DNA of 61,503 nt, filler included, from Stramenopiles sp. TOSAG23-6 (lineage: Eukaryota), in assembly GCA_900128565.1 (NCBI GenBank). It is 4 parts of 4 records of this genome, joined end to end, with 100 filler letters (N's around TTAATTAATTAA, not from the genome) between each part and the next. Parts side by side here need not be neighbours in the genome. Positions count along the whole stretch, not along the records: positions 1 to 15,330 come from LT636119.1; positions 15,431 to 30,752 come from LT636120.1; positions 30,853 to 46,130 come from LT636121.1; positions 46,231 to 61,503 come from LT636122.1. One strand, 5' to 3'. Below, in pieces: positions 1 through 61,503 of the stretch. The notes beneath the pieces are model-generated. The model was not told the origin of the DNA. It saw only the letters and a program-made list of their open reading frames with translations, and did not search any database. Within the stretch, counting starts at the first letter, position 1. Each line of letters begins with the position of its first letter. A program made the translations under genes and the position numbers.

Positions 1-65
1 TAGGTACAAAATTTCGTACGAAAAAAAAAATCGATTTTTTTGTTAAAAAAAAAAATATCACATAC
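1..65 (-). mobile_element. Family intron (introner-like), 3' end off the contig
   Basis: CAT|GTATGT donor plus core TTTCGTACGAAATTTTGTACCTA. Confidence 0.8.
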
Positions 66-867
66 ATGATCATATCCAACTCTGCAATGTACGTGATATG
101 TTTGAGGAGCAATAACATCTTGAATCACTGCACTTAAAACAGGATCATTTGTATCCGTTTCAGCGACAGTTGTAAAATGAGAAAAATCTGCAGTTACTTT
201 CATTTCTGGAAAGAGTGGGAGAATATCGCGACTTAACCAAGGTGAATGTATTTTGGAAAAATATTTCAAAAAAAATCTAAAATTTTTTGTTAGGTACAAA
301 ATTTCGTACGAAAAAAAAAACAATTAAATTAGAAATTCATATAAAACATACATGAAGATAACGTTTACGATGGTGTTCATGGCAAACATTTGTATATCCT
401 CCCGATGTCCCCGATTTCTCGAATTCGAGAGCTTTTGAAAAAAATTCTGTAGCTTGGTCAAATGTGAAGTAGTCATTTCCTGAATGTGAGTTAATACGAA
501 TTGGATTGAATTCTTGAGCAGCTTCAACCTGTGATTTGAAGACGTCAAGATGTGACTCTACACTAGAATCAGGACGTGGGTGTCCTTTATAAGGTCCACC
601 GCACACGAGACCTAACTCACATCCAGGTGCAACTGGACCATCTGTGAAAATATGGAAATTTATTTTCAAGTCATAGTCTGACAACAATTTTTTGACATTT
701 TCTTTTCCTTCTTGCTCAACTAATTTATATGGAACTTCTATTCCATCATAGCCTAAGTTTGCTACAGCTGCGACTGCCTGCTTTAAAGACTGAAATTTTG
801 AACCTGCAAGTACTCCATCAGTTGTTGGAAGAACGCCCCACATACTTCGAAACATTAAAAGCCTCAT
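66..867 (-). CDS. Sugar phosphate isomerase/epimerase (xylose isomerase-like TIM barrel); exons 867-352, 245-66; continues off the window
   Basis: MRLLMFRSMWG start, GYDGIE, INSHSG and, after removing 246-351, the continuous motif HEHHRKRYLH|SPW...TADFSHF. Confidence 0.8.
246..351 (-). mobile_element. Family intron, GT..AT, 106 nt
   Basis: Removal joins YLH|SPW; CAT repeated at both ends; no in-frame AG nearby. Confidence 0.9.
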
Positions 868-1207
868 TATACGTGATATCAATACTATTAATACTGATTA
901 ATGTGATCGAATTGTTCTCTTCTATTATGATCTATGAGGCACAAATTTTGTAAATATACAAATAAACGGTATTGATAGATGAAGTATAACAAAAAATAAT
1001 AGTATTACAACTATTATTAAATACTCTTCTATTCGGGAATATGATGCAACAAAAAACGCACAAAAAAACAACAAGCAAAGCAAAGCAAAAATTTGATGTT
1101 TTAATTTTTTTGACTCGCGCTGTCGCTGTTTAAATTTGCTGTCAAAAAATCTGTCCAAATCCAGAACTTAGTCAAAGTGTAGTGATACTATAAATAAAAA
1201 CCTTCTG

Positions 1208-2275
1208 TTGCAATTGAGAATGAGAATGATTTCTCTATATTTTATGATTGAGATGCTTTTTGTATTCCTTTTTTGTATTGTTAACCAATCCCGAGCGTTG
1301 GTTCATGTTGCCAACGTGAAAGCAGTTTTTGTTGAGGGTGGATTAGAAAACGTTGACGGTCTCTATGAACGAGATGGTATTGAAAATGACGCTCCAATGT
1401 TCTCTAAAGGACAAGGTGATGAGAAACTCTATATATGGCTTGGATCTTCCCGTACTGTATGGTTATTGGGGAAAACCGGCCAATGGAAGTATTTTTTTCC
1501 AGCGTCTAATATATCATTATTTCCTGAAGTGATGGTGAGATGCCCTATATCCCGTGATCCAATCACTCCAGTTGCAACAACCAAAGAAACCATTTCCCTT
1601 TCCATCTTTCGTTACATCAAAGAAATCATAGTACCTGTATCATTCAGTCAGTTTAGTGGCAAATACATACCCAATGGTTCATATAATAATGCTCCAATGT
1701 TTACAATAGATACAGACGATCAAAGAAATGGTGAGTTTTATTTTTGGTTAGGCGATAAAAGGAAATACTGGATCTTGGGAAAGACAGGCGAATACTATAG
1801 TTATGCTAAAGTACAACATGGAGAACATAAATATTTACCTCCATTTCGATGGAGCGACGATCTATATATTGATATTGTGAGTGATGATGATGCACTAAAT
1901 AAAGTAAAACTTAAATTTCTTCAAGAAGAATACCCCAATGATCCAATCTTCCTACCAAGTACCCGACCTCAACAACTAGACTGGTATGAGATAAACCATT
2001 GGCCGAACGTTGTGCGACTGTCTTCAAAGGAACCAACTTCACAACAATGTTTCAAGGGAAATAATGTTTCTAAAATCTTTAAATGTAGTTTGTGCAATAA
2101 CCAAATCGATCCAGTATCTTTGGAGAAAATTACAGATGGTGTATGTGTAAAAGGTGAATGTCAGAGCATGGACACTATACAAAGATTATTCTTTGATCGT
2201 CGTCGAAGTCAAACGCTCACCACATTTCAAGATATTTCCGAAGAAGACGTTGCATATGTATGTTTTATTTTATGA
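1208..2275 (+). CDS. Hypothetical secreted protein with two internal repeats (xDAPMFxK...YxWLGxxRxxWxLGKTG); 3' end uncertain
   Basis: 355-aa ORF with hydrophobic N-terminus; runs into AT|GTATGT at 2258, so it is probably spliced there. Confidence 0.6.
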   Translation: MQLRMRMISLYFMIEMLFVFLFCIVNQSRALVHVANVKAVFVEGGLENVDGLYERDGIENDAPMFSKGQGDEKLYIWLGSSRTVWLLGKTGQWKYFFPASNISLFPEVMVRCPISRDPITPVATTKETISLSIFRYIKEIIVPVSFSQFSGKYIPNGSYNNAPMFTIDTDDQRNGEFYFWLGDKRKYWILGKTGEYYSYAKVQHGEHKYLPPFRWSDDLYIDIVSDDDALNKVKLKFLQEEYPNDPIFLPSTRPQQLDWYEINHWPNVVRLSSKEPTSQQCFKGNNVSKIFKCSLCNNQIDPVSLEKITDGVCVKGECQSMDTIQRLFFDRRRSQTLTTFQDISEEDVAYVCFIL

Positions 2276-2296
2276 TACTTTTGTTTTATATGATGA

Positions 2297-2301
<5 letters not shown>

Positions 2302-2334
<33 letters not shown>
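2302..2334. repeat. (TA)n microsatellite
   Basis: Direct reading. Confidence 0.95.
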
Positions 2335-2335
<1 letters not shown>

Positions 2336-2667
2336 TAACTTAATTTTTCAAATCTAAGTAACGATTACGTTTTAATTATTTTTTATAATATCTAATTAAT
2401 GAGTGTCATTGTAAACATATATTTACATAATATATATGAAATTTTTGGTTTCTAGATCAAACTCTGTTTCCTACTCTTTTGAAAATGCATGTTCTACACC
2501 TATTCAAGTCTCATTAAGTGAAAAAAATATGATTGAAAGTTCCATTTTAATTCAAAAAGTCACACGTGGATATTTAGAACGATTGCATCTAGTATAAAAT
2601 AAAAAAAACTTTTCTTTCTTCTTTTTTTTTTTTTTCAAAACCAATATTAAGGATGTTAAGTACCGGT

Positions 2668-3679
2668 TTAACATATGGAAAAATTGCACGTGTGAAAATA
2701 TTTAGGGCACACTTCGCCTTTCTGAGCTTCATTTGCAAAACATAGTTTGCTGTCGTCGCTGTCACTACCCAACCACAACCAATCGAGATTTGGTAGTTGC
2801 CCAATTTCTTCTGGTATTTCACCAGATAGTTTGTTGTTTTGCAAGTTCAAACTTTTGAGCTTTTTTAGTTGACCAACATCCTTTGGTATTGAACCAGATA
2901 GGTTGTTTTTGTGCAAGCGCAAATTTTCAAGACTTCTTAGCTGACCAATTTCACTTGGTATTGAGCCAGATAGGTTGTTGTCATTCAAGCCCAATCCTTT
3001 AAGACTTGTTAGATGACCAATTTCTTTCGGTATTGTACCAGATAGTTCGTTTTCATATAAATACAATCTTTGAAGATTTGTTAGTCGATCAATTTCCGTT
3101 GGTATTGTACCAGATAGTTCATTCTTTGACAAGTACAACCATATGAGATTTGGCAGTTGACCAATTGCTTCTGGAATTGAACCAGATAGTTGGTTATTAT
3201 CCAAACGCAACATTCGGAGCTTTGTTCGTTGATAAATTTCTGTTGGTATTGAACCAGATAGATCGTTGTCGTACAAGAACAAATATTCGAGATGTGTTAG
3301 TCGACCAATTTCACTTGGAATTGAACCAGATAGATTGTTGTTATACAAGTGCAAACGTTCGAGCTTTGTTAGTTGACCAACATCCTTTGGTATTGAACCA
3401 GATAGTTTGTTTTCCCACAAATCCAATCCTTCGAGATTAATTAGTTGACCAATTTCACTTGGAATTGTACCAGTTAGTTCGTTGAGATCCAAACTCAAAG
3501 AAGTGAGATTTGTTAGTTGACCAATTTCCGTTGGTATTGTACCAGTTAGTTTGTTCCCTGAAAAACCCAAACTCCGAAGATCTGTAAATTGACCAATTTC
3601 TGTAGGTATTGTGCTTCCCTTGCCTAGAGTTAGGCTCCTTTGTTATATGACAATATTGTAGATAATGAGTTTGTTAGTG

Positions 3680-3728
<49 letters not shown>

Positions 3729-6231
3729 CAATCATATATTTTTATTAATGTGACTCATTATTGGTCGGTAACTTACACTCCAGTTATTTTCTTCTTGTCG
3801 AAGGTACACTCCCAATAAAGAGTACTCTCATACAAAATAAATTTGTTCGAAATACCAAGGGAATCAGGGATATTCCCTTCTTCACAGGGATCACCGTTTA
3901 TTTTAATTAACCAACTGTATTCCACCGATTCGCCTGCATTGTCTGCATTGTAGACTGCATTGTAAAGTCCTATCAATAAACCTGTTAAATAATCCATATC
4001 ACTTTCTGCCTCACTCGAATCATCTGATCCAATGCATGTAGTCACCTGGTGGTGATCATCACCACCATCACCAACACCACCATGCTCATCATCATCTGCA
4101 TTATCGCCAACAGCTTCCACTGAGTCTTTTTTATCATATTCTGCATTATCACCACCACCACCATGCTCATCATCATCTGCATCATCACCAACAGCTTCCA
4201 GTGAGTCTTTTTTATCACCATCTGCATTATCACCAACAGCTTCCAGTGAGTCTTTTTTATCATATTCTGCATTATCGCCAACAGCTTCCAGTGAGTCTTT
4301 TTTATGTTTAGTGTGTACAACTCGACTCCACCATTGATTACTTCCAACACCAAGTTTATTACTACTTTGTGGTTTTGCATGAACTTTAGTAGGTGAATTC
4401 TTGTCGCATTCTTCCAATGCCATACATTTATCCAATAATGATTCAACATTAACTTCCATTTTACATTGTGCTCGACCATAGTCAAATGACTGTGATATAG
4501 TAACTTCACCACAAAACATTCTCTTTGATGAATCTTTTCTTTCCACACTACAATGTACTGGTACATTTTGTGGGCATACTCTTTGTCCATTGTAATATGA
4601 ATAAATAAAATAAATACTCATTGTCAAGACTGGAAGTAATAAAACACAGATTAAAACTGTAGCTAAAGATAATTTACATTTCCTTTTTGTATTTTTTGTA
4701 TTTTTTGTATTTTTTGTATTTTTTGTATGTGAAGAAGCAGCAGCAATAGTTTTATCTTTATCAGCCACAGTTTTATTAGGATTACATTGTTTCACTTCAA
4801 TAGTTTCAAATGTCTCAAGAATTCTTTGAATATGTAAAGTATTCTTGTGAATGTTTGTCAATGAAGTTAACCCAGAATAGGCAAAGTATAAAATGAATAT
4901 AAAATTAAATAAATCAATCATCACTGTACGTCTATGTACGTTATGATTCACCATATATACACTCAATTCAATAAATCCAATGATTGCACTTAAAATCACA
5001 AATTTAGTTAATATTGTATATACATAATGCATCAGTGTTAAATGTGATGATGTAACATGATGTACTGTGAGTAGATCATTATTGGAATGATTGGTTGTTT
5101 GTTGTTGTTGTTGTTGGTTTTGTTGGTTTTGTTGTTGTTGTTGTTGTTGTTGATGATGTTGTTGTTGTTGTTGTTCATCATTATAAGTACTTGTAAGATG
5201 TACACTATGCGTATGTACAAACTTTGTATATATAACCAATACTGCAGCGAGTATACATAATATTACAAGTCCAAGTAATCCATGCATCCAACTATGTATA
5301 AATAGAATTATAAGTAAACCAATAATAATTATAAATGAATGAATCATTGTAGGAATTTCTATAAAATAAACAGAAGCCATACAGTTTACATCATATCGAA
5401 TTGATCCAAATTCAAGTAATTGTTCGTGCTCTGATGGCTCTGATGTATTGTTTTGATTGTTTTGTTCATGCTCTGATGGCTCTGATGTATTGTTTTGTTC
5501 ATGCTCTGAAGGCTCTGATGTATTGTTTTGATTTTTTTGATTATTTTGTTGATGTGCTTCGGCAGATTTCAATAGAGAATATTTGAATTGATCAGCACCT
5601 TGACTTAGAATGAAATAAGCAACTCCACGTGTAGATATCCATAAAAAACCAAATAACCAAATCGTGTATTGTGAAAAAATATTTTTTTTTGTAAAAATTT
5701 GTTAGGTACAAAATTTAGTACGAAAAAAAACTTTAGATAAAAAATTGAAAAAAATAAAACATACATACAAATCACAGCTTCAATATCAACAGGTCCACGA
5801 AATTCAGATATGAATGCACCCGTAAATGATTCAAGTAGAAAATTAGTACAATACATACCAAAAAGAATAAGACCATCGTTAATCAATAACATGAGAAATA
5901 TGATAAAAAGAAAACCAAATTTCATTGTTTTTGTTGGTTGTACAATTTTATGAAACGCCTCTCGAATACAATAACTTGGACGACGTAAAAGAGGCATCTT
6001 TACATGAGTATCCAACTCTTTGTGATAATGCCAATCTTTGTTGCTGTCTTTGTTGTTGTTGTCGTCTGATGTCGTCGGTGTTGTTGTTGTTGTTGTCGTT
6101 GGATTATCTTCGTTTACTGCCACTGCAACAACAACGCCTTTACCAATAGGATTTGTTGTTGTTGTTGTTGTTGTTGATACAATGGGTGACGTTTCATTCT
6201 TTTTGTTTGATAAAGATGATAAAGAAGGCAT
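2668..6231 (-). CDS. Multi-pass membrane protein with ~12-13 C-terminal plant-type LRRs; exons 6231-5765, 5663-3777, 3637-2668
   Basis: Three ORFs join in frame after removing 5664-5764 and 3638-3776; LxGxIPxEIGxLxxL repeats, several hydrophobic helices, polyQ and KKDSLEAVGDNA repeats. Confidence 0.75.
3638..3776 (-). other. Conventional GT-AG intron, not of the family; contains an (AAT)n tract
   Basis: GTAAGT donor, CACTAAC branch-like motif, CAAAG acceptor; joins KITGV|SLTLGKGSTIPTEIG and skips in-frame stops. Confidence 0.7.
5664..5764 (-). mobile_element. Family intron, GT..AC, 101 nt
   Basis: Core present; removal joins ORF 5605-6231 to ORF 3773-5572 (EAVICM|IWLFGF). Confidence 0.85.
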
Positions 6232-6935
6232 TTGTAATGAGACAGAGCGTGTTTAGTTCCGGTTAAGTTGTGAATAAATAGAGAGTTGTTTTGTGTGATA
6301 AATTATGTAGGACTCAATACAATGAACAAAGATATATTATTGATATTACTGGTTTTTCTTGATTTGTACGTAACGGAAAACGAAAACACGAAAAAAAAGA
6401 AAATCTCCGAAATCCTTGATTTTTGCTTTTTGCTTTGCGTAAATATAAATCAGATATATAATTGACACGTGACTTTCCGGCACACAAACTGAGACAACAC
6501 CACCTACCCGTAGCTATAGGTACAATTACACATATGTTTTTTATTGATCGAAATGAAAGAATCGACATTAGCAGGTTTTTGATTGTAGTACCATGTATGG
6601 TACTCAAATATGTTATTGAATAAAATGAAGTTTCTATCACCGTGAAGTTTACTAAAAAAAATACCAGCCGCAATAAAAAGAACAAAGGTATACGCGGAAG
6701 TAATTACCTTGACACCTTTGACCACAGCGGACAACGCGTGTTTTTTATGCCAAATTCAGAATTTTCACAATTTAAGTACGAATTTTCGTAGTTAATTTTT
6801 TTTTGGAATTTTGATAGTACGAACGAAATTGCTCCAGAAAAAATGCAGAAAAAATGACAAATTGACGATGAAATTAAACAGTGTTTGAGTTTAGCTTAGT
6901 ACAACAATATTAAAAACTTCGTAAAAGTTCTATAC

Positions 6936-8006
6936 ATGTATCGTATTCTTACACGTTCTACGGCTGCTGCAATCACGGCAACAGCAGCATGGCAATTTTA
7001 TGTGTATACAGAACGAATTGTACCTCGAATGACCCCACAACATACTTGGTTTTATGTAAATTCTACGGACGATCAGGTAATGGATTCTCTTCGCACTGGT
7101 GACGTTCTTTTATTTCGTAGAAATTGTGTTTTAACAACACCTATAAAATCTCTGGTTTGTATATGTGAACAAATGCTCGAAGAACCACCGTCTTCTTCAA
7201 GTCAAAATAACGCACGTCCCTGGGAAATGGCAGAAAAACAGTGGAGCGCAGAAGCATCTGAAACAACTGAACACACTGACACTTTTGATCATTGTGGTAT
7301 AATTATAGCTAGTCATATTGGAGTCCCTCTTGTCTTGGAGTTAGGTGAACATGGCCCAAAAGTAACACCATATGATCTTCGTATTATCAAATCACATGAT
7401 CATGAAATTGTTTTGCGTAGAATTGATTTTGAACGGACTCCAGACTTTGAGCAATCGGCAGCTGAATTTGCTAAACAATGTGTTCAAAATGTTCAAAAAT
7501 CATCAAAAAAAAATTATTTTCAGAATGATATAGTGTACGTAGGAACTATAAGTGAGTTTCAAAGATTCACGGATGCAATATCTGCATTATTAATAAATAG
7601 ATGTAGACGATTTCAACAATACACAAAAACATTTATAAAGAAAAAAGAAAATGTGTCAAACCCTAACCCTACTCAGAACGACAATGGGCAAAACCCTAAC
7701 CCTACTCATAATTCAAACAGTCCAAAAAGTCCAAAAAGTCCAAAAAGAAAAAATCTGTCTTGCTCAACAATATCTAAAATATCTAATCCAAATGAAATAT
7801 CAAAATGGAGTAACCCTAGCGCGATGTTTTTACTATATTTTTTGAATAATGTTGAATTGTTGCATCTTGAAAATGAAAAAAATAATGATACTACTAACCC
7901 TAACCCTAGTCTTCATGTCAAAGTGTTTGATATTGTTCATAGAAATATAAAACTGTCAAATAATGCCACGTGGCGAAAAAGCGAATTTGTGATACGACAT
8001 CGATAA
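6936..8006 (+). CDS. Permuted papain-like NlpC/P60 (YiiX-like) protein
   Basis: LRTGDVLLF and FDHCGIII...PLVLE motifs. Confidence 0.55.
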   Translation: MYRILTRSTAAAITATAAWQFYVYTERIVPRMTPQHTWFYVNSTDDQVMDSLRTGDVLLFRRNCVLTTPIKSLVCICEQMLEEPPSSSSQNNARPWEMAEKQWSAEASETTEHTDTFDHCGIIIASHIGVPLVLELGEHGPKVTPYDLRIIKSHDHEIVLRRIDFERTPDFEQSAAEFAKQCVQNVQKSSKKNYFQNDIVYVGTISEFQRFTDAISALLINRCRRFQQYTKTFIKKKENVSNPNPTQNDNGQNPNPTHNSNSPKSPKSPKRKNLSCSTISKISNPNEISKWSNPSAMFLLYFLNNVELLHLENEKNNDTTNPNPSLHVKVFDIVHRNIKLSNNATWRKSEFVIRHR

Positions 8007-8167
8007 AGGATAAAATCGATAATATGATGTCATCATAAACTCACTATGGCATGAATTGAAAGAATACCACACATATACAATATAATACTATATAATACTA
8101 TACTACTCTACTATAATAAATAATATGGGTGAATTTATAATTTATTCACTGTTTTTTTTTTTTTTCG

Positions 8168-8199
<32 letters not shown>

Positions 8200-8207
<8 letters not shown>

Positions 8208-8302
8208 TTTTTTTTTTTTTTTTTTGTTAGGTACAAAATTTCGTACGAAAAAAAAAAGTTTTTTTTTTTGAAATTTTTTTTTTTTTTAAATATAAAACAT
8301 AC
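8200..8302 (-). mobile_element. Family intron, 3' end lost in homopolymer runs
   Basis: AG|GTATGT donor plus core. Confidence 0.75.
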
Positions 8303-9193
8303 CTAACTCTATGAAACAAACATTTTCGTTACAATTACTAGTTATAGGATTAGATAAAAATGAATATTTGTACATTGTAGAATTTATTGATTCATGTTGT
8401 CGTATATTATTTCTATTTTTTTTGGATTTTTTTTTGATATTTTTGATATTTTTGATATTTTTGATATTTTTTATTTTTTTGATATTTTTTATTTTTTTGA
8501 TTTTTGTAGTATTATGTTTATGTAGTATAGACGTTTCATTCAGTGTATCTTTGGTGGTATGTAATGTATTGTTAACAATAGAAGTAAACGTTTTATCATT
8601 TTTTACGTTGGTATCACGATTAGGATTTGTAGGGGTAGGGTTAGAATGTATGACCCATTCTGATAACTCAGGAATATATGTATTGTGGAAAAATATTTGA
8701 AATTTTTTTTTTTTTCCGTAAAAAAAAAAAAATTGTTAGGTACATAATTTCCTATGAAAAAATATTTTTAATTTTTTTTGTAAAAAAAAAACTAAAACAT
8801 ACGTTCAACAAAATCAGTTACTCGTTTTATAACAGATTTCAACGCAGACGGAGATATCATTAAAGACTTGATGGCTGTAGTTTGTGGTTGGGATGTTCCA
8901 GCAGTGACAATACCGGCTTTAAAAAGTCGATTTGATTCTTTTTTTGAGTCTTTTTTTGATGATACATTAGTTGTTAATGTACAAATAGATTCATGCTTTC
9001 GAGAACGTAAAGACCAAATATTGACACCGCATTTTTGACACATTATACGTATTCCACGACTTGGTTTGCCATTTAATGGTGAGTGATGAGCTCCAAGAGG
9101 AAGGTGGCGTGTACAAAAAGGGAAAGACTTTGTTGTTTCACAACGTGGAAGTTTACAACGTAAAGCAGTACATTGTTGATGTATGACTGACAT
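8303..9193 (-). CDS. TRM13: TRM13-like tRNA methyltransferase, 5' part only; exons 9193-8803, 8677-8303
   Basis: N-terminal CCCH-like and CHHC-like Zn-finger patterns, then RQHES...CFIELG (SAM motif I) at the next donor; remainder lost in a poly(A)/poly(T) tract. Confidence 0.6.
8678..8802 (-). mobile_element. Family intron, GT..AT, 125 nt
   Basis: Removal opens a 375-nt stop-free exon ending in FIELG. Confidence 0.85.
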
Positions 9194-9791
9194 ACTAATT
9201 ATACCGCTGAGTTTCGATTTGTATATCCGATACTATATAGTGTTGAATAAGAATAATATGTACCAAGTTCAAAGCATATTATCAGCGGCTAAATTGTATT
9301 CAAATTCAAATACAACGCATTGACGACAGATTTTGTTGGGTTTTGTTGGATTTTGTTTATCAATCCTACATATACATATAGGATGTTGTAAAAAATAGTC
9401 AGCTCAGCGCAAAACGTTTTTCCTTTTTTTTTTTTTTTTCAAAATTATATACCGTAAAAGATGAGTTTCAACGACTTCATTAGAAGCGGCATACAATGGG
9501 GTAATACAAACAAACGGTTTCAACTTTCAAGTTTCGTGTTTCTTCTTACACAATACATTGAAATGATGGATACAAAATGTATTGTTTTGCTCTTAATCGT
9601 ATACTAATTATCAAGAATAATGTCAAATAAGTTGTGTATCTCAAAAAAAGTAGAGTCAAAGCTTGAAATCCGTTAATACAACAAGTAAAGTCGCACTCAT
9701 GAGAAAACATTCCTATCGTCAAAAAAAGACACAATTTTTATCCATTTACACAAAAATTTTACCATTGTACGAATAAACGAAAGTTATATAC

Positions 9792-11720
9792 ATGAATTTT
9801 GATCGTAGAAAAGGCTTATCGCAGCGTCAATTGCATAAATCGTTTGGAAATGGTGTTCTTTCAAAGTCATTAGTATCACCAACACAAAATGCACAAAATC
9901 AAAAAATCAAGCAATCTATGCTCGACTTTGCTACAAATTTTGATGGCTGTAGAATAAACCCTGGTCAAAGCCTTATATATACAAATGAATATACAAATGT
10001 ATATACCAAGGTGCCGCAAAAACCTTTACGGCGTAGACATTTAAAGCATCATTTCAGATTTGGAAAAAATCCACATCGTCGACAACGTAGATTTGCTAAA
10101 ACATCGACAGAACATAATAAAATCAACAAACTAAAGAAACATAACGAACAAAGTACTTTTCCAAAACGTACACACGTAATAAATACCACAATAGACATCG
10201 AACAAACAAAGAGTGGATACAATACTCCTGAGAAAAAAAAGAGTCATTCACATAGGTGGGTAGAAAAATATTTGTCAGGTTCAGGAAAAAAGATTTATTT
10301 TATTACCGCACCACAATTATCACTGAGAAAATACTTCGAAGACTGTACAACTCGCCACAACTTGACAAGCGAATATGATCAAATTCTTATTACAAACAGA
10401 GATAGAACAGTAGAGGAAACGAATCGTTTGGGGAAAACGACACCTAAAAAACCTAAAAAACCTAAAAAATATAAAAAACCTAAAAAATATAAAAAAACTA
10501 CCTTTGATCAATTTACAACTGGGACTAAACTCTGGTTTACAACACCTGAAGAATATCATAATCGAGTAAAACATATTCGAAATAAGAATGTGGAAAGATT
10601 GAAGAAACGATTTCAAAACGAAAAAAAAAGAAAAGATTTCCTTAAAACAACAAATGAACAAAAACATAATCTTCTCTTGGGTGTACTAAAATCTGAATGT
10701 TCATCAATTGCATTACAAGCCGCAGCTTTTGCAACAGATTTTGCACTTTTTGTTGAGATGGAAATACTTCAATTTATTATAGCAAAGGCTGCACATCAAG
10801 CTGTATGTGCAAAGCAGATAACTCAACAAATAGCTCAAGTTGCAAAACAAACAGCAAATGATGCAAAATATGCACAAAATGTAATACATTTTGGAGAGAC
10901 TCAGGCACAGCTTTTACGACAAATTGACAATGACAAAAATAATGAGTTAATGATGTATGATGTCCCACCTTGGCTAGAATACCAATCATCAAAAGAAATT
11001 GTATATAATGTACAAATAGAAACAGATGTCGAAGTTGAAAAGAAAAGAATTGAATTAGAAAAACGGATGGAACATTTCAAGAAAAAAATTGAATTAGAAA
11101 AACGGATGGAACATTTCAAGAAGAATCGTACATCATTCAAACATGTAAAATATCTTGGACCAAATAGACGACAAAATACAATATCTACATCATCTAACCT
11201 TAACCCTACATTACCTATATTACCTATAGCTAGTAAAAAAAAGACTGTAGATATATATGCTATGAATTCACACGATATTAATTTACCTATAGATAGTAAA
11301 AAAGAGACTTTAAATATATATGCTATGAATTCACACGATATTCATTGTACTAAGCATCAAACAACAAAAACAACGAAACAAAACACATACAAAGATATAT
11401 TCAATGAAGAATATGTTGAAGGTCAAAAAATAGATGATATATTGTATATGAAATTACTTATTAAAAAGATACACAAAATTGAGAAAGAAATACAAGAAAT
11501 TGATTTGAAGAGACTAAACGTTTTATTCGATGTAACAAGCCCTAACCCTAACAAAATTAGGGTTTTGAACAGTTTTGACGTGAACAGTAAAAAAAGACGA
11601 GAAAAATTATACATAAAATTACAAAATACTTTACATGAGTTGCAAGTTATTAAAAAGAAGACAAAAAAAAATCAAACTTTTGATGCTTTTGATAAGATAA
11701 ACACGAAAAACAAACCCTAA
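9792..11720 (+). CDS. Hypothetical Lys-rich coiled-coil protein
   Basis: 642-aa ORF with short internal duplications (KKxIELEKRMEHF x2, SKKxTxxIYAMNSHDI x2). Confidence 0.65.
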   Translation: MNFDRRKGLSQRQLHKSFGNGVLSKSLVSPTQNAQNQKIKQSMLDFATNFDGCRINPGQSLIYTNEYTNVYTKVPQKPLRRRHLKHHFRFGKNPHRRQRRFAKTSTEHNKINKLKKHNEQSTFPKRTHVINTTIDIEQTKSGYNTPEKKKSHSHRWVEKYLSGSGKKIYFITAPQLSLRKYFEDCTTRHNLTSEYDQILITNRDRTVEETNRLGKTTPKKPKKPKKYKKPKKYKKTTFDQFTTGTKLWFTTPEEYHNRVKHIRNKNVERLKKRFQNEKKRKDFLKTTNEQKHNLLLGVLKSECSSIALQAAAFATDFALFVEMEILQFIIAKAAHQAVCAKQITQQIAQVAKQTANDAKYAQNVIHFGETQAQLLRQIDNDKNNELMMYDVPPWLEYQSSKEIVYNVQIETDVEVEKKRIELEKRMEHFKKKIELEKRMEHFKKNRTSFKHVKYLGPNRRQNTISTSSNLNPTLPILPIASKKKTVDIYAMNSHDINLPIDSKKETLNIYAMNSHDIHCTKHQTTKTTKQNTYKDIFNEEYVEGQKIDDILYMKLLIKKIHKIEKEIQEIDLKRLNVLFDVTSPNPNKIRVLNSFDVNSKKRREKLYIKLQNTLHELQVIKKKTKKNQTFDAFDKINTKNKP

Positions 11721-11906
11721 CCCTAACCCAAAACAAACCCTAAAATTATTAAAATAAGTAAATTTTTTATATTTTATTTTTGTAAGTAGTTCAGGTTTGG
11801 GTTTAGGTAAATAAAATAAATATAAATTCAATAACATTGTATGATTTGCAAAGAGTTAATTTTTGTTTTAAATATTTTATTTAATATTTTTTATGAGGGT
11901 TAGGGT

Positions 11907-13599
11907 TTATGCAGCTTCTTCCATTATTTCTGCATCAACAACTAATCGTGATGTATTTTCAGCTCCATATATTTTGGAAAAATATTTCAAAAAAAAAATC
12001 AAAAAAAAAATTGTTAGGTACAAAATTTCGTACGAAAAAAAAATAAATTCGAAATTCGATTTTTTTGTAAAAAAAAAAAAATAAAACGTTCATATATCTC
12101 AGCATAACGTTTTTGTTGACGAAGTGCTAACCAATGATTAATATCCCAAATAGATGCCAATGGTTTTTGATCAAGACCACAAGGTTGATAATTTGGAGGT
12201 CCATGCTCAGGTTGCATTGTGACAAATTCATCCCCTCTCTCATCTGCGGCTGCCCAACACATATATTTTGGAAAAATATTTCCAAAAAAATCTAAAAAAA
12301 AATTGTTAGGTACAACATTTCGTACGAAAAAAAAAATTCATACAAAACTTTTTTTTTTTTTTTTTAAAACATACATATCCCACCAACGTTCAAATCCCTT
12401 TGTATATGGCAGCCATTGTTCAATTCGTGGATCAGATACTTGAGGTCCATGTATTTTGGAAAAATATTTCAAATGTTTTTTTGTTAGGTACAAAATTTCG
12501 TACGAAAAAAAAAATATTTCAAAAAAATATTTCAAAAAAAAATTCTAAAAAATTTGTTAGGTACAAAATTTACTATAAAAAATAAATTCGATTTTTTTTT
12601 TTTTACCGGGAAAAAAAATAAAAAAAATAAAACATACATTTAGTAATCGACAATTTGCTTCAGCTTTTGATTTTTCAACAGCTTTTTTTGATAAACTTAA
12701 TAAATCTATTTTTTTTGTTTTTTTCCGTCTTGATTTTTTTTGCTTTGATGAATTTGATGAATTTGATGAATTACTTACTGAGTTATTTGTAGAACTAGAA
12801 GATAAAGTATCACTAGAAGAAGATCTAGATGATGACGATAAAGTGTCTGAAATCACTGAACTAGGGTTAGGGTTATCTGAAATGGTTGAATCAGCATCTT
12901 CATTTTCTAAATGTAATGAAGTATCTATCAAATTTTTTTGTCCTAAAATTTTCATTGCTTTATCAGTGATAATATAAGACCATTGTTTTAAATGTAGTTC
13001 ATCCGCTTCAAGTAATTCAGAAGGAATATCAGAAAACCCCCGAATATTGTGAAAAATATTTCAAATTTTTTTAAAAATGTTTGTTAGGTACAAAATTATC
13101 TACGAAAAAAAAAAAAAAAAAATTTCAAAAAAATTTCAAAAAAAAAATGTAAAAAAATAAAAATAAATCCTAACCCTAATGAGAACTCACCTGTACCTGT
13201 TCTTTTTTTATATTCCTTCATCACATCAAAAATACCACCAGGGGGATTTTTTTTCCTTTTATCTTGTTTTTTTGTTTCTATTTCAGTACTGTCTATTTCT
13301 GGTTCCTTTTGTTTTTTTATGTTTTTGCGTTTTTTATGTTTTTTATGTTTTTTATGGGCATTCTCATCAGATGTGTTATCGACGTCACTTTCTGAAGTTG
13401 TCGAATACTCACTATAACTATTATCACTATTTGTACAATATTCTGGATGTGTTGATGAGTCTTTAGATAATGCCAGTGATTCTTTTGAATCTTTTGTGTC
13501 ACTTTTAATAGGTTCCTTGTGTTTCGTTTGCTCTGCATCTTTTTCATTATTGTTGTTGTCATAGATTTGACTCTTTATTCTTTTTTGATTGTATTCCAT
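11907..13599 (-). CDS. Hypothetical protein, 5 exons (13599-13191, 13041-12638, 12448-12375, 12260-12092, 11966-11907)
   Basis: Four family introns; exon lengths and phases give one continuous frame ending IYGAENTSRLVDAEIMEEAA*. Confidence 0.75.
11967..12091 (-). mobile_element. Family intron, GA..AT, 125 nt
   Basis: Donor position reads GAACGT; ATATATG direct repeat across both junctions. Confidence 0.75.
12261..12374 (-). mobile_element. Family intron, GT..AT, 114 nt
   Basis: WWDM|CWAA; ATATGT direct repeat. Confidence 0.85.
12449..12637 (-). mobile_element. Family intron with two tandem cores, GT..AT, 189 nt
   Basis: Two GTACCTAAC cores; RLLN|GPQV. Confidence 0.8.
13042..13190 (-). mobile_element. 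Family intron, CAG|GTGAGT..TC, 149 nt
   Basis: Strong U1-type donor, core, CACAATATTC end; restores the frame. Confidence 0.75.
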
Positions 13600-14059
13600 A
13601 TTTAAGTTCTTCTATATACCTTGAAATAATTGATGGAATTACACTGTATTTGTCTTTAAACCTTGATATACATCTGTATTTTGTTATATAATGTCTCGTT
13701 TTGTTCGTTTAACAATGTGGATAATGATAATAATATATGTATACAATATAGTGTGATTTGATTTACTGTACGTAGTATCAAAAAACAAAATGACAGTTTC
13801 ACCAAAATCGTTACATCTCAGATCGATCGCACGAAATATTGATACTATATTATGACCCAAAAATATGTAAAATTGCGGAGCAAATATATCAAAAAAATTA
13901 AAAAAGTGTCAATTTGCGGAGAAGAACAACAATCTTCTCCTCCTCAATTTATACGTATTGACGTGATATTGTTTGTATTGTTACTATATGATTGGAATTC
14001 GATACGATTGGACGAGTCTCTCCAAGTCTACAGCCTAGTCTATTATACATTACTATACA

Positions 14060-14341
14060 ATGGTAAAATGTGGATGTCGATTCACTGAAGCAACTGGTCC
14101 ATGTAATCGGTGCATAATTTGCTGTGAAGATTTACAGTGTCGACAAAGCTTCCACATACGAGATCCTTTGTGTGAACATATAGCGCTAGATTTCAATTGT
14201 GCATGTGGTAGACGTGCTACTGGACACTGTAAGAGATGTTTCATATGCTGTGAAGATGGTAAATGCCGAAAATTTCATTGTGATACTAGTGTGGCGGTTC
14301 TTCTCGGTACTACTTTACCTGTCAATAATGCAGATATATGA
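14060..14341 (+). CDS. Small Cys-rich protein with two CxCG...ATGxCxRCxICCED repeats
   Basis: 93-aa ORF with duplicated Cys pattern. Confidence 0.55.
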   Translation: MVKCGCRFTEATGPCNRCIICCEDLQCRQSFHIRDPLCEHIALDFNCACGRRATGHCKRCFICCEDGKCRKFHCDTSVAVLLGTTLPVNNADI

Positions 14342-15330
14342 TAAAATCGAATGCGGAAGAAAGTCGTTACGTTACTTTGTATGGTACGTATACGGTTAAG
14401 TACTCTCCCAGTCATCTCAACACTTCATACACAATGTATCACAAATAAATCTACTTAAATATATCTATGCTTGAAAATATCATATTTAAAAGAATCGATA
14501 ATACTATATGGAAATTCTTCAACAAACAAACAATGTTTTTCTTGAACAAAATAATTATTGAAAACGATAGAATCTTTTATTTTTATAAAGCCAAATAAAA
14601 GCGTTTAAAACTAGTTTTGAACATTTTCTGAAAAAACATGGTACGCTACATCACAATCCGTACAACACTAGCTAGAGAGATCATATATATCGACAAATAA
14701 TTTATCCAATTAATTCGTTTCGACGTTTCGTTGTAGCAGAATTATTCAAGAATTGCTTGTGCTTTTTCTGTTTGCTCTTTCAATGCCGTTGTTACTCGTT
14801 GTGCTTCAGCAATTGTTTTTTTCAAGTCATCATTAGCGATTGTTTTTTCCAAATCATCTTTTTCTGTTTGGTTTGTTTGAGCTGTCTTTGAAACTGTTTT
14901 TTTTGACCAAGGGAACATACTCCGGAGATTTGTTAATTTCGCTTTCACATAATCTTTTACTTTCGTAACTTTTTTGGTTACAGCATTTCTCACTGTTGTA
15001 ACTTTGTTAGCTACAGCTTTAAAAAATTTCTTCGCGTTGCTCTTTTCGTGACAAAGCCTGATGGTCTTTCGTATGTCGAATCACCCGTATTGATCTTCTT
15101 TAGGTTTTTGCATTGCTTCTTCAGTTCTTCATCATTATGAGCAGCATGGACGTATCTGCCTGACTCTTTCATAAACCGCTTTTCAGAAAAATCCAATTGA
15201 TTTGTCGGTGTCGTTGCCCAAGGGGTGCCCCGTATGACATATAGAAGATTATCCAAACATTCAACAATACTGAAAGGTTTTTTTGAATTAAATGAAATGC
15301 CTAAAAAAGTAGCTATTGTTGGTGCTGGAT

Positions 15331-15430
15331 NNNNNNNNNNNNNNNNNNNNNNNNNNNNNNNNNNNNNNNNNNNNTTAATTAATTAANNNNNNNNNNNNNN
15401 NNNNNNNNNNNNNNNNNNNNNNNNNNNNNN
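15331..15430. other. Artificial contig spacer
   Basis: N-run with the six-frame-stop linker TTAATTAATTAA. Confidence 0.95.
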
Positions 15431-15449
15431 GTTTCCGATCATATTTTTT

Positions 15450-18400
15450 ATGTCTAAAGTCCCCGACCACCAATGCACTCACATAAAGAGTTGCCCGGTT
15501 GGCGAAGAATTGCAGAAATGTACTCCTGCATCTGATACCACATGCATACCTTGCAAAGAGAATATGGTAAAGCTTTCTACAGGACTTGGTAAATGTAAAC
15601 CATGTGCCCCTAAACTAGAATGCAAAGGAATGAATATGAGTTTCAAAAAGTGTACAAACTCAACTGAAGGATTTTGTTCGCCATGTACATATGAATTAGG
15701 ATCGTGTCTTGCTGGAACTATTCCAACAAAGTGTAATACATGTGAACCGTGCCCGGAGAATACGTTTGCCATAAGAGGTAGCAATTACTGTGAGAAATGT
15801 ACTCCTTCATCACGTGTGAAATGCCTCGCCGGAGAGGTAAAAGTAAAGTGCAGTAAAACACAAGACACGCATTGCACCGCATGTCCAGAAGGCAAGTATA
15901 TTGAAGAAGACAGTAAGATTGGCGCCAAGTGTAAAGAATGTGTGAAACCGCGCCCTTGTGGAATTGCCTCAACATTCCATAAATGCTTTGGTGGATACTC
16001 TGGTGGTTGTCAATCGTGTACAAATGAAATCAAAGAACCCACATATATTACTAAAATAGAAGGTAAATATCAATGTAGGAGATGCACACAGCAAAATTGC
16101 AAAGTAGGATTCGAATTTGAAGCTTGTTCAGCTCACAGTGATTCGAAATGCAAGAGGTGTCCAAAAGGCACATGGTCGAATGGCAACATTTCTAAATGCG
16201 AAGCGTGTAAGACACCATTATGTAAGAGAGGTCATGGTCCAATTGCATGTACTGCTGAAAGAAATACAGTATGTAGTATTTGTGAGAAAGGAAAGTTTTC
16301 CGATGGTACAAGCGCGTGTCAGGAGTGTACTCATCCGTTGTGCCAAGCTGGTTATCATGTTGTACCATGTACCACAACTCATGATTCATCTTGTCGGAAG
16401 AAAGCGTGTGGTCGAAGCGCGCATATGTACTATAAAAGTTCTATTGATGAAGACGTGGTGAACTCTGTTTTGATGTATCCATTGGATGTTTTCCCTCCTA
16501 ATCACCCGCTTGTCAATGGTGATATGACATGTTCTCAAATGTTTAAACCACTTACAAACTTACCAATACTTGCAAAATCGAGACGAAATTGTGTGAAAGA
16601 CCTCAACGCCATGGAATTATTAATTGCAGATGGCTGGCCTCTTCAGAACTCAAAATTTGCATTGAAAGCGAATTCCAATTGGATGTTTTGGAACCAAGAT
16701 TTAGATGAACAAAATTACTTTGTGTTTGGTTTAACACCTGGAGAATCAATGACTGTAAATATTTCAATTGATGCGTCAGAATCATTGGAGGATGGCGAAT
16801 TTCTTAAAGCCGAGTATTTCAATAGTGAAATATACCCAAACATTAAGCCTAAGTTTGAATGGAACAAGTGTTCAGTTAAAAAGGTGAAAAGCCACGAAAA
16901 CTGTTTTGCATGGAACGCATCAACTGGTAAGGGAACGATGCAATGGTATTTAGAAAAGCCAAATAATATTGAGGTAAGCGCTCTGATAATTGGACCATTT
17001 CCTGATCGAAGGTCCTGCTTCAAAATTAATTACTCTCTTGGTACACTCAACAACTTATCCACGTATAAATTCATGGAGTGGGATTCCATTAGCGCAGTGT
17101 TAAAACCGAAAGAATTCAGCTATCAAGCAGTTCAGAATGGTATTAAAATATGCCTTGATAAGAAGGATTGTCCTGATTTTCATCACTATACTTCAGATAC
17201 TGTCAACACAATCACGAAAACTAAAAGTGGATACAAATGGAGTTCGCAGTTTTCCCTGTGGCTCCCTGCAGTACGTAAAAAGGAACATTTTAATCGCAAG
17301 CTTGCTGCTGATGAGACTGATGATGAGGTTGCAGGCGTTGATGATCTCAACTCCAAAGATGTACTCGTGCTTACAAAGAGCATTTCAAATATACTCCAAG
17401 AAGTTTCCGACTATGCCTCAAGTCAGACAGACATGCATATTGTTGGAATTTCCCGTTCGGTGGTACAAACTACCGAGAATCTAACTTTATACGAGATTAA
17501 GTACAGTGTAAGTATGCCGGGTAATAAATATAAAGAAGTAACTTCTTCCTTTGCGGGGCTCATACAGACAGGTAGATTTCAAACTGAATTAAAGAAACAA
17601 GGTCATGAAGCAGGTATTTCTACGTTTTCACTTCTGAACGCTGATGAAATATGCTGTCTTCATATTTTAGATGGAACGCGAAAAATTTCATCGGCACATT
17701 TATACGAGGGGAAGCCACGATGGAAAGGCATCTCGTCAAGCCTTTCGTGGAAGACATCGCCGAATGAATGCAATTTACTCAGTGGATATTGTGATGTTCA
17801 TTTTGAATTGACAAATACATATATGGAATGTGCTTGGGATGATCCTGAATGTGGGGCATTACCAAAATGTTGCCACGATAAGACAAATCCGAGTTTATGT
17901 GAAAAGGAAGACCCAAGAACGGGTGTTACAAACCCAATTTGTGGGGAAGGAAATTTTGCTCTCCCAGGTAATTTTGACTTTGGTGATGGATCACCCCCTA
18001 AAGATCTCAGTAAAAAAGATAGCCCGCGGGGTGTATTCAAATATTATGATGCAGAGATGGGTTATACAACATTTACAACAAAATTGAAGCATACGTATTC
18101 CGTTACAGAAAATATTGGGGAAACAACTTTTGAGGCCACATTCATTGATACTCGCGGACGATTAATTTCTTGTGGGTCGAATTTGAAATCTAGTGAAATA
18201 TGCACTAGGTCAAGTGGAGGAAGTCAATTTGGTTCATGGACTAAAGTTCGTATTCGAAAAGCACAGCAACTATCCAAGGAAGGTATTCATTATCCAGACG
18301 ACTTCTCTTCTCCAATTTCCAATATATCACCAATCATTTCAGTGTTTATTGGGGATGAACAATTAATACCAATTTCTGCATTTGATTCTTCAAGTTCGGG

Positions 18401-21400
18401 TTTATTATTTCGTCTATCTTCGAATGATGAAGTATCATCATCAAATAGCGCTATTCTGAAAGCCCTTGGGTTGCAGTTTTTGAATGGCCCACAATTGACA
18501 AACTCTAAAGGCCAGCGAGGTATGAATCCATTAATACAGTCTACTGGAAGTCATGGTTACATAAAATGGGATACAACGGATATGCCGGCAGGTTTGTATC
18601 CTATACGAGTTACCATTATGGATGGTTCTGGTAATGAGAGTGCTACAGAATTTACCATAAGATTAGTTGATACTATATTTGGGTGTTCACCAGGATGTCC
18701 TAGCGATTCAATAGAGGAAAAAACTAAATGCACTAAATCATGTACGAATGATAGTCAGTGCGAATGTGGTAGCTGTCTTCCACTACCGCGCCCTCAAATT
18801 AAGGGTATACGAACCATAATTACTCCTCCGAAGTGTGATATGATATTGAATAATATATCTTCCACAACATCGGATACGTTAATATCTGTTGTTAAGACAA
18901 ATGTTTTGCCTGATAATGCAGTATTCATACCAGGCGAACCGAGTAATCCTCGTGCTTCTGCCGTCAGATGGACTCCAAAGATGTCTTCAGGGGGTGAATC
19001 ATTTCATATTGAAATGCATGCGAGTATTTGCCATGGCGAAAACTCACAGGGGATTGAAAGTATTCCATTTACAACTAAAATACATGTACCATCTGTACCC
19101 ATGCAACTGGTAATACGCCCATTCCATGATCTTCGTTTATGTGAATCACTCATTGGGAAATTGACATGGACTGATGTTGGCGCAGCAATGGGATTACACA
19201 ACACATTTGATATTGACATTTGTCCACATAAAAACCCAAAAGAGTTCAAAAATGGAGGTTGTATTAACATTGATACCAATATACAAAATGCGTGTAAAAT
19301 CGGACCGTCAGAAAACGCAGGGCTGTGTAGTTTACAACATGCAAATAGTTTACTCGGTGCACTTAAAAAACAAGCTGAGAAATGGAAAATTCCACAGAGA
19401 ATGGAGAATATACCTTATATTATTCGCATTAGTAGCAGTCGCTTTAAGTCTTGTCAAAGATCAGTTCGAAGTCAACCATTTAACATTATATTCCCCGCAG
19501 TGGATATCACATTTGTAATACCCACGATTACAGACGTATGTAACGGGTACTCACTAATGAGAACATGTAAAACACAAGTTGTAATTTCTTCATTGGTACA
19601 ACAACATAATGTAAAACTTGAACTCTGTGGTTCCGATGTCTCACGAAACACCCCATGTCATTTTCTAGAAACGAGAAGTATACCCCAAGGAACGAGCAAT
19701 TTTGCTTTCATAGTACCTGATTATGATACTACTATGAAGCTGGGACTTGGAAATGTTCTTTACTTACGCGCAAGTAGCCCTTGTGCAAAACCTTCAGATT
19801 CAACTGCATTTGAAGTTTATCCGCCCCCTGTTATGGACGTACTTAATTCGAAGTTTTTTGAGAATTCAAAATTGTACAAAGGTGCTGTTTATTCGATACA
19901 TATGCGTATAGCAACAAAAATGCTTGTGGATAATATTGATAATAGAGGTCTCACATTGCACATTTGTAAAGATGATAACATATGCGAGGCCTTCACGCGT
20001 AGCAAAACTAGTAGTAATGCAAATATTATTACGGAAGGAATTAGTTTTTCATATTTCACAGAAAATATAACGGATGTTAAATTATCGTGGGCTGTCCCTA
20101 GTGTTTTTGTACCAGGAAATTATAAATTCAAGATTGGATTTGCCAACAAATTTTGTTCTCCGAAAAAAATCATTCCCTTTTCAGTTAGTTCTAAGTGGCC
20201 TTCAGATTCTCTCAAATTAATTTCACCAATTGAAAGCCGTGACCTCTACTACTGCAATTCAGGTGTTCTTAAATGGAAAGTAAGAGAAGAACTGAAGGGT
20301 GTTCTGCTGAATATTACTGCAGACATGATTCCTAACACCGGAGACCGCTTTAAGCTAATAAGAAAATCTACATCAAATGATATAATCGAATTTGATGAAA
20401 TATTTTATGGTAATAATGTTTCCAAGGGTGCAATTGTGATTACATTAGGTGTTGCTAACGAGCCATTGAAAAGTTTAGTACCAAAACTAAAAGCTTCTTT
20501 TACCCTTGCAAGCATCGGAACGAAGGCGAATGCGGGGAATGCAATTCGAATTATTGAGCCAAGCAATGGCGATAGATGGGAACACTGTAAAGATCAAAAA
20601 GTTGAATGGGTTGCAAATTTATTTCCTTCCAAAGGATTTTCTATTTACATTTGCAAACCTAACTGGGATGGTTCCAAATGTGCTTCAAAGAAAGATATCG
20701 TGGTTCTTGCAACAGGTGTTATGGAAACAGAATTCACTGTTGAATCTTTGAATTCCGAGTGGATTGGTCCATATATATTGGGAGTTACACCTACTGGAGA
20801 TTTAGAAAGCAAATGTATTACACCAAGTTATGTAAAAATAATATTCTCAACAATGTATATTGATGACAATGAATTATTTAGAATTGGGGGCCCGCTTCCA
20901 GAAACTACATTCAACCTACAAAATCCGAACAAAGATTCTTCAGTGAAGTTTGAAAATTGTCGTTCATACAATGCGATGTGGGCCGGTACGGACGAATTTG
21001 AGCTATCCATTGAGATGTGCCCTACTTTGAAAAACAAATGTGTGACTTTACCTTTCGATCCATCGGATGACCTCGTTGGACTTCACAAGAACATTTTACA
21101 CTCTAAGATAACACTACCTTCTCAAACAAACCTTGGACAGGGAGAATATGATATTTCGATGATTGGGTACAAAAAAGGAAGTAATCGTACAGGAGGTAAA
21201 TGTATGACATCAAAGAGCGTTCGCATACCTATCACAAAGTATAGATCAAGAGATCGACCAATGAAAATGCAATTATTTCACATTGGGAAAGCTATTCAAC
21301 GGTGTGATACTGCAGAGTTTCCGTGGTATCTTGGAGATTTAGTCAAATCTGCAGATATTACTGTAACGTATAACAAGTATAATAGCGAATCTAATAAGTC

Positions 21401-24400
21401 GTGGCTTGGTAAAGTTGTATCACACGTACACACAACAGATCAATACTATAAAATAGTTTTTCAGCCCGATTGGCCTCTAGGCGTATATGACATTGTGATT
21501 AAAGCGTATAAAGACAAAGAAAATCGATATACTGGAAGTTGCGTACCTCCTTTAATCCATTCCTTTACGCTAAACATGGCACAAATTAGCATAATAAGAA
21601 ACAACAACGATGATACAACATTGAAAAGTTCCGCGGCTAACGGGAAACAACACACCCGACGTCTTGAAGATAAAGCTTATGAAGCTTGGCGGCAAGACTG
21701 CGGGCACACCATAAAATGGCGTATACCTGATATTACTCCCGGTACGGTATCTGTGTATTTGTGCAGAGAATCCATACACAAATCGCCCGAAACAAAAATT
21801 TCAGGATGTTTATTGATTACAAAGAACATGCCAAGGTCAACAGGAGAAATTGTTCTGTTTCATAGCAGCTTAGCGCCGAAACCCCCGCCGTCTACAATAC
21901 ATGACGAGGGTCGTGATAATAGACGACATCTTTTCGATGTTCGTGCATTGGTGGTCGGGGACTTTAGACATAAAAAATATGATCGGAAACACCCAGGTGG
22001 TTATGCCGTTAATTTAGACGTCGGTGAATTGTATTATATGAGAATTGTACCAGGCGAAGAAGACGCATCATGCATCAATCCAGATGAATTACCGATTATC
22101 ATAGATAGCTACAAAATACAGGAGTCACCTGAATATACTTACCAACAAAGCTCTTCCAATGATGAAAGTAATTGGCTCCGTCATCCAAAAGAAGAACGTC
22201 GACCAAATCGACCAATAAGATCGTCAGGGCGCCGAGCAGACCGACCAGTAAGAAGGGGAGGGCGCCGAAGGCTGGTCTCAACTTGTATTATTCCTGGGTT
22301 AAATGTTTTCGAAGGTGGAATTGATTACACAGTTCCGGCACCTGCTCCAGTTGTAGTCGATCATAGTAAAATAGTTACAAAGAAAGACAAAACTTCTGCA
22401 GATTCTTATGTACGATATGTTACAGTATTTGGCTTTCGCGTCAGAGAAAGCAAAAGGAAACAAGCTGTAGCTATTGGCATTGCAATTATTGCTGGTTTCA
22501 TTATTTCCTTCATTCTTTGTTTATACCGGATTCTAGGTTGTCTCCTCCAAGGTAAACACAAAGATGTTAAAAAAGATGATTCACCACTTGACCATATGAG
22601 GGACAATCCACTCATGCTTTCTACACAAAATCATAAATCTACAGAAGAGTTACAAAAATTACACTTCTCCAAGGCATTTAACGAACACCGAAGCTACGAT
22701 AATAATGCCCGCACGGCAGTTGAAGAAAAACGTAAACTACTACTACAAGAAAAAGAAATTTCATATGTAGATGTAGGTGTAGTAGCAGCACAAGAAGCTA
22801 GAGACGTTGCAGGTAGTTTGTACAGTCAGGTAACAGCAGCAGGTATCGCTGTTGCAGAAATTTGTGCACGAAACGGCAATGATATTTCGGACACCGCAAA
22901 ACTTGTTACCCAAGCCGCACAGCAAGCAGGTGGCAACGAGTTCGAAATATTTGAAACTGTTGGTATTTCTGCATCTTTCATTGGTCTTAATAAAAAGGAT
23001 TCTTTGGCTAACATCGGCCTCTCCGCGGCAAGAATAGTAGAGCGAATCGGTGGACCAAGAGTCGATATTATTTTGGCCGCAGCCAGAGCATCTGCATATG
23101 CGTCAAAAGCAAGGAAACACAAACCTATTGAAGTAGGTACATCTGCTGCTGTTGCCGCTGCTGCAGCTGGGGGCACTGTTGCTGAAATTGCTAAAATAGC
23201 TGGCGAGACAGCCGGACAAGCTGAAATAGAGTCCGGTGGTACGTACCTAAGCGCAGGGAAAGTTGCCGCAAAGGCTGCAAGTAAATCAGGTGGAACTGTT
23301 GCAGAAATTATAGCTGCTGCTGGAGCCGCAGCGGGAGCAGCTGCAACTGCTGATGGTAAGTTAGGGCATGAGGTTGGCGCAGTGGCCGCAAGTTCGGCAG
23401 TAGAAGCAGGTGGAAGTGTTGCTCAGTGTGCCGAAGCTGCAGGACTTGCTGCAGGTATATGCGAAACCCGAGGTGGTGGTATAACAGTAGAAGTTGCCAG
23501 TGTTGCAGCTAGAGCAGCCATTGCAGCCGGAGGAGTACGTAATGTAGTTGCCCAAGTCGCTGCAAAAGCTGCTACCATATCAGAGATGCAATACAATTGT
23601 ACACCTATCGAGGCTGGTGTTGTTGCGATGGATGCGGCCGAAGCAGCACTTGGTTCGGTTCCATTAATTATTGCAGCTGCTGGCGAAGCAGCCGCATATG
23701 TCAAGTATCGAAAAGGTGGAATTGCAGCAGCTTGTGGATTAGCTGCAATGAAAAGTGCTGAAGATGCCGGAGGTACAGCAACAGAGATTGCAAAGGCTGC
23801 TGGTATGGGAGCCGCAATGGCAAAGATAAACAGAGGCAAATCTTCAGTATCGACTGGCAGTGCCGCTGTAAAGGCGGCTAAGGCTGCCGGGGCAGACCCA
23901 CAGCTTGCGGCGTACATTGGCGGAATTGCGGCAGGTTTATCACAAATTATCAAAGGTTCATCCGCTTCAAAGGCTGGTGTAGCTGCAGAGAAAGCATGCA
24001 GGGCTGCTGGGGGTGATGTGTCAACCCAAGCATCGGTAGCTGGCGAATCAGCTGGATTATATCAAATTAAGGCAAGTCGATCTGTTAGTACAGTTGGGAT
24101 ATCGGCTGCTAAAGCTGCAAAAGCAGCTGGTGGTTCAAAGAGGGACATTGCACTAGCTTCTGGGAAATCTGCTGGTGCAGCCGAGTCTGCTCTTGGGAAA
24201 CCACCCGAAATAGCTGGGTCATCTGCTGCTATCGCAGCTAAATTAGCTGGTGGGTCATTGGCTGAACAAGCTGCAGCCGCAGGCGCTGCAGCAGCTGCAA
24301 ATATTGCTGGTTATGGAACCCACGCGGACGAAGTCACAGCGGCTGGAAAAGCTGCTGGTGTCGCAGCAATGTTAGCTGGAGGAACCACTGATGCTTCCGG

Positions 24401-26471
24401 TTCCCATGCTTTTAAAGCAATTGCTGCTGTTGGGGGTACCGACGAAGAAAAAATTGTGGGTGCAGGTGCTGCAGCAGGAATTGCAGCCTCCTCTAAGGGC
24501 CATTCACCTCTGACAGCTGGAAAAGCAGCAGCTTCTGCAGTAAAACTTGTTGGCGGAGGCCATAGTCAAATTGTAACAGCTGCAGGAAAAGCCGCCGGAG
24601 TCGCTCAACAAATGAAGCACGGGACGCCCGCTGAATCTGGTGCAACAGCAGCAAAGGCAGCTAAAAGAGCAGGGGGAAACATTGATGAATCTTGCCAGTG
24701 CGCAGGCAAAGCAGCTAGCGACACAGTACTGGTTCGTGGTGGGTCCCAGGGTCTGGCTGATGTCGAATCGGCTAAGGCGATTGAAGCAGCTAGAATTGCA
24801 TTTAATTCCGATGCTTCGTTTGACCATGTCAACTTGTCCAAAGAAGATCGCCAGCTATTGAAGAATGCAAAGGGCATGATAAAAGATGGTACGATTACTT
24901 TCCCTGAGTATCACGAGATGGAAAGGAAGTTTTTCGCCAAAGCAAAACGAAAAGGGAGAAGTTCCAAAAAGAAAAAAAGAGGCATCGACGCCTCGTTCTT
25001 CACCAAAGATGAACAAGATGCGTTGAAAAATGCGGAACAAATGTGGAAAGACGGTTTAATTTTGCCTGAAGAGCTTGGTCACATGCGAGAGTTAATATTT
25101 ACCAGCGTAGAAGAGCGTTCCGGAAGGAAAATCCCCGACCAAATACTTAAGGATATCGATACGGATGGGTGGGCCACTAAGCCACATCCATTGGAGGTTG
25201 CGTTAACAAAGCCGCAACCAGCTGAAGAAACTGAGAATTTAGCAATACTGGTGAGTGCGCGACGTATGTTCCAAGAGGGATTGATCTCCAAGGAAGAATT
25301 AGACGACCTTACTTTGACAGTAGAGAGTAAAAAGAAGGGTGATCCAGAATCGAAGAAAATAGACTTGGTTGATAAAATGGTATCCCTGTACGTTAAAGAA
25401 CACAATGGAAATCTGCCATTATCAACTGAACCCAAATCATTTACTATGTTTTTTGGGAAGCGATTTCCCGAAGCGAAGGTTAAATCAACAGAATTAGAAA
25501 TGGCTTTAAAGCGGTATAAATCATCACACAAGGCTGAGCTTCAGAGACATGCTTTTGTTGCTGAGAGAAAGAGGAATCAAACACTCGCAGTAAAAGCTGC
25601 AGACGCTGAAGACATGCGCCGCAGCGTTGAAGGAAATAAGCAAATGACAGATGCGGAACGAGCTACTTTTATTAAGAATCAGATACAACTCATTTCTAAA
25701 GCTCCAAAAGACACACACCCCCCGCCACCACCACCACCTACTGATTCAAACATACAATATGTACAAAAGGCAAAAACACACAGGAGGCATAAAAAACATT
25801 ACANTAAAACAAAAAATGATGGAGAACTACCAAAATACGACGGTGAAAATTTCCCCAAATCCCTTGAGAAAGCACTATCAATGTTTGAAGAGCACTTCAA
25901 GCGTTATCCTAATGATGCAAAGGAATTACATGGTTTTGTTAAATCTCTTTACAAGTTAAAACATAAACATTTGACTGCTGATTTTTCATATTCTAATTGC
26001 GTAGCTGTTTGGAATGCCAATATTAAAAAGGCACATTTAAAAGCAAAACTAAGGAAATCATATGAAAAAGAACAAAGAATAAAAGGGAAAGGTGTAAATA
26101 CCCCGGAAGGTGCACTAAAGCTTTTTATGAAAGAGCATGAAGGATCTCCACCTGTTAACTCTCAAGTACTTCTTGCTTTTGTTAGAAGCAAAGATAAGAA
26201 GACATCATTGACATATATTCAATTAAAAGAGTATCTAAAAAAATACAAAAGAAAGGGATCAATTAGAGAAGAAGAAGAAGAGAAAGAAAGTAAAAATTCA
26301 AACAATAGAAAATTGACGGCTACTGGAATGATCGAACTATTCAAGAAGCAACATAGTGGAAGTTTGCCTTCAAGCCCTCAACTTCTTAAAGCGTTCGCTA
26401 AGCAAGCAAAACCAGAGCTAGATTTAGATTATTCAGATTTAGCAGCAGCATTACTTCTTATGAAGAAATAA
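15450..26471 (+). CDS. Giant single-pass surface protein (probably 5'-truncated): TNFR/ephrin-like Cys repeats, long beta-rich ectodomain, TM helix, Ala/Gly-rich repeats, SHOCT-like and C-terminal helical repeats
   Basis: 3673-aa uninterrupted ORF; CxxCPxGxF repeats; TM AVAIGIAIIAGFIISFILCLY. Confidence 0.85.
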   Translation: MSKVPDHQCTHIKSCPVGEELQKCTPASDTTCIPCKENMVKLSTGLGKCKPCAPKLECKGMNMSFKKCTNSTEGFCSPCTYELGSCLAGTIPTKCNTCEPCPENTFAIRGSNYCEKCTPSSRVKCLAGEVKVKCSKTQDTHCTACPEGKYIEEDSKIGAKCKECVKPRPCGIASTFHKCFGGYSGGCQSCTNEIKEPTYITKIEGKYQCRRCTQQNCKVGFEFEACSAHSDSKCKRCPKGTWSNGNISKCEACKTPLCKRGHGPIACTAERNTVCSICEKGKFSDGTSACQECTHPLCQAGYHVVPCTTTHDSSCRKKACGRSAHMYYKSSIDEDVVNSVLMYPLDVFPPNHPLVNGDMTCSQMFKPLTNLPILAKSRRNCVKDLNAMELLIADGWPLQNSKFALKANSNWMFWNQDLDEQNYFVFGLTPGESMTVNISIDASESLEDGEFLKAEYFNSEIYPNIKPKFEWNKCSVKKVKSHENCFAWNASTGKGTMQWYLEKPNNIEVSALIIGPFPDRRSCFKINYSLGTLNNLSTYKFMEWDSISAVLKPKEFSYQAVQNGIKICLDKKDCPDFHHYTSDTVNTITKTKSGYKWSSQFSLWLPAVRKKEHFNRKLAADETDDEVAGVDDLNSKDVLVLTKSISNILQEVSDYASSQTDMHIVGISRSVVQTTENLTLYEIKYSVSMPGNKYKEVTSSFAGLIQTGRFQTELKKQGHEAGISTFSLLNADEICCLHILDGTRKISSAHLYEGKPRWKGISSSLSWKTSPNECNLLSGYCDVHFELTNTYMECAWDDPECGALPKCCHDKTNPSLCEKEDPRTGVTNPICGEGNFALPGNFDFGDGSPPKDLSKKDSPRGVFKYYDAEMGYTTFTTKLKHTYSVTENIGETTFEATFIDTRGRLISCGSNLKSSEICTRSSGGSQFGSWTKVRIRKAQQLSKEGIHYPDDFSSPISNISPIISVFIGDEQLIPISAFDSSSSGLLFRLSSNDEVSSSNSAILKALGLQFLNGPQLTNSKGQRGMNPLIQSTGSHGYIKWDTTDMPAGLYPIRVTIMDGSGNESATEFTIRLVDTIFGCSPGCPSDSIEEKTKCTKSCTNDSQCECGSCLPLPRPQIKGIRTIITPPKCDMILNNISSTTSDTLISVVKTNVLPDNAVFIPGEPSNPRASAVRWTPKMSSGGESFHIEMHASICHGENSQGIESIPFTTKIHVPSVPMQLVIRPFHDLRLCESLIGKLTWTDVGAAMGLHNTFDIDICPHKNPKEFKNGGCINIDTNIQNACKIGPSENAGLCSLQHANSLLGALKKQAEKWKIPQRMENIPYIIRISSSRFKSCQRSVRSQPFNIIFPAVDITFVIPTITDVCNGYSLMRTCKTQVVISSLVQQHNVKLELCGSDVSRNTPCHFLETRSIPQGTSNFAFIVPDYDTTMKLGLGNVLYLRASSPCAKPSDSTAFEVYPPPVMDVLNSKFFENSKLYKGAVYSIHMRIATKMLVDNIDNRGLTLHICKDDNICEAFTRSKTSSNANIITEGISFSYFTENITDVKLSWAVPSVFVPGNYKFKIGFANKFCSPKKIIPFSVSSKWPSDSLKLISPIESRDLYYCNSGVLKWKVREELKGVLLNITADMIPNTGDRFKLIRKSTSNDIIEFDEIFYGNNVSKGAIVITLGVANEPLKSLVPKLKASFTLASIGTKANAGNAIRIIEPSNGDRWEHCKDQKVEWVANLFPSKGFSIYICKPNWDGSKCASKKDIVVLATGVMETEFTVESLNSEWIGPYILGVTPTGDLESKCITPSYVKIIFSTMYIDDNELFRIGGPLPETTFNLQNPNKDSSVKFENCRSYNAMWAGTDEFELSIEMCPTLKNKCVTLPFDPSDDLVGLHKNILHSKITLPSQTNLGQGEYDISMIGYKKGSNRTGGKCMTSKSVRIPITKYRSRDRPMKMQLFHIGKAIQRCDTAEFPWYLGDLVKSADITVTYNKYNSESNKSWLGKVVSHVHTTDQYYKIVFQPDWPLGVYDIVIKAYKDKENRYTGSCVPPLIHSFTLNMAQISIIRNNNDDTTLKSSAANGKQHTRRLEDKAYEAWRQDCGHTIKWRIPDITPGTVSVYLCRESIHKSPETKISGCLLITKNMPRSTGEIVLFHSSLAPKPPPSTIHDEGRDNRRHLFDVRALVVGDFRHKKYDRKHPGGYAVNLDVGELYYMRIVPGEEDASCINPDELPIIIDSYKIQESPEYTYQQSSSNDESNWLRHPKEERRPNRPIRSSGRRADRPVRRGGRRRLVSTCIIPGLNVFEGGIDYTVPAPAPVVVDHSKIVTKKDKTSADSYVRYVTVFGFRVRESKRKQAVAIGIAIIAGFIISFILCLYRILGCLLQGKHKDVKKDDSPLDHMRDNPLMLSTQNHKSTEELQKLHFSKAFNEHRSYDNNARTAVEEKRKLLLQEKEISYVDVGVVAAQEARDVAGSLYSQVTAAGIAVAEICARNGNDISDTAKLVTQAAQQAGGNEFEIFETVGISASFIGLNKKDSLANIGLSAARIVERIGGPRVDIILAAARASAYASKARKHKPIEVGTSAAVAAAAAGGTVAEIAKIAGETAGQAEIESGGTYLSAGKVAAKAASKSGGTVAEIIAAAGAAAGAAATADGKLGHEVGAVAASSAVEAGGSVAQCAEAAGLAAGICETRGGGITVEVASVAARAAIAAGGVRNVVAQVAAKAATISEMQYNCTPIEAGVVAMDAAEAALGSVPLIIAAAGEAAAYVKYRKGGIAAACGLAAMKSAEDAGGTATEIAKAAGMGAAMAKINRGKSSVSTGSAAVKAAKAAGADPQLAAYIGGIAAGLSQIIKGSSASKAGVAAEKACRAAGGDVSTQASVAGESAGLYQIKASRSVSTVGISAAKAAKAAGGSKRDIALASGKSAGAAESALGKPPEIAGSSAAIAAKLAGGSLAEQAAAAGAAAAANIAGYGTHADEVTAAGKAAGVAAMLAGGTTDASGSHAFKAIAAVGGTDEEKIVGAGAAAGIAASSKGHSPLTAGKAAASAVKLVGGGHSQIVTAAGKAAGVAQQMKHGTPAESGATAAKAAKRAGGNIDESCQCAGKAASDTVLVRGGSQGLADVESAKAIEAARIAFNSDASFDHVNLSKEDRQLLKNAKGMIKDGTITFPEYHEMERKFFAKAKRKGRSSKKKKRGIDASFFTKDEQDALKNAEQMWKDGLILPEELGHMRELIFTSVEERSGRKIPDQILKDIDTDGWATKPHPLEVALTKPQPAEETENLAILVSARRMFQEGLISKEELDDLTLTVESKKKGDPESKKIDLVDKMVSLYVKEHNGNLPLSTEPKSFTMFFGKRFPEAKVKSTELEMALKRYKSSHKAELQRHAFVAERKRNQTLAVKAADAEDMRRSVEGNKQMTDAERATFIKNQIQLISKAPKDTHPPPPPPPTDSNIQYVQKAKTHRRHKKHYXKTKNDGELPKYDGENFPKSLEKALSMFEEHFKRYPNDAKELHGFVKSLYKLKHKHLTADFSYSNCVAVWNANIKKAHLKAKLRKSYEKEQRIKGKGVNTPEGALKLFMKEHEGSPPVNSQVLLAFVRSKDKKTSLTYIQLKEYLKKYKRKGSIREEEEEKESKNSNNRKLTATGMIELFKKQHSGSLPSSPQLLKAFAKQAKPELDLDYSDLAAALLLMKK

Positions 26472-26742
26472 TATTTCGCTATTCATTCAATTTAATAAAC
26501 TAATAGAATTATCATTATATCACATTAATTTACATTGTTTTGTTTTTTTAATTTTTTAATTTGGCATTACCTCGAACCCTAACCCTCGACTCGACTCGAT
26601 TTCGATTTCGAGATGGAACTTGCGCGAACAAAAATCCTCGAAAGATTCGAATGAGATTCGAATCTAAAATTTTGAAATAAAAGATAATATTTTCCTGTGA
26701 TTTCAGAATAGAGATTCAAAAGGTTATCGAAGCATATCGAAG

Positions 26743-27444
26743 ATGAGGGTAATTTCTATGATGTTTTATGCACTTTCTCTAGCATCTTGTACTTTTGCGG
26801 CGGAGACAACATCTGATGGAACTTCAAGCCAGCCAACAACTCAAGATACTCCACAAACGCCCCCTGTTGAAGAGGAGACCCCTGAGGAGTCTAAAGTTCC
26901 TAGTGCTGATGATTGTCCGTATCAACGGGAGGGTGCAGGATATGAAGAATACCGCACTGCGGCTATAATTTATAAGTCACAGAAAAATTTTGCGGAGGCT
27001 GAGGGATGTTTCAAGGCTGCTCTCCGCACTACCTTCAGTACATTTGCTGCATTATCTGAACTCAACTTTCAGCGTAACGACTTGGCTGGTGCTTTGGCTT
27101 ACGCAGAGGTACTAGTAAACATGGATCGCACTGGAGATGCATCAATGATATATGCAATTAGACTCATGCAAGTGAATGAACATGAAAAGGCATTACCGTT
27201 GTTGGAACAACTTGCAAAGAGTAATCCTGAGAATGCAGGAATTTGGCATAAACTCGGAATTGCAACTTTACGTACTATTGGAACAAAAGAAGCTGTCCCA
27301 TTGATTGCTCGCGCTGCCGAGTTAAATCCAGATGTATTTGGCGATGAACTTGAAAGTGTTAAAAGCTTACTTTCGGAGCAGGAAAATGCATCAGACAACA
27401 ATGACACGGAGTTAAAGGTTTCAGAAGAACCTCAAGAGTTGTAG
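26743..27444 (+). CDS. Secreted TPR-repeat protein
   Basis: Signal peptide; TPR-like helices (AEAEGCFKAAL, NPENAGIWHKLG, AAELNP). Confidence 0.75.
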   Translation: MRVISMMFYALSLASCTFAAETTSDGTSSQPTTQDTPQTPPVEEETPEESKVPSADDCPYQREGAGYEEYRTAAIIYKSQKNFAEAEGCFKAALRTTFSTFAALSELNFQRNDLAGALAYAEVLVNMDRTGDASMIYAIRLMQVNEHEKALPLLEQLAKSNPENAGIWHKLGIATLRTIGTKEAVPLIARAAELNPDVFGDELESVKSLLSEQENASDNNDTELKVSEEPQEL

Positions 27445-27578
27445 TAATTCTCTATATACGTAGGTATATCCGTAGTGTATGGTATTGCGCAATACACTTT
27501 TACTTTTCTATCGAAGACCATTTCGACAAGATTAATACATCAATAAAGCGATATATACATGTATACATACTTTGTTTA

Positions 27579-29485
27579 TTATAAACTCAAATCTTCAAGA
27601 ATTTTTCCTGCTCTAGCTTCAACTCGAATTTTCCCACCTCCAACTTTTTGTGCGATGTCTTTCTTTCTTCTCTCATATACTTTGGAAAAATATTTCAAAA
27701 AAAAATCGTTAGGTACAGAATTTCGTACGAAAAAAAAATCGAATTTGAAAAAAAATAAAGCATACATTAATTTTCCTAACTTTTTGTAAACGCAATTCTT
27801 CTTTTTTTCGTTGTCTGGCATGCATCTTATTCATTCGAATTGTATTTGATTCCCATCTCCTGCCATTTGGCAGTCGACCCTTCCATATAAATTTTTCTAC
27901 ACTAGATGTCATTATACTGCTATTTGTGCAAAAAGGGGTTTTATTTTTTTGCCTATTATTTCTTTCCACAATGCGATTCGCTCTATTAGTAGAGCCATTA
28001 CCCAGATATGCACGATTTCTACCTAATTCAGGTAACGGTTCTGCCCATTCTGGCATTTTCCCATAACGAGATCTAATACTTCTTTTTTTTGGTTCTATAT
28101 CCATTGGTGCTCTGTATGAAGTAACTATATTACGAATGCCTGAAAATTTAGCAAATGTAGGAAGAGGGACCGATCCTTCGATGGGCTTTCTTGGATAGTC
28201 GACAGCGTTTCCAACTACTTCACCTATCGATGCAACACGTTGTTGGGAAGAGCACCCAAAATCAGGTTGTGCTATTGACCATCCTCTGCGTGAGTTTCCG
28301 TAACCTCCTCCTCGAACTCCAGCTTTGTATTTGCCTGAACACATATATTTTGGAAAAATATTTCAAAAAAATAATCGTTAGGTACAAAATTTCGTACGAA
28401 ATAAAATAGAATTTGAAAAAAAGTAAAACATACATACCGGTCATTTGTATATCATGAGCATAAGAATCATTCAACTGATTCAACCTGCTTTTCTGAAGAT
28501 TCACTGGAGCTAAATCCATCCGAAAACTTCGTTTACGACTACTCGCAGCCTCTATCGCCTTTGCGTATTCGTTATCAGTATTGTTGCGTATCGAATCTTT
28601 TGCACGTACAGCAGCCAATGATAGTAAGCCTGCAGAAGCCACAGTCGATAAACGGGATTTTTCAATTCTTGATTCTTTATTTGTATTTTTACTATTTTTT
28701 GAAGTCATCGAGATATGTGTAAACGGAATGCTACTTGTATATTCTATACTCTCACGTTGTTCAATTGTATTTGCTTCACTCGGGTATTCTTCACTAAAAG
28801 TGAGATCTGTTGAACCATTTTGTCCTTCTGAATTTTTCTGAGAAACACTAGGGGGAGAGTCAGCTCTGCGAGGATGTCTCACATCATTATATAAATTATC
28901 ATTTGTGGTATTTTTACCCCTATTGTTTTTAGTATCTGAAGTTTCTTTCGATTTTGTTCGAGCAGTAGAATCCACACTTCTTCTTATATCTCTTGAAAGT
29001 CTGTTCTTCAATTTTTTTTCAATATTTCTTTGAGGAGGTATCTTTACCTCTTGCACACTTGACTTTGCATCTGGATGAGTTATTTCCTGCTCATCATATC
29101 TCAATTTAGCCTTTTCAAATGCATTTTGACGTTCTTTCTCTGCGATTAGAGAAAAATTATACGTCTCGGGATTTATTAACTTTTTAGCTAGGCGTTTTCC
29201 ATATTCTACATTTTGGCTACTAGCTTCCGCTAATATTTGCGACGTATTCCGCCGAAGATGAGGTGGAAGAAGTTCCTCCTGAGTCATCATTTCTATGCGT
29301 TCTTTCCAACCATCTAACAAATCAGTTTCAGCTTTCTTCTTCACTTTAGATAATGTATTCGCAAGCTTCGCAGCCTCACTCTTTTGCTTTAATGCTCTTA
29401 AACTACGAAGGGAACGTTCTCTAATGGCAGTGTCTAAGGCACGCTGAGTGTTTACTGCAGCGACAGCCCCAAGAATACTCGGCAT
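27579..29485 (-). CDS. Hypothetical protein; exons 29485-28434, 28342-27766, 27674-27579
   Basis: Three ORFs join in frame after removing two family introns. Confidence 0.75.
27675..27765 (-). mobile_element. Family intron, GT..AT, 91 nt
   Basis: RKIN|ERRKK. Confidence 0.85.
28343..28433 (-). mobile_element. Family intron, GT..AT, 91 nt
   Basis: MTGM|CSGK; TATGT direct repeat. Confidence 0.85.
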
Positions 29486-29739
29486 TGTTGATTGGACTTC
29501 TTACAATATTCGAATGTATAGTGCAAATGAATATGATTATCAGATATTGCACACTCCAGATGAATATTGGGAGTCAATTCTAATTTCTAACTCGAAAAGT
29601 GATATATATATATCGGGGAAGTGATGAGTTAGTAACCGTTACGGTTTTTGAAGAAAAGCAGGTTTGTGACAAGGTGTTTTTTCAAGAAATTTATTAATGC
29701 AATTATATAATACTAGGTATTTATATTTTTTTTAACAAA

Positions 29740-30752
29740 TCACCAAGGGAATAACAGTGGGTTAGGGTTATCACCTTTCTTATTTTCACTAGTAACATTT
29801 CCCCCCAACAAAGGATTTACTAACCACTTTTCAAATGCACCTACTGACGCATGTGTCGTAGTTTTGTTATAGGGCATATCAGCTATTCCATTTGGTATTG
29901 ATTTATTACATTGCTCTTCAAAGTATTTACTACAAATAGAACATTCACCTCCTAAGAATTTGCCAATATTACCCTTGGCTAGGGAATCGCAAGCACCAAC
30001 CGTTTTAGAAAAAGTTAAAACACATTCATTACATATTGTATTTTGAGTTGTTGATAACTGAGTTACATTCTGGTTATATGTAGGGTTGTCTGGTGGTGCT
30101 CCCCACATTCCATTCTGCCAGCTTTGCATAGAGAGATTATGAACACTCGCCCAATTCGATATTTGCTGAATTGAATTATTTTCACCATTTTTAGTATCAG
30201 GAGAAAAACAAAGATAATCGACACTTATGTGTGCTTCTCCACATGGTTTTATATCTTTCAGAGAGTTATACCAATAAACACCAGCACTCACTGTTTTATT
30301 ACTATCTTCACCAGGACCCACAACTCTCCAATCTTGTTCAAATCCACACTCTTTCATTGTGTGTAATGATACCATGTATTTTGGAAAAATATTTCAAAAA
30401 AAAAACTAAAATTTGTTAGGTACAACATTTCGTACGAAAAATAAATTCGAAATTGAAAAAAAATCAAACATATATACACCTTCCTTTTGGCAACCCATTC
30501 GAACATTCTTCATCTTTAAATATATGCTTTCTACAAGATCCATTTTCCTGGTTGACTGGAAGTTCTGCTAAGTTATCCAAGTCCAAATTTGTTGAAGATG
30601 AATCATCAATATCCGCTACAAAAGGCATCACATGTATTGTGAAAAAATCACGAAATCATGAAAAATATCGTTAGGTACAAAATTTCGTACGAAAAAACAT
30701 AAATTCGAAATTGAAAAAAATAAAACACACATGATTACTGAAACATAAATCT
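29740..30752 (-). CDS. Hypothetical Cys-containing protein, 5'-truncated; exons 30752-30731, 30631-30474, 30373-29740
   Basis: Frame continuous after removing two family introns. Confidence 0.7.
30374..30473 (-). mobile_element. Family intron, donor position ATATGT, ends AT, 100 nt
   Basis: GRCM|VSLH; a GT..AT register shifted by 4 nt is also in frame. Confidence 0.75.
30632..30730 (-). mobile_element. Family intron, GT..AT, 99 nt
   Basis: GTGTGT donor; CATGTG direct repeat. Confidence 0.8.
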
Positions 30753-30852
30753 NNNNNNNNNNNNNNNNNNNNNNNNNNNNNNNNNNNNNNNNNNNNTTAA
30801 TTAATTAANNNNNNNNNNNNNNNNNNNNNNNNNNNNNNNNNNNNNNNNNNNN
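30753..30852. other. Artificial contig spacer
   Basis: N-run with TTAATTAATTAA. Confidence 0.95.
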
Positions 30853-30906
30853 GTACGAAAATTTGTACCTAACGATTTTTTTTTGAAATATTTTTCCGAA
30901 ATACAT
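30853..30906 (+). mobile_element. Family intron, 3' half at contig start, ends AT
   Basis: Core plus CCGAAATACAT. Confidence 0.8.
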
Positions 30907-32602
30907 GGTCAAAACGGGGATTTGCTCGGTCAGTTGGAATTATGGGAAGGTCAATCCATCTCACAAGCAGTACAAGTTTTCTGTAGTAATAAAAATATCA
31001 ATGCAAAGCAATGTGCATCTATCCTATCTAATATATGCGCATCAGAATCTTTTGAATGTGGTGTTGTATGTATGTTTTAATTTTTTTGTATGAATTTTTT
31101 TTTCGTACGAAAGTTTGTACCTAACAATTTTTTTATGATTTTTTTTTGAAATATTTTTCCAAAATACATTTAGTTTAGAAGTAAAAGGTCCACCAAAACT
31201 AAAGAAACCGATTCTAGGTTTTGAAGCAGGAAATGCTATAGAAAGAGCCGCTGCTTTGAAAGAATGGGAAACACAAAAAAGAGAACCAATTGTACAGGGG
31301 GAATCCCAATTAGTACAAGGAGAAATTCTTGGTAGGTTAGAAATCCTAAGTGGTCAAGAACCATCCAAAGTAATTGCTCACTTTTGCAAACTTCATGAAC
31401 TCTCAGCTGCACATTGTAAGTGGATAATGCAAAAGGTTTGTGCAAATATTGGAGGCGGAAATGGCGTTATTTGTAATACCCATTATCAAATCTATGACCT
31501 TAATGTCACTATAGCAGATGGATCTGTGGCTAAATTTGTATTACACTTAGGTATAGAACCTATTGATGCTGCGTGGACCTTTTGTGATTCTAATGGAGTG
31601 CCAAACGATTTCGCTCACCAACTTTTAGATAATATATGCAAAAGTGAAACAAATCCTGGAGGCGTAGTTTGTTCACGACGTCGTGTTGCGCAATATTCGC
31701 ACGCTGTGGAATGGGCTTCTGGTGATGATTCAAATACTGGAGTCCTAGAATTTAAAACAGAAGTAGCTATTTATGGTGGTGAAGAACCGATTGATGCGTT
31801 GTATCGAACATTTGTTGAAAAGGGATTACCTATGAACCGTCGATGGACATCTTTATTGAAATTATGCCAAATTTTTCAATGTAAAAGAGGCGATGCTTTA
31901 CTTGCACAATTACCAGTTCAAAAGGAGGATAAGACAAAGACTCTAAAAATATATGAAGGTCACGAGCCTGTAGATCAAGTTTTTGCATTTGTGTTCAAAC
32001 ATGCTATGGAGAAGAATTTTGATATGATTATGGATACGGTGTGTAAAACAAAAAATGTTATTTGTCACCGAGCAGATGGACTACCAAAATTATTCGAATT
32101 ACCGATTGTTTATTACAATGTTGAACATAAAGTAACCTGGTATGGCACAGCTGATCACTATGAATGTCGAACAACAGAGAGAGGTGAAGAATGTCGGCAT
32201 CGCCTTTTGATACTTACTGAACAATTCTGTAACAAGTTTTTTAAGCCACCAGGAAATTGTGAAAGAGATATGATGAAAATGTTTTCTACACAATTAAAAA
32301 AAATTGATGCCAAAAACTGGAAAGGTAAACAATACTATAAAACTTTAGGGCTAAAAAAAGATGCTTCACCGTCAGCGATTGAAGAGGCCTACAGACGCGA
32401 ATCTTTACGTACAACAGCTGATAGAGATCCAGATAGAAAATGGGAATTAGAACAAGCTTACAAAACACTTGGGAATCCTGTGGATAGAGCTTTCTATGAT
32501 CAGCCTTGTAAGAAGTTTGCTGGATTAGCAGGAATGTGTGCTAAAATGACACCTGGTGGTGGAATGAATATTGAAGTCGGTCACCCAGATGCGGATGATT
32601 AA
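30907..32602 (+). CDS. Repeat-containing protein with C-terminal J-like (DnaJ) domain, 5'-truncated; exons 30907-31069, 31170-32602
   Basis: YYKTLGLKKDAS...IEEAYRR...AYKTLGNPVDRAFYD; ~65-aa Cys-bounded repeats. Confidence 0.75.
31070..31169 (+). mobile_element. Family intron, GT..AT, 100 nt
   Basis: CGVVF|SLEVK; the two nearest AGs give immediate stops. Confidence 0.8.
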
Positions 32603-32675
32603 ATACGAATTTTAGGATAATTTTAGGATGATATGTTATTCTTTATAAAAACTGAATTGTTTTATTTCTTGTTCT

Positions 32676-33260
32676 TTAGAAAAGATCTCGTTTGATAATG
32701 GGAAGAGTTACCGAAAGTTCTCCGTTTTCTGAGTTAAACTTTGCTTTCCCATCTTTTTCGTGTACTTCATGGGGTAGAGCAAGTTTCAATCTATAATTTG
32801 CAGATTGTGCAATCAATACAGTACGAGTTACATCTAATTCTATATCACATAGCTTGCATCCGGGAAATCGAACAAGTACAACAATAAATTGACAGTCTGT
32901 TGACGACGGAGTAGACCCACTCATTCCCAGATACATATCCTCAGATGATACATTCTGTTTATATTGAATTTTATACGGCGGACGAGGTCGTTGATCGGCA
33001 ACATCAAGCTCTACATCAACTTTCTCGGGAATTTCATCATCTGCCCATATATCTTTTGTATCAACTTTATTTTCTATTGTAACAACTTTACCCATCGCCG
33101 CGGCGTATTCATCGGGTTCATCTCTGTAGTTGTTCTGACCTACTGTAGCAGGGGAAAATTTTACTACTTGGTTATTTTCTGCATTGTTTGTAGCAATATT
33201 CTGTGCTCCCTGGATGAATGATGAAAGAGCTGAAATATCATTGGGTGAAGTGAATGCCAT
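32676..33260 (-). CDS. DNAAF6: Dynein axonemal assembly factor PIH1D3/DNAAF6
   Basis: PxYKIQYKQNVSSEDMYLGMSGSTPSSTDC motif plus CS domain; ATG at 33260. Confidence 0.85.
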   Translation of the reverse strand: MAFTSPNDISALSSFIQGAQNIATNNAENNQVVKFSPATVGQNNYRDEPDEYAAAMGKVVTIENKVDTKDIWADDEIPEKVDVELDVADQRPRPPYKIQYKQNVSSEDMYLGMSGSTPSSTDCQFIVVLVRFPGCKLCDIELDVTRTVLIAQSANYRLKLALPHEVHEKDGKAKFNSENGELSVTLPIIKRDLF

Positions 33261-33478
33261 CGTTTCAAATTTGAAGTGTTTTTCTGGGTCTTCTTCTTCA
33301 CCATGTATAAGATACGAGAGAGAAACTGAGAAAAACAACGGAGTTAATTAACGGTTTCAATTTCCGGTTTTCCGGTTTTGGGGGTTTTGTTTTCAAATTT
33401 GAAATTCAAAATCAATCGAATGAAAAACCGAAAGCAAGCCATTTGAAAATTTCAAAAAAATACTATTTTTGAAAAAAG

Positions 33479-34006
33479 ATGATATACATATGGATTGTTT
33501 TACTGTTGCATTTTTCAGATGCGAAGCATACAATAACAAAAAGGCAATTAAGATCTACAGTTAATATTGATTGTAACATGCGGAGTTGTACAGATTGTGT
33601 GCCGAATCGATCTTGTGGTTGGTGCGTTGATAGTGGTAGTTGTATGGTAGTAGGAAGCAAAGAAATTTGCCCTGGAGGTTGGGTTCAAATTGAATCAACA
33701 TTCAGAGACAGTTTTATTATGCCTGCAGAAGATATGATAGCATTAAACGATAATATTTATAAAAATTGCCAAGACCAAATAAGATTCCGAGAAATGAAAC
33801 GAGCAGAATTAGTCCAACACGAAATTATTGACAACGCAAGAGATAGACTAGAATATGAAAGTTGTTCCAGTTGCTATGGTGATTGGCCGCATTGTAATTG
33901 CGAGAAAAATAATCCTCCTGAAGATGATTTGGAACATTCTCTTCCTTTTACTGTATTACGTAACGATAGAGGTAATGCAATTAGTGCTAATTATATGACT
34001 AAATAA
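33479..34006 (+). CDS. Secreted PSI-domain protein
   Basis: Hydrophobic N-terminus; CNMRSCTDCVPNRSCGWCVDSGSC. Confidence 0.65.
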   Translation: MIYIWIVLLLHFSDAKHTITKRQLRSTVNIDCNMRSCTDCVPNRSCGWCVDSGSCMVVGSKEICPGGWVQIESTFRDSFIMPAEDMIALNDNIYKNCQDQIRFREMKRAELVQHEIIDNARDRLEYESCSSCYGDWPHCNCEKNNPPEDDLEHSLPFTVLRNDRGNAISANYMTK

Positions 34007-34086
34007 ATTTCTTCACTTGTAGCATTTTATATAATAACTTTCGTTAAAATTCATCACGAAAAATAAATACATACAATGAATCATAC

Positions 34087-35382
34087 TCAGAAACCCATAT
34101 CTAAAAGGTATGCTTTGTAAATGGACATAAATTGAGCAACAAATGCTTCTAGATGAAAAATTACTTTGCTCCCATTCTGCAAATTATCAGCATAGTGTGC
34201 TGCCCAACGGCAAACTTCTGGCTTTAAATCTCCATCAGTTTTCTTTAAAAGTTCGATCGTCAATTGTCGTAGAATAATATCTGCTGGAATACAATTCACT
34301 AAAAGTTCGTATAATTTCTTGCGTACTTCCAATAGACGACGAGGAGTCTGTTCACTCAAAATATCAGTAGCCAATACTGCAATAAACTGTTGCCAGTCAG
34401 AACGGGCAATCGGTTGAGTTTTTTCAAATGGGTAACATCTGACTCTGCAAGCCTCTATGGTTAGCAATGCTACACGCATATTACGTTCACTTTGACGAGA
34501 AACACGCATAGCAAGTTCTTCGGGTAGTTTTAATTGTTCACGACGGCACACTTCNGAAAGAACTTTGCAAAGATCTTCATCACTTGGAGCTGCAACACGA
34601 ACAGCCAAGCAACGAGAACGAACAGGCTCAATAACACTTGATAAACTCGTGCATATCAAAATTAGTCGACAAGATGCGGCATACTTCTCCATTGTTCTAC
34701 GAAGAGCGTGCTGTGCTTCACGTGATAAACTGTCAACTTCAGTCAAAACTAAAACTTTGTACGCTGGTTTTGATTTTCCTGATTCAGTGGTTGTTGTGGA
34801 AGTATTTTGCTGCGCATTTAGCGATGCTAGAAGACCTAAAGAGCGATACTGTGCCATATCCTTGATAACTTCTTGAACTACAACACGATCATGGAACCCC
34901 GCATCTCCAGGGTTAAGCTCTGTGTGGTAGTTAGAACCGACGGAAGAAATCTCAACTTTTTTACCGGAAGGAGTTTTATACGACAATTGCTCAACTTTTG
35001 TTTTTGCAACACCAGGTCCAAATAATTCACGAAGTAGAGCATGTACGCGAGTCTTTTTGCCTGCACCAGAAGGTCCATAAAAAATCATATGTGGAATATC
35101 TCCTGTGGCTGCGAGGGTAATAAGTCGCTCGGATAACTCAGTATGGTAATCCATCCTACCAAGACGTTTCGGTCGGTGCTTATCTAACCAAAGCTTTTTT
35201 GGGGTATATATGTAAATAAAAGTGCATCATGATAAGTATAACTTTCATTATTACAAGAATATATTCTTTTGTGTATACTATTCGTGATATTCACGCCAAG
35301 ACATCGTGAAAGATAAAGTTGATCTCGTAAGGTTAAAAAAGTGTGAAAGACAAAGATGATGTATGTGTATAATACGTACCAT
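34087..35382 (-). CDS. RFC3: Replication factor C subunit 3 (yeast Rfc5 orthologue); exon 1 = ATG (35382-35380), exon 2 35193-34087
   Basis: M|LWLDKHRP, PHMIFYGPSGAGKKTR, AQHALRRTMEKY, SRC, IFHLEAFVA. Confidence 0.93.
35194..35379 (-). other. Conventional GT-AG intron after the start codon, not of the family
   Basis: ATG|GTACGT ... AAAAAG|CTTTGG restores MLWLDK; no family core. Confidence 0.75.
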
Positions 35383-35725
35383 GATGAAAAATACTAGTCA
35401 CGAAAATGCAATTAGTAGGGGGTGCTATTCAATGCAGAAGACTTGATGTCTATATTGATATAGCTCTGGCTACTGTCGAATGAAATAGTCGAGATTTGTG
35501 GTGATTTTGAAAGACTTCAGGAGGGACTTCACTCTCTCGAGAGAATCATCGATCGAAGGATATCGAATTTTTGATTGATTTTTGATTGATTTTTTTCGTT
35601 TGTTTCTGACCGCAATATAGTTACCCGGTACCCGCAAAAATAGAGTCACTCGTTTTTTATTGGCCAACACCTTCGAGACTTTTGTGTGTGAAAGTCTTTT
35701 TTAGTGACAATATTACTTTAACAGA

Positions 35726-36469
35726 ATGCGTAGAGAATATATCAATCTTGCTGGTCTCCGTACGGATGGTAGGCGACCACATGAGGTACGTAGAATCCGC
35801 ACTCGTATGGGTGTCCTCCCTCATGCTGATGGCTCTGCGTACTTTCAAATTGGAATGTGTAAAGTCTTGTGCGCTGTCTTTGGCCCGCGTCAAGCTGTTC
35901 ATAGAGGCCTTGAACTTCATGATCGCGCTATTGTAACATGTACCCACTCTTCAGCATCATTTAGCTCTACTGAATATCGAGAAAAACGTCGTGGTGGAAC
36001 GGATCGTCATAGTATAGAAATCCAAGATACAGTTCAACAATGTTTTGCGACAGTTCTTCGTACGAAAATACACCCAAGATCACAGATAGACATTCAGCTT
36101 CAAGTTTTACAAACAGACGGTGGACAATTATGTGCATGCATAAATGCAGCTACTCTTGCTCTGGCTGATGCTGGAATTCCTATGAATGATATGATCGTTG
36201 CATGCTCCGCTGGTGTGCTCGATGGAACTTTTGTCACGGATTTGAATTTTTTAGAGGAGTCATCGGGAAATCCTGTTGTCCCTATTGGCTTACTTGCTAG
36301 GTCAGATAAAATCTCTATGGTAAAAATGACGTCTAAAATACCACTTGAGAAGTTTGAAGAATTATTAAAGCAAGCACAAGGTGGATGTAGACAGATATAT
36401 CAAATAATACAGGGTGTCGTTCGTGAGAGAGCAACAAGACTACTCAGTGCCAGAGGTATTGTTGGTTAG
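35726..36469 (+). CDS. RRP41: Exosome complex component Rrp41 (RNase PH family)
   Basis: GLRTDGRR, ADGSAY, PRSQIDI, DGG...CINAATLALADAGIPM. Confidence 0.93.
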   Translation: MRREYINLAGLRTDGRRPHEVRRIRTRMGVLPHADGSAYFQIGMCKVLCAVFGPRQAVHRGLELHDRAIVTCTHSSASFSSTEYREKRRGGTDRHSIEIQDTVQQCFATVLRTKIHPRSQIDIQLQVLQTDGGQLCACINAATLALADAGIPMNDMIVACSAGVLDGTFVTDLNFLEESSGNPVVPIGLLARSDKISMVKMTSKIPLEKFEELLKQAQGGCRQIYQIIQGVVRERATRLLSARGIVG

Positions 36470-37042
36470 GGTTAGGGTTATACAGTCCATGGAAGAACAA
36501 ATAATACAGGGTTCGTGAGAGAGCAACAAGACTAGGAAGTCGTCCCCCCTATACCGACCACTTTTGATTTTGTACGAAAATCCGTACCTAAGCAAAAATT
36601 CGCCAAAAAATCATGTTTCCTATTCCGACCACCCTTAGGTACGGATTTCTCTATATCTTTTACTTCATATGAAATAGTGTATTCAACCTTGTGAAACTAC
36701 ATGATATTACTCACTGGGATACTAGTGCGCATGATAAATTGGAATACAATGTCTTAAAAGGCATTTATGCATTTCATTTTATGTTGTTTAGGATGATAAT
36801 TACTCTTGCTGACTAAATATTTTGAAGGACTTTGCTAGAAATATTGTCAGAAAGTGCCAAAATATATAAGAACTTTTTTTTTTTTGATCGATATTTTACC
36901 GATCTGCGCATTAGGTACAAAATTTCGTACCAAAAAAAAGTGGTCGGTATAGGATTCGGTCGGAATAGTAAACACAACTTCCTACTCAGTGCCAGAGGTA
37001 TTGTTGGTTAGGGTTAGGGTTATACAGTCCATGGAAGAACAA
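36401..37042 (+). repeat. ~100-bp tandem duplication of the RRP41 3' end; second copy carries a 5-nt deletion and the MITE
   Basis: 36401-36500 is repeated as 36498-36534 plus 36983-37042. Confidence 0.9.
36535..36982. mobile_element. Non-autonomous DNA transposon (MITE), 448 bp, TA target duplication
   Basis: TA|GGAAGTCGT...ACAACTTCC|TA; subterminal inverted repeats CCTATACCGACCACTTTT...GTACGAAA..GTACCTAA; empty site AAGAC-TA-CTCAG at 36436-36447. Confidence 0.9.
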
Positions 37043-37413
37043 GAACAAAGAGACGAGCCTCGTGTAGAGTATTTTTGTTAAATAGTGATAGTTTAACTCA
37101 TGGTCTTGTTTATCTAAACTAATGTTATCATTCTATTTTTCATTCCTAACATTTAAAATTTAAAAAGTTATAACTCCTTTTTGTTAGAAAAAAAAAAACT
37201 TGAAGAAGAGAGAATTTCTAAATTTTCGTGTTTTTTTCAAACTTTTTTTTTTTTTTTTTCTTGACCGTCGATCCAGCGATCAGCGCATTTTCGTTTTACC
37301 TCGTCCTACTTCTTAAACGTTTAACAGTATCTTATCAATAATACTGTCTTTTCTATTCGACAGTGCAACTACCATTGAGAGCTTGATTTTTACCTTGATT
37401 TGTACATAGAAGA

Positions 37414-39341
37414 ATGGGAAATGATTTTCAATGTTGCCGTCCAAGTAAAGAGGAAGATATTCCTTATTCTCTACTCGATAATCCAGATGACACCAATGGC
37501 AACTGTCACTTCTTCATTAAGCCAAAACAAAAACAGAGTAACATTTGGGATTTTGATTGTTACGACTTATCGACACCGCTCACCAAAAATGTGATTTGGC
37601 CGGATGATCCTATATTAAAAAGTCCATTTAGGAAACCATTTGATTTCCAAGTGTATCAGAATTCACCTGGAGCGAGTCAGGGAAAACTTCCAATGCCAAG
37701 GCATGGGCACAAACAATTATGGTTGTATATACGTAAAACTTCAGACAATAATGCTATTGGTGAAAATAAATATGACATTGAGAACTATGCTGACCCGGAT
37801 CAAAAACAACCAATCATCCGATCACAAACAGTCAAAGGTCAAATCTTGGGCTCAATAAGAGAAAGTGTACATTTTAACAAAAAAAATATAACCCTAACCC
37901 TAACCCTATATAATATACGAAAATTTGTACCAAACAAAAAAAAATTTTAAATATTTTTTCACATTACATGTACATATTAAAAATCTAGATGCTTCGCCTG
38001 CAACAGCAAAAGTGAGTACAACTGAAATAGATTTTGATCGTGCCACGCAATGTATTCGAGAAGCAAATAAATTAATAATTCGTGGAAATCAGGATGAAAA
38101 AGAGTATTGTAAATTCAGTAGATTTCAGATCACTTTTAAATATGTGATAGTATGTGGTGGGTCAAAAAAAAACAAAAAAACTGTTACATTTGAAGTGCAT
38201 GCAATTGGAGTTGTCGGCCAAGTTCCTTCGGCAACTTCAAATACATTCACACAACATGTAGGTTGCCATTATACTGTTGTCCAAAAAAAAAATTACTAAA
38301 AAAAAATAACCCTAACCCTAACCTAACAAAAAAATCAAAAAAAAATATTTTTTCACGATATCGGCGGTATTAGCAGGACTGCCCTGGGCATCTATTGGTA
38401 GTAACTCTAAAATAGAACCAAGTGGTACCACAGAGACTCATGACGTATCCAAAGGACGAAATTGGAATATCAGCATTACTCTTCCAATAGATGTATGTTT
38501 TCATCATTCGTTTCAATTTCGAATTTATTTTTTTTAATTTTTTTTTTAATTTTACGAAAAAAAAAATATTGCACCTAACGAATTTCAAACTTTCAAAGAT
38601 ATTTTTTTACATTGTCTCCTATTCAATCTACATTAAAGACAAGATTATCCGCAGGAGGTGGTGCAAATGCTCCACAATCTTCATCACTCGCAGATATTTT
38701 AGCTTCACGTCACGAAAAAACAATTAAAAATACTAAAAATACTAAAAATACTAAAAATACTAAAAAATCTCATAGAATTTGTGTAGCATATAAGAAAGTT
38801 GCAATACCTTGTGCAAGATTGGGAGATTCGCCAACGGAAAGAAAATTATCGTGGAATGAAAAACACACTCTAAAAGTTGACGATAATCCCGGTACCGCTT
38901 CTCAACCAAAAAATAGTAAATTATTGAGTTTTGCTGTTGGTTTCTGTATGATTAAAGCAGATTTAAATTTATATGAGTCATTACTGATTCGTCATTCAAG
39001 TGTACGTTTTGCATTTCATTTTTTTTTTTTTTTTTTTTTGGTTTTCGTACGAAATTTCGTACCTAACGAATTTCAAATTTCTGAAATATTTTTTCACAAT
39101 ATTTGGTGGTGTTATTAAACCAGATTGTTTCAGAGAAGATAACATTTTAAGGCAAAAGATATTTTCAAGTACTGGTGGTGCTCTTGAATCTGTAAGTAAT
39201 ATCAGTGTGATAAAAAATAAAACAAAACAAGAGGTAAAGAAAGCGACAAAACAAGGGGTAAAGAAAGCGACAAAACAAGGGGTAAAGAAAGCGACAAAAC
39301 AGGAGGTAAAGAAAGCGACACAAAAAATAGTAGATGTTTGA
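37414..39341 (+). CDS. Hypothetical protein (MG-start, possibly acylated), 5 exons (37414-37866, 37970-38257, 38364-38492, ~38618-39001, 39105-39341)
   Basis: Four family introns, all phase 0; MGNDFQCC start; KKATKQ(E/G)V repeats at the C-terminus. Confidence 0.7.
37867..37969 (+). mobile_element. Family intron, GT..AT, 103 nt, with internal CCCTAA repeats
   Basis: IRES|VHIK; TGTACAT direct repeat. Confidence 0.8.
38258..38363 (+). mobile_element. Divergent family intron, GT..CG, 106 nt
   Basis: CAT|GTAGGT donor; AAATATTTTTTCACGATATCG end; core replaced by AACCCTAACCCTAACCTAAC. Confidence 0.65.
38493..38617 (+). mobile_element. Divergent family intron, GT..CT (acceptor uncertain by 3-6 nt)
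   Basis: GAT|GTATGT donor, GCACCTAAC; no in-frame AG at the consensus position. Confidence 0.6.
39002..39104 (+). mobile_element. Family intron, GT..TT, 103 nt
   Basis: RHSS|GGVIK. Confidence 0.8.
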
Positions 39342-39728
39342 AAAAATGGAACAAACCTGCCTCCCGCGAAAATTGTCGTTACTTTTTGATGTTCGAAAAA
39401 TACGCTCAAGAAACTAATTGGTGGCTGTGAATTTTGTTCAAAACAAATTTTCATTGAAAATGTAAGTTGAACTTCTTTGATTTTCCCCTTTCACAAATGG
39501 AATGACTTCCCCGCCTCATTCAACCTCAAAACATTGTCACAATGTGTATGGTCCTATAACGGATGAGGTGGGAAAGTTTGAACAAAATTGGTTCGGCCAA
39601 TTTTTTTTAAAGTGATATTTTGTTTTTTTCCTCCATGCGTATCCAATTTACTCACCCGAAGACATCTTTCATATCTCACTTCACACTACAGAAAACTGCC
39701 CATTTTCCTTAACTTCATCAAAAAGTAA

Positions 39729-41096
<1,368 letters not shown>

Positions 41097-41220
41097 GTTG
41101 TGTTCAACTATTAAAATGTTGGTTTTTATTATGTCTTTTGGTGTGATAAATAAATCATTATAATTATGAGTATGATATTTATTTTTTCTTTTTTTTGTAC
41201 GATTTTTATAAATCATTTAC

Positions 41221-41775
41221 TCAATCAAAAAGACTCTGGCGTATGTCAGACGTGGAACTCTTTGGTTGGTGGGATAACTTTGACCACTGTGATGGAGGCC
41301 AAATGATATGAGTAGCTCTACCTTTTATCAGTCCCAACGGAACACTTTGGTAATTCCGGCTATCAGTACTTGACTTTGAGTTGTCTCCTTCAATCCAACA
41401 GTGACCAGCTGGTATTCGAAAGCAACGTCCGGTGTTTGGGCCATTCTTGGGTGTGACAAAATCTTTCTCCAACGCAACAATGCGTTTGATAACAAACGAA
41501 TTCCTAAAACCAATTCGCCCTCGTGGACGGTCTAATATTACTATATGCCCTCGAGCACAGTCCCTGGCTGAATATGAGCTATTCATCCATACAAAATTAC
41601 TCCATTTACCAACTGGATTTAAAGTAGGTGACATCGAAGAACCATCAACAAATACCGGGTATCCCACTTTGTCCCGTATAGTAAGCGCAATTGGGAAGAT
41701 CCAGAAGAAGGCTCCACAAAAGGCCTTTGCATCTTTGCCATATTTCCGTGACAAATTAACAAAAGCTTCAGCCAT
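41221..41775 (-). CDS. IMP2: Mitochondrial inner membrane peptidase subunit 2-like (S26)
   Basis: GSSMSPTLNP, IKRIVALE, HCWIEGDN, STDSR, IIWPP. Confidence 0.85.
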   Translation of the reverse strand: MAEAFVNLSRKYGKDAKAFCGAFFWIFPIALTIRDKVGYPVFVDGSSMSPTLNPVGKWSNFVWMNSSYSARDCARGHIVILDRPRGRIGFRNSFVIKRIVALEKDFVTPKNGPNTGRCFRIPAGHCWIEGDNSKSSTDSRNYQSVPLGLIKGRATHIIWPPSQWSKLSHQPKSSTSDIRQSLFD

Positions 41776-42140
41776 TGAGAAACTAAACTAATATATCAAG
41801 CAACTTTATATACACATGAAAGCATGTTATTTAGCTTATATATCTAATTTACGCAGTTCACTGTGAACAATGGATGATAACTGTAGGTGAAATATTAAAA
41901 AAATCTAATTCTCACTCTCTCGTAAAGTCATGATGTCGACATCGTTGAACAACAACACAAGGTTCTCACACAAGCGAATCGAGATTCTCAGATTCGAAGA
42001 ATAAATAATTGTGTCTTCATTTTCCCTTCATTTTGATGGCTCGATCTATCAAACTCAAAATTGGAAATTTGGAATACTAAATTAATCGCACAAGTTCGAA
42101 TCTATCTAAATCGGGCACTAAAATCTGATTCAAATAGGTA

Positions 42141-42629
42141 ATGGAAGGTTATGATCCTGATGTAAATGTAATGCCAATGATGGCAGTTATTAAAAAATTT
42201 GGTGTCAAGTGTGAAGAAGATCATCCAGAAGGAACTATGCCAAAGTATGGCTTCAAGTCAAAACACAAAAAAGGCGACTATGAAATTGGATTTGGTAGAC
42301 TTATGGCGGCTTGTGCGGATGGAATGCATATGGATTCATTAAATGGGACTTTGAAAAGAGCTGCCGGTAAATCTCGGGATTCACCTTATAAAAAAGAGAA
42401 CCAAAAAATAAAATTTGTCGGTAAAATGCTTATGCTTCCCCTAAACTATGACGCTGTTATACGCATGAATGCAAAATGGGTTCCAACAGATGAAGAAGTT
42501 TCAAACAGTAAGACTGCTTGTGGTAAAGGCATTGAACATGCCCGTGAAGGACTTATTAGTAATAATCTATCCGTGGAACCTTGCTTAGGCCTTAAAGGAA
42601 AAGGAACAGGAGCCTCAGGCTTCCAGTAG
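42141..42629 (+). CDS. Costars/ABRACL-like domain protein
   Basis: IGFGRLM...DSLNGTLKRAA...IKFVGKMLM resembles the Costars pattern FGxLF...LxGTLKAA...xxGELL. Confidence 0.55.
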   Translation: MEGYDPDVNVMPMMAVIKKFGVKCEEDHPEGTMPKYGFKSKHKKGDYEIGFGRLMAACADGMHMDSLNGTLKRAAGKSRDSPYKKENQKIKFVGKMLMLPLNYDAVIRMNAKWVPTDEEVSNSKTACGKGIEHAREGLISNNLSVEPCLGLKGKGTGASGFQ

Positions 42630-43029
42630 ATTAAACTGCTCAACTTTGATTTCTGCAATTTTTTCACCTTGGCTTTTTATACCAATAAAATATAGCAATT
42701 TAAACTTTTCTACTTTGATTGTTATAGCAATCGTGTAATAGTCAACTCATTGAATATTATTTCTATAGAGAAGTATGTAATTTACGATAATTGATAATTT
42801 TGTAATTTTTTTTCTATTATTATATATTATTTTTTTACGACTCAAAATTAGCAGGTTTGTGTGTGGGTGTGTCGAAGATTTTTTCTTTTTCATGGTTCAG
42901 AATCTCAGATTCTTTTTCAAATAGACACGTCGACGTTGCTACAGCTTTTGGTTGAAGTCTCGTACTACTACATTATCTGTTACGTTTGGTGCGTATACTA
43001 AATACCTTGTTCAATTGTTTGAATCAAAA

Positions 43030-46000
43030 ATGATAAAAGGCATATATCTGCAAAGAATAGATGGTTCTGAAATATACTTACCTCATATCCACCACAGTCC
43101 TGGAGATCTGGTCAAGAAACTCAAAGTAAACTTGATTAAGCTAGGACACGCACATGCAGGACACACTCAACTTACTTTTGGACGAAAATCTCTTGAAGAT
43201 GACAAAACACTTGGATTTTATGGTTTACAATCTGGTAGTGTCATTGCAGTAGAATCCACACATACATCATCACATTTGGATGTGTGTATCCATTCTAAAT
43301 CGTATGAATTAACCAGACTCAAAAAAGAATGTAACAATTTACGACAAAAGATTGACGATATGTCACTCCTATATGACTCCCAGTTAAAGCAAAAGAATGA
43401 AAATGTAAAGTCTTTTTCTGAACGCCATAAAGAAATACAAATAACAAAAATATGCACGCGCACGATATTTAGAAAATCCGTTGATAACTTTGCGTATGGG
43501 TTAAATATAAAAAATACAACAAAAGAAAATAACAAATATAAAACTGTAACTGTATACAACGGAAATCTTGTAAATGAGTTTTATATGTACAAAACTTTAG
43601 ATAAAAAGTCACAAGATGAACGTTCATACCACAGTAAAACATTTGATGAAATAGGTAAAGAGGCGATTTTATTTTGGGATCTTCTTTGTGACCGTGTCTA
43701 TTTTTATCAAACTAAAGATACAAACGATAAAGAGAATTCGAAAAAAAATTCAATTTGGCCTTCTCAGGCTCTTCTATCAGAGGCTTTTCAATATAACCAG
43801 AAGAAGCTTATTCTTAGACTATATGATCCATCCAAGTATAAAATAAGAGAAAGTAAAAGTTCCGAGAGAATAAACTATCAAAACTATAATAGATCAAATA
43901 AAACCCAAAAGAAAAATACTTCCGACAACATCAATATATTAAAAATTGCAGATAATTTTAATAAAGAAAATGCAAGCCTTGGATTACTTTTAGCAAATGA
44001 TGAGAATGAAAACGTCGTTAAAAGCAGTACAAATGCGTTAAATGGTAATACTAATAATTTGAAAACTAAAGAAACAAACAATGATGATGTACGTTTGATA
44101 TGAATTTCTAATTTAAGTTTTTTTTCATACGAAATTTCGTACCTAACGATTTTTTTAACTATTTTTTTTTTTTCACAATACATGTCCATAGTGAAATTGA
44201 AATGGCTCAAAAAAGCTTTACTCGACAGAAACGTCGTCGTATTAGAGTTGGACTCTGTACAATGACAACTGCTTTTATTTTTGTGATTATTTTACTCTGG
44301 AATGACGTATGTTTTATTTTTTTTTTAATGAATTTTTTTTTGTACGAAATTTTGTACCTAACAATTTTTTTTAGATTTTTTTTTGAAATATTTTTCCAAA
44401 ATACATGGACATAACATTTCTAGTTCTTCTGGGGTAAATAATGATTTTATCAATAAGCTTAAAAGTAAAAGTATTGACATTGATTATACAAAGGAAAAGG
44501 AAGAAATTTGGGAATGGATAGATAACAGTAAAACTATCGAGAATGGAAATTTAGTCACTTTTGACAACGAAAATTATAAAAAATGGACTTTATTTGGTCC
44601 TGTGTCATATACACAACATAGAGGTCAAGGTTTACTTAGTTGTATTACTGAAAAGGCTTTTGATGCTACAGAGAACCCTAATTGTCGATTATGTTCAGTG
44701 TACTGCCAATCAGAATTTGGAACGAATCAGTCGGTAAGTATGTTTTTTTTTTTCAAATTCGATTTTTTTTCATACGAAATTACGTACCTAACGATTTTTT
44801 TTTGAAATATTTTTCCAAAATACAACGTCTTTTGGTGCTTGGTGGTTAACACCTTTTACATTTGGAGGAAAGAAGACTTTGTCATTAGAACAAGAAACTA
44901 TTGGTATTATCGCAGACTATGGTTCAAAAGGCTTTCGTAGATCATCTTTTCCTGGGCAACTGCCTTTAGAAAAAGTGTATCATGATTCAGTATGGGAACA
45001 AATGAAGGTAGATTGGCTTGATGAGTACACCCGAGCAATATTTATTACTGCTTCTACATATCATCCAGCTCTCAATTTGTTAACAAAAATACAATCTGGT
45101 ATTGAAATGTCTGTGGGTGGAAATTCAGTATCAAACTTAAGTATTGATTCAGTTTTTTTAGATGATAGAAGTTCAAAAATCAAAATTATTTCATTTCTTC
45201 TTTTACCCATTGTAGCTATTTCACTAATCATGTATGTTTTATTTTTTTTCAAATTTGATTTTTTTTCGTACGAAATTTTGTACCTAACGATTTTTTTTTC
45301 AAATATTTTTCACTGCTCATAGATGTGATGCACTTGTTAGAAATCATTGGCTTACGATATCGTTACGTTTCGTCATATTTTTGGAATACGGCAATATGGC
45401 ACAACTTTGCAATTTATATCTTTATTTCGGTCTATGTATTTCATGAATTAAAAATCGATTCAGATCTTAAAATTCTTCAAGGAGATTGTGTTAAAATTCT
45501 TCTTAGACAAAATTACTTCAATGAAATTCTTAATGACCAAGAAAAGATCATTTACAATGAAATTCTGACAGAAAATGGACCTAAAACAACCTTGAATACA
45601 AGTATTTGGTCCCAAAAAGCACAATTAAAATGGGAAATTTGGTGGAACGAATCTAGAATAAAGGATTTTGATACGAATCTGCAAATGACTATTAACTCGT
45701 ATGAAAGGACTATCTCAGAACATAAACTAAATATGAATAATAATCTTACAGGAATTTCTGTAGCAAGACAAGTACAAGTACTTTTACTATCAATTTCATT
45801 CTATTTGATATTTATGAAATTGTACAGATTTCTCTTTAGAAGAAAAATATTGAAAAAAACAAATATTGAAAAATCAAAGTCGAAAAATGATTTCAACCGC
45901 GATATTTCAATGTATTTTATAATCGTACCGATACTATTTATATTACTACTAGTTGTACTCGCCGTATCTTTTATTTTGTGGATTGATATCAATGGACATA

Positions 46001-46080
46001 ATACGTACTTTAAAAATTTTTCAGGAATTATTATCGGTACATTGATAGGATTGTGTAGTAGTAAAGGGGGTATGGATTAT
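43030..46080 (+). CDS. Ubiquitin-like domain plus polycystin (PKD/TRPP)-like membrane protein, 3'-truncated; exons 43030-44088, 44184-44306, 44407-44737, 44826-45231, 45321-46080
   Basis: LTFGRKSLEDDKTLGFYGL (Ubl); WLDEYTRAIFITASTYHPALNLL (polycystin motif); several TM helices; phases consistent. Confidence 0.7.
44089..44183 (+). mobile_element. Family intron, GT..AT, 95 nt
   Basis: NDD|VHSE; ATGT direct repeat. Confidence 0.85.
44307..44406 (+). mobile_element. Family intron, GT..AT, 100 nt
   Basis: WND|GHNI. Confidence 0.85.
44738..44825 (+). mobile_element. Family intron, GT..AA, 88 nt
   Basis: AA|GTATGT...TACAA|; QSVT|SFGAWW. Confidence 0.8.
45232..45320 (+). mobile_element. Family intron, GT..AT, 89 nt
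   Basis: SLII|DVMHL; the AG 2 nt downstream is out of frame. Confidence 0.85.
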
Positions 46081-46130
46081 GTATGTTTTATTTTTTTTTC
46101 AATTTCGAATTTATTTTTCGTACGAAATTT
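46081..46130 (+). mobile_element. Family intron, 5' half at contig end
   Basis: AT|GTATGT plus TTTCGTACGAAATTT. Confidence 0.8.
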
Positions 46131-46230
46131 NNNNNNNNNNNNNNNNNNNNNNNNNNNNNNNNNNNNNNNNNNNNTTAATTAATTAANNNNNNNNNNNNNN
46201 NNNNNNNNNNNNNNNNNNNNNNNNNNNNNN
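46131..46230. other. Artificial contig spacer
   Basis: N-run with TTAATTAATTAA. Confidence 0.95.
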
Positions 46231-49200
46231 TATAATTCCTGCTCTTCCAAGAAGACTAAATCAGCGTGATTTTGTGAAGGCTATAAAATGGACTCGTAAA
46301 ATTGTACAAGATGAAGGACATGTTATGCCTCAGTTACTTCATATATGGAGAATCATTACTCGCCATCCTCGTCTTTTTTACCCTTATCGATCTGAGTTTA
46401 TTTTGCATATTATTTCATCCTTAAACCGATTTGGTCTCTCTCACAAAGTATCTAATGCAAATAGACGTCTCGCCTTAGATCTTGTACATCTCATTATAGC
46501 ATGGGAAATGCGACGAAGGCTTCGATTCGATAATCATTCGCGTCGGAAAAGAAGTCATGATCGTGCGAATGAACCACTACGGAAAAATCCAAAGTTTAAT
46601 TCTCTTAGAAGATGGGGTTTGTCATCGAAAAAGGCTAAAAGATCTAAGATTATTGTTGGTAAAGAAGTAGTAGGTGCAAAAACGAAAGATTCTACTGAAG
46701 GGTCAGTAGTTGTAGAAAGTAGTGTAAAACAGTCTGTTGGTGTTGTTGCTGGTGTATTAGAAACATTGAGAAAACATAAACGTAAGCATGTACCTGGTAG
46801 TGCTTTTATTAAATCTATTCGAGCTTCGATGCTTTTAAATAAAAAGACAGCAACATCTAAGCGGAAAGTAAAAGTTAAGGGAAAGCAGCGTTTGAATGTA
46901 AAAAGTCAATCAAAAGTGAATTCTCGTAATAATGCTTCACAAGTCAAGAAATCTCAGAAAACTTCCGAAAAAAATGCTCGACAAATGGAAAAGATTCCAC
47001 AGCAGAATAGTGATGCTGTCGATAATTCTCTGAATAATAGTAACAAAACTCTCTCTCATGAAGCTCCATCTGGTCCCACAGAATCTATTAAGAATGAAGG
47101 TGATTCCGCAAAAACTGTTGATTCCCCTTCGAAGAAAATTCCAAATAATGTTCCAACTAAAGAAACTTCGAAGACACCAGTGACATCACAACAACAGTCA
47201 AAACAAGGCGTTAAAGTAGTTTCAGCATCAGTTGCTCATGCACTCGCAGTTGATGTGTTTGAACCGAATTCTAAAATGGCTCAAATGTTGGTAGATTTTC
47301 TTGTTAGGGTTTCACTTGTCACAGTGACATCTTCAACTGGTGCACCTGATATTGTTGAGAGAAGTTTGAGACTTTTACGAATTGCGTTGATATTATGGAG
47401 TAAAACGAATATTACTGTTTCTGATCTTGATAAAGTCTTACCCGCTGTAAAATCTCAAGAAAAAAATGCACAGAAAGTCAGTGGTTCTGTACGTGCATTG
47501 AATGACCTGAAGTTAGCAAGGGCTAGGGTTGCAGCTGCAAAATTGAAGAAAGACCAAAATGCCCTTATTCTTGCAAAACAAGCTGAAGCGAAGGCAAGAG
47601 CTAAAGTCAATTTGTCACAGGCCATGACTCCTTCTTCAGGAAAAAAATCGGAAACAAAGCGTCCTTCGCGTCTTCTATTGTCTACTATATTAACTCTGTT
47701 GAACGCAGTAGTGGATGCTGGTCGCAACCCATTTGAAAAAAATGCCACTGTACGTGCCGAGAGAATCCTTTCATATTGTTTTCTTACGGATTCACCAAAG
47801 GTCCAAATTCAATTGCGAAAGCTCATCAGTCAAATGATGAATAAGTTTAGTCATCGTGATCAAATTTTAGACACTGAGAGAAGTATATCATTTAGTGATC
47901 AATTACGAATCAGTATTTCATCTTCATTGAAGGTGCATAGTCGATTAGGTGCTACTACTAATTCTTCAATTGGTGGCCTTGATTGTGATTTTAGTTTATT
48001 GAATAATTCTCAATTTTATTTTAAATCATTTGTTGCGACAGACGCGTTGCTATTTTTATGTCACGAAATACCAAGACAGTGTGATCATTATGCTGACGCT
48101 CTTGTAAAATTAGCTGTACAACTTACTACTGGTCATTTAATGCATATACGAGCTCTGAGAGTGAATGAGAGAAAAAAAATGTATACTGTAAAGGAAAGTC
48201 CTAGTATAAGAAGCTCACCAGCTAAGAAAGGGAAAAGTCGAAAAGGAGAAATCAGTAAAGCCTCAGGAAGAAAAACTGGATCAAAAAAGAGTAAGTTGTC
48301 ATCCCCTAAACATAGTTCGAAATCAGCGAATAAGTTGAAGAAGCCTATATTGAAAGTGGAGCCAATCTTACAGAAACATCCGACGTTAGTTCTTGCTACT
48401 TTGAAAAATACGATAATTTTACTAGGAAATCGAATTCTGAGACTACCAAAGCAGAGGTCTGAATTTTTTTCAGTGTTGTTTGCAATTTTACGAGATTCGA
48501 GTGACTTAAGTTTATTGAATATAGTATTTGATTTAGTAGATGGTTGGCTTGCAGATCAATCATTGATGGGTCAATCAGAATTAAAAATGTTTTCACGAAA
48601 TGTACGTAAAGAGAATACCCCACCTATTGATGTGGTACAGGATGAAAAAAAAACTACTGAAGAAAGTGGAAGCATTGTCGTTGGTGTTGTAGAACCTGTA
48701 TCATCTCAACCAATTGCTAAAAATAGAAGTGATGAAAAGAGTGCAATCAAAATGGGTTCAGACAGCTCATTGAAGAGCAATATCAAGCCTTGTAAAGCAA
48801 TGAAGTGTAATAAGATTATTGTACCTCTGAACTCGTCAGAAAAAACTGCGTTTGTCCGTATAATGCGGGGTGCGATAAAGCATGCTTTGGTGCCTCCTGA
48901 TACAACAAGCAAACACGCGAAGAGATCGAAAAGTAACTCAAAATCAACGAAAAAGTTGCAAGGAATTGCAGGTGTTGAAGCAAAATTAAATGATAGAAAT
49001 GTTGATGTATCAATTAGGCGTGCTAAAATAATGAAGCGATACTTGAGTATAGTTAGGCACTTACTCGATATGGGACACGGTCCTCTACATCATCCAAAAT
49101 CTCTTCATTTTGGTGGTAAACTTGCTACGTATCTTCGGGATGCTTTAGTGCTTGGTTTGTTATCACCTGACGAAGAACAACGCAAAATATTTTTTAGTGA

Positions 49201-52200
49201 GTGGATGCAAAGTCTCGAGTGTAGGGAGACTTCCCGAGCTGCTGCTGCATTAGCTAGTATTACCTCTGTATGTAACACGCTGCGATGTGCGGGCTTGAAA
49301 GAAAATATACCTTCAGTAAATGAAAAACCACTTCCAGCATTTTCAAAACTTGGTCATAGAATGGAGTTGTTATTCTCGGAGGATTGGAGCCCAGTATCTT
49401 CTATATATTTTCTAGCTCCTATTTTGGATGCGATACTTTCACTAGTTGTATCAAATGGAGTTTGTATTTCTTTTTCTTCTCGAGGTGTAGATTCAAATGA
49501 ACTTTTAGTTAATAAAGTTGGGAATGTTTGGACCCCCTCCTTTCCTAGTAAGGTATTGAAAACATCAGCCAATGATCCTATCAGTGTGAGAAGTAGAAGA
49601 AACTGTCAATCAATTATTTCTAAAAATGAAGAGTATATACGCCGAGCTTCGGATTTTTCGATGGAATATTTGTTAATGCCTCTTCGAAACCTTATGTATG
49701 GGTCAAATGAATTAGCTCATGTTGTGTGTTCAGTTTTGTTACCAAATGTCTGGAGAGTATTCCCAACACCAATTCGTGTTGCCATGTTATCTCCAATCTC
49801 GCGTTTTCTCACTGATGTCTGTCATTCAAGTCAACCTCTTGGCCAGCGAAATGTTATTCAATCTGTTTTGGAAGGTTTGTATGTTTTATTTTTTTTCAAA
49901 TTCGAAGTTTTTTTTTCGTACGAAAGTTTGTACCTAACGATTTTTTTTTCAAATATTTTTCCAAAATACTTGTTACATGCGCCGTTTCCAATGTGTATTC
50001 CGACAGAAGTTCTTTCACACGTTGCTCATGAACACCAGTGTTGGTACATTGCAATAACATTGATTGAACGTAAACTTTCTCGCACAAAAATTTCTGCTGA
50101 ACGTGACATGTATGTTTTATTTTTTTTCAAATTCCATTTTTTTTTCATAGGAAATTTTGTACCTAACAATTTGTTTTTGAAATATTTTTCCAAAATACAT
50201 GTGCCGTGATGCTCTGGAGAAGATATATACTTCTCTAAATATGGATGATGTTGCTTTGGGCTTACGTAGGCGTTTTTGTCAGATTCCCGATTCTCTGCTA
50301 GCTCTTACATTAGAGACATATGGCTATTGGGATGATGCGCAAGATTCATACTATCGAACGATCCGTCAGCTTCATTCAGGTCAAATTCCTCACAATATCG
50401 TGGATCCATTTGAACTTCGTCTTTGGGAAGAACGATGGGTGGAATGTTCGAAACAATTAGGACATTGGGAAATGCTCAGTACGTTAGCTACTGTTACATG
50501 TGATACACAGTTACAATTGGATTGTGCTGAGAAGCTAGCGGATTGGAATGTTGTAAAGTCTATTTGTGGTGGTGGCCGAAATTCGATGCTACTCTCCGAG
50601 GATGGTGGTGGTGTTCATGCACCTCTTTATAGTAAATTGGCCCTAGAAGGTTGGGATGTGAAATATACTGCACGTAATTTGATAACGAGTATTTATGCTA
50701 CTTTACATACTAGTGATGGATGTGCCAATGAATTACGAAGTCTTCATCATGCGAGAAATCTTCTACTCGAAGACTGGCAGAAACTCCCGACTGTTGTATC
50801 TAATACCCATGTCCCGCTTCTGCAACAATGTCATATGTTAGTGGAATGTGATGAATCGATGAATATCATTTCAAAGGTGTCATTAGCTCAGCACACGGAT
50901 GAAGTTCCAGATCTCAAGAATATCTTATCCACTTGGCGCGAGAGACTTCCTAATAAATGGGAGAGAGTTTCAATATGGGACGATTTATTAACGTTTCGTA
51001 GTCATACATTCACATCAATAATGAAAAACTTTTATTATGAAGACGCCCTTCGTGCTCGATTACAAGATGCGCCATGGACGGTGATCAAACTTGCCCAGGT
51101 TGCTCGACGTCAAGGTCTTTGTAATATGGCGCTTCATGTATTAGGTAAATTATTTAGAGTTTCTACAATGGATGTTCAAGATGCCTTCGAAAAATTGCGG
51201 GAACAAATTCTTATATGCTACAATGCAGCAGGTTGCGAGGACTCCAATCGAAGTACTGATCTTGATATCGCTACTGCGGGATTAAATACTATTAATAGTA
51301 CAAATCTTGAGTGGTTTTCGGCCAATCAAAAGTCTGAATTATTTCGCTTAAAAGGTTTGTTTCTTTCTGCACTTGGTGACAATGATCAAGCAAATATTCA
51401 GTTTTCGCGTGCCATGCAGATTGACAATAAACACAGCAAATGTTGGTTGTCTTGGGGTCGTTATTTAGATAGTGTATATAAAAAATCAAAAGGCGACAAG
51501 AATATTAATGTAGCAGCACAAGCTGTATGTTGTTATTTACAAGCTGTAAATCACAAGACTGAAGGTGCCCGACTTGTCTTAGCACGTGTATTGTGGTTAA
51601 TGAGTAATGACGATGAGAAAGGTACAATAAAAGGTACATTTCAAAAATATGGAGATAGAATGCCTCTATGGATCTGGATTATTTGGATTCCGCAATTATT
51701 AACAGCTCTTGTTCGCCCAGAGGCTCCGAAAGTTCGCTCAATTATGCTTCATTTGGCAACTGTTTATCCACAATCTTTGTATTATACTCTCCGTGCATTT
51801 TTACTAGAAAAAAGAGAAATTCCTAAAGATAAAAATGATGAAAAAGAAAAGAAGGAATCTATTGACGCCAAACCTAAAGATGGGAAGGAATCGTCTAGCG
51901 CACAGCTGAAGCCTATGGACATTGATTCTAAAGATGAGAAAAATGCACCAACGAAGTCAAGCCCTTCAGAAAAACCTACTCGTATCGACTCTGTGAAATA
52001 TGCGGAAGAGCTTGTGGCATACATTCGAAGAGCACATCCTGCTCTTGCTTCTGAAATCGAAAGAATGCTTGAAGAATTAATTGTACGCTTTAAGCCATCT
52101 CCAGAAGAAGAACTGGAAAGTGCCGTACATGCTCTTCTCGCTAAATGCTTTCAATTACCTCACTCAGCTGACAACAAGAGTATTCCCGTGTCTTTGTGTA

Positions 52201-53939
52201 CGACGTTGAAGCGTGTATGTCGAAAGTTCTTTGCTGAATCAACGAGTATAAAGAGCCCTAAACATCGACGTTTTGTCATGGCGTATAAAGAACCTTTTGA
52301 AATGGATTTACTACCGATACTTAACGATGTTGAATCTCCTGAGAAATTATCTCCCGGCGAACAGAGAAAAAACCCGGAATTTCCATCAACTTTAGAAGGT
52401 GTTATTAATAACCTCAGACGCTGGAAAATATTTCTTCGCTGCCGTGTGCGTGAATTGCCTTCAGTCGTACGGATGCATAGTAGTAGTAGATATCTCGCAG
52501 AGTTTTGTTCCCATTTGATTGAAGTACCTGGTCAATATATCGAAGAAAGAGAACCGAAACCGAAATTACATGTGAAAGCCCATCGATTTGAACAAGATGT
52601 ACATGTGTTGCATCGTCATGGTTTTTCACAACGTCGAATTGGTATTCTCGGTTCTAATGGGAAAAAATATTACTTTTTAGTTCAATTTGCTATCCCTCAT
52701 ATCACGCGAACCGACGAGCGAATGGTGCAGCTTCGTGTATTTTTCAATCGCCTTTTGAATAAGCATGAAGAAACTAGACGCCGCAGCCTCACATTCCATT
52801 CGGATGCAGTAGTTCCTATAACCCCTAGAGTTCGTCTAGTTCGCGACTATACATCTTCCACTTCACTCGAGAATATAGTAGCACAATCTTTGGCTACTCG
52901 ATCTCGTGCGAAGGAATTAAATTTGTGTATGCATGATACAAATAGCAATGATTATACTATAGAAAACGAGTTTGTTGATGCAGATGAACCTATTATGGAG
53001 TTTAGGAAAATTCAAAGGATGCTATTAGATAGCGAGGCTAATAAGAGTGACTCTTCTAACTCTTCCAAAGAAACATCACAAAGCAAACATAAGTTGCGTG
53101 CTTTTCGCCAAATATGTAAAAAAATGCCACCTGATATTCTTCAGAGATTTTTAGCACGATCAACAAAAACTGTTGATGAGTTATTTTCATTACGACATAC
53201 TATGGCTAAACAACTCGGTTTAAGCTCCTTCTTGTGTAATGTTTTATCAATAGGTGACCGGGTACCTCATCGCTTTGGTTTGTCACTAGCAACAGGAACT
53301 ATAATTACTTCCGAATTTCGACCAAACTACAATCATAATGGATTATTAGATACGAGGGAAGCAGTACCTTTCAGACTGACGCGAAATCTTCAAGTTGCAT
53401 TGGGTGATTTTTTAATTGATGGTGTGATGAGTTCAGCCATCGCTACTACAGCAATGTGCTTGGAGTCGCGTAAGGAGTTGGTGGATGATTACTTACAGCT
53501 TTTTATGCGAGATGATTTATTATCTTGGCATGCGTCCAAGACCCCCCCGAGAAGTGAAAAGGCTGAACGCGCAATGCAGTCTCATCTTCAGGAACGAGTT
53601 GAACGAAACGTTCAATCATGTCTTGCAAATATTTCTCGTCTTGTCCCGAATCACAAACCAATGCCTCGAAGTTTATTGCGAACAGATGATGCTCTTGCTG
53701 CATCAGTTGCTGCTGTTCGACAGGCTCGGTTTGCTTTAGAGAAGAAGAGAAATGGAGCTGAATCTTTTCATAGCAGCTGTAATTCTGCAATTGGTGGCGG
53801 TGTAGGTGGTGCATTTGGAGCTTGTTCCACTGCTACTGCAAGCAAGGCAATAGATAGAAATGTATTTGCATTAATTGCTGCAGCTACAAATGAAGATAAT
53901 TTGTGTCAAATGCCTGCAACCTGGCAGCCTTGGTTGTAG
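46231..53939 (+). CDS. TRRAP: TRRAP/Tra1 (PIKK pseudokinase), 5'-truncated; exons 46231-49878, 49972-50109, 50201-53939
   Basis: WTRKIVQDEGH, FAT-domain motifs (TWRERLPNKWE, WIPQLL, YPQSLYY), EAVPFRLTRN, FATC end LCQMPATWQPWL. Confidence 0.95.
49879..49971 (+). mobile_element. Family intron, GT..TT, 93 nt (3n, stop-free)
   Basis: TTGT direct repeat; removal gives VLEGL|LHAPFP. Confidence 0.85.
50110..50200 (+). mobile_element. Family intron, GT..AT, 91 nt
   Basis: ACATGT direct repeat; ERDM|CRDALE; removal required to keep the TRRAP frame. Confidence 0.9.
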
Positions 53940-54070
53940 GTACTAAATACAGCTAGCATATAATACATTGTATAATTGAAATAAAAAATTATCATTTCCA
54001 TTTATTTTTTTTAATAGTTTATAAATCTATCACGTCTACATGACACATAGCTCTAACATGGTTGTATGCT

Positions 54071-55078
54071 TCAAAGGAAATAAGATGGAACCCGTCTTTC
54101 TCCTTTATTGTCAGCAGTTGGAAATGTTCCACTTTCTCTTTCTGCAGCATCAAATTGCGTTTCCCTACAATTACAATGCTCATCGATTTCCATTACAGCA
54201 GCTATATTTCCACACCGATAACAATAATTTGGGGCAGAGAAGAGTGTAATTGTACCTTTGTTATGAGCCCACTCATAACCGTCCATTACTAATTGATGAG
54301 CTCTACAGACTGATCGCAGGCCATTTACGTGCAAAAACTTTTCAGTAATATCTGCACCCCAAGTATATCCAGCTCCACGTGGTGAAATTCCCCAACCAGA
54401 TGTTTCTGTGTCAGGATCAGACCACAATAGGTCGCAAACTGGTCCTTCGTGAGGTACTTCTTGTACTCGAGCCAATTTTCGAGCTTGTTCTAAAGTTTCA
54501 ATCGAAGGCGAAAGACCTCCATGTAAGCAGAAGAATTTCTCAGCAACAACAGCAGCAAGTGGCAAATAATCAAAAGTGTCTGTAAACATTTGCCAAACGG
54601 TGGCACTACCATATTTGCGAAGGCATTCATCATAAAAACCATACACCTGTGTAATTTGACGAGATTCATGGTTACCACGTAACAACGTTACTCTGTTGGG
54701 CCAACGAACTTTGAGGACAAAAAGAAGGGTAACAACTTCAACAGAGAAGCTACCACGGTCTACATAATCTCCCATGAAAAGTAAATTTACATCTGGAGGT
54801 TTACCTCCAACTTGGAAGAGTTCCATAAGATCCACGAATTGACCGTGCACATCACCGCATACGGTAACTGGAGCAGGAACATCAACAACTACGGGAGACT
54901 GAAGAAAAATTTCTTTGGCTTTATCACACAGTCGTCGTATATTATCTTCTGATAAAATATTTCTGCCCATAACTCTTTCAATCCATCCTTGAACCTCTTC
55001 ATCTGTGAGACCTTTCGGAGCTCCAACTGCAGAAGTTACACCTAGTGTTCGTTCTGCAGATGCTAAAATATTTTCCAT
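54071..55078 (-). CDS. PPP-family Ser/Thr phosphatase catalytic subunit (PP2A/PP4-like)
   Basis: [30 protein letters not shown]-terminal YFL. Confidence 0.95.
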
Positions 55079-55583
55079 TGTTTCTAATTATTCTAACTAC
55101 TGAAGATCAACTATTAACAATCTTTCTATTTAATACTCTTACCAATAACTCCCTAGCCGGAGACGGTACAATTAACACAGCACCTTTTTACTATACCTAC
55201 TATTCGAAAATGATGTTTTATGGATACTACTACTTATATTGCGTTTGTTGTGTGTGAACTCTCGAACTGTTGTTTTTTTCGGTCGAAGTTTTNTTAAATC
55301 TAAAATTGGTCTGTTGAAAATTAGGGTTCCGATCGATAGGGTAGGTATAGGGTTAGGGCTTCAAAATGTTTTTTTTTGTATATCAAAATGCTATCAAAAT
55401 AGCAAAATGTTTTTTTTTGTACGCGCGCCACGTCGGCCTTTGGTGGCCATGTACATTTATATACTTTCGTAGTAGTAATACCTGGTACTGCTGCATTATA
55501 AGATATATATGGTGGTGAATATAAGACATTGAGATTAAGGCTACATTTTACACATATTAAAAAATTTCGTAAACAGTTTTCAA

Positions 55584-57480
55584 ATGTCGCATCTGTCGGG
55601 AAAAGGTCGTCGACGGAGAAACACCCGTGATAATAATTTTCTCTTTTCCATCGAGAAGAGATTACACAGACTGTCATTGAAGAATAAAATTGATCTCAGT
55701 ACATCGCAAAAGAAAGTGAATATTGAAGACCATTCTCTTTCGAAGGAAGATCAAAATATTCGTTTGCCTGACGTCAAAGTTTGTGGTGAAATTATTCGAC
55801 TAATTTGTATTTTGAAACGCTTTGCTTTGAAAAACATAACTTGCCACGATAATGTCCGTAAACCCAACAGCCAAGAAAACTCAACCGACACTTCATACGA
55901 TATCGATACTATAGAATACCCCCCAATGATTGATTTTATGAAAGGCCTGATGAATTTTCAACAATCTGCATCCAACGCAAATTTATCTTTTGAAGGTTTA
56001 ACTTGTCAATATCTCAAGAAATTGAATTTATCTTGGTCAGATTTAATGAACGATTTGGAAGACTCTAGGACTGAGAAATTTATAACATATATTTTATCAT
56101 TGAGCCAAGAAAATACCAATGAATTAATTGATCGTGCTGTTTACGAAGTTATTGATGTTTTGTACGTCTTTCCACATACATTTTAATTTTTTTTTTTGTT
56201 AGAAAATTTGTACCTAACAATTTTTTATTGTTTTTGAAATGTTTTTCACAATTTGCGGGCGCCAACATTAAAAATGCGATAAATTCTTCAAATTTCGAGA
56301 GTGAGAAAACAAATAAGGTCATTGATACGTGTTCAACTTCAAGGTTGAGGGAGAAATTTTCTACAGAAAATTTAACTGTGTACGTTTTCAAAATTGAATT
56401 TTTATCTTTTTTTTTCATACGAAATTTTGTACCTAACGAAAAATAAATCAAATTTTTGAAATAGTTTTTTCAATACATGAGCGGTCTGTACAAGTATAGT
56501 AAAAAACATGCTAGTGGAAGTGTAACAAGATTACTTGGTTTCAAAAGTATCGGATTGTTCAAGTATGCAGGTAACATGTATGTTTGTCATCATACATTTA
56601 AAATTTCAAATTTATTTTTTTTCATACGAAATTTTGTACCTAAACAAAAATTTGTTTTTTTAAAGTATCTACGTTTTCATCATTCATTTCAAATTTCAAA
56701 TTTTATTTTTTTGTACAAAAAATTATGTACCCAACGTTTTTTTTAGATGATGTTTATCATTATACACTTAAAGTTTAAAATTTATTTTATGTACCTATTC
56801 CTACAATTTCTACATTTTCAAGTTTTGTTAGGGTTAGGGTTAACCCTAACCTAGCCCTAACCCTACATTTTCAAGTTTTGTACTATCCCTAATAAGTTTC
56901 AAACTTTTAATATATTTGTTCAAAGTCCAGAATATGGAACTATAGAACTCATTGTATTGAGCATACTCAAGGTAGTAAAGTTAAATGGACAATCGGTAAA
57001 ACAACTTCGGTGATAGATGTTGAATTTGGTGATCGCAGCATTGGAAAAATCATCATTCTAGGTGGATTAGTGCCATGTATGTTTTTTTTTTTTTTTACAA
57101 AAAAATCAAATTTATTTTTCGTACGAAATTTTGTACCTAACCATTTTTATTTTTTTGAAATATTTTTCCAAAATACATGTATGGTACTTTCTGCTATTGA
57201 AACACACCCAGGTCCAGATACTAGAAATGGAATTCAGTTAGATTTTAGAGTCTTGAGTGATTTAGAAATAATGTCTTTAGAGAAGAACTCTCAGATGAGT
57301 ACAAAAAAAAAAGCCAGTATTTTGAAAAGTTTAAAGAGAATTCAAGTAGTGGACCGGGTTCGTTTCCATTTCTTTTTGAGTAGAGATAAAAAGGGCATAC
57401 ATTTACTGGGAAACAGGCTCTCAGATGATCATAATATTACTAGTGAAGATGCATTATCAGAATTATTCATCCGCAAATAA
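55584..57480 (+). CDS. Hypothetical protein, 5 exons (55584-56161, ~56257-56379, 56479-56577, 56931-57076, 57179-57480)
   Basis: Four family introns with consistent phases. Confidence 0.65.
56162..56256 (+). mobile_element. Family intron, GT..GC (or GT..TT ending 56253)
   Basis: Core present; both acceptors in frame, neither AG. Confidence 0.7.
56380..56478 (+). mobile_element. Family intron, GT..AT, 99 nt
   Basis: NLTV|SGLYK. Confidence 0.8.
56578..56930 (+). mobile_element. Compound family intron, GT..AG, 353 nt, with several decayed cores and an inverted telomeric tract
   Basis: AGNI|IWNYRT; core variants at ~56625, ~56713 and ~56790. Confidence 0.65.
57077..57178 (+). mobile_element. 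Family intron, GT..AT, 102 nt (3n, stop-free)
   Basis: CATGTATG 8-nt direct repeat; LVPC|MVLS. Confidence 0.85.
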
Positions 57481-57606
57481 CATGATATTTTAGACATTTT
57501 TGACTTTGTACAAGTTATCTTGAAAATCATGATACTTTGAATATTCTTAAAAAAGTAAATACATTTAAAATATTTCTATTTTATCATAGCAAAGAAAGTT
57601 CTTTTA

Positions 57607-60061
57607 TTATAGCAAGGATTGTTCCTCATATTTTAGCATTTCACTATCGTACTCCAAAGCTATCACGTCTAATTCATGTTGAGACATTTGATAATATCCC
57701 TTAAAATAAGGATGTCTTTTTATATCACGCACAGTTGGAATATAATCAATAAATTCATTATTGATAAGTGTTGGATGCTTCGTTTCGCTTTCTTTGCAAT
57801 TAATAAAATTTTCAGAGAAGTCACATGCACTGAGCATGTATTATGAAAACATATTTCAAAAATTTGAAATTTGTTAGGTACGGTATTTGATATAAATAAA
57901 TTTGATATAAATAAATTTGAAACAATAAATTTGAAACAATAAATTTGAAACAATAAATTTGAAATTCAATATGTAAACGTACATAGATCCAAGACTACTA
58001 GATACCTTTGCATTCTCTATATTCACTACTACTTTTTTTTTCCACTCTGTTGCACTATCAGCAAATGAATCCATTTCTTTTTCATCTTTTGTTTCAATCT
58101 GGTCATTTATTCTAGAGTCTTCTTCATATTTCATCATCTCAACTTCATTTGCTCCTGTATTAGCCCATTGGCTCATGAACTTCATACGCCGAGATGCTTC
58201 GACTTCTTTTCTCTGCTTCTTTATTCGTGCTAAGTACTCATATCGCCAACGTGGCATAAAAGAAATCTCAATGTCAACTATTCCAGTATTCGTCGCTTGG
58301 AAAATGGGCGATACACCTTCACATGACCAGGCCCCGGATGAAGGATATATAGGGCATTGTTGAATACTTCCTGGTTGTATTTTTTCACCACCATTATCAT
58401 CCTGGTCATGGCATTGCATGACCCAAACCCACTCACCTACCTTGCGTGGAACGTTATTCAACGGTTTTGATTTTTGCATATGCTCATTGATATATTTGTC
58501 TACTGAATGTGGTGTTAAGTCAAGTCGGAAAAAATCACCTTTATGAAATGTTATACCTGAAAGAAGCATTTCCAATGATATAGCACAACTCTGAGGCCTT
58601 GCCCAATTTCCTAAACCTAATAAATCCCTTAGTATCCCTCCAAGATCTGCAGCTAGTTTCTGATTTCGGCGTTGTAAGACATGTACTGCCTCATTCCGAT
58701 TATGAACGTCGGAGATTCCGACACCAGATCCAGCGACGAGATTTTCACCCCAAGGCATATTTGCTAGTTGAACACATTTTCCACTGTCAGATACTACTAT
58801 ATTATCCAGCGTTAATGACCCATTTAACTGAAAAGTGCTATACCTCTCAATATCAGAAAGTGAATTAGTTATCTCAGAGGCCCAGTAACGAAATAATATA
58901 CTTTTTTCAGTCATTGACCTTTCAAATTTATCGTTTTCATCCGCGTAATTTATGCGTTGTAAAACATCAACCATTGAAGACATTGTACTGTTACTATATA
59001 CTAAAACTCGTGAAGATTTAGCAATATTATAATAATTTCCCATACATTTGCTTACGTGGCGTGACATGAACCATGAAAAAATATTTCAAAACTTTAAAAT
59101 TTGTTAATTACAAAATTTGGTATAAAAATATATGAAATTTGAAATGAATGATTATAACGTACATTATCATTTGTCTATTTGCAGCCCATGTTCTTTCTAT
59201 CGCATTTCTTATTGGAGTAGGAACTCCTGCATTAGGTAATACTACACAAAAAAATCCATTTTTAAAATTATTTCCTCCGTCATTTTCTCGTTGTACTTCG
59301 TTGTTTTCAAGTGTCCTACTTTTATTCTTAGATTCTCTGGGTTTAACCACACACACACGTACACCAAATTGATTCATACTACCACATGATAAACCTACTT
59401 TATCGCAGAATACATTTGTAGATTTGTTCATAACTCGTGAAAGAACATTACGCGATATGGAGTTTTGATAACGATATATTGTAGATTCGATTATGTTGGC
59501 ATGATTTCTTTGGTACTCAAATGAGCTTATTGAAATATCAGGATCGATCACTAAAGCATTCCAAAAAAGTAGTTGAAGAGCAGCTTGTGAATTTTGAAGG
59601 TAGTAATTAACTGTTGCAGTATTCAATGTGGCACTTGTAGTTTGTAGTGACAGTCGTAAATCCTCAATTGTTTGAATGGCTTGAAGTGCACTATTTCGCC
59701 CAAATGAAACTGGCTTTAATTTTTGATTTCTACAGTATTTGTATAATTCAATAGGGAGTTTTCTTATGTTTCTCTTCAACTGTAGTGCCGTTTCATCTTC
59801 TTCGAGTAAATTCTGAACAAGTTTGATTTGAAATGTAGTTACATCTAAACCAACTGTAGAATGTGCTTTTTCTTTCTGACCGAAGGCTCCAGAGTTTTTT
59901 TCATGTTCTTTCCAAATACGTTCTAATAAGGGCAGATCATTCTGAGTAATCAAGCCGCGATCTGTTCCATCTTGTAATAGCGATTCCCATTGTGTACTGC
60001 TAGTGATACAGCCATCAGGAGACACCCGCAGAAACATCTGTTTGTATTCGTCGCCATTCAT
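57607..60061 (-). CDS. Hypothetical protein with a degenerate protein-kinase-like C-terminal region; exons 60061-59163, 59065-57983, 57835-57607
   Basis: LTLDNIVV...VQLANMPWG and PTVRDIKRHPYF resemble kinase C-lobe motifs without HRD/DFG. Confidence 0.6.
57836..57982 (-). mobile_element. Family intron, GT..AT, 147 nt, with an internal 14-15-bp tandem repeat
   Basis: LGSM|LSAC; AATAAATTTGA(A/T)A repeated ~5 times. Confidence 0.8.
59066..59162 (-). mobile_element. Divergent family intron, GT..AT, 97 nt
   Basis: QMIM|SRHV; core variant TATACCAAATTTTGTAATTAAC. Confidence 0.8.
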
Positions 60062-60396
60062 CTCTCACGCAAATGTTGAATAAATGTTTGAGAGCTTATT
60101 CTTGAGGAAATAATTTGAACTTGGTTTTGAATGAATCAAGTATTACGTTGGCAGGTCTACGTCTTTTAAAATGGTAAAAAAATACGTAGTATATACTATA
60201 CACTACACAATATGGATACTTTTCTGTTTGACGTTGTTTGTTTCGGTTTGTTTCCGTTATTTCGAACACGAACGACACGAAATCGAGCGCAAAAAATAAT
60301 CTAAATCGGCGTTGGGTATCATATAATAAATACATCATTTGTTTTACACAATTACACACACATGACCAAATATAATATATTTTCGTACTGGTGAAA

Positions 60397-61503
60397 ATGC
60401 CGAAAATACTGTTACGATTGATACTTCTTCTTCTACTTTTTGGTAACTCTTCTTCGAGATTAAAAGAAGATGTTTGCCGAGGCTTAGCTCTTAGCGGTGG
60501 AGGTGCGAAAGGTGCTTACGAAGCAGGTGTGTTACTAGGCCTAACTTCATTGTTACCAGTAAATGAAACAAAATGGGACGTTGTTACTGGGATTTCAGCT
60601 GGTTCCTTGCTCACGTCGTTTATGGCAAAGTACCCCATTGGCAAAGAAGCAGAATGTGCAAAAGCTATGGTACAATTAACCTCAACAATGGATCGAAGCA
60701 CGATTTTTCAAAATTGGTGGCCATTTGGTCCTCTTCAAGGACTACTTGTTGAACGTGGCTTGTACGACACTGCACCTGAACGTGAGTTCCTCAATGGCGA
60801 GATAGGGAGTGGAATTATACCACCTTCTCTGGGAGGACGTAGAATAGTTATTGGAGCAACGTCTGATACTTCTGGCATTCTTCAAACTTGGAATGAAACT
60901 GCCACAACTTCTGAGTTGATTGAGGGAGTCATGGCTAGTAGCGCAATTCCTGGAGTCTTTCCAGCACAAGAAATAACAAATGGTCCTCACAAGGGTGATT
61001 TTTTTTCAGATGGTGGTGTTTTATATGGTGTAAACATTGTTGATGCAATTTTACGATGTCGAGAAATTGTGGGTGATGAAGCTGATAAGTCTATCACTAT
61101 GTACGTTTTCATCCTTCATTTCATTTCAATTTTTTTTTACTATGAAAATTTGTACCTAACAAAAACATTAATATTTTTTCACAAAACATTGATATTATCT
61201 TGACTGACGGTGCGTTTCTATTTAATTTGCCTAACAAACAAGCTGAGAAATTGCACTCAATAGGAGTACTTTTAAGATCATTTGATATAATGCGATATAG
61301 CAATTCAATGGAAGATGTACATTTTCATCATTGATTTCAATTCGTTTTTTTTTCATACGAAATTTTGTAATTAACAAAAAAAACTCAAAAAAAATATTTT
61401 TCACAAAATATGTAGATTATGCTCGTTTTGCTTATCCAAACGTGAACTTCAGGTATTTGATATACCCGTCGGTCCCTCTAAAAGGGCCTTTAGATTTCGA
61501 TCC
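60397..61503 (+). CDS. Secreted patatin-like phospholipase, 3'-truncated; exons 60397-61100, 61190-61316, 61412-end
   Basis: LALSGGGAKGAYEAG, GISAG, ASSAIPGVFP, DGG motifs; signal peptide. Confidence 0.9.
61101..61189 (+). mobile_element. Family intron, GT..AT, 89 nt
   Basis: KSITI|DIILT. Confidence 0.85.
61317..61411 (+). mobile_element. Family intron, GT..AT, 95 nt
   Basis: SMED|VDYARFAYPNVNFRY; the AG 4 nt downstream leads to a stop; ATGTA direct repeat. Confidence 0.85.

Follow-up and report, generated by a model that had tools for sequence, protein, structure and literature searches.

The four contigs of the marine microbial eukaryote Stramenopiles sp. TOSAG23-6 analysed here (61,503 nt in total, herein referred to as the window, with N blocks at 15331–15430, 30753–30852 and 46131–46230) carry a family of short, repeated introns that start with GT and end mostly with AT. 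Judging from the DNA, we consider it likely that these form an introner-like, transposon-derived family with a positional, non-AG 3′ site, excised by a major-type spliceosome. The 21-nt core of the family, GTACGAAATTTTGTACCTAAC, has 30 matches in the window with up to three mismatches allowed; shuffled sequence yields a mean of 0.01, and 30 matches were reached in 0 of 100 shuffles. An nhmmer profile built from 22 copies returned 43 matches at E ≤ 1, some of them weak or echoes of the palindromic core on the opposite strand, and inspection left 33 intron-like copies: 27 with both ends definable (hereafter defined copies, 88–149 nt long), three that are composite or degenerate (12449–12637, 56578–~56933 and 8169–8302) and three truncated by contig ends (1–65, 30853–30906 and 46081–46130). 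These are compatible with the 30 complete and 4 partial copies of a preliminary description, which had also placed the family on all four contigs and in sense orientation; indeed, copies occur on each contig and 33/33 are sense relative to the flanking reading frames. The observation of a repeated intron is confirmed, but the term "near-identical" was overstated, as the median pairwise identity over the aligned columns of 22 aligned copies is 0.74 (range 0.57–0.93). One further copy, outside the window in the independent record L002, is likewise sense and frame-restoring, with AT on both sides. The assembly behind the window is fragmentary.

A single boundary rule was used for the 27 defined copies, with the intron starting at the family GT and ending 2 nt past an AATAC-type motif. 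It connects long upstream and downstream frames in 27/27 cases, bearing out the earlier claim that frames check out on removal, where chance joining is expected in about 1 in 3 per copy. The 5′ dinucleotide is GT in 26 defined copies and GA in one; the 3′ dinucleotide is AT in 20, TT in two, and AC, AA, TC, GC and CT in one each, and AG in 0/27, so that the reported non-AG, mostly AT acceptors hold. The single AG listed previously is probably that of the copy at 8169–8302 (minus strand), which on inspection is degenerate, its 3′ half consisting of A/T runs in which TTTTTAG is only a candidate acceptor, and a 3′ end given as CG is read here as GC (56162–56256). The donor is GTAYGT and exon position +1 is G in 20/27 defined copies each. 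A branch-like A within CTAAC lies 30–58 nt from the 3′ end in the 26 copies measured, and the position of the 3′ end tracks the 3′ motif, not the distance from CTAAC. Together, frames and homology support a requirement for exact excision of the elements, beginning with the family GT and ending 2 nt beyond the AATAC-type motif.

On contig 1 all copies lie on the minus strand. Those at 246–351 (GT..AT, in a xylose-isomerase-like TIM-barrel gene), 5664–5764 (GT..AC) and 8678–8802 (GT..AT) join frames of 182 and 81, 162 and 299, and 143 and 129 aa, respectively, and the copy at 13042–13190 shares the core and 3′ part of the family but differs from it in its 5′ part (GTGAGT), ends in TC and joins 140 aa to 160 aa. 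On contigs 2 and 3, the minus strand carries GT..AT copies at 27675–27765 (199 aa upstream and 31 aa downstream, in a short last exon), 28343–28433 (299 and 210 aa) and, adjoining a contig end, 30632–30730 (GTGT at its start; boundary rule). The plus strand carries a contig-start-cut 3′ part ending in AT (30853–30906) and a contig-end-cut 5′ part (46081–46130), both recognized by profile match and inspection; GT..AT copies placed by the boundary rule at 31070–31169 (DnaJ-domain gene), 44089–44183 (polycystin-domain gene) and 44307–44406; a GT..AA copy with AA preceding the GT, also placed by the rule (44738–44825); a GTACAT..AT copy with CCCTAA repeats (37867–37969, 156 and 109 aa); a degenerate GT..CT copy whose 3′ end is taken from the family position (38493–38617, 57 and 166 aa); a GT..TT copy (39002–39104, 141 and 78 aa); and a copy with a degenerate 3′ motif, GT..CTCAT (45232–45320, 146 and 269 aa). 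Contig 4 contributes, on the plus strand, a GT..GC copy (56162–56256, 207 and 62 aa), two GT..AT copies placed by the boundary rule (56380–56478 and 57077–57178) and a long composite of degenerate copies and a TTAGGG-like palindrome whose 3′ end is approximate (56578–~56933); on the minus strand it contributes GT..AT copies at 57836–57982 (with internal tandem repeats, 367 and 75 aa) and 59066–59162 (300 and 396 aa).

Alignment to homologues shows no gaps at eight junctions in three conserved genes, and the host genes use the standard code and retain intact conserved frames on either side of every verified junction. Four of these lie in the TIM-barrel gene, where the junction YLH|SPW at 246–351 is gap-free against 10/10 homologues. 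At 12261–12374 (minus strand, GT..AT) the junction WWD[M]CW agrees with homologue C-termini, and at 11967–12091 (minus strand, ..AT) homology demands ..AEIY|GAENTSRL, with five homologue C-termini inspected. In the Tra1/TRRAP gene on the plus strand, a GT..TT copy with TT preceding the GT (49879–49971) and a GT..AT copy (50110–50200, ERD|MCRDALEK vs ERD|TFRDVLEK) are both gap-free against a relative, P0081, matching at 59% identity. Two plus-strand GT..AT copies in a patatin-like phospholipase gene are also verified, one (61101–61189) gap-free against the 70%-identical relative P0013 and 16 other full-length homologues and the other (61317–61411) with SMED|VDYARFAYP gap-free against homologues. 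P0075, an existing gene model from the same organism, begins exactly at the exon following the intron at 50110–50200 and shows six in-frame deletions relative to the open frame of the window, from which it follows that standard predictors mishandle these genes, much as had been anticipated. At the end of contig 1, the 5′ part of a copy (1–65, minus strand) has the donor GTATGTGA after an exon ending ..GYDH, and the next residues in homologues, GPQV, are encoded from 12448 downward. The minus-strand composite at 12449–12637 has two cores, its 3′ part preceding TIM-barrel exon 3 and its 5′ part following an unrelated exon, and probably marks a point where the assembly joined sequence across the repeat; the order of contig 1 has evidently been permuted by way of that repeat.

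Cryptic AG acceptors had been named as an outcome that would overturn the non-AG reading; at the sequence level, GT/GC-AG alternatives fail by frame or homology. In-frame alternatives at the verified junctions cost at least five residues or do not exist; none was found at 45232–45320 or 61101–61189, and the AG located 2 nt downstream of 45232–45320 is out of frame. AGs within the branch-to-3′ tail are bypassed, with the homology-verified 246–351 and 12261–12374 among such copies. The 5′ end is less uniform than previously described, which had missed one complication: the homology-verified copy at 11967–12091 begins GAACGT, and a GT is impossible there in every register. Additionally, the family G is mutated at 30374–30479 (minus strand, ATATGT), where GTGTAT 6 nt upstream restores the frame too, leaving the 5′ end ambiguous by 6 nt. 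Given these two copies, a GT is not strictly required, unless the two are defective or carry sequencing errors.

In 17/27 defined copies the dinucleotide closing the upstream exon is identical to the one closing the intron (permutation p = 0.005), and matches other than AT, including AA/AA and TT/TT, are also enriched (p = 0.02). This repeat resembles a 2-bp target-site duplication; however, since it is mismatched in 10/27 copies and matches in just 2/10 of the copies with a non-AT exon flank, it may instead reflect preferential insertion at AT|G with no duplication. A 29-nt module of the intron core is shared, at 96.6% identity, with an arm of a TA-flanked inverted-repeat element of 447 bp (36535–36981, unstranded; GGAAGTYGT inverted termini and a TA duplication), which is adjoined at 36401–36500 by an empty-site copy. 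The core matches at 36560–36597 and 36911–36941 are arms of this separate element and were rejected as introns. The inverted termini of the introns are very short (GTAT/ATAC plus U/A runs), and no autonomous element for the family was seen in the window. The "transposon-derived" label given to the family before is thereby supported circumstantially, by the 2-nt repeat and the shared module, and weakened by the mismatched repeats, the very short termini and the lack of a visible autonomous element.

We hypothesize that the introns constitute one short, multi-copy introner-like family, probably originating from a DNA transposon, whose copies sit sense-only in protein-coding genes and would be excised from pre-mRNA. 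The signals would come with each copy: a GTAYGT donor, strong and resembling that of yeast, followed by a palindromic core, GTACGAAATTTTGTAC, leading into a putative branch site, TACCTAAC, and a U-rich tract (ATTTTTYC), with the 3′ terminus presumably fixed 9–10 nt past that tract. Removal would begin at the G of GT and take in two bases beyond the AATAC-type motif, and the terminal dinucleotide (mostly AT, never AG) may stem from a 2-bp target-site duplication, as its second copy. The machinery would most likely be the major (U2-type) spliceosome, with the 3′ site selected by position relative to element-internal signals and not by AG identity. Of the similar interpretation offered earlier, the exact boundaries, the absence of AG, the failure of canonical alternatives and the absence of a U12 donor stand; the transposon origin is circumstantial.

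Alternative readings of the same junctions are less probable. The cut could lie two bases to the left, such that an intron spans from the final "exon" dinucleotide (mostly AT) to the C of AATAC and most copies become AT-AC, a terminal pair that both spliceosomes handle. AT directly precedes GT in 17/27 copies, inspection of the 3′ ends suggests a C at −3 in roughly two thirds, and the mRNA is identical in the two registers wherever the repeat matches (17/27); as this includes 8/8 homology-verified junctions, those junctions fit both. We nonetheless regard this register as unlikely, because its 5′ dinucleotide varies (AT, GT, AC, AG, TT, AA) whereas the inner GT is present in 26/27, because several copies have T at −3, the verified 12261–12374, 11967–12091 and 61317–61411 among them, and because the cleavage site would be displaced by 2 nt from the conserved GTAYGT. 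A minor (U12-like) or hybrid spliceosome, tolerant of non-AG ends and setting the 3′ site by distance, is more doubtful again, even though CCTAAC is similar to the U12 branch consensus CCTTAAC. In Physarum, non-canonical U12-type introns include GT-AT ones (17% of 1,014), a small minority, and a TA-duplicating transposon is proposed to have spread the U12-type introns there (10.1101/2020.10.12.336362); GTATGTTTT differs from the donor GTATCTTT given there solely at +5. However, that study describes a donor of RTATCYTT and a branch 9–12 nt from the 3′ site, whereas GT-AT is the majority here, the branch-like motif is 30–58 nt away, and the 3′ end keeps to the 3′ motif rather than to a distance from CTAAC. 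As first described, the U12 donor is absent from our copies (no RTATCCTT, and C at +5 in 0/27), and a search of the window for snRNA genes found none.

Removal without a spliceosome, through RNA structure pairing the ends as proposed for euglenids, some diplonemids and Amoebophrya introners, appears very improbable. The non-canonical 3′ ends, the verified copy without GT, a possible short GUAU/AUAC pairing of the termini and a terminal helix in the minimum-energy fold of 2/6 copies are consistent with it, and the literature offers likenesses: non-canonical borders, short boundary repeats and a suspected MITE origin in euglenid and hemistasiid or uncultured diplonemid nonconventional introns (PMC6221363, PMC12621601), and, in the likewise marine protist Amoebophrya, non-canonical introns in many copies whose exon/intron boundaries overlap short direct repeats (PMC7789003). 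Yet no terminal helix is conserved among the copies folded; the consensus fold of 19 copies (−0.56 kcal/mol) lacks a terminal helix and compensatory pairs, and single-fold z-scores range from −2.2 to +0.5. The euglenid and diplonemid introns, as described, lack a U1-complementary donor and need strong end pairing, traits not found in the window copies, and Amoebophrya introners have 8–20 nt hairpin-forming inverted repeats, 3–5 nt direct repeats and no boundary consensus, as opposed to the 2-nt repeat and clear GT...AT consensus here. GT in 26/27 and CTAAC in a highly conserved core are spliceosomal traits, in contrast to the variable borders described in these accounts, and genes in the window alternate strands, unlike the co-transcribed clusters of Diplonema. 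Elimination from DNA, as with ciliate internal eliminated sequences, or retention in dead genes or assembly artefacts, is scarcely credible: exact excision and short terminal repeats are typical of DNA elimination as well, and the assembly contains a repeat-mediated misjoin, but DNA excision does not require the sense orientation of all copies, the verified junctions are flanked by intact frames in the standard code, and the L002 copy comes from an independent record.

The proposed spliceosomal introners with a positional 3′ site have partial parallels elsewhere. The introner elements of Micromonas and Aureococcus, reportedly identified as DNA-transposon introners by Huff et al. in 2016, are likewise multi-copy, short, similar, sense-only introns in which splice signals reside in the element and part of a splice site comes from a target-site duplication at the boundary. 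Those families have canonical splicing motifs and constant-length terminal repeats (PMC7789003), unlike the copies here, with AG in 0/27 and minimal inverted termini. The MITE-derived introns of Fritillaria borealis share a transposon derivation and non-AG ends, such as AG-AC and AG-AT (Henriet et al. 2019, via PMC11282704); an adapted form of the U2 spliceosome is believed to process them. Their 5′ end is non-canonical too (AG), with many dinucleotide pairs (PMC11282704), whereas GTAYGT is strongly conserved in our family, which departs from the canonical rule at the 3′ end only. If our explanation is true, the splicing machinery of this organism would set the 3′ cut by position rather than by the near-universal AG signal.

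The window, four contigs with their intervening N blocks and a G+C content of about 35%, carries compact eukaryotic genes on alternating coding strands that use the standard genetic code, among them genes for Tra1/TRRAP, alpha-tubulin, an RFC subunit, an Rrp41-like RNase PH, a PP1-type phosphatase, a patatin-like lipase, a polycystin-domain protein and a xylose-isomerase-like TIM-barrel protein. Rfam and tRNA searches of the window returned zero matches, minor-spliceosome snRNAs included. An open frame of 3,694 uninterrupted codons occupies 15387-26471 (+) and reaches a G+C of 0.46, above the rest of the window, and a pair of overlapping open frames of 112 and 123 codons, on one strand but in different frames, occupies 14742-15382 (-). 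No family element separates the two, which could reflect a frameshift, a sequencing error or an intron from outside the family.

A 21-nt core sequence recurs 30 times in the window at three or fewer mismatches, against an expectation of 0.01; the repeat family is real. A profile built from 22 copies recovered further degenerate and partial members, and after inspection the inventory settled at 27 copies (88-149 nt) whose two ends can both be defined, three composite or degenerate copies and three that are cut by contig ends, a total of 33 copies in 61 kb, present on all four contigs. As the preliminary description had reported, the copies are sense with respect to their host reading frames (33/33), and this abundance of similar, sense-oriented intron copies is what characterizes introners. 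The same description had called them near-identical, which overstates their likeness: pairwise identity among 22 aligned copies has a median of only 0.74 and a maximum of 0.93, and two sub-types can be distinguished (GTATGT...CCAAAATAC and GTACGT...CACAATAC). The intron at 57836-57982 (-) contains internal tandem repeats, with CAAATTTATTGTTT and ATCAAATTTATTTAT among the repeated units, demonstrating that family copies grow via internal duplication.

Every copy was delimited by a single rule, in which the intron starts at the conserved G of GTAYGT and ends 2 nt past the AATAC-type motif. This rule joins long upstream and downstream open frames in 27/27 copies (chance about 1/3 per copy), with the donor picked by hand for 30374-30479 and 13042-13190 and a short last exon following 27675-27765. 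At eight junctions in three genes, homology additionally sets the boundaries with codon precision. In the TIM-barrel gene, the junction YLH|SPW is gap-free in 10/10 aligned homologues, and YDH|GPQ, WWD[M]CW and AEIY|GAENTSRL were compared with the C-terminal sequences of five homologues; both junctions of the patatin-like gene align without gaps to the database protein P0013 (70% identical) and to 16 other full-length homologues, as do both junctions of Tra1 to P0081, its closest full-length database relative (59% identity). The Tra1 junction region had 0 matches among PDB sequences, a search for longer homologues of an exon of the polycystin gene gave 0 matches, and Pfam searches on single exons returned domain names only, without junction-level coordinates.

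Canonical boundaries fail to explain these data. Each in-frame GT/GC...AG pair near the verified junctions would add or remove at least five residues within gap-free stretches, and no in-frame canonical pair exists at 45232-45320 or 61101-61189. In the former copy the 3' motif is degraded to CTCAT and is followed 2 nt later by an AG, yet the 269-aa downstream frame is kept by the family position alone. An AG located 8-12 nt after the branch-like motif is bypassed in five copies, including the verified introns 246-351 and 12261-12374, and two further copies contain an unused AG 26-27 nt after that motif. Judged by frame and homology, the elements must be removed, and at exact positions.

The 5' dinucleotide of the 27 defined copies is GT in 26 and GA in one, and the donor hexamer is GTATGT in 13, GTACGT in seven and another sequence in seven; with the exception of GAACGT, the family thus starts with GT in a U1/U6-complementary donor of U2 type. 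The 3' dinucleotide is AT in 20 copies and TT in two, with AC, AA, TC, GC and CT occurring once each; the AG of U2-type introns is found in 0/27, canonical alternatives being excluded by frame and homology. The A at position -2 is mostly retained (22/27) and the last intron base is free. The observation that set out this work, a family of GT-starting introns with non-AG and mostly GT-AT boundaries, is therefore borne out by the reading frames (27/27) and by the alignment of spliced proteins to homologues at all eight junctions. Its interpretation as introns that would be spliced without AG is supported as far as sequence and homology reach, with splicing at the RNA level, the machinery and a transposon origin being putative.

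The final exon dinucleotide upstream of the intron is AT in 17/27, the first base of the next exon is G in 20/27, and in 17/27 copies the upstream exon ends with the same two bases as the intron (permutation p=0.005). Matches that are not AT occur at 44738-44825 (AA/AA) and 49879-49971 (TT/TT) and have p=0.02 alone, the repeat being present in just 2/10 copies with a non-AT exon flank. Such a 2-nt repeat is the trace that a 2-bp target-site duplication would leave. It also means that, wherever the repeat matches, the cut could just as well be placed two bases leftward, giving NN...AC introns; however, GT is kept in 26/27 whereas the two preceding bases vary, and the C of AATAC is T in several copies, three verified ones among them. 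We prefer the GT register over NN...AC on these two grounds. Within the GT register, two copies are irregular: 11967-12091, the product of which is fixed by homology, starts with GAACGT and has no GT in any register, and in 30374-30479 the family G is replaced by A, with a GTGTAT 6 nt upstream that is also frame-keeping. Either there is no strict need for GT, or these two copies are defective or carry errors. Two other duplications were considered and rejected: a TA duplication in another register needs six extra host bases per site and conflicts with the gap-free alignments, and a duplication of 2 nt fits at least as well as a 3-nt one (ATG).

Internally, the copies conserve a yeast-like donor, a branch-like TACCTAAC and a U-rich tract, which the profile alignment places 9-10 nt ahead of the 3' end. 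An imperfect 16-nt palindrome (GTACGAAATTTTGTAC) with the potential to form a hairpin of 5-6 bp precedes TACCTAAC, and a GTACCTAAC-like core with a putative branch role is found in 26/27 copies, 30-58 nt from the 3' end. Given this variable spacing of the branch-like A, the 3' site tracks the 3' motif and not a fixed branch distance. A terminal helix serving as a ruler was also entertained and is unsupported: the consensus fold of 19 copies (-0.56 kcal/mol) contains the small core hairpin only and no terminal helix, and individual folding of six copies gave z-scores between -2.2 and +0.5 and a terminal helix in two of them.

Several known classes of intervening sequence can be weighed against this architecture. 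U12-type introns have a RTATCCTT donor and a branch motif generally about 10-26 nt from the 3' site. Here C at +5 occurs in 0/27 copies, in line with the earlier remark that U12 donors are absent, and the branch-like motif is too distant from the 3' end at 30-58 nt, which makes this class unlikely. GT-AT boundaries make up 17% of 1,014 non-canonical U12-type introns in Physarum, where the branch motif lies 9-12 nt from the 3' site (10.1101/2020.10.12.336362). The stable end-to-end pairing that marks euglenozoan and Amoebophrya introns was not found, and orientation-independent excision, as of ciliate-type internal eliminated sequences, disagrees with a family that is sense in 33/33 copies within genes of standard code. 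From the missing U12 donor, the distant branch-like motif and the lack of an end-joining structure, we infer that these are major-spliceosome-type introns with a positional 3' site.

A possible link to mobile DNA is provided by a 447-bp element at 36535-36981, which has GGAAGTYGT inverted termini and a TA duplication and is inserted in the Rrp41-like gene, 30 nt ahead of its stop codon. The same 100 bp also stand next to it without interruption, such that empty and filled sites stand in tandem (36401-37042) with perfect direct repeats of 61 nt and 24 nt; this probably reflects two alleles (perhaps a heterozygous insertion linearized by the assembler) or an artefact of assembly or amplification. 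One arm of the element shares 29 nt with the intron core at 96.6% identity, a match that connects the intron family with a transposon-like element without proving descent; the inverted termini of the family introns themselves consist only of GTAT/ATAC and U/A runs.

Two further features concern the structure of the contigs. The minus strand of contig 1 carries a single TIM-barrel gene in two pieces (1-897 and 11900-12637), in which exons 1-2 (867-66) run into a half intron where the contig starts and exons 3-5 (12448-11900) follow a two-core composite intron that is itself preceded by an unrelated exon. This arrangement suggests that the contig is circularly permuted or was misjoined via the intron repeat, and is likewise compatible with a tandem or circular unit of 12.5 kb. 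Short TTAGGG/CCCTAA runs, some of them palindromic, occur at 36464-36482, 37006-37024, 37887-37905, about 56820-56860 and about 11900, as well as in L002, a record outside the window that carries a family copy. They sit just past gene ends and within two introns (37867-37969 and the composite 56578-56933), and all are interstitial, with none at contig ends.

The copy in L002, an independent record, is likewise sense and frame-restoring and has AT on both sides; it is the one genuine copy among three matches to the core motif in metagenome contigs. Both matches in prokaryote genome contigs are due to chance, and viral contigs matched neither the core motif nor a 3' motif. Eight sequencing runs share words with the window (DNA runs, 0.68-0.06; two seawater metatranscriptomes, 0.07 and 0.06), shares that are evidence of neither expression nor habitat. 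Existing annotation mishandles these genes, as had been anticipated for standard gene predictors: the gene model of the database protein P0075, 99% identical to the window Tra1 (50202-53936), starts exactly at the exon after intron 50110-50200, its ATG being formed from the last AT of the intron and the G of the exon, and six in-frame segments of 8-50 residues, open in the window Tra1, are missing from the model and look like spurious canonical introns.

Transposon-derived introns are established, with non-canonical examples listed from Fritillaria (AG-AC, AG-AT), Amoebophrya, Polarella and euglenids (PMC11282704) and described more fully for Amoebophrya (PMC7789003). Diplonemid genomes, including uncultured ones, are also reported to contain non-canonical introns (PMC12621601); an origin of the window from an uncultured diplonemid was considered and tentatively set aside, as its genes alternate in strand and its introns have GT starts and lack end-pairing. 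Ranking of the alpha-tubulin against PDB, a protein atlas, a cluster look-up and protein headers pointed to no taxon. In a recent introner survey, AG and AC are the expected 3' ends and families with unfamiliar sites were discarded unless confirmed by transcripts (PMC12130899); a family like the present one would be missed by this filter. An introner family that combines a conserved GTAYGT donor, CTAAC and a dominant AT acceptor was not found in the literature searched, which agrees with the initial impression that no GT-AT-dominated family is known in a lineage like this; an earlier mention may exist, for instance in supplements. Two main texts on marine stramenopile single cells each contain the word 'splice' 0 times and no splice-site passage. 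We rate the family as a variant within introners and non-canonical transposon-derived introns, both already known kinds.

Few signals in eukaryotic gene expression are as constant as the 3' AG. The present family joins an ordinary-looking strong donor and putative branch to a non-AG acceptor in every definable copy. For such introns, the major spliceosome would perform the second step with no need for AG, locating the 3' site by its distance from the U-rich tract and the 3' motif, and would accept A-U or whatever dinucleotide a 2-bp target duplication supplies. That the major spliceosome of this lineage is AG-independent and measures its 3' site, that insertions are instantly clean introns and that the family supplies most introns is a reading to which we give somewhat less than even weight; its last element reflects the fact that every intron definable in the 61 kb belongs to the family. 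At family sites, gene models for this organism and for related ones probably contain truncations or distortions; P0075 begins directly after one such intron. If the AG-independent reading is true, any insertion of the element would yield a clean intron at once, and the family would be a ready-made system for asking by what means the second catalytic step selects its site, and in what way a transposon can turn into an intron that neither carries nor creates an AG.

Follow-up and report, generated by a model that had tools for sequence, protein, structure and literature searches.

The window analysed here, a stretch of 61,503 nucleotides (filler included) from Stramenopiles sp. TOSAG23-6, holds at positions 36535-36982 a non-coding element of 448 bp, bounded by terminal inverted repeats of 9 bp and a 2-bp TA duplication and carrying in both arms a block homologous to the central T-run and core of a family of introns in the same window. 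The element is a MITE, a non-autonomous DNA transposon with terminal inverted repeats, and was inserted recently by a 2-bp staggered cut at TA; it is ordinary of its kind, and what is unusual is the block that it shares with the introns. Our tentative reading is that the MITE and the introns are two distinct non-autonomous families with a shared inner-arm module, relatives or recombinants of each other and not parent and offspring. A MITE that carries the most conserved block of the introns at the same distance from its end is, at this single locus, a concrete lead on the mobilising element.

Structure, insertion and copies of the MITE

The left border of the MITE reads ...GACTA followed by GGAAGTCGT (36535-36543), the right border ACAACTTCC (36974-36982) followed by TACTCAG; in context, ...CAACAAGAC-TA-GGAAGTCGT...ACAACTTCC-TA-CTCAGTGCC.... 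The left terminal inverted repeat (+ strand) matches the right one (- strand; ACAACTTCC as read on the + strand) at 8 of 9 positions, and the terminus consensus is GGAAGTYGT. The copies of the TA duplication are at 36533-36534 (left; recognised from the empty site with one TA) and 36983-36984 (right; sequence at the border). The empty target, ...CAACAAGACTACTCAGTGCC..., lies uninterrupted at 36430-36450, about 95 bp upstream, its single TA being 36441-36442. Three exact repeats found by a repeat finder tie the flanks together: D1, 61 nt (36440-36500 = 36982-37042); D2, 24 nt (36419-36442 = 36511-36534); D3, 15 nt (36401-36415 = 36498-36512). They describe a tandem duplication with a unit of about 97 bp, the second copy of which contains the 448-bp MITE. 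Copy 1 as delimited by D1-D3 (36401-36500, + strand) comprises the last 22 codons, the stop codon and 31 nt beyond, with the empty target; aligned over 100 nt, the two copies are identical, a 5-bp indel being the sole difference. Since the empty and the filled copy are identical apart from this indel, the insertion is young. A sequence-only reading of this stretch had proposed a TA-flanked MITE with a visible empty target, and the termini, the TA duplication and the flank repeats bear it out.

Left and right arm pair as a long, imperfect inverted repeat, at 79% over 66 bp and at 100% over 18 nt. From the outside inward, each arm starts with the terminus GGAAGTYGT, continues with CCTATWCCGACCAC, present once or twice, and then has a T-run and the 20-nt core. 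In the left arm these are the outer subterminal motif CCTATACCGACCAC (36548-36561, + strand; a direct repeat, with 18 nt at 100% inverted with 36936-36953) and the T-run with a diverged core (36562-36591, + strand; GTACGAAAATCCGTACCTAA at 36572-36591, 3 mismatches). The inner motif CCTATTCCGACCAC follows (36619-36632, + strand; direct and inverted repeats, motif search), and then an inverted partial copy of the left-arm core (36634-36648, - strand), the 15/15 hairpin partner of 36578-36592. The internal region (36649-36910) is AT-rich, without coding capacity and unique in the window by BLAST; the longest stop-to-stop frame overlapping the MITE is 64 aa. The right arm holds the core (36911-36930) and T-run (together 36911-36939, - strand), the inner motif CCTATACCGACCAC (36940-36953, - strand; 18-nt inverted repeat, motif search) and the outer motif CTATTCCGACC (36958-36968, - strand), placed by the arm alignment inside a 16-nt stretch lacking from the left arm.

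Aligned arm to arm, the termini agree at 8 of 9 positions, the 16-nt insertion with its extra motif is confined to the right arm, CCTATACCGACCACTTTT agrees at 18 of 18, and the T-run and core follow. Similarity between the arms stops at the inner edge of the core (CCTAA). On this alignment the T-run and core are the innermost part of the inverted repeats of the MITE, not a one-sided passenger. One strand of the MITE folds as a long hairpin (-62.9 kcal/mol, against -36.1 +/- 4.0 for shuffles, z = -6.7).

The cores described by the sequence-only reading were all recovered, the exact one (20/20) at 36911-36930 on the - strand and the variants at 36572-36591 on the + strand and at 36634-36648, and so was its second motif, CTAT(A/T)CCGACC, said to occur twice at each end. 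The window has four exact sites of CTATWCCGACC, all in the MITE (36549 and 36620, + strand; 36942 and 36958, - strand), two per end and pointing inward; one mismatch adds a single match elsewhere in the window, giving five in total against 0.63 expected. The spacing of the motif differs between the arms, 71 nt against 16 nt.

Motif, terminus and BLAST searches gave no second copy of the MITE within the window. In the contigs of DNA run X1, at a likeness of at least 80%, there are at least two further diverged variants of its internal and right-arm region, and by these variants the family would comprise two or three members at the least, so that the MITE appears not to be single-copy. Of the two outcomes named beforehand as refuting the earlier proposal, a single copy and other copies without the core, neither was observed. 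One X1 contig is exact over 36571-36938. A second copy (X1 record 3, 404 nt) aligns to 36643-36938 with 12 gaps and 30 letters that differ, its first 102 letters having no alignment to the left arm at a likeness of at least 80%. Further X1 variants occur at 36904/36908, with small deletions at 36888-36906, and at 36944 in the right-arm motif; the variant letters at 36896 and 36898 are present again in the independent metagenome X4. The variant contigs flank the core on both sides, the depth at the core being swamped by intron copies. These extra copies are contigs without both ends and flanks, and the TA target and arm structure are those of one insertion.

A metagenome scan for GGAAGTYGT, 2-10 nt and CTATWCCGRCC gave 51 loci, all attributable to chance (0 cores, a single motif, mostly GC-rich); scans of viral contigs gave 0 matches for the intron core and 0 for motif plus core. 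Pfam found no transposase domain in the 28 ORFs searched of the 42 in the window of at least 150 aa.

MITEs of the Tc1/mariner-pogo type that target TA (Stowaway-like) are shorter than 600 bp, lack an ORF and have terminal inverted repeats, a TA duplication and hairpin arms. The MITE at 36535-36982 appears to resemble them in size, ends, TA, hairpin and low divergence at a recent insertion, a likeness by general features; it differs in that its TA is seen at one site and its arms hold a block shared with introns. Tc1-like elements of the IR/DR type have two binding sites per long inverted repeat. The MITE may be compared with these, its arms being about 60-75 bp long and containing short motifs in repeated form and, innermost, a distinct element, but the motif spacing is unequal between its arms.

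The intron family and its conserved core

About 30 introns in the window belong to one repeat family, inserted in sense orientation; 22 units with a recognisable 5' end, core and 3' motif were analysed. They start with GTAYGT, the exceptions among the 22 being one GTGAGT, one GTGTGT and one ATATGT, and continue with a T-run, the core and a C, then ...GAAATATTTTTCCAAAATAC or ...TTTTTCACAATAC. The termini are GTAYGT...ATAC, the excised length is 88-149 nt, and none of the 22 units ends in AG. In 21 of the 22 the flanking frames join only upon removal of the element, [GTAYGT...A(C/T)], plus 2 nt, chance being one in three; examples are the introns at 50110-50200, 44738-44825 and 49879-49971 (+ strand) and 13042-13190 (- strand). 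The 2 nt before the element equal the 2 nt after it in 14 of 22 units, against 9.8 for shuffled pairs (P 0.005): AT/AT 12, AA/AA 1, TT/TT 1. Judged by these pairs, the junctions carry the signature of a 2-bp target duplication with a preference for AT, and the introns are predicted to leave the transcripts as the element plus one copy of the duplication. Because of the 2-bp duplication, a GT...NN cut and an NN...AC cut are indistinguishable from mRNA.

The RNA contigs, which were unspliced or stopped at repeats, held no splice joints of the family introns; RNA contig X6 record 23 (38321-38520) continues across an intron/exon border. Joints listed as splicing from the contig alignment were rejected as repeat cross-matches among intron copies. 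A global palindrome of the intron element centred on the core was likewise set aside, both halves having, by eye, their T-runs on the same strand.

At up to 3 mismatches the core, GTACGAAATTTTGTACCTAA, is matched 33 times in the window (0.01 expected), a number reached in 0 of 100 shuffles. Two of the 33 are palindromic shadows, which leaves 31 sites, two of them in the MITE. The 29 others all lie on the strand of the flanking ORFs, and 22 of these were tested as introns; within the window, as far as these 22 of 29 go, the MITE is indeed the only place where the core lies outside a coding intron, as had been claimed. Of the 31 sites, 30-31 agree at core positions 13-20 (GTACCTAA), 21 have G at position 1 and 25 have C at position 4. 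The base right after the core is C in 28 of the 31; the three sites with another base include both MITE copies (G or T after CCTAA). The most invariant part in the introns is the 3' half, GTACCTAA(C), rather than the whole palindrome, an asymmetry more in keeping with a splicing constraint than with a symmetric binding site. We infer that GTACCTAAC is the putative branch site of the introns; the core block ends 27-55 nt ahead of the 3' end.

Several members of the family depart from the common layout. The intron at 30374-30473 (- strand) starts with ATATGT, not GTATGT, and the same length rule joins its frames; it is a possible A-start intron. Those at 12480-12640 (- strand) and 56578-56770 (+ strand) have two cores or two sets of end motifs, which gives them the look of partial copies of the intron element, set in tandem or nested. 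N-filled gaps at 30700-30852 (267 N in the window) truncate the family introns at 30671-30690 (- strand) and 30853-30872 (+ strand). In the intron at about 38268-38366 a CCCTAA run takes the place of the usual core and itself supplies CCTAAC.

The structure of the window introns points to an introner-like family with a non-canonical 3' splice site. Introners are transposon families that create introns and are mostly non-autonomous, according to the portions compared of PMC11282704, Gozashti et al. 2022 (PMC9860276) and a 2025 paper by the same first author (PMC12130899), and about 72% of them are unclassifiable in the part compared of the last (PMC12130899). So far as those portions go, the window introns are introner-like in their many near-identical short copies, genic position, sense orientation, short duplication, weak inverted ends and restored frames, and differ by having no 3' AG; the MITE itself, at a non-coding site and without terminal splice signals, is not an introner. 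Fritillaria borealis, Amoebophrya, euglenids and diplonemids have non-canonical introns whose junctions carry repeats, whose ends can pair and for which an origin from MITEs has been proposed, according to the portions compared of PMC11282704, PMC7789003, PMC6221363, PMC12621601 and PMC13326754. The introns of F. borealis are there mainly AG-AC/AG-AT (PMC11282704, PMC13326754); those of Amoebophrya have repeats of 3-5 nt and no general link to a transposase (PMC7789003). For introns of these four kinds, the origin from MITEs is presented in the parts compared as a hypothesis without an identified transposon (PMC6221363, PMC7789003, PMC12621601). Set beside what those parts describe, the window introns are similar in lacking a GT-AG pair and in having short junction repeats and inverted ends able to pair; they differ in that a good GTAYGT and a strong TACTAAC-like GTACCTAAC at 27-55 nt from the 3' end go together with a 3' end other than AG. 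Because of this good 5' end and strong block, a spliceosomal route is plausible for the window introns.

The block shared by the MITE and the introns

An nhmmer profile built from 14 introns matched the right arm of the MITE with its positions 31-61 (of 64) at 36941-36911 (E 3.5e-8) and the left arm with positions 31-64 at 36561-36594 (E 7.1e-6). The 5' and 3' ends of the introns had no profile match in the MITE, and its outer 37 nt are without significant similarity, so that common descent of whole arms finds no support here; a resemblance of 36838-36868 to the intron 3' end, seen by eye, was below significance. By BLAST of the MITE against the window, 36911-36939 agrees at 28/29 (96.6%) with five introns and slightly less with many more, and no other part of the MITE is repeated elsewhere in the window. 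The termini GGAAGTYGT and the CCTATWCCGACCAC repeats are absent from all introns of the window, and the intron termini GTAYGT...ATAC are absent from the MITE, which is unlike the introns also in lying outside coding sequence, in its 448 bp and in ends devoid of splice signals.

Both families make 2-bp duplications, that of the MITE, TA, being known from one insertion (n = 1), for which reason the difference between TA and AT counts for little in either direction. GTACCTAA starts 49 nt from the left end of the MITE and 64 nt from the right end, or 48 nt without the extra 16 nt; in the introns it starts 46-61 nt from the end in 20 of 22 units, the full spread being 46-101 nt. The families differ in abundance, a few MITE variants standing against about 30 introns in 61 kb. 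The introner and non-canonical-intron literature compared (passages and abstracts; supplements may list more) contains no case of an intergenic MITE that shares just the central block of an intron family.

On the reading that we tentatively adopt, the MITE would owe its mobility to a transposase that acts in trans and recognises the termini as well as the CCTATWCCGACCAC repeats, its candidate binding sites, and the introns would be a separate non-autonomous family with their own ends and their own, mostly AT, duplication. The module of T-run and core would have become common to both families through common descent or recombination; in the introns its 3' half, GTACCTAAC, would be kept by selection as a branch site, and in the MITE it may be an inner protein-binding site or a relic. 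As far as the alignments can tell, relatedness of the two families is favoured by the mirror placement of the block in both arms, by the coincidence of arm edge and block edge, and by the equal spacing. The abundance gap and the near-consensus right-arm block (28/29, in arms that are 79% alike) fit the capture of an intron fragment equally well.

Such a capture would have been passive: an intron element, or a piece of an intron-bearing gene, would have entered a progenitor of the MITE, been trimmed and been copied to both arms, without a role there. We consider this possible, if rather unlikely. Since introns outnumber the MITE variants by orders of magnitude (29 core sites in 61 kb; a very large depth of the core in X1), intron donors are everywhere. 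The confinement of the similarity to 29-34 nt, the contrast between block and arm agreement just given, and the base after CCTAA, which in neither arm is the C of the introns, also speak for it. A fragment taken up by chance accounts poorly for a block that is mirror-placed in both arms with the homology between them ending exactly at its inner edge, for a distance from block to terminus, 49 nt, that falls within the 46-61 nt of the introns, and for the lack of any intron terminus or other intron sequence alongside. Were the block captured, the MITE would be an ordinary one, yet it would show sequence of the intron family moving into other repeats.

A bolder account, which we think unlikely as a whole, would join both families in one lineage of transposons that make 2-bp duplications, with the 29-bp T-run and near-palindromic core as its putative inner binding site. 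One branch, the MITE, would have kept classical ends and an intergenic position; the other would have gained GTAYGT...ATAC and invaded coding regions, giving rise to tens of thousands of introns whose splicing does without a 3' AG, the binding site turning into a branch site. If this were true, the locus would tie a non-canonical intron family directly, at the molecular level, to a bona fide inverted-repeat transposon, and would be a handle for finding the enzyme behind the introns.

The sequence-only reading had gone further and made the MITE a candidate parent of the introns, without taking descent as proven. In this model the MITE, or an autonomous master of it, is the parent, with the core as transposase site, one enzyme for both and CCTAAC co-opted as branch point. 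We regard this as quite improbable. One part of it stood: the core is integral to both subterminal inverted repeats. The 20-nt block is, moreover, conserved across intron subfamilies beyond the 5-7 nt that a branch site needs; both families have 2-bp duplications and the same spacing from core to terminus; by eye, 5-6 of 9 positions agree between the MITE terminus and the intron 5' end, a match short of significance; and the recent activity of the MITE implies that an active transposase probably exists. Descent itself was not supported, for neither the termini nor the CCGACC motif, the better candidate for a binding site and absent from all introns, is shared. Mobilisation by the same transposase found no support in a profile match limited to T-run and core, nor in the 28 of 42 long ORFs, none of which encodes a transposase; a search for intermediates linking MITE ends and introns gave none in the window. 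Against parentage stand also the conservation of the core, asymmetric towards its branch-site half, and the distance from core to terminus in the introns, which varies from 46 to 101 nt.

The locus and its surroundings

The MITE lies in the 3' untranslated or downstream region of a full-length gene for an RNase PH / Rrp41-like exosome subunit (35726-36469, + strand; Pfam RNase_PH 1.9e-31, RNase_PH_C 6.6e-11). The stop codon of this gene, TAG, is at 36467-36469, the MITE starts 65 nt past it, and the next gene begins near 37415. X9 record 31, a contig of polyadenylated RNA from an independent study, equals 36419-36534 with zero differences and ends at the border of the MITE; the tandem duplication is real, because this contig crosses the junction of copies 1 and 2 exactly. 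Record 4 of DNA run X1 (36932-37011) joins the MITE to its right flank.

It is scarcely credible, therefore, that the duplication and insert are a chimera of assembly or amplification or two alleles collapsed side by side, as the N gaps in the window, the small and unevenly covered look of the best-matching DNA data set and tandem copies differing by a 5-bp indel only might suggest, given these two bridging records, the recurrence of MITE-variant letters in metagenome X4 and a clean, TA-bounded inverted-repeat insert at an intact empty site, which is unlike chimeras.

The copies of the tandem duplication (36401-36534 with 36983-37042) are joined at a 3-bp microhomology (CAA). A mini-intron GTATTG...ACAG at 36456-36485 was considered and rejected, as the TAG within it already closes a full-length RNase PH ORF and X9 record 31 is collinear through it. 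In metagenome X4, record 13 aligns over 36982-37197 with 17 unaligned letters in front; it may be an allele without the MITE, and is a hint only.

Telomere-like runs, (TTAGGG)2-3 or the complement, are found at 36465-36481 (+ strand), 37889-37907, 38308-38327 and about 13165-13180 (- strand), inside introns and across the RNase PH stop codon. Rfam had no family at gathering score anywhere in the window. The open frame at 15387-26471 (+ strand; 3694 codons) is without a Pfam match, and its GC of 0.38-0.46 is above that of its surroundings. The TRRAP/Tra1-like gene at 42925-53939 (+ strand) contains at least 6 family introns. Neighbouring genes without family introns are those for alpha-tubulin (39729-41096, + strand), a PP1-type phosphatase (54071-55087, - strand) and an RFC small subunit (34087-35226, - strand); the best relatives of the alpha-tubulin among solved proteins are protist tubulins.

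Follow-up and report, generated by a model that had tools for sequence, protein, structure and literature searches.

A family of AG-less repeated introns in a marine protist with junction repeats that may stem from target-site duplication

In the window, the whole stretch of 61,503 nucleotides (61.5 kb) analysed here, we identified a family of near-identical introns of mostly 90-150 bases, many of them in unrelated genes of a marine protist. None of the 28 complete copies ends in AG as a canonical U2-type GT-AG intron does, and the last two intron bases tend to repeat the two exonic bases preceding the donor. The best supported reading, though only moderately so, is that these are short mobile introns whose last two nucleotides would be one copy of a target duplication made at insertion (probability about 0.5).

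The host is a marine, AT-rich eukaryote, and the best named homologues of its TRRAP are from oomycetes (~40% identity). Linkers join the contigs that make up the window, and contig breaks fall inside family copies. The core motif has 34 matches, which yielded 28 complete copies spread over about 13 genes and both strands (Table 1). Only copies with both ends resolvable entered the counts, leaving out the two linker-cut copies listed in the table and three with a 3' end that could not be placed (donors 2258+, 56578+ and 8302-). Identity to the family consensus ranges from 0.46 to 0.94 and is at least 0.80 in 15 of the 28. In having near-identical copies scattered over unrelated genes of a single genome, the family agrees with introners, which are repeated, mobile spliceosomal introns.

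Table 1. Copies of the intron family in the window. Dinucleotide pairs give the two exonic bases before the donor and the last two intron bases; ^ marks a boundary.
Position	Strand	Exon/intron pair	Junction repeat	Description	Evidence for ends
246..351	-	AT/AT		family intron	
5664..5764	-	AT/AC		mismatch	
8678..8802	-	AC/AT		mismatch	
11967..12091	-	AT/AT	ATATATG	GAACGT replacing donor	
12261..12374	-	AT/AT	ATATGT	family intron	
12449..12637	-	AT/AT		composite, two branch-site cores	
13042..13190	-	AG/TC		donor CAG^GTGAGT, tail …CACAATATTC; mismatch	
27675..27765	-	AT/AT		family intron	
28343..28433	-	AT/AT		tail …ATATAT	
30374..30473	-	AT/AT		ATATGT replacing donor	
30632..30730	-	AT/AT	CATGTG	donor GTGTGT	
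30853..30906	+			3' part, ends …AATACAT, linker-cut	
31070..31169	+	AT/AT		family intron	
37867..37969	+	GT/AT	TGTACAT	diverged, donor GTACAT; mismatch	
38258..38363	+	AT/CG		strongly diverged (GTAGGT…CACGATATCG); mismatch	
38493..38612	+			3' end placed by TAY+2	out of frame, sole exception
39002..39104	+	GT/TT		mismatch	
44089..44183	+	AT/AT		GTACGT subtype	
44307..44406	+	AC/AT		mismatch, a synonymous GAC/GAT difference	
44738..44825	+	AA/AA		88 nt	frame fits
45232..45320	+		TCAT	decayed 3' motif (…GCTCAT^ag), ends AT	3' end chosen via frame
46081..46130	+			5' part, exon ends AT, linker-cut	
49879..49971	+	TT/TT	TTGT	in TRRAP, 93 nt	homologues
50110..50200	+	AT/AT	ACATGT	in TRRAP, 91 nt	homologue alignment
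56162..56256	+	TT/GC		diverged, 3' end ambiguous (56253 gives TT/TT)	
56380..56478	+	GT/AT		mismatch	
57077..57178	+	AT/AT	CATGTATG (8 nt)	family intron	
57836..57982	-	AT/AT		147 nt	
59066..59162	-	AT/AT		diverged (…GGTTCAT^g), still ends AT	3' end chosen via frame
61101..61189	+	AT/AT		GTACGT subtype	

The copies follow the pattern XY^GTAYGT…TACCTAAC…AATAY-X'Y'^G, in which GT opens the intron in 26/28 copies and G opens the second exon in 21/28. Within a conserved CGTACGAAATTTTGTACCTAAC core lies the putative branch site, TACCTAAC, which is the last branch-like motif in 19/26 copies; the motif stands 33-58 nt from the 3' end in 23/26 copies and 18, 25 and 66 nt from it in the other three. 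Near the 3' end, position -3 is C in 19/26 and T in 7/26 copies, and position -4 is A in 23/26. The flanks show an asymmetric, non-palindromic preference for (T or C)-AT^G. Judged by these motifs, donor and branch site appear strongly canonical, the departure being confined to the acceptor.

The last two intron bases are AT in 21/28 copies, and introns ending in TT, AC, CG, TC or GC fit the reading frame as well. Removal from GT to two bases past TAY agrees with the flanking frames in 24 of the 25 copies with a motif-set 3' end (chance, 1/3), and the non-AG boundary fits in 27/28 overall; the 3' ends of 45232-45320 and 59162-59066 were picked using the reading frame and AT itself, and so are not independent tests. 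By comparison, the first AG 3' of the boundary is frame-compatible in 6/26 copies only, which is the chance level, and in 8/26 an internal AG between branch motif and boundary is passed over. The excised segment has a constant, frame-preserving end point. It is probably the spliceosome that removes this segment, and the cut is likely to follow the GT…NN register rather than one shifted within the repeat.

Alignment of TRRAP with its homologues confirms the two predicted non-AG boundaries in this gene. The GGT directly before 49879 encodes the Gly of LEG^L, a residue shared by 79 of the 83 homologues covering the position; two of the remaining four have Ser and two have Ala, and Asp is not seen in any. 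Furthermore, the exon after 50200 aligns to a homologue from its third residue, 5' of the first AG. Neither junction gains or loses more than about one residue relative to the homologues, and removal appears to leave no detectable scar in TRRAP.

The two exonic bases before the donor equal the last two intron bases in 19/28 copies (17 AT/AT, 1 AA/AA and 1 TT/TT), the exonic dinucleotide being AT in 19, GT in 3, AC in 2, TT in 2, AA in 1 and AG in 1; the original prediction had counted 19 matches and 21 exonic AT among 30 copies. When each 5' junction was re-paired with the 3' junction of another copy in 100,000 shuffles, 14.5 matches were expected (p=0.003). The covariation that had been proposed for copies not matching at AT is present within the window, with 2 matches observed vs 0.25 expected (p=0.02), a signal carried wholly by two copies that had been singled out after being seen: ggtAA^GTATGT…AATACAA^cg at 44738-44825 and ggtTT^GTATGT…AATACTT^gt at 49879-49971, both of which read as described. 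The mean junction repeat is 3.29 nt vs 2.63 nt in shuffled pairings (p=6e-5), and repeats of at least 6 nt number 6 vs 1.5 (p=0.00025). All five longer repeats named beforehand were recovered, at 57077, 12091/11967, 37867, 50110 and 30730/30632. The 24 motif-defined copies alone gave the same outcome (p=0.007, 0.014, 0.0002 and 0.0002). A copy-specific repeat across the junction is thus statistically supported within the window. The two dinucleotides match in 12 of the 13 copies nearest the consensus vs 7 of the 15 most diverged (Mann-Whitney p=0.02), as predicted for a duplication that decays later. Among the nine mismatching copies, six differ by a single base. The choice of register changes the encoded residue in some mismatching copies, giving His vs Tyr (8802), Met vs Thr (5764) and Ser vs Ile (39002).

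If the repeats do come from target-site duplication, each copy would arrive with a strong 5' splice site (GTAYGT) and a branch site of its own, yet lack an AG, and insertion, preferably at yAT^G, would duplicate a short target. Excision would then start at the G of GT and stop exactly 2 nt past the conserved …AATAY, and loss of the element with one copy of the repeat would restore the original coding sequence. The claim that such insertion is scarless without AG stands as far as the missing AG, the precise, frame-preserving removal and the intact TRRAP junctions go; its duplication step is what we infer, as against microhomology or selection as the source of the repeats, because the informative copies are AA/AA and TT/TT alone, the AA copy also reads as a GT…AT intron of equal length (GTAAGT at 44734 to AAAAT at 44821), 9/28 copies mismatch, two copies with a decayed …TAY seem to keep the final AT, and the inverted repeat inside the element is just 4 bp.

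Other hallmarks of a transposon origin are mixed. The shuffle tests agree with a locus-specific duplication such as a MITE-like DNA transposon makes, on few informative copies. The predicted terminal inverted repeat, GTAT…ATAC, is indeed found at both ends, in 10/28 copies; a length of 6-7 bp requires the inclusion of exonic (C)AT and AT(G), and 6 nt or more is the threshold given in the part of PMC9860276 used here. One of six copies folds more stably than its own shuffles, and no transposase domain was detected in the 20 window ORFs scanned. No empty site was seen among the 15 joints listed from sequencing reads (520 more were unlisted); these reads were swamped by other copies.

The asymmetric flank preference, unlike the symmetric target of a transposase, counts against duplication and would suit a different origin, which we regard as a real possibility if a doubtful one: AT would be the acceptor of this lineage and part of the element (GT…yAT), inserted without duplication at junction-like yAT^G sites by reverse splicing or blunt insertion. 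The equality of the ends would then reflect two separate AT preferences, with AA/AA and TT/TT due to coincidence or later mutation. The frequencies of AT at the intron end and before the donor, together with the G opening exon 2, resemble canonical AG^GT…AG^G except for a T where the final G would be, and the AA copy can be re-read in this way. The persistence of AT in 45232-45320 and 59162-59066 despite a decayed …TAY suggests, weakly, that AT itself may be a splice signal; the indication is weak because these two ends were chosen using frame and AT. Introner families having neither target duplications nor inverted repeats are also known, according to the portion of PMC9860276 consulted. Against this origin, a GT…AT reading is not possible for the TT/TT copy in TRRAP, since the shift would turn the conserved Gly into Asp; introns with other final dinucleotides also keep the frame, and copy-specific matching exceeds that of shuffled pairings (p=0.003 to 6e-5). 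Under target-site duplication, a somewhat unlikely extension is that the spliceosome of this lineage has ceased to read the two final intron bases and sets the 3' cut 2 nt past an intronic mark, with either …AATAY or a 4-bp helix (GUAU/AUAC) joining the intron ends as the candidate mark. Any duplicated 2 bp (AT, AA, TT and so on) would then act as acceptor, and a mobile intron could colonise coding sequence without AG.

Two further explanations concern where, or whether, the introns are cut. Moving both cuts 2 nt upstream would give introns of the form XY-GTAYGT…ATAC, mostly AT…AC, with …AY as the true 3' end, and would yield the same mRNA and frame in the 19/28 copies where XY equals X'Y' and a 3' end of AC or AT in most copies. 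We consider this improbable, as the 5' end would vary just as the exonic dinucleotide does, two decayed copies would end in TC, and the invariant GTAYGT would lie 2 nt inside the intron, at odds with its normal reading as a 5' site; the donor is also unlike that of U12-type introns, and in most copies 33-58 nt separate the branch motif from the end. Less probable still is that the copies are ordinary GT-AG introns using an AG at another place, or defunct insertions, whether in pseudogenes or in misassembled contigs from single cells. Contig breaks inside copies, two defective donors (ATATGT and GAACGT) and the one copy failing the frame test would agree with this. Against it, the frame fits at the non-AG position in 27/28 copies and at the next AG in only 6/26, any AG acceptor would cost residues on which the TRRAP homology depends, and the family recurs with its flanking single-copy sequence in seawater metagenome runs of studies other than those of the best DNA matches.

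To our knowledge, intron-creating mobile elements are thought to need an AG of their own or one from the target. A large family that lacks AG although its donor and branch site are of textbook form would imply that 3' splice-site recognition can relax on its own, and would add an independent case beside Fritillaria and Amoebophrya tying intron invasions to a more tolerant spliceosome. Gene callers restricted to GT-AG introns would, in uncultured marine protists of this kind, get most of the genes with introns wrong.

Introns of the U12-type AT-AC class combine an ATATCC-type donor with a branch site lying near the 3' end. The cut shifted by 2 nt gives AT…AC in most copies, as in U12- or U2-type AT-AC introns, but leaves the 5' end variable here; U12-type identity was rejected, as (AT)GTAYGT takes the place of ATATCC and the branch motif is 33-58 nt away in 23/26 copies. 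The TA-bounded internal eliminated sequences of ciliates, which are removed from DNA and lack splice signals, likewise have a 2-bp direct repeat around a short AT-rich insert and leave one copy after precise removal; unlike them, the present copies have a donor and branch site and occur in DNA and RNA libraries alike.

Closer parallels come from other introners. In the marine protist Amoebophrya, as described in the part of PMC7789003 used here, introners have few-nucleotide direct repeats overlapping the exon/intron borders and variable, non-canonical ends; they differ in their hairpin-forming inverted repeats of 8-20 nt (here 4 bp) and in very diverse splice motifs with U1 apparently missing, whereas the donor here is a textbook U1/U6 site. 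The non-canonical, MITE-derived introns of the tunicate Fritillaria borealis (Henriet et al. 2019, as summarised in the excerpted text of PMC11282704) also have AC or AT acceptors, from a pre-intron exonic motif repeated at the intron end, and their transposon origin was deduced from target duplications and inverted repeats; their donors are non-GT as well (AG-AC, AG-AT), against GT in 26/28 copies here. With both, the family shares border-overlapping direct repeats and a non-AG acceptor. In a Chrysochromulina sp. family and in Micromonas pusilla IE1, introners carry their own 5' splice site and obtain the 3' site from the target-site duplication (PMC9860276 and PMC11282704, in the passages available). 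The present family resembles these in being short, repeated in many unrelated genes and supplying its donor, and in last intron bases that repeat the pre-donor exon bases, so that removal of the element and one repeat would leave the mRNA unchanged. In those lineages, however, the duplicated target, of 3-4 bp or longer, provides AG and the introns are GT/GC-AG, whereas the present repeats, mostly AT, span about 2 bp (at most 8), and an AG is neither created nor used. We place the family, with moderate support, among introners of transposon origin that take their acceptor from a duplicated target, of which it would be a new, AG-less version.

Thirty-four sites of this introner-like intron family were found in the window using a 9-nt branch-site motif and an upstream ACGAAA core. 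Alignment of the copies revealed the arrangement GTAYGTTTTA…TTTTCGTACGAAATTTTGTACCTAAC…GAAATATTTTTC(C/A)A(A/C)AATA(C/T), with two further bases at the end. Both ends were resolved for 28 copies distributed over approximately 13 genes, all oriented in the sense direction relative to the reading frame of the host gene, after exclusion of two linker-truncated copies and of three for which no 3' end could be assigned (donors at 2258 and 56578 on the plus strand and 8302 on the minus strand). GTAT…ATAC termini were found at both ends in 10 of the 28.

The conserved core contains a perfect 12-nt palindrome, TTTCGTACGAAA, located directly upstream of the branch site (for instance at 49915-49926); with the TTCAAA/TTTGAA pairs further in, the element is loosely arranged as a foldback. 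As for a hairpin, terminal pairing occurred in some folds, yet only one of six copies was more stable than its shuffles. Furthermore, three copies with non-consensus donors may be dead copies or sequencing errors, or may reflect tolerance at the 5' site too. Composite introns containing at least two family cores look like internal duplications or stacked decayed copies rather than clean nested insertions. The window also has 17 sites with short (CCCTAA)n arrays resembling telomere repeats, compared to 0.13 expected, several of them inside diverged family introns, where they provide CTAAC branch-like motifs. A separate repeat, flanked by a different pair of inverted arms, has the GTACCTAA motif in common with the intron family.

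Features of the window and of the intron family
Feature	Position	Strand	Remark
TRRAP/Tra1, C-terminal two thirds	46231-53939		best named homologues in oomycetes, 36-43% identity
Alpha-tubulin gene	39729-41096	+	intronless
Open frame of ~3,690 codons	15431-26471	+	region of highest GC in the window (0.35-0.46)
Linkers of 100 nt, N44-TTAATTAATTAA-N44	15331-15430, 30753-30852, 46131-46230
Truncated family copies, linker at 30.8 kb	30632-30730, 30853-30906
Truncated family copy, linker at 46.1 kb	46081-46130
Donor ATATGT	30468-30473	-	frame still fitting
Donor GAACGT	12086-12091	-	frame still fitting
Donor GTGTGT	30725-30730	-	frame still fitting
Composite intron	12449-12637	-
Composite intron	56578-about 56920	+
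(CCCTAA)n arrays, examples	37892-37909, 38310-38321, 56828-56866, 11540-11551, 36466-36477
Separate repeat, arms gtacgaaaatccGTACCTAAG … CTTAGGTACggattt	36466-37019		outside long open frames

None of the 28 resolved copies ends in AG. In 25 copies, the 3' end was set 2 nt past the conserved TAY, blind to frame, and the resulting length was compatible with the flanking open frames in 24, where chance would give one in three. The sole misfit, 38493-38612 (+), would fit with a length of 119 or 122 nt. Three more copies with decayed tails had their 3' end placed by frame, bringing the overall fit to 27 of 28. The next downstream AG was frame-compatible in only 6 of 26 copies, and in 8 of 26 an AG that follows the branch motif was passed over before the boundary was reached.

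Junctions within TRRAP were compared with homologues over contiguous stretches. The Gly codon directly before 49879 corresponds to Gly in 79 of the 83 covering homologues (Ser in 2, Ala in 2, Asp in none); therefore, the intron is 49879-49971 or an equivalent cut inside its TTGT repeat. For this copy, the same conservation excludes a GT…AT register starting 4 nt further upstream. The exon that follows 50200 can be aligned with a homologue from residue three onwards, ahead of its first AG. As judged from these protein alignments, non-AG acceptors are real for at least these two TRRAP introns (49879-49971 and the one ending at 50200), in line with the original prediction that AG is dispensable. 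When homologues were used to compare the cut running from GT to the second base past TAY with a register in which both cuts lie 2 nt upstream, the copies with mismatched exon and intron ends were found to sit in poorly conserved genes.

The original prediction also stated that the last dinucleotide of the intron copies that of the upstream exon, the acceptor looking like a target-site duplication. The identity itself was confirmed in 19 of 28 copies, comprising 17 AT/AT cases (exon end/intron end), AA/AA at 44738-44825 (+) and TT/TT at 49879-49971 (+), and all five of the longer junction repeats that had been named are present. The nine mismatches are GT/AT (twice), AC/AT (twice), GT/TT, AT/AC, AT/CG, AG/TC and TT/GC; six of them differ by a single base, one being a synonymous GAC/GAT. 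Because AT dominates both positions, we shuffled the pairing of 5' and 3' junctions, an approach that mirrors the locus-specific match test described in the methods section of PMC9860276. Two-base matches exceeded the shuffled mean (19 vs 14.5, p=0.003), as did mean junction repeat length (3.29 vs 2.63 nt, p=6e-5) and the number of junction repeats of at least 6 nt (6 vs 1.5, p=0.00025). The outcome was alike when limited to the 24 motif-defined copies. Moreover, matches were more common near the family consensus (12 of the 13 top copies vs 7 of the 15 bottom copies, p=0.02), consistent with ends that were identical on insertion and decayed afterwards.

Target-site duplication is the best available interpretation of these observations and is only moderately supported, with a probability of roughly 0.5. 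Copy-specific matching beyond shuffles argues for it. The expected covariation outside AT was present among the window copies (2 non-AT matches vs 0.25 in shuffles, p=0.02), but it stems from two copies only, chosen after inspection, which weakens this reading. The inverted repeat is short, and no transposase domain was detected in the 20 window ORFs scanned. In the main rival reading, the element itself would bring AT as a genuine acceptor signal and nothing would be duplicated; we consider this possible, if somewhat doubtful given the copy-specific matching. The AA/AA copy can alternatively be read from GTAAGT (44734) to …AAAAT (44821), with equal length and an AT end. Two copies devoid of the TAY motif (45232-45320 and 59162-59066) still appear to end in CAT, weakly suggesting that AT itself is selected, their ends having been chosen by frame and AT. 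Furthermore, exon 2 starts with G in 21 of 28 copies and T or C precedes AT in 18 of 26, making the yAT|G context asymmetric, so that it resembles a splice-site consensus more closely than the target of a transposase.

Reads from four runs, three of them metatranscriptomes and the fourth a metagenome, were compared with 34556-46130, and the output was dominated by other family copies. The 15 joints listed, out of a set with 520 more, were all copy-to-copy chimeras; hence, neither spliced junctions nor empty sites were among them. Similarity of other copies to the window mostly ends at …TACAT (44406) or …TACATG (44407) and starts at AT|GT (45230, 46079). Summed word depth, which does not equal copy number, was very high in bins containing family copies, reaching 24,103 in the metagenome run vs ~1.5-15 in most single-copy bins. 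The 20-nt core of the family had no match in metagenome contigs, and a gapped family pattern returned 17 loci and no real copy in public contig collections. Matches in viral and prokaryote genome contigs stemmed from a 15-base degenerate pattern, lay in phage and named bacterial records, and were treated as chance. Searches with window-exon proteins among proteins of 70-226 and 97-310 residues yielded no transcript-derived or intron-free protein.

The window is AT-rich (GC 0.27-0.46) and eukaryotic. Small DNA runs of a single organism contain its sequence, as do seawater metagenomes and metatranscriptomes. Besides TRRAP and alpha-tubulin, it encodes a PP1-type phosphatase, an RFC subunit, an RNase PH subunit, a patatin and a polycystin-domain protein. 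Alpha-tubulin displayed very high summed depth in polyA metatranscriptomes with many variant letters, indicating cross-mapping from other organisms. The three linkers identify the window as a contig chain, and the truncated family copies adjoining two of them indicate that the assembly broke there at these repeats. The neighbourhood of genes across linkers is not genuine, the polycystin-like gene and TRRAP being non-adjacent. No Rfam match was found in the window.

A full-text literature search combining 'introners' and 'GT-AT', to which supplementary tables are closed, found no paper, and no remark on splice sites was found in the accessible text of the literature on uncultured stramenopile single-cell genomes. 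Introner families from marine single-cell and metagenome assemblies are tabulated in supplements to PMC9860276 and PMC12130899, which may already include the present one. According to the sections consulted of PMC9860276 and PMC11282704, introners of Chrysochromulina and Micromonas carry the donor, while the acceptor comes from the target duplication, which supplies AG. As summarised in PMC11282704 (same sections), Fritillaria borealis harbors introns of transposon origin that lack AG and end in a repeat of a motif from the exon. For Amoebophrya, part of PMC7789003 describes repeats of 3-5 nt that overlap the borders. As far as these sections describe them, the window family differs from them in that its donor and branch site are of the textbook kind and AG is absent altogether.
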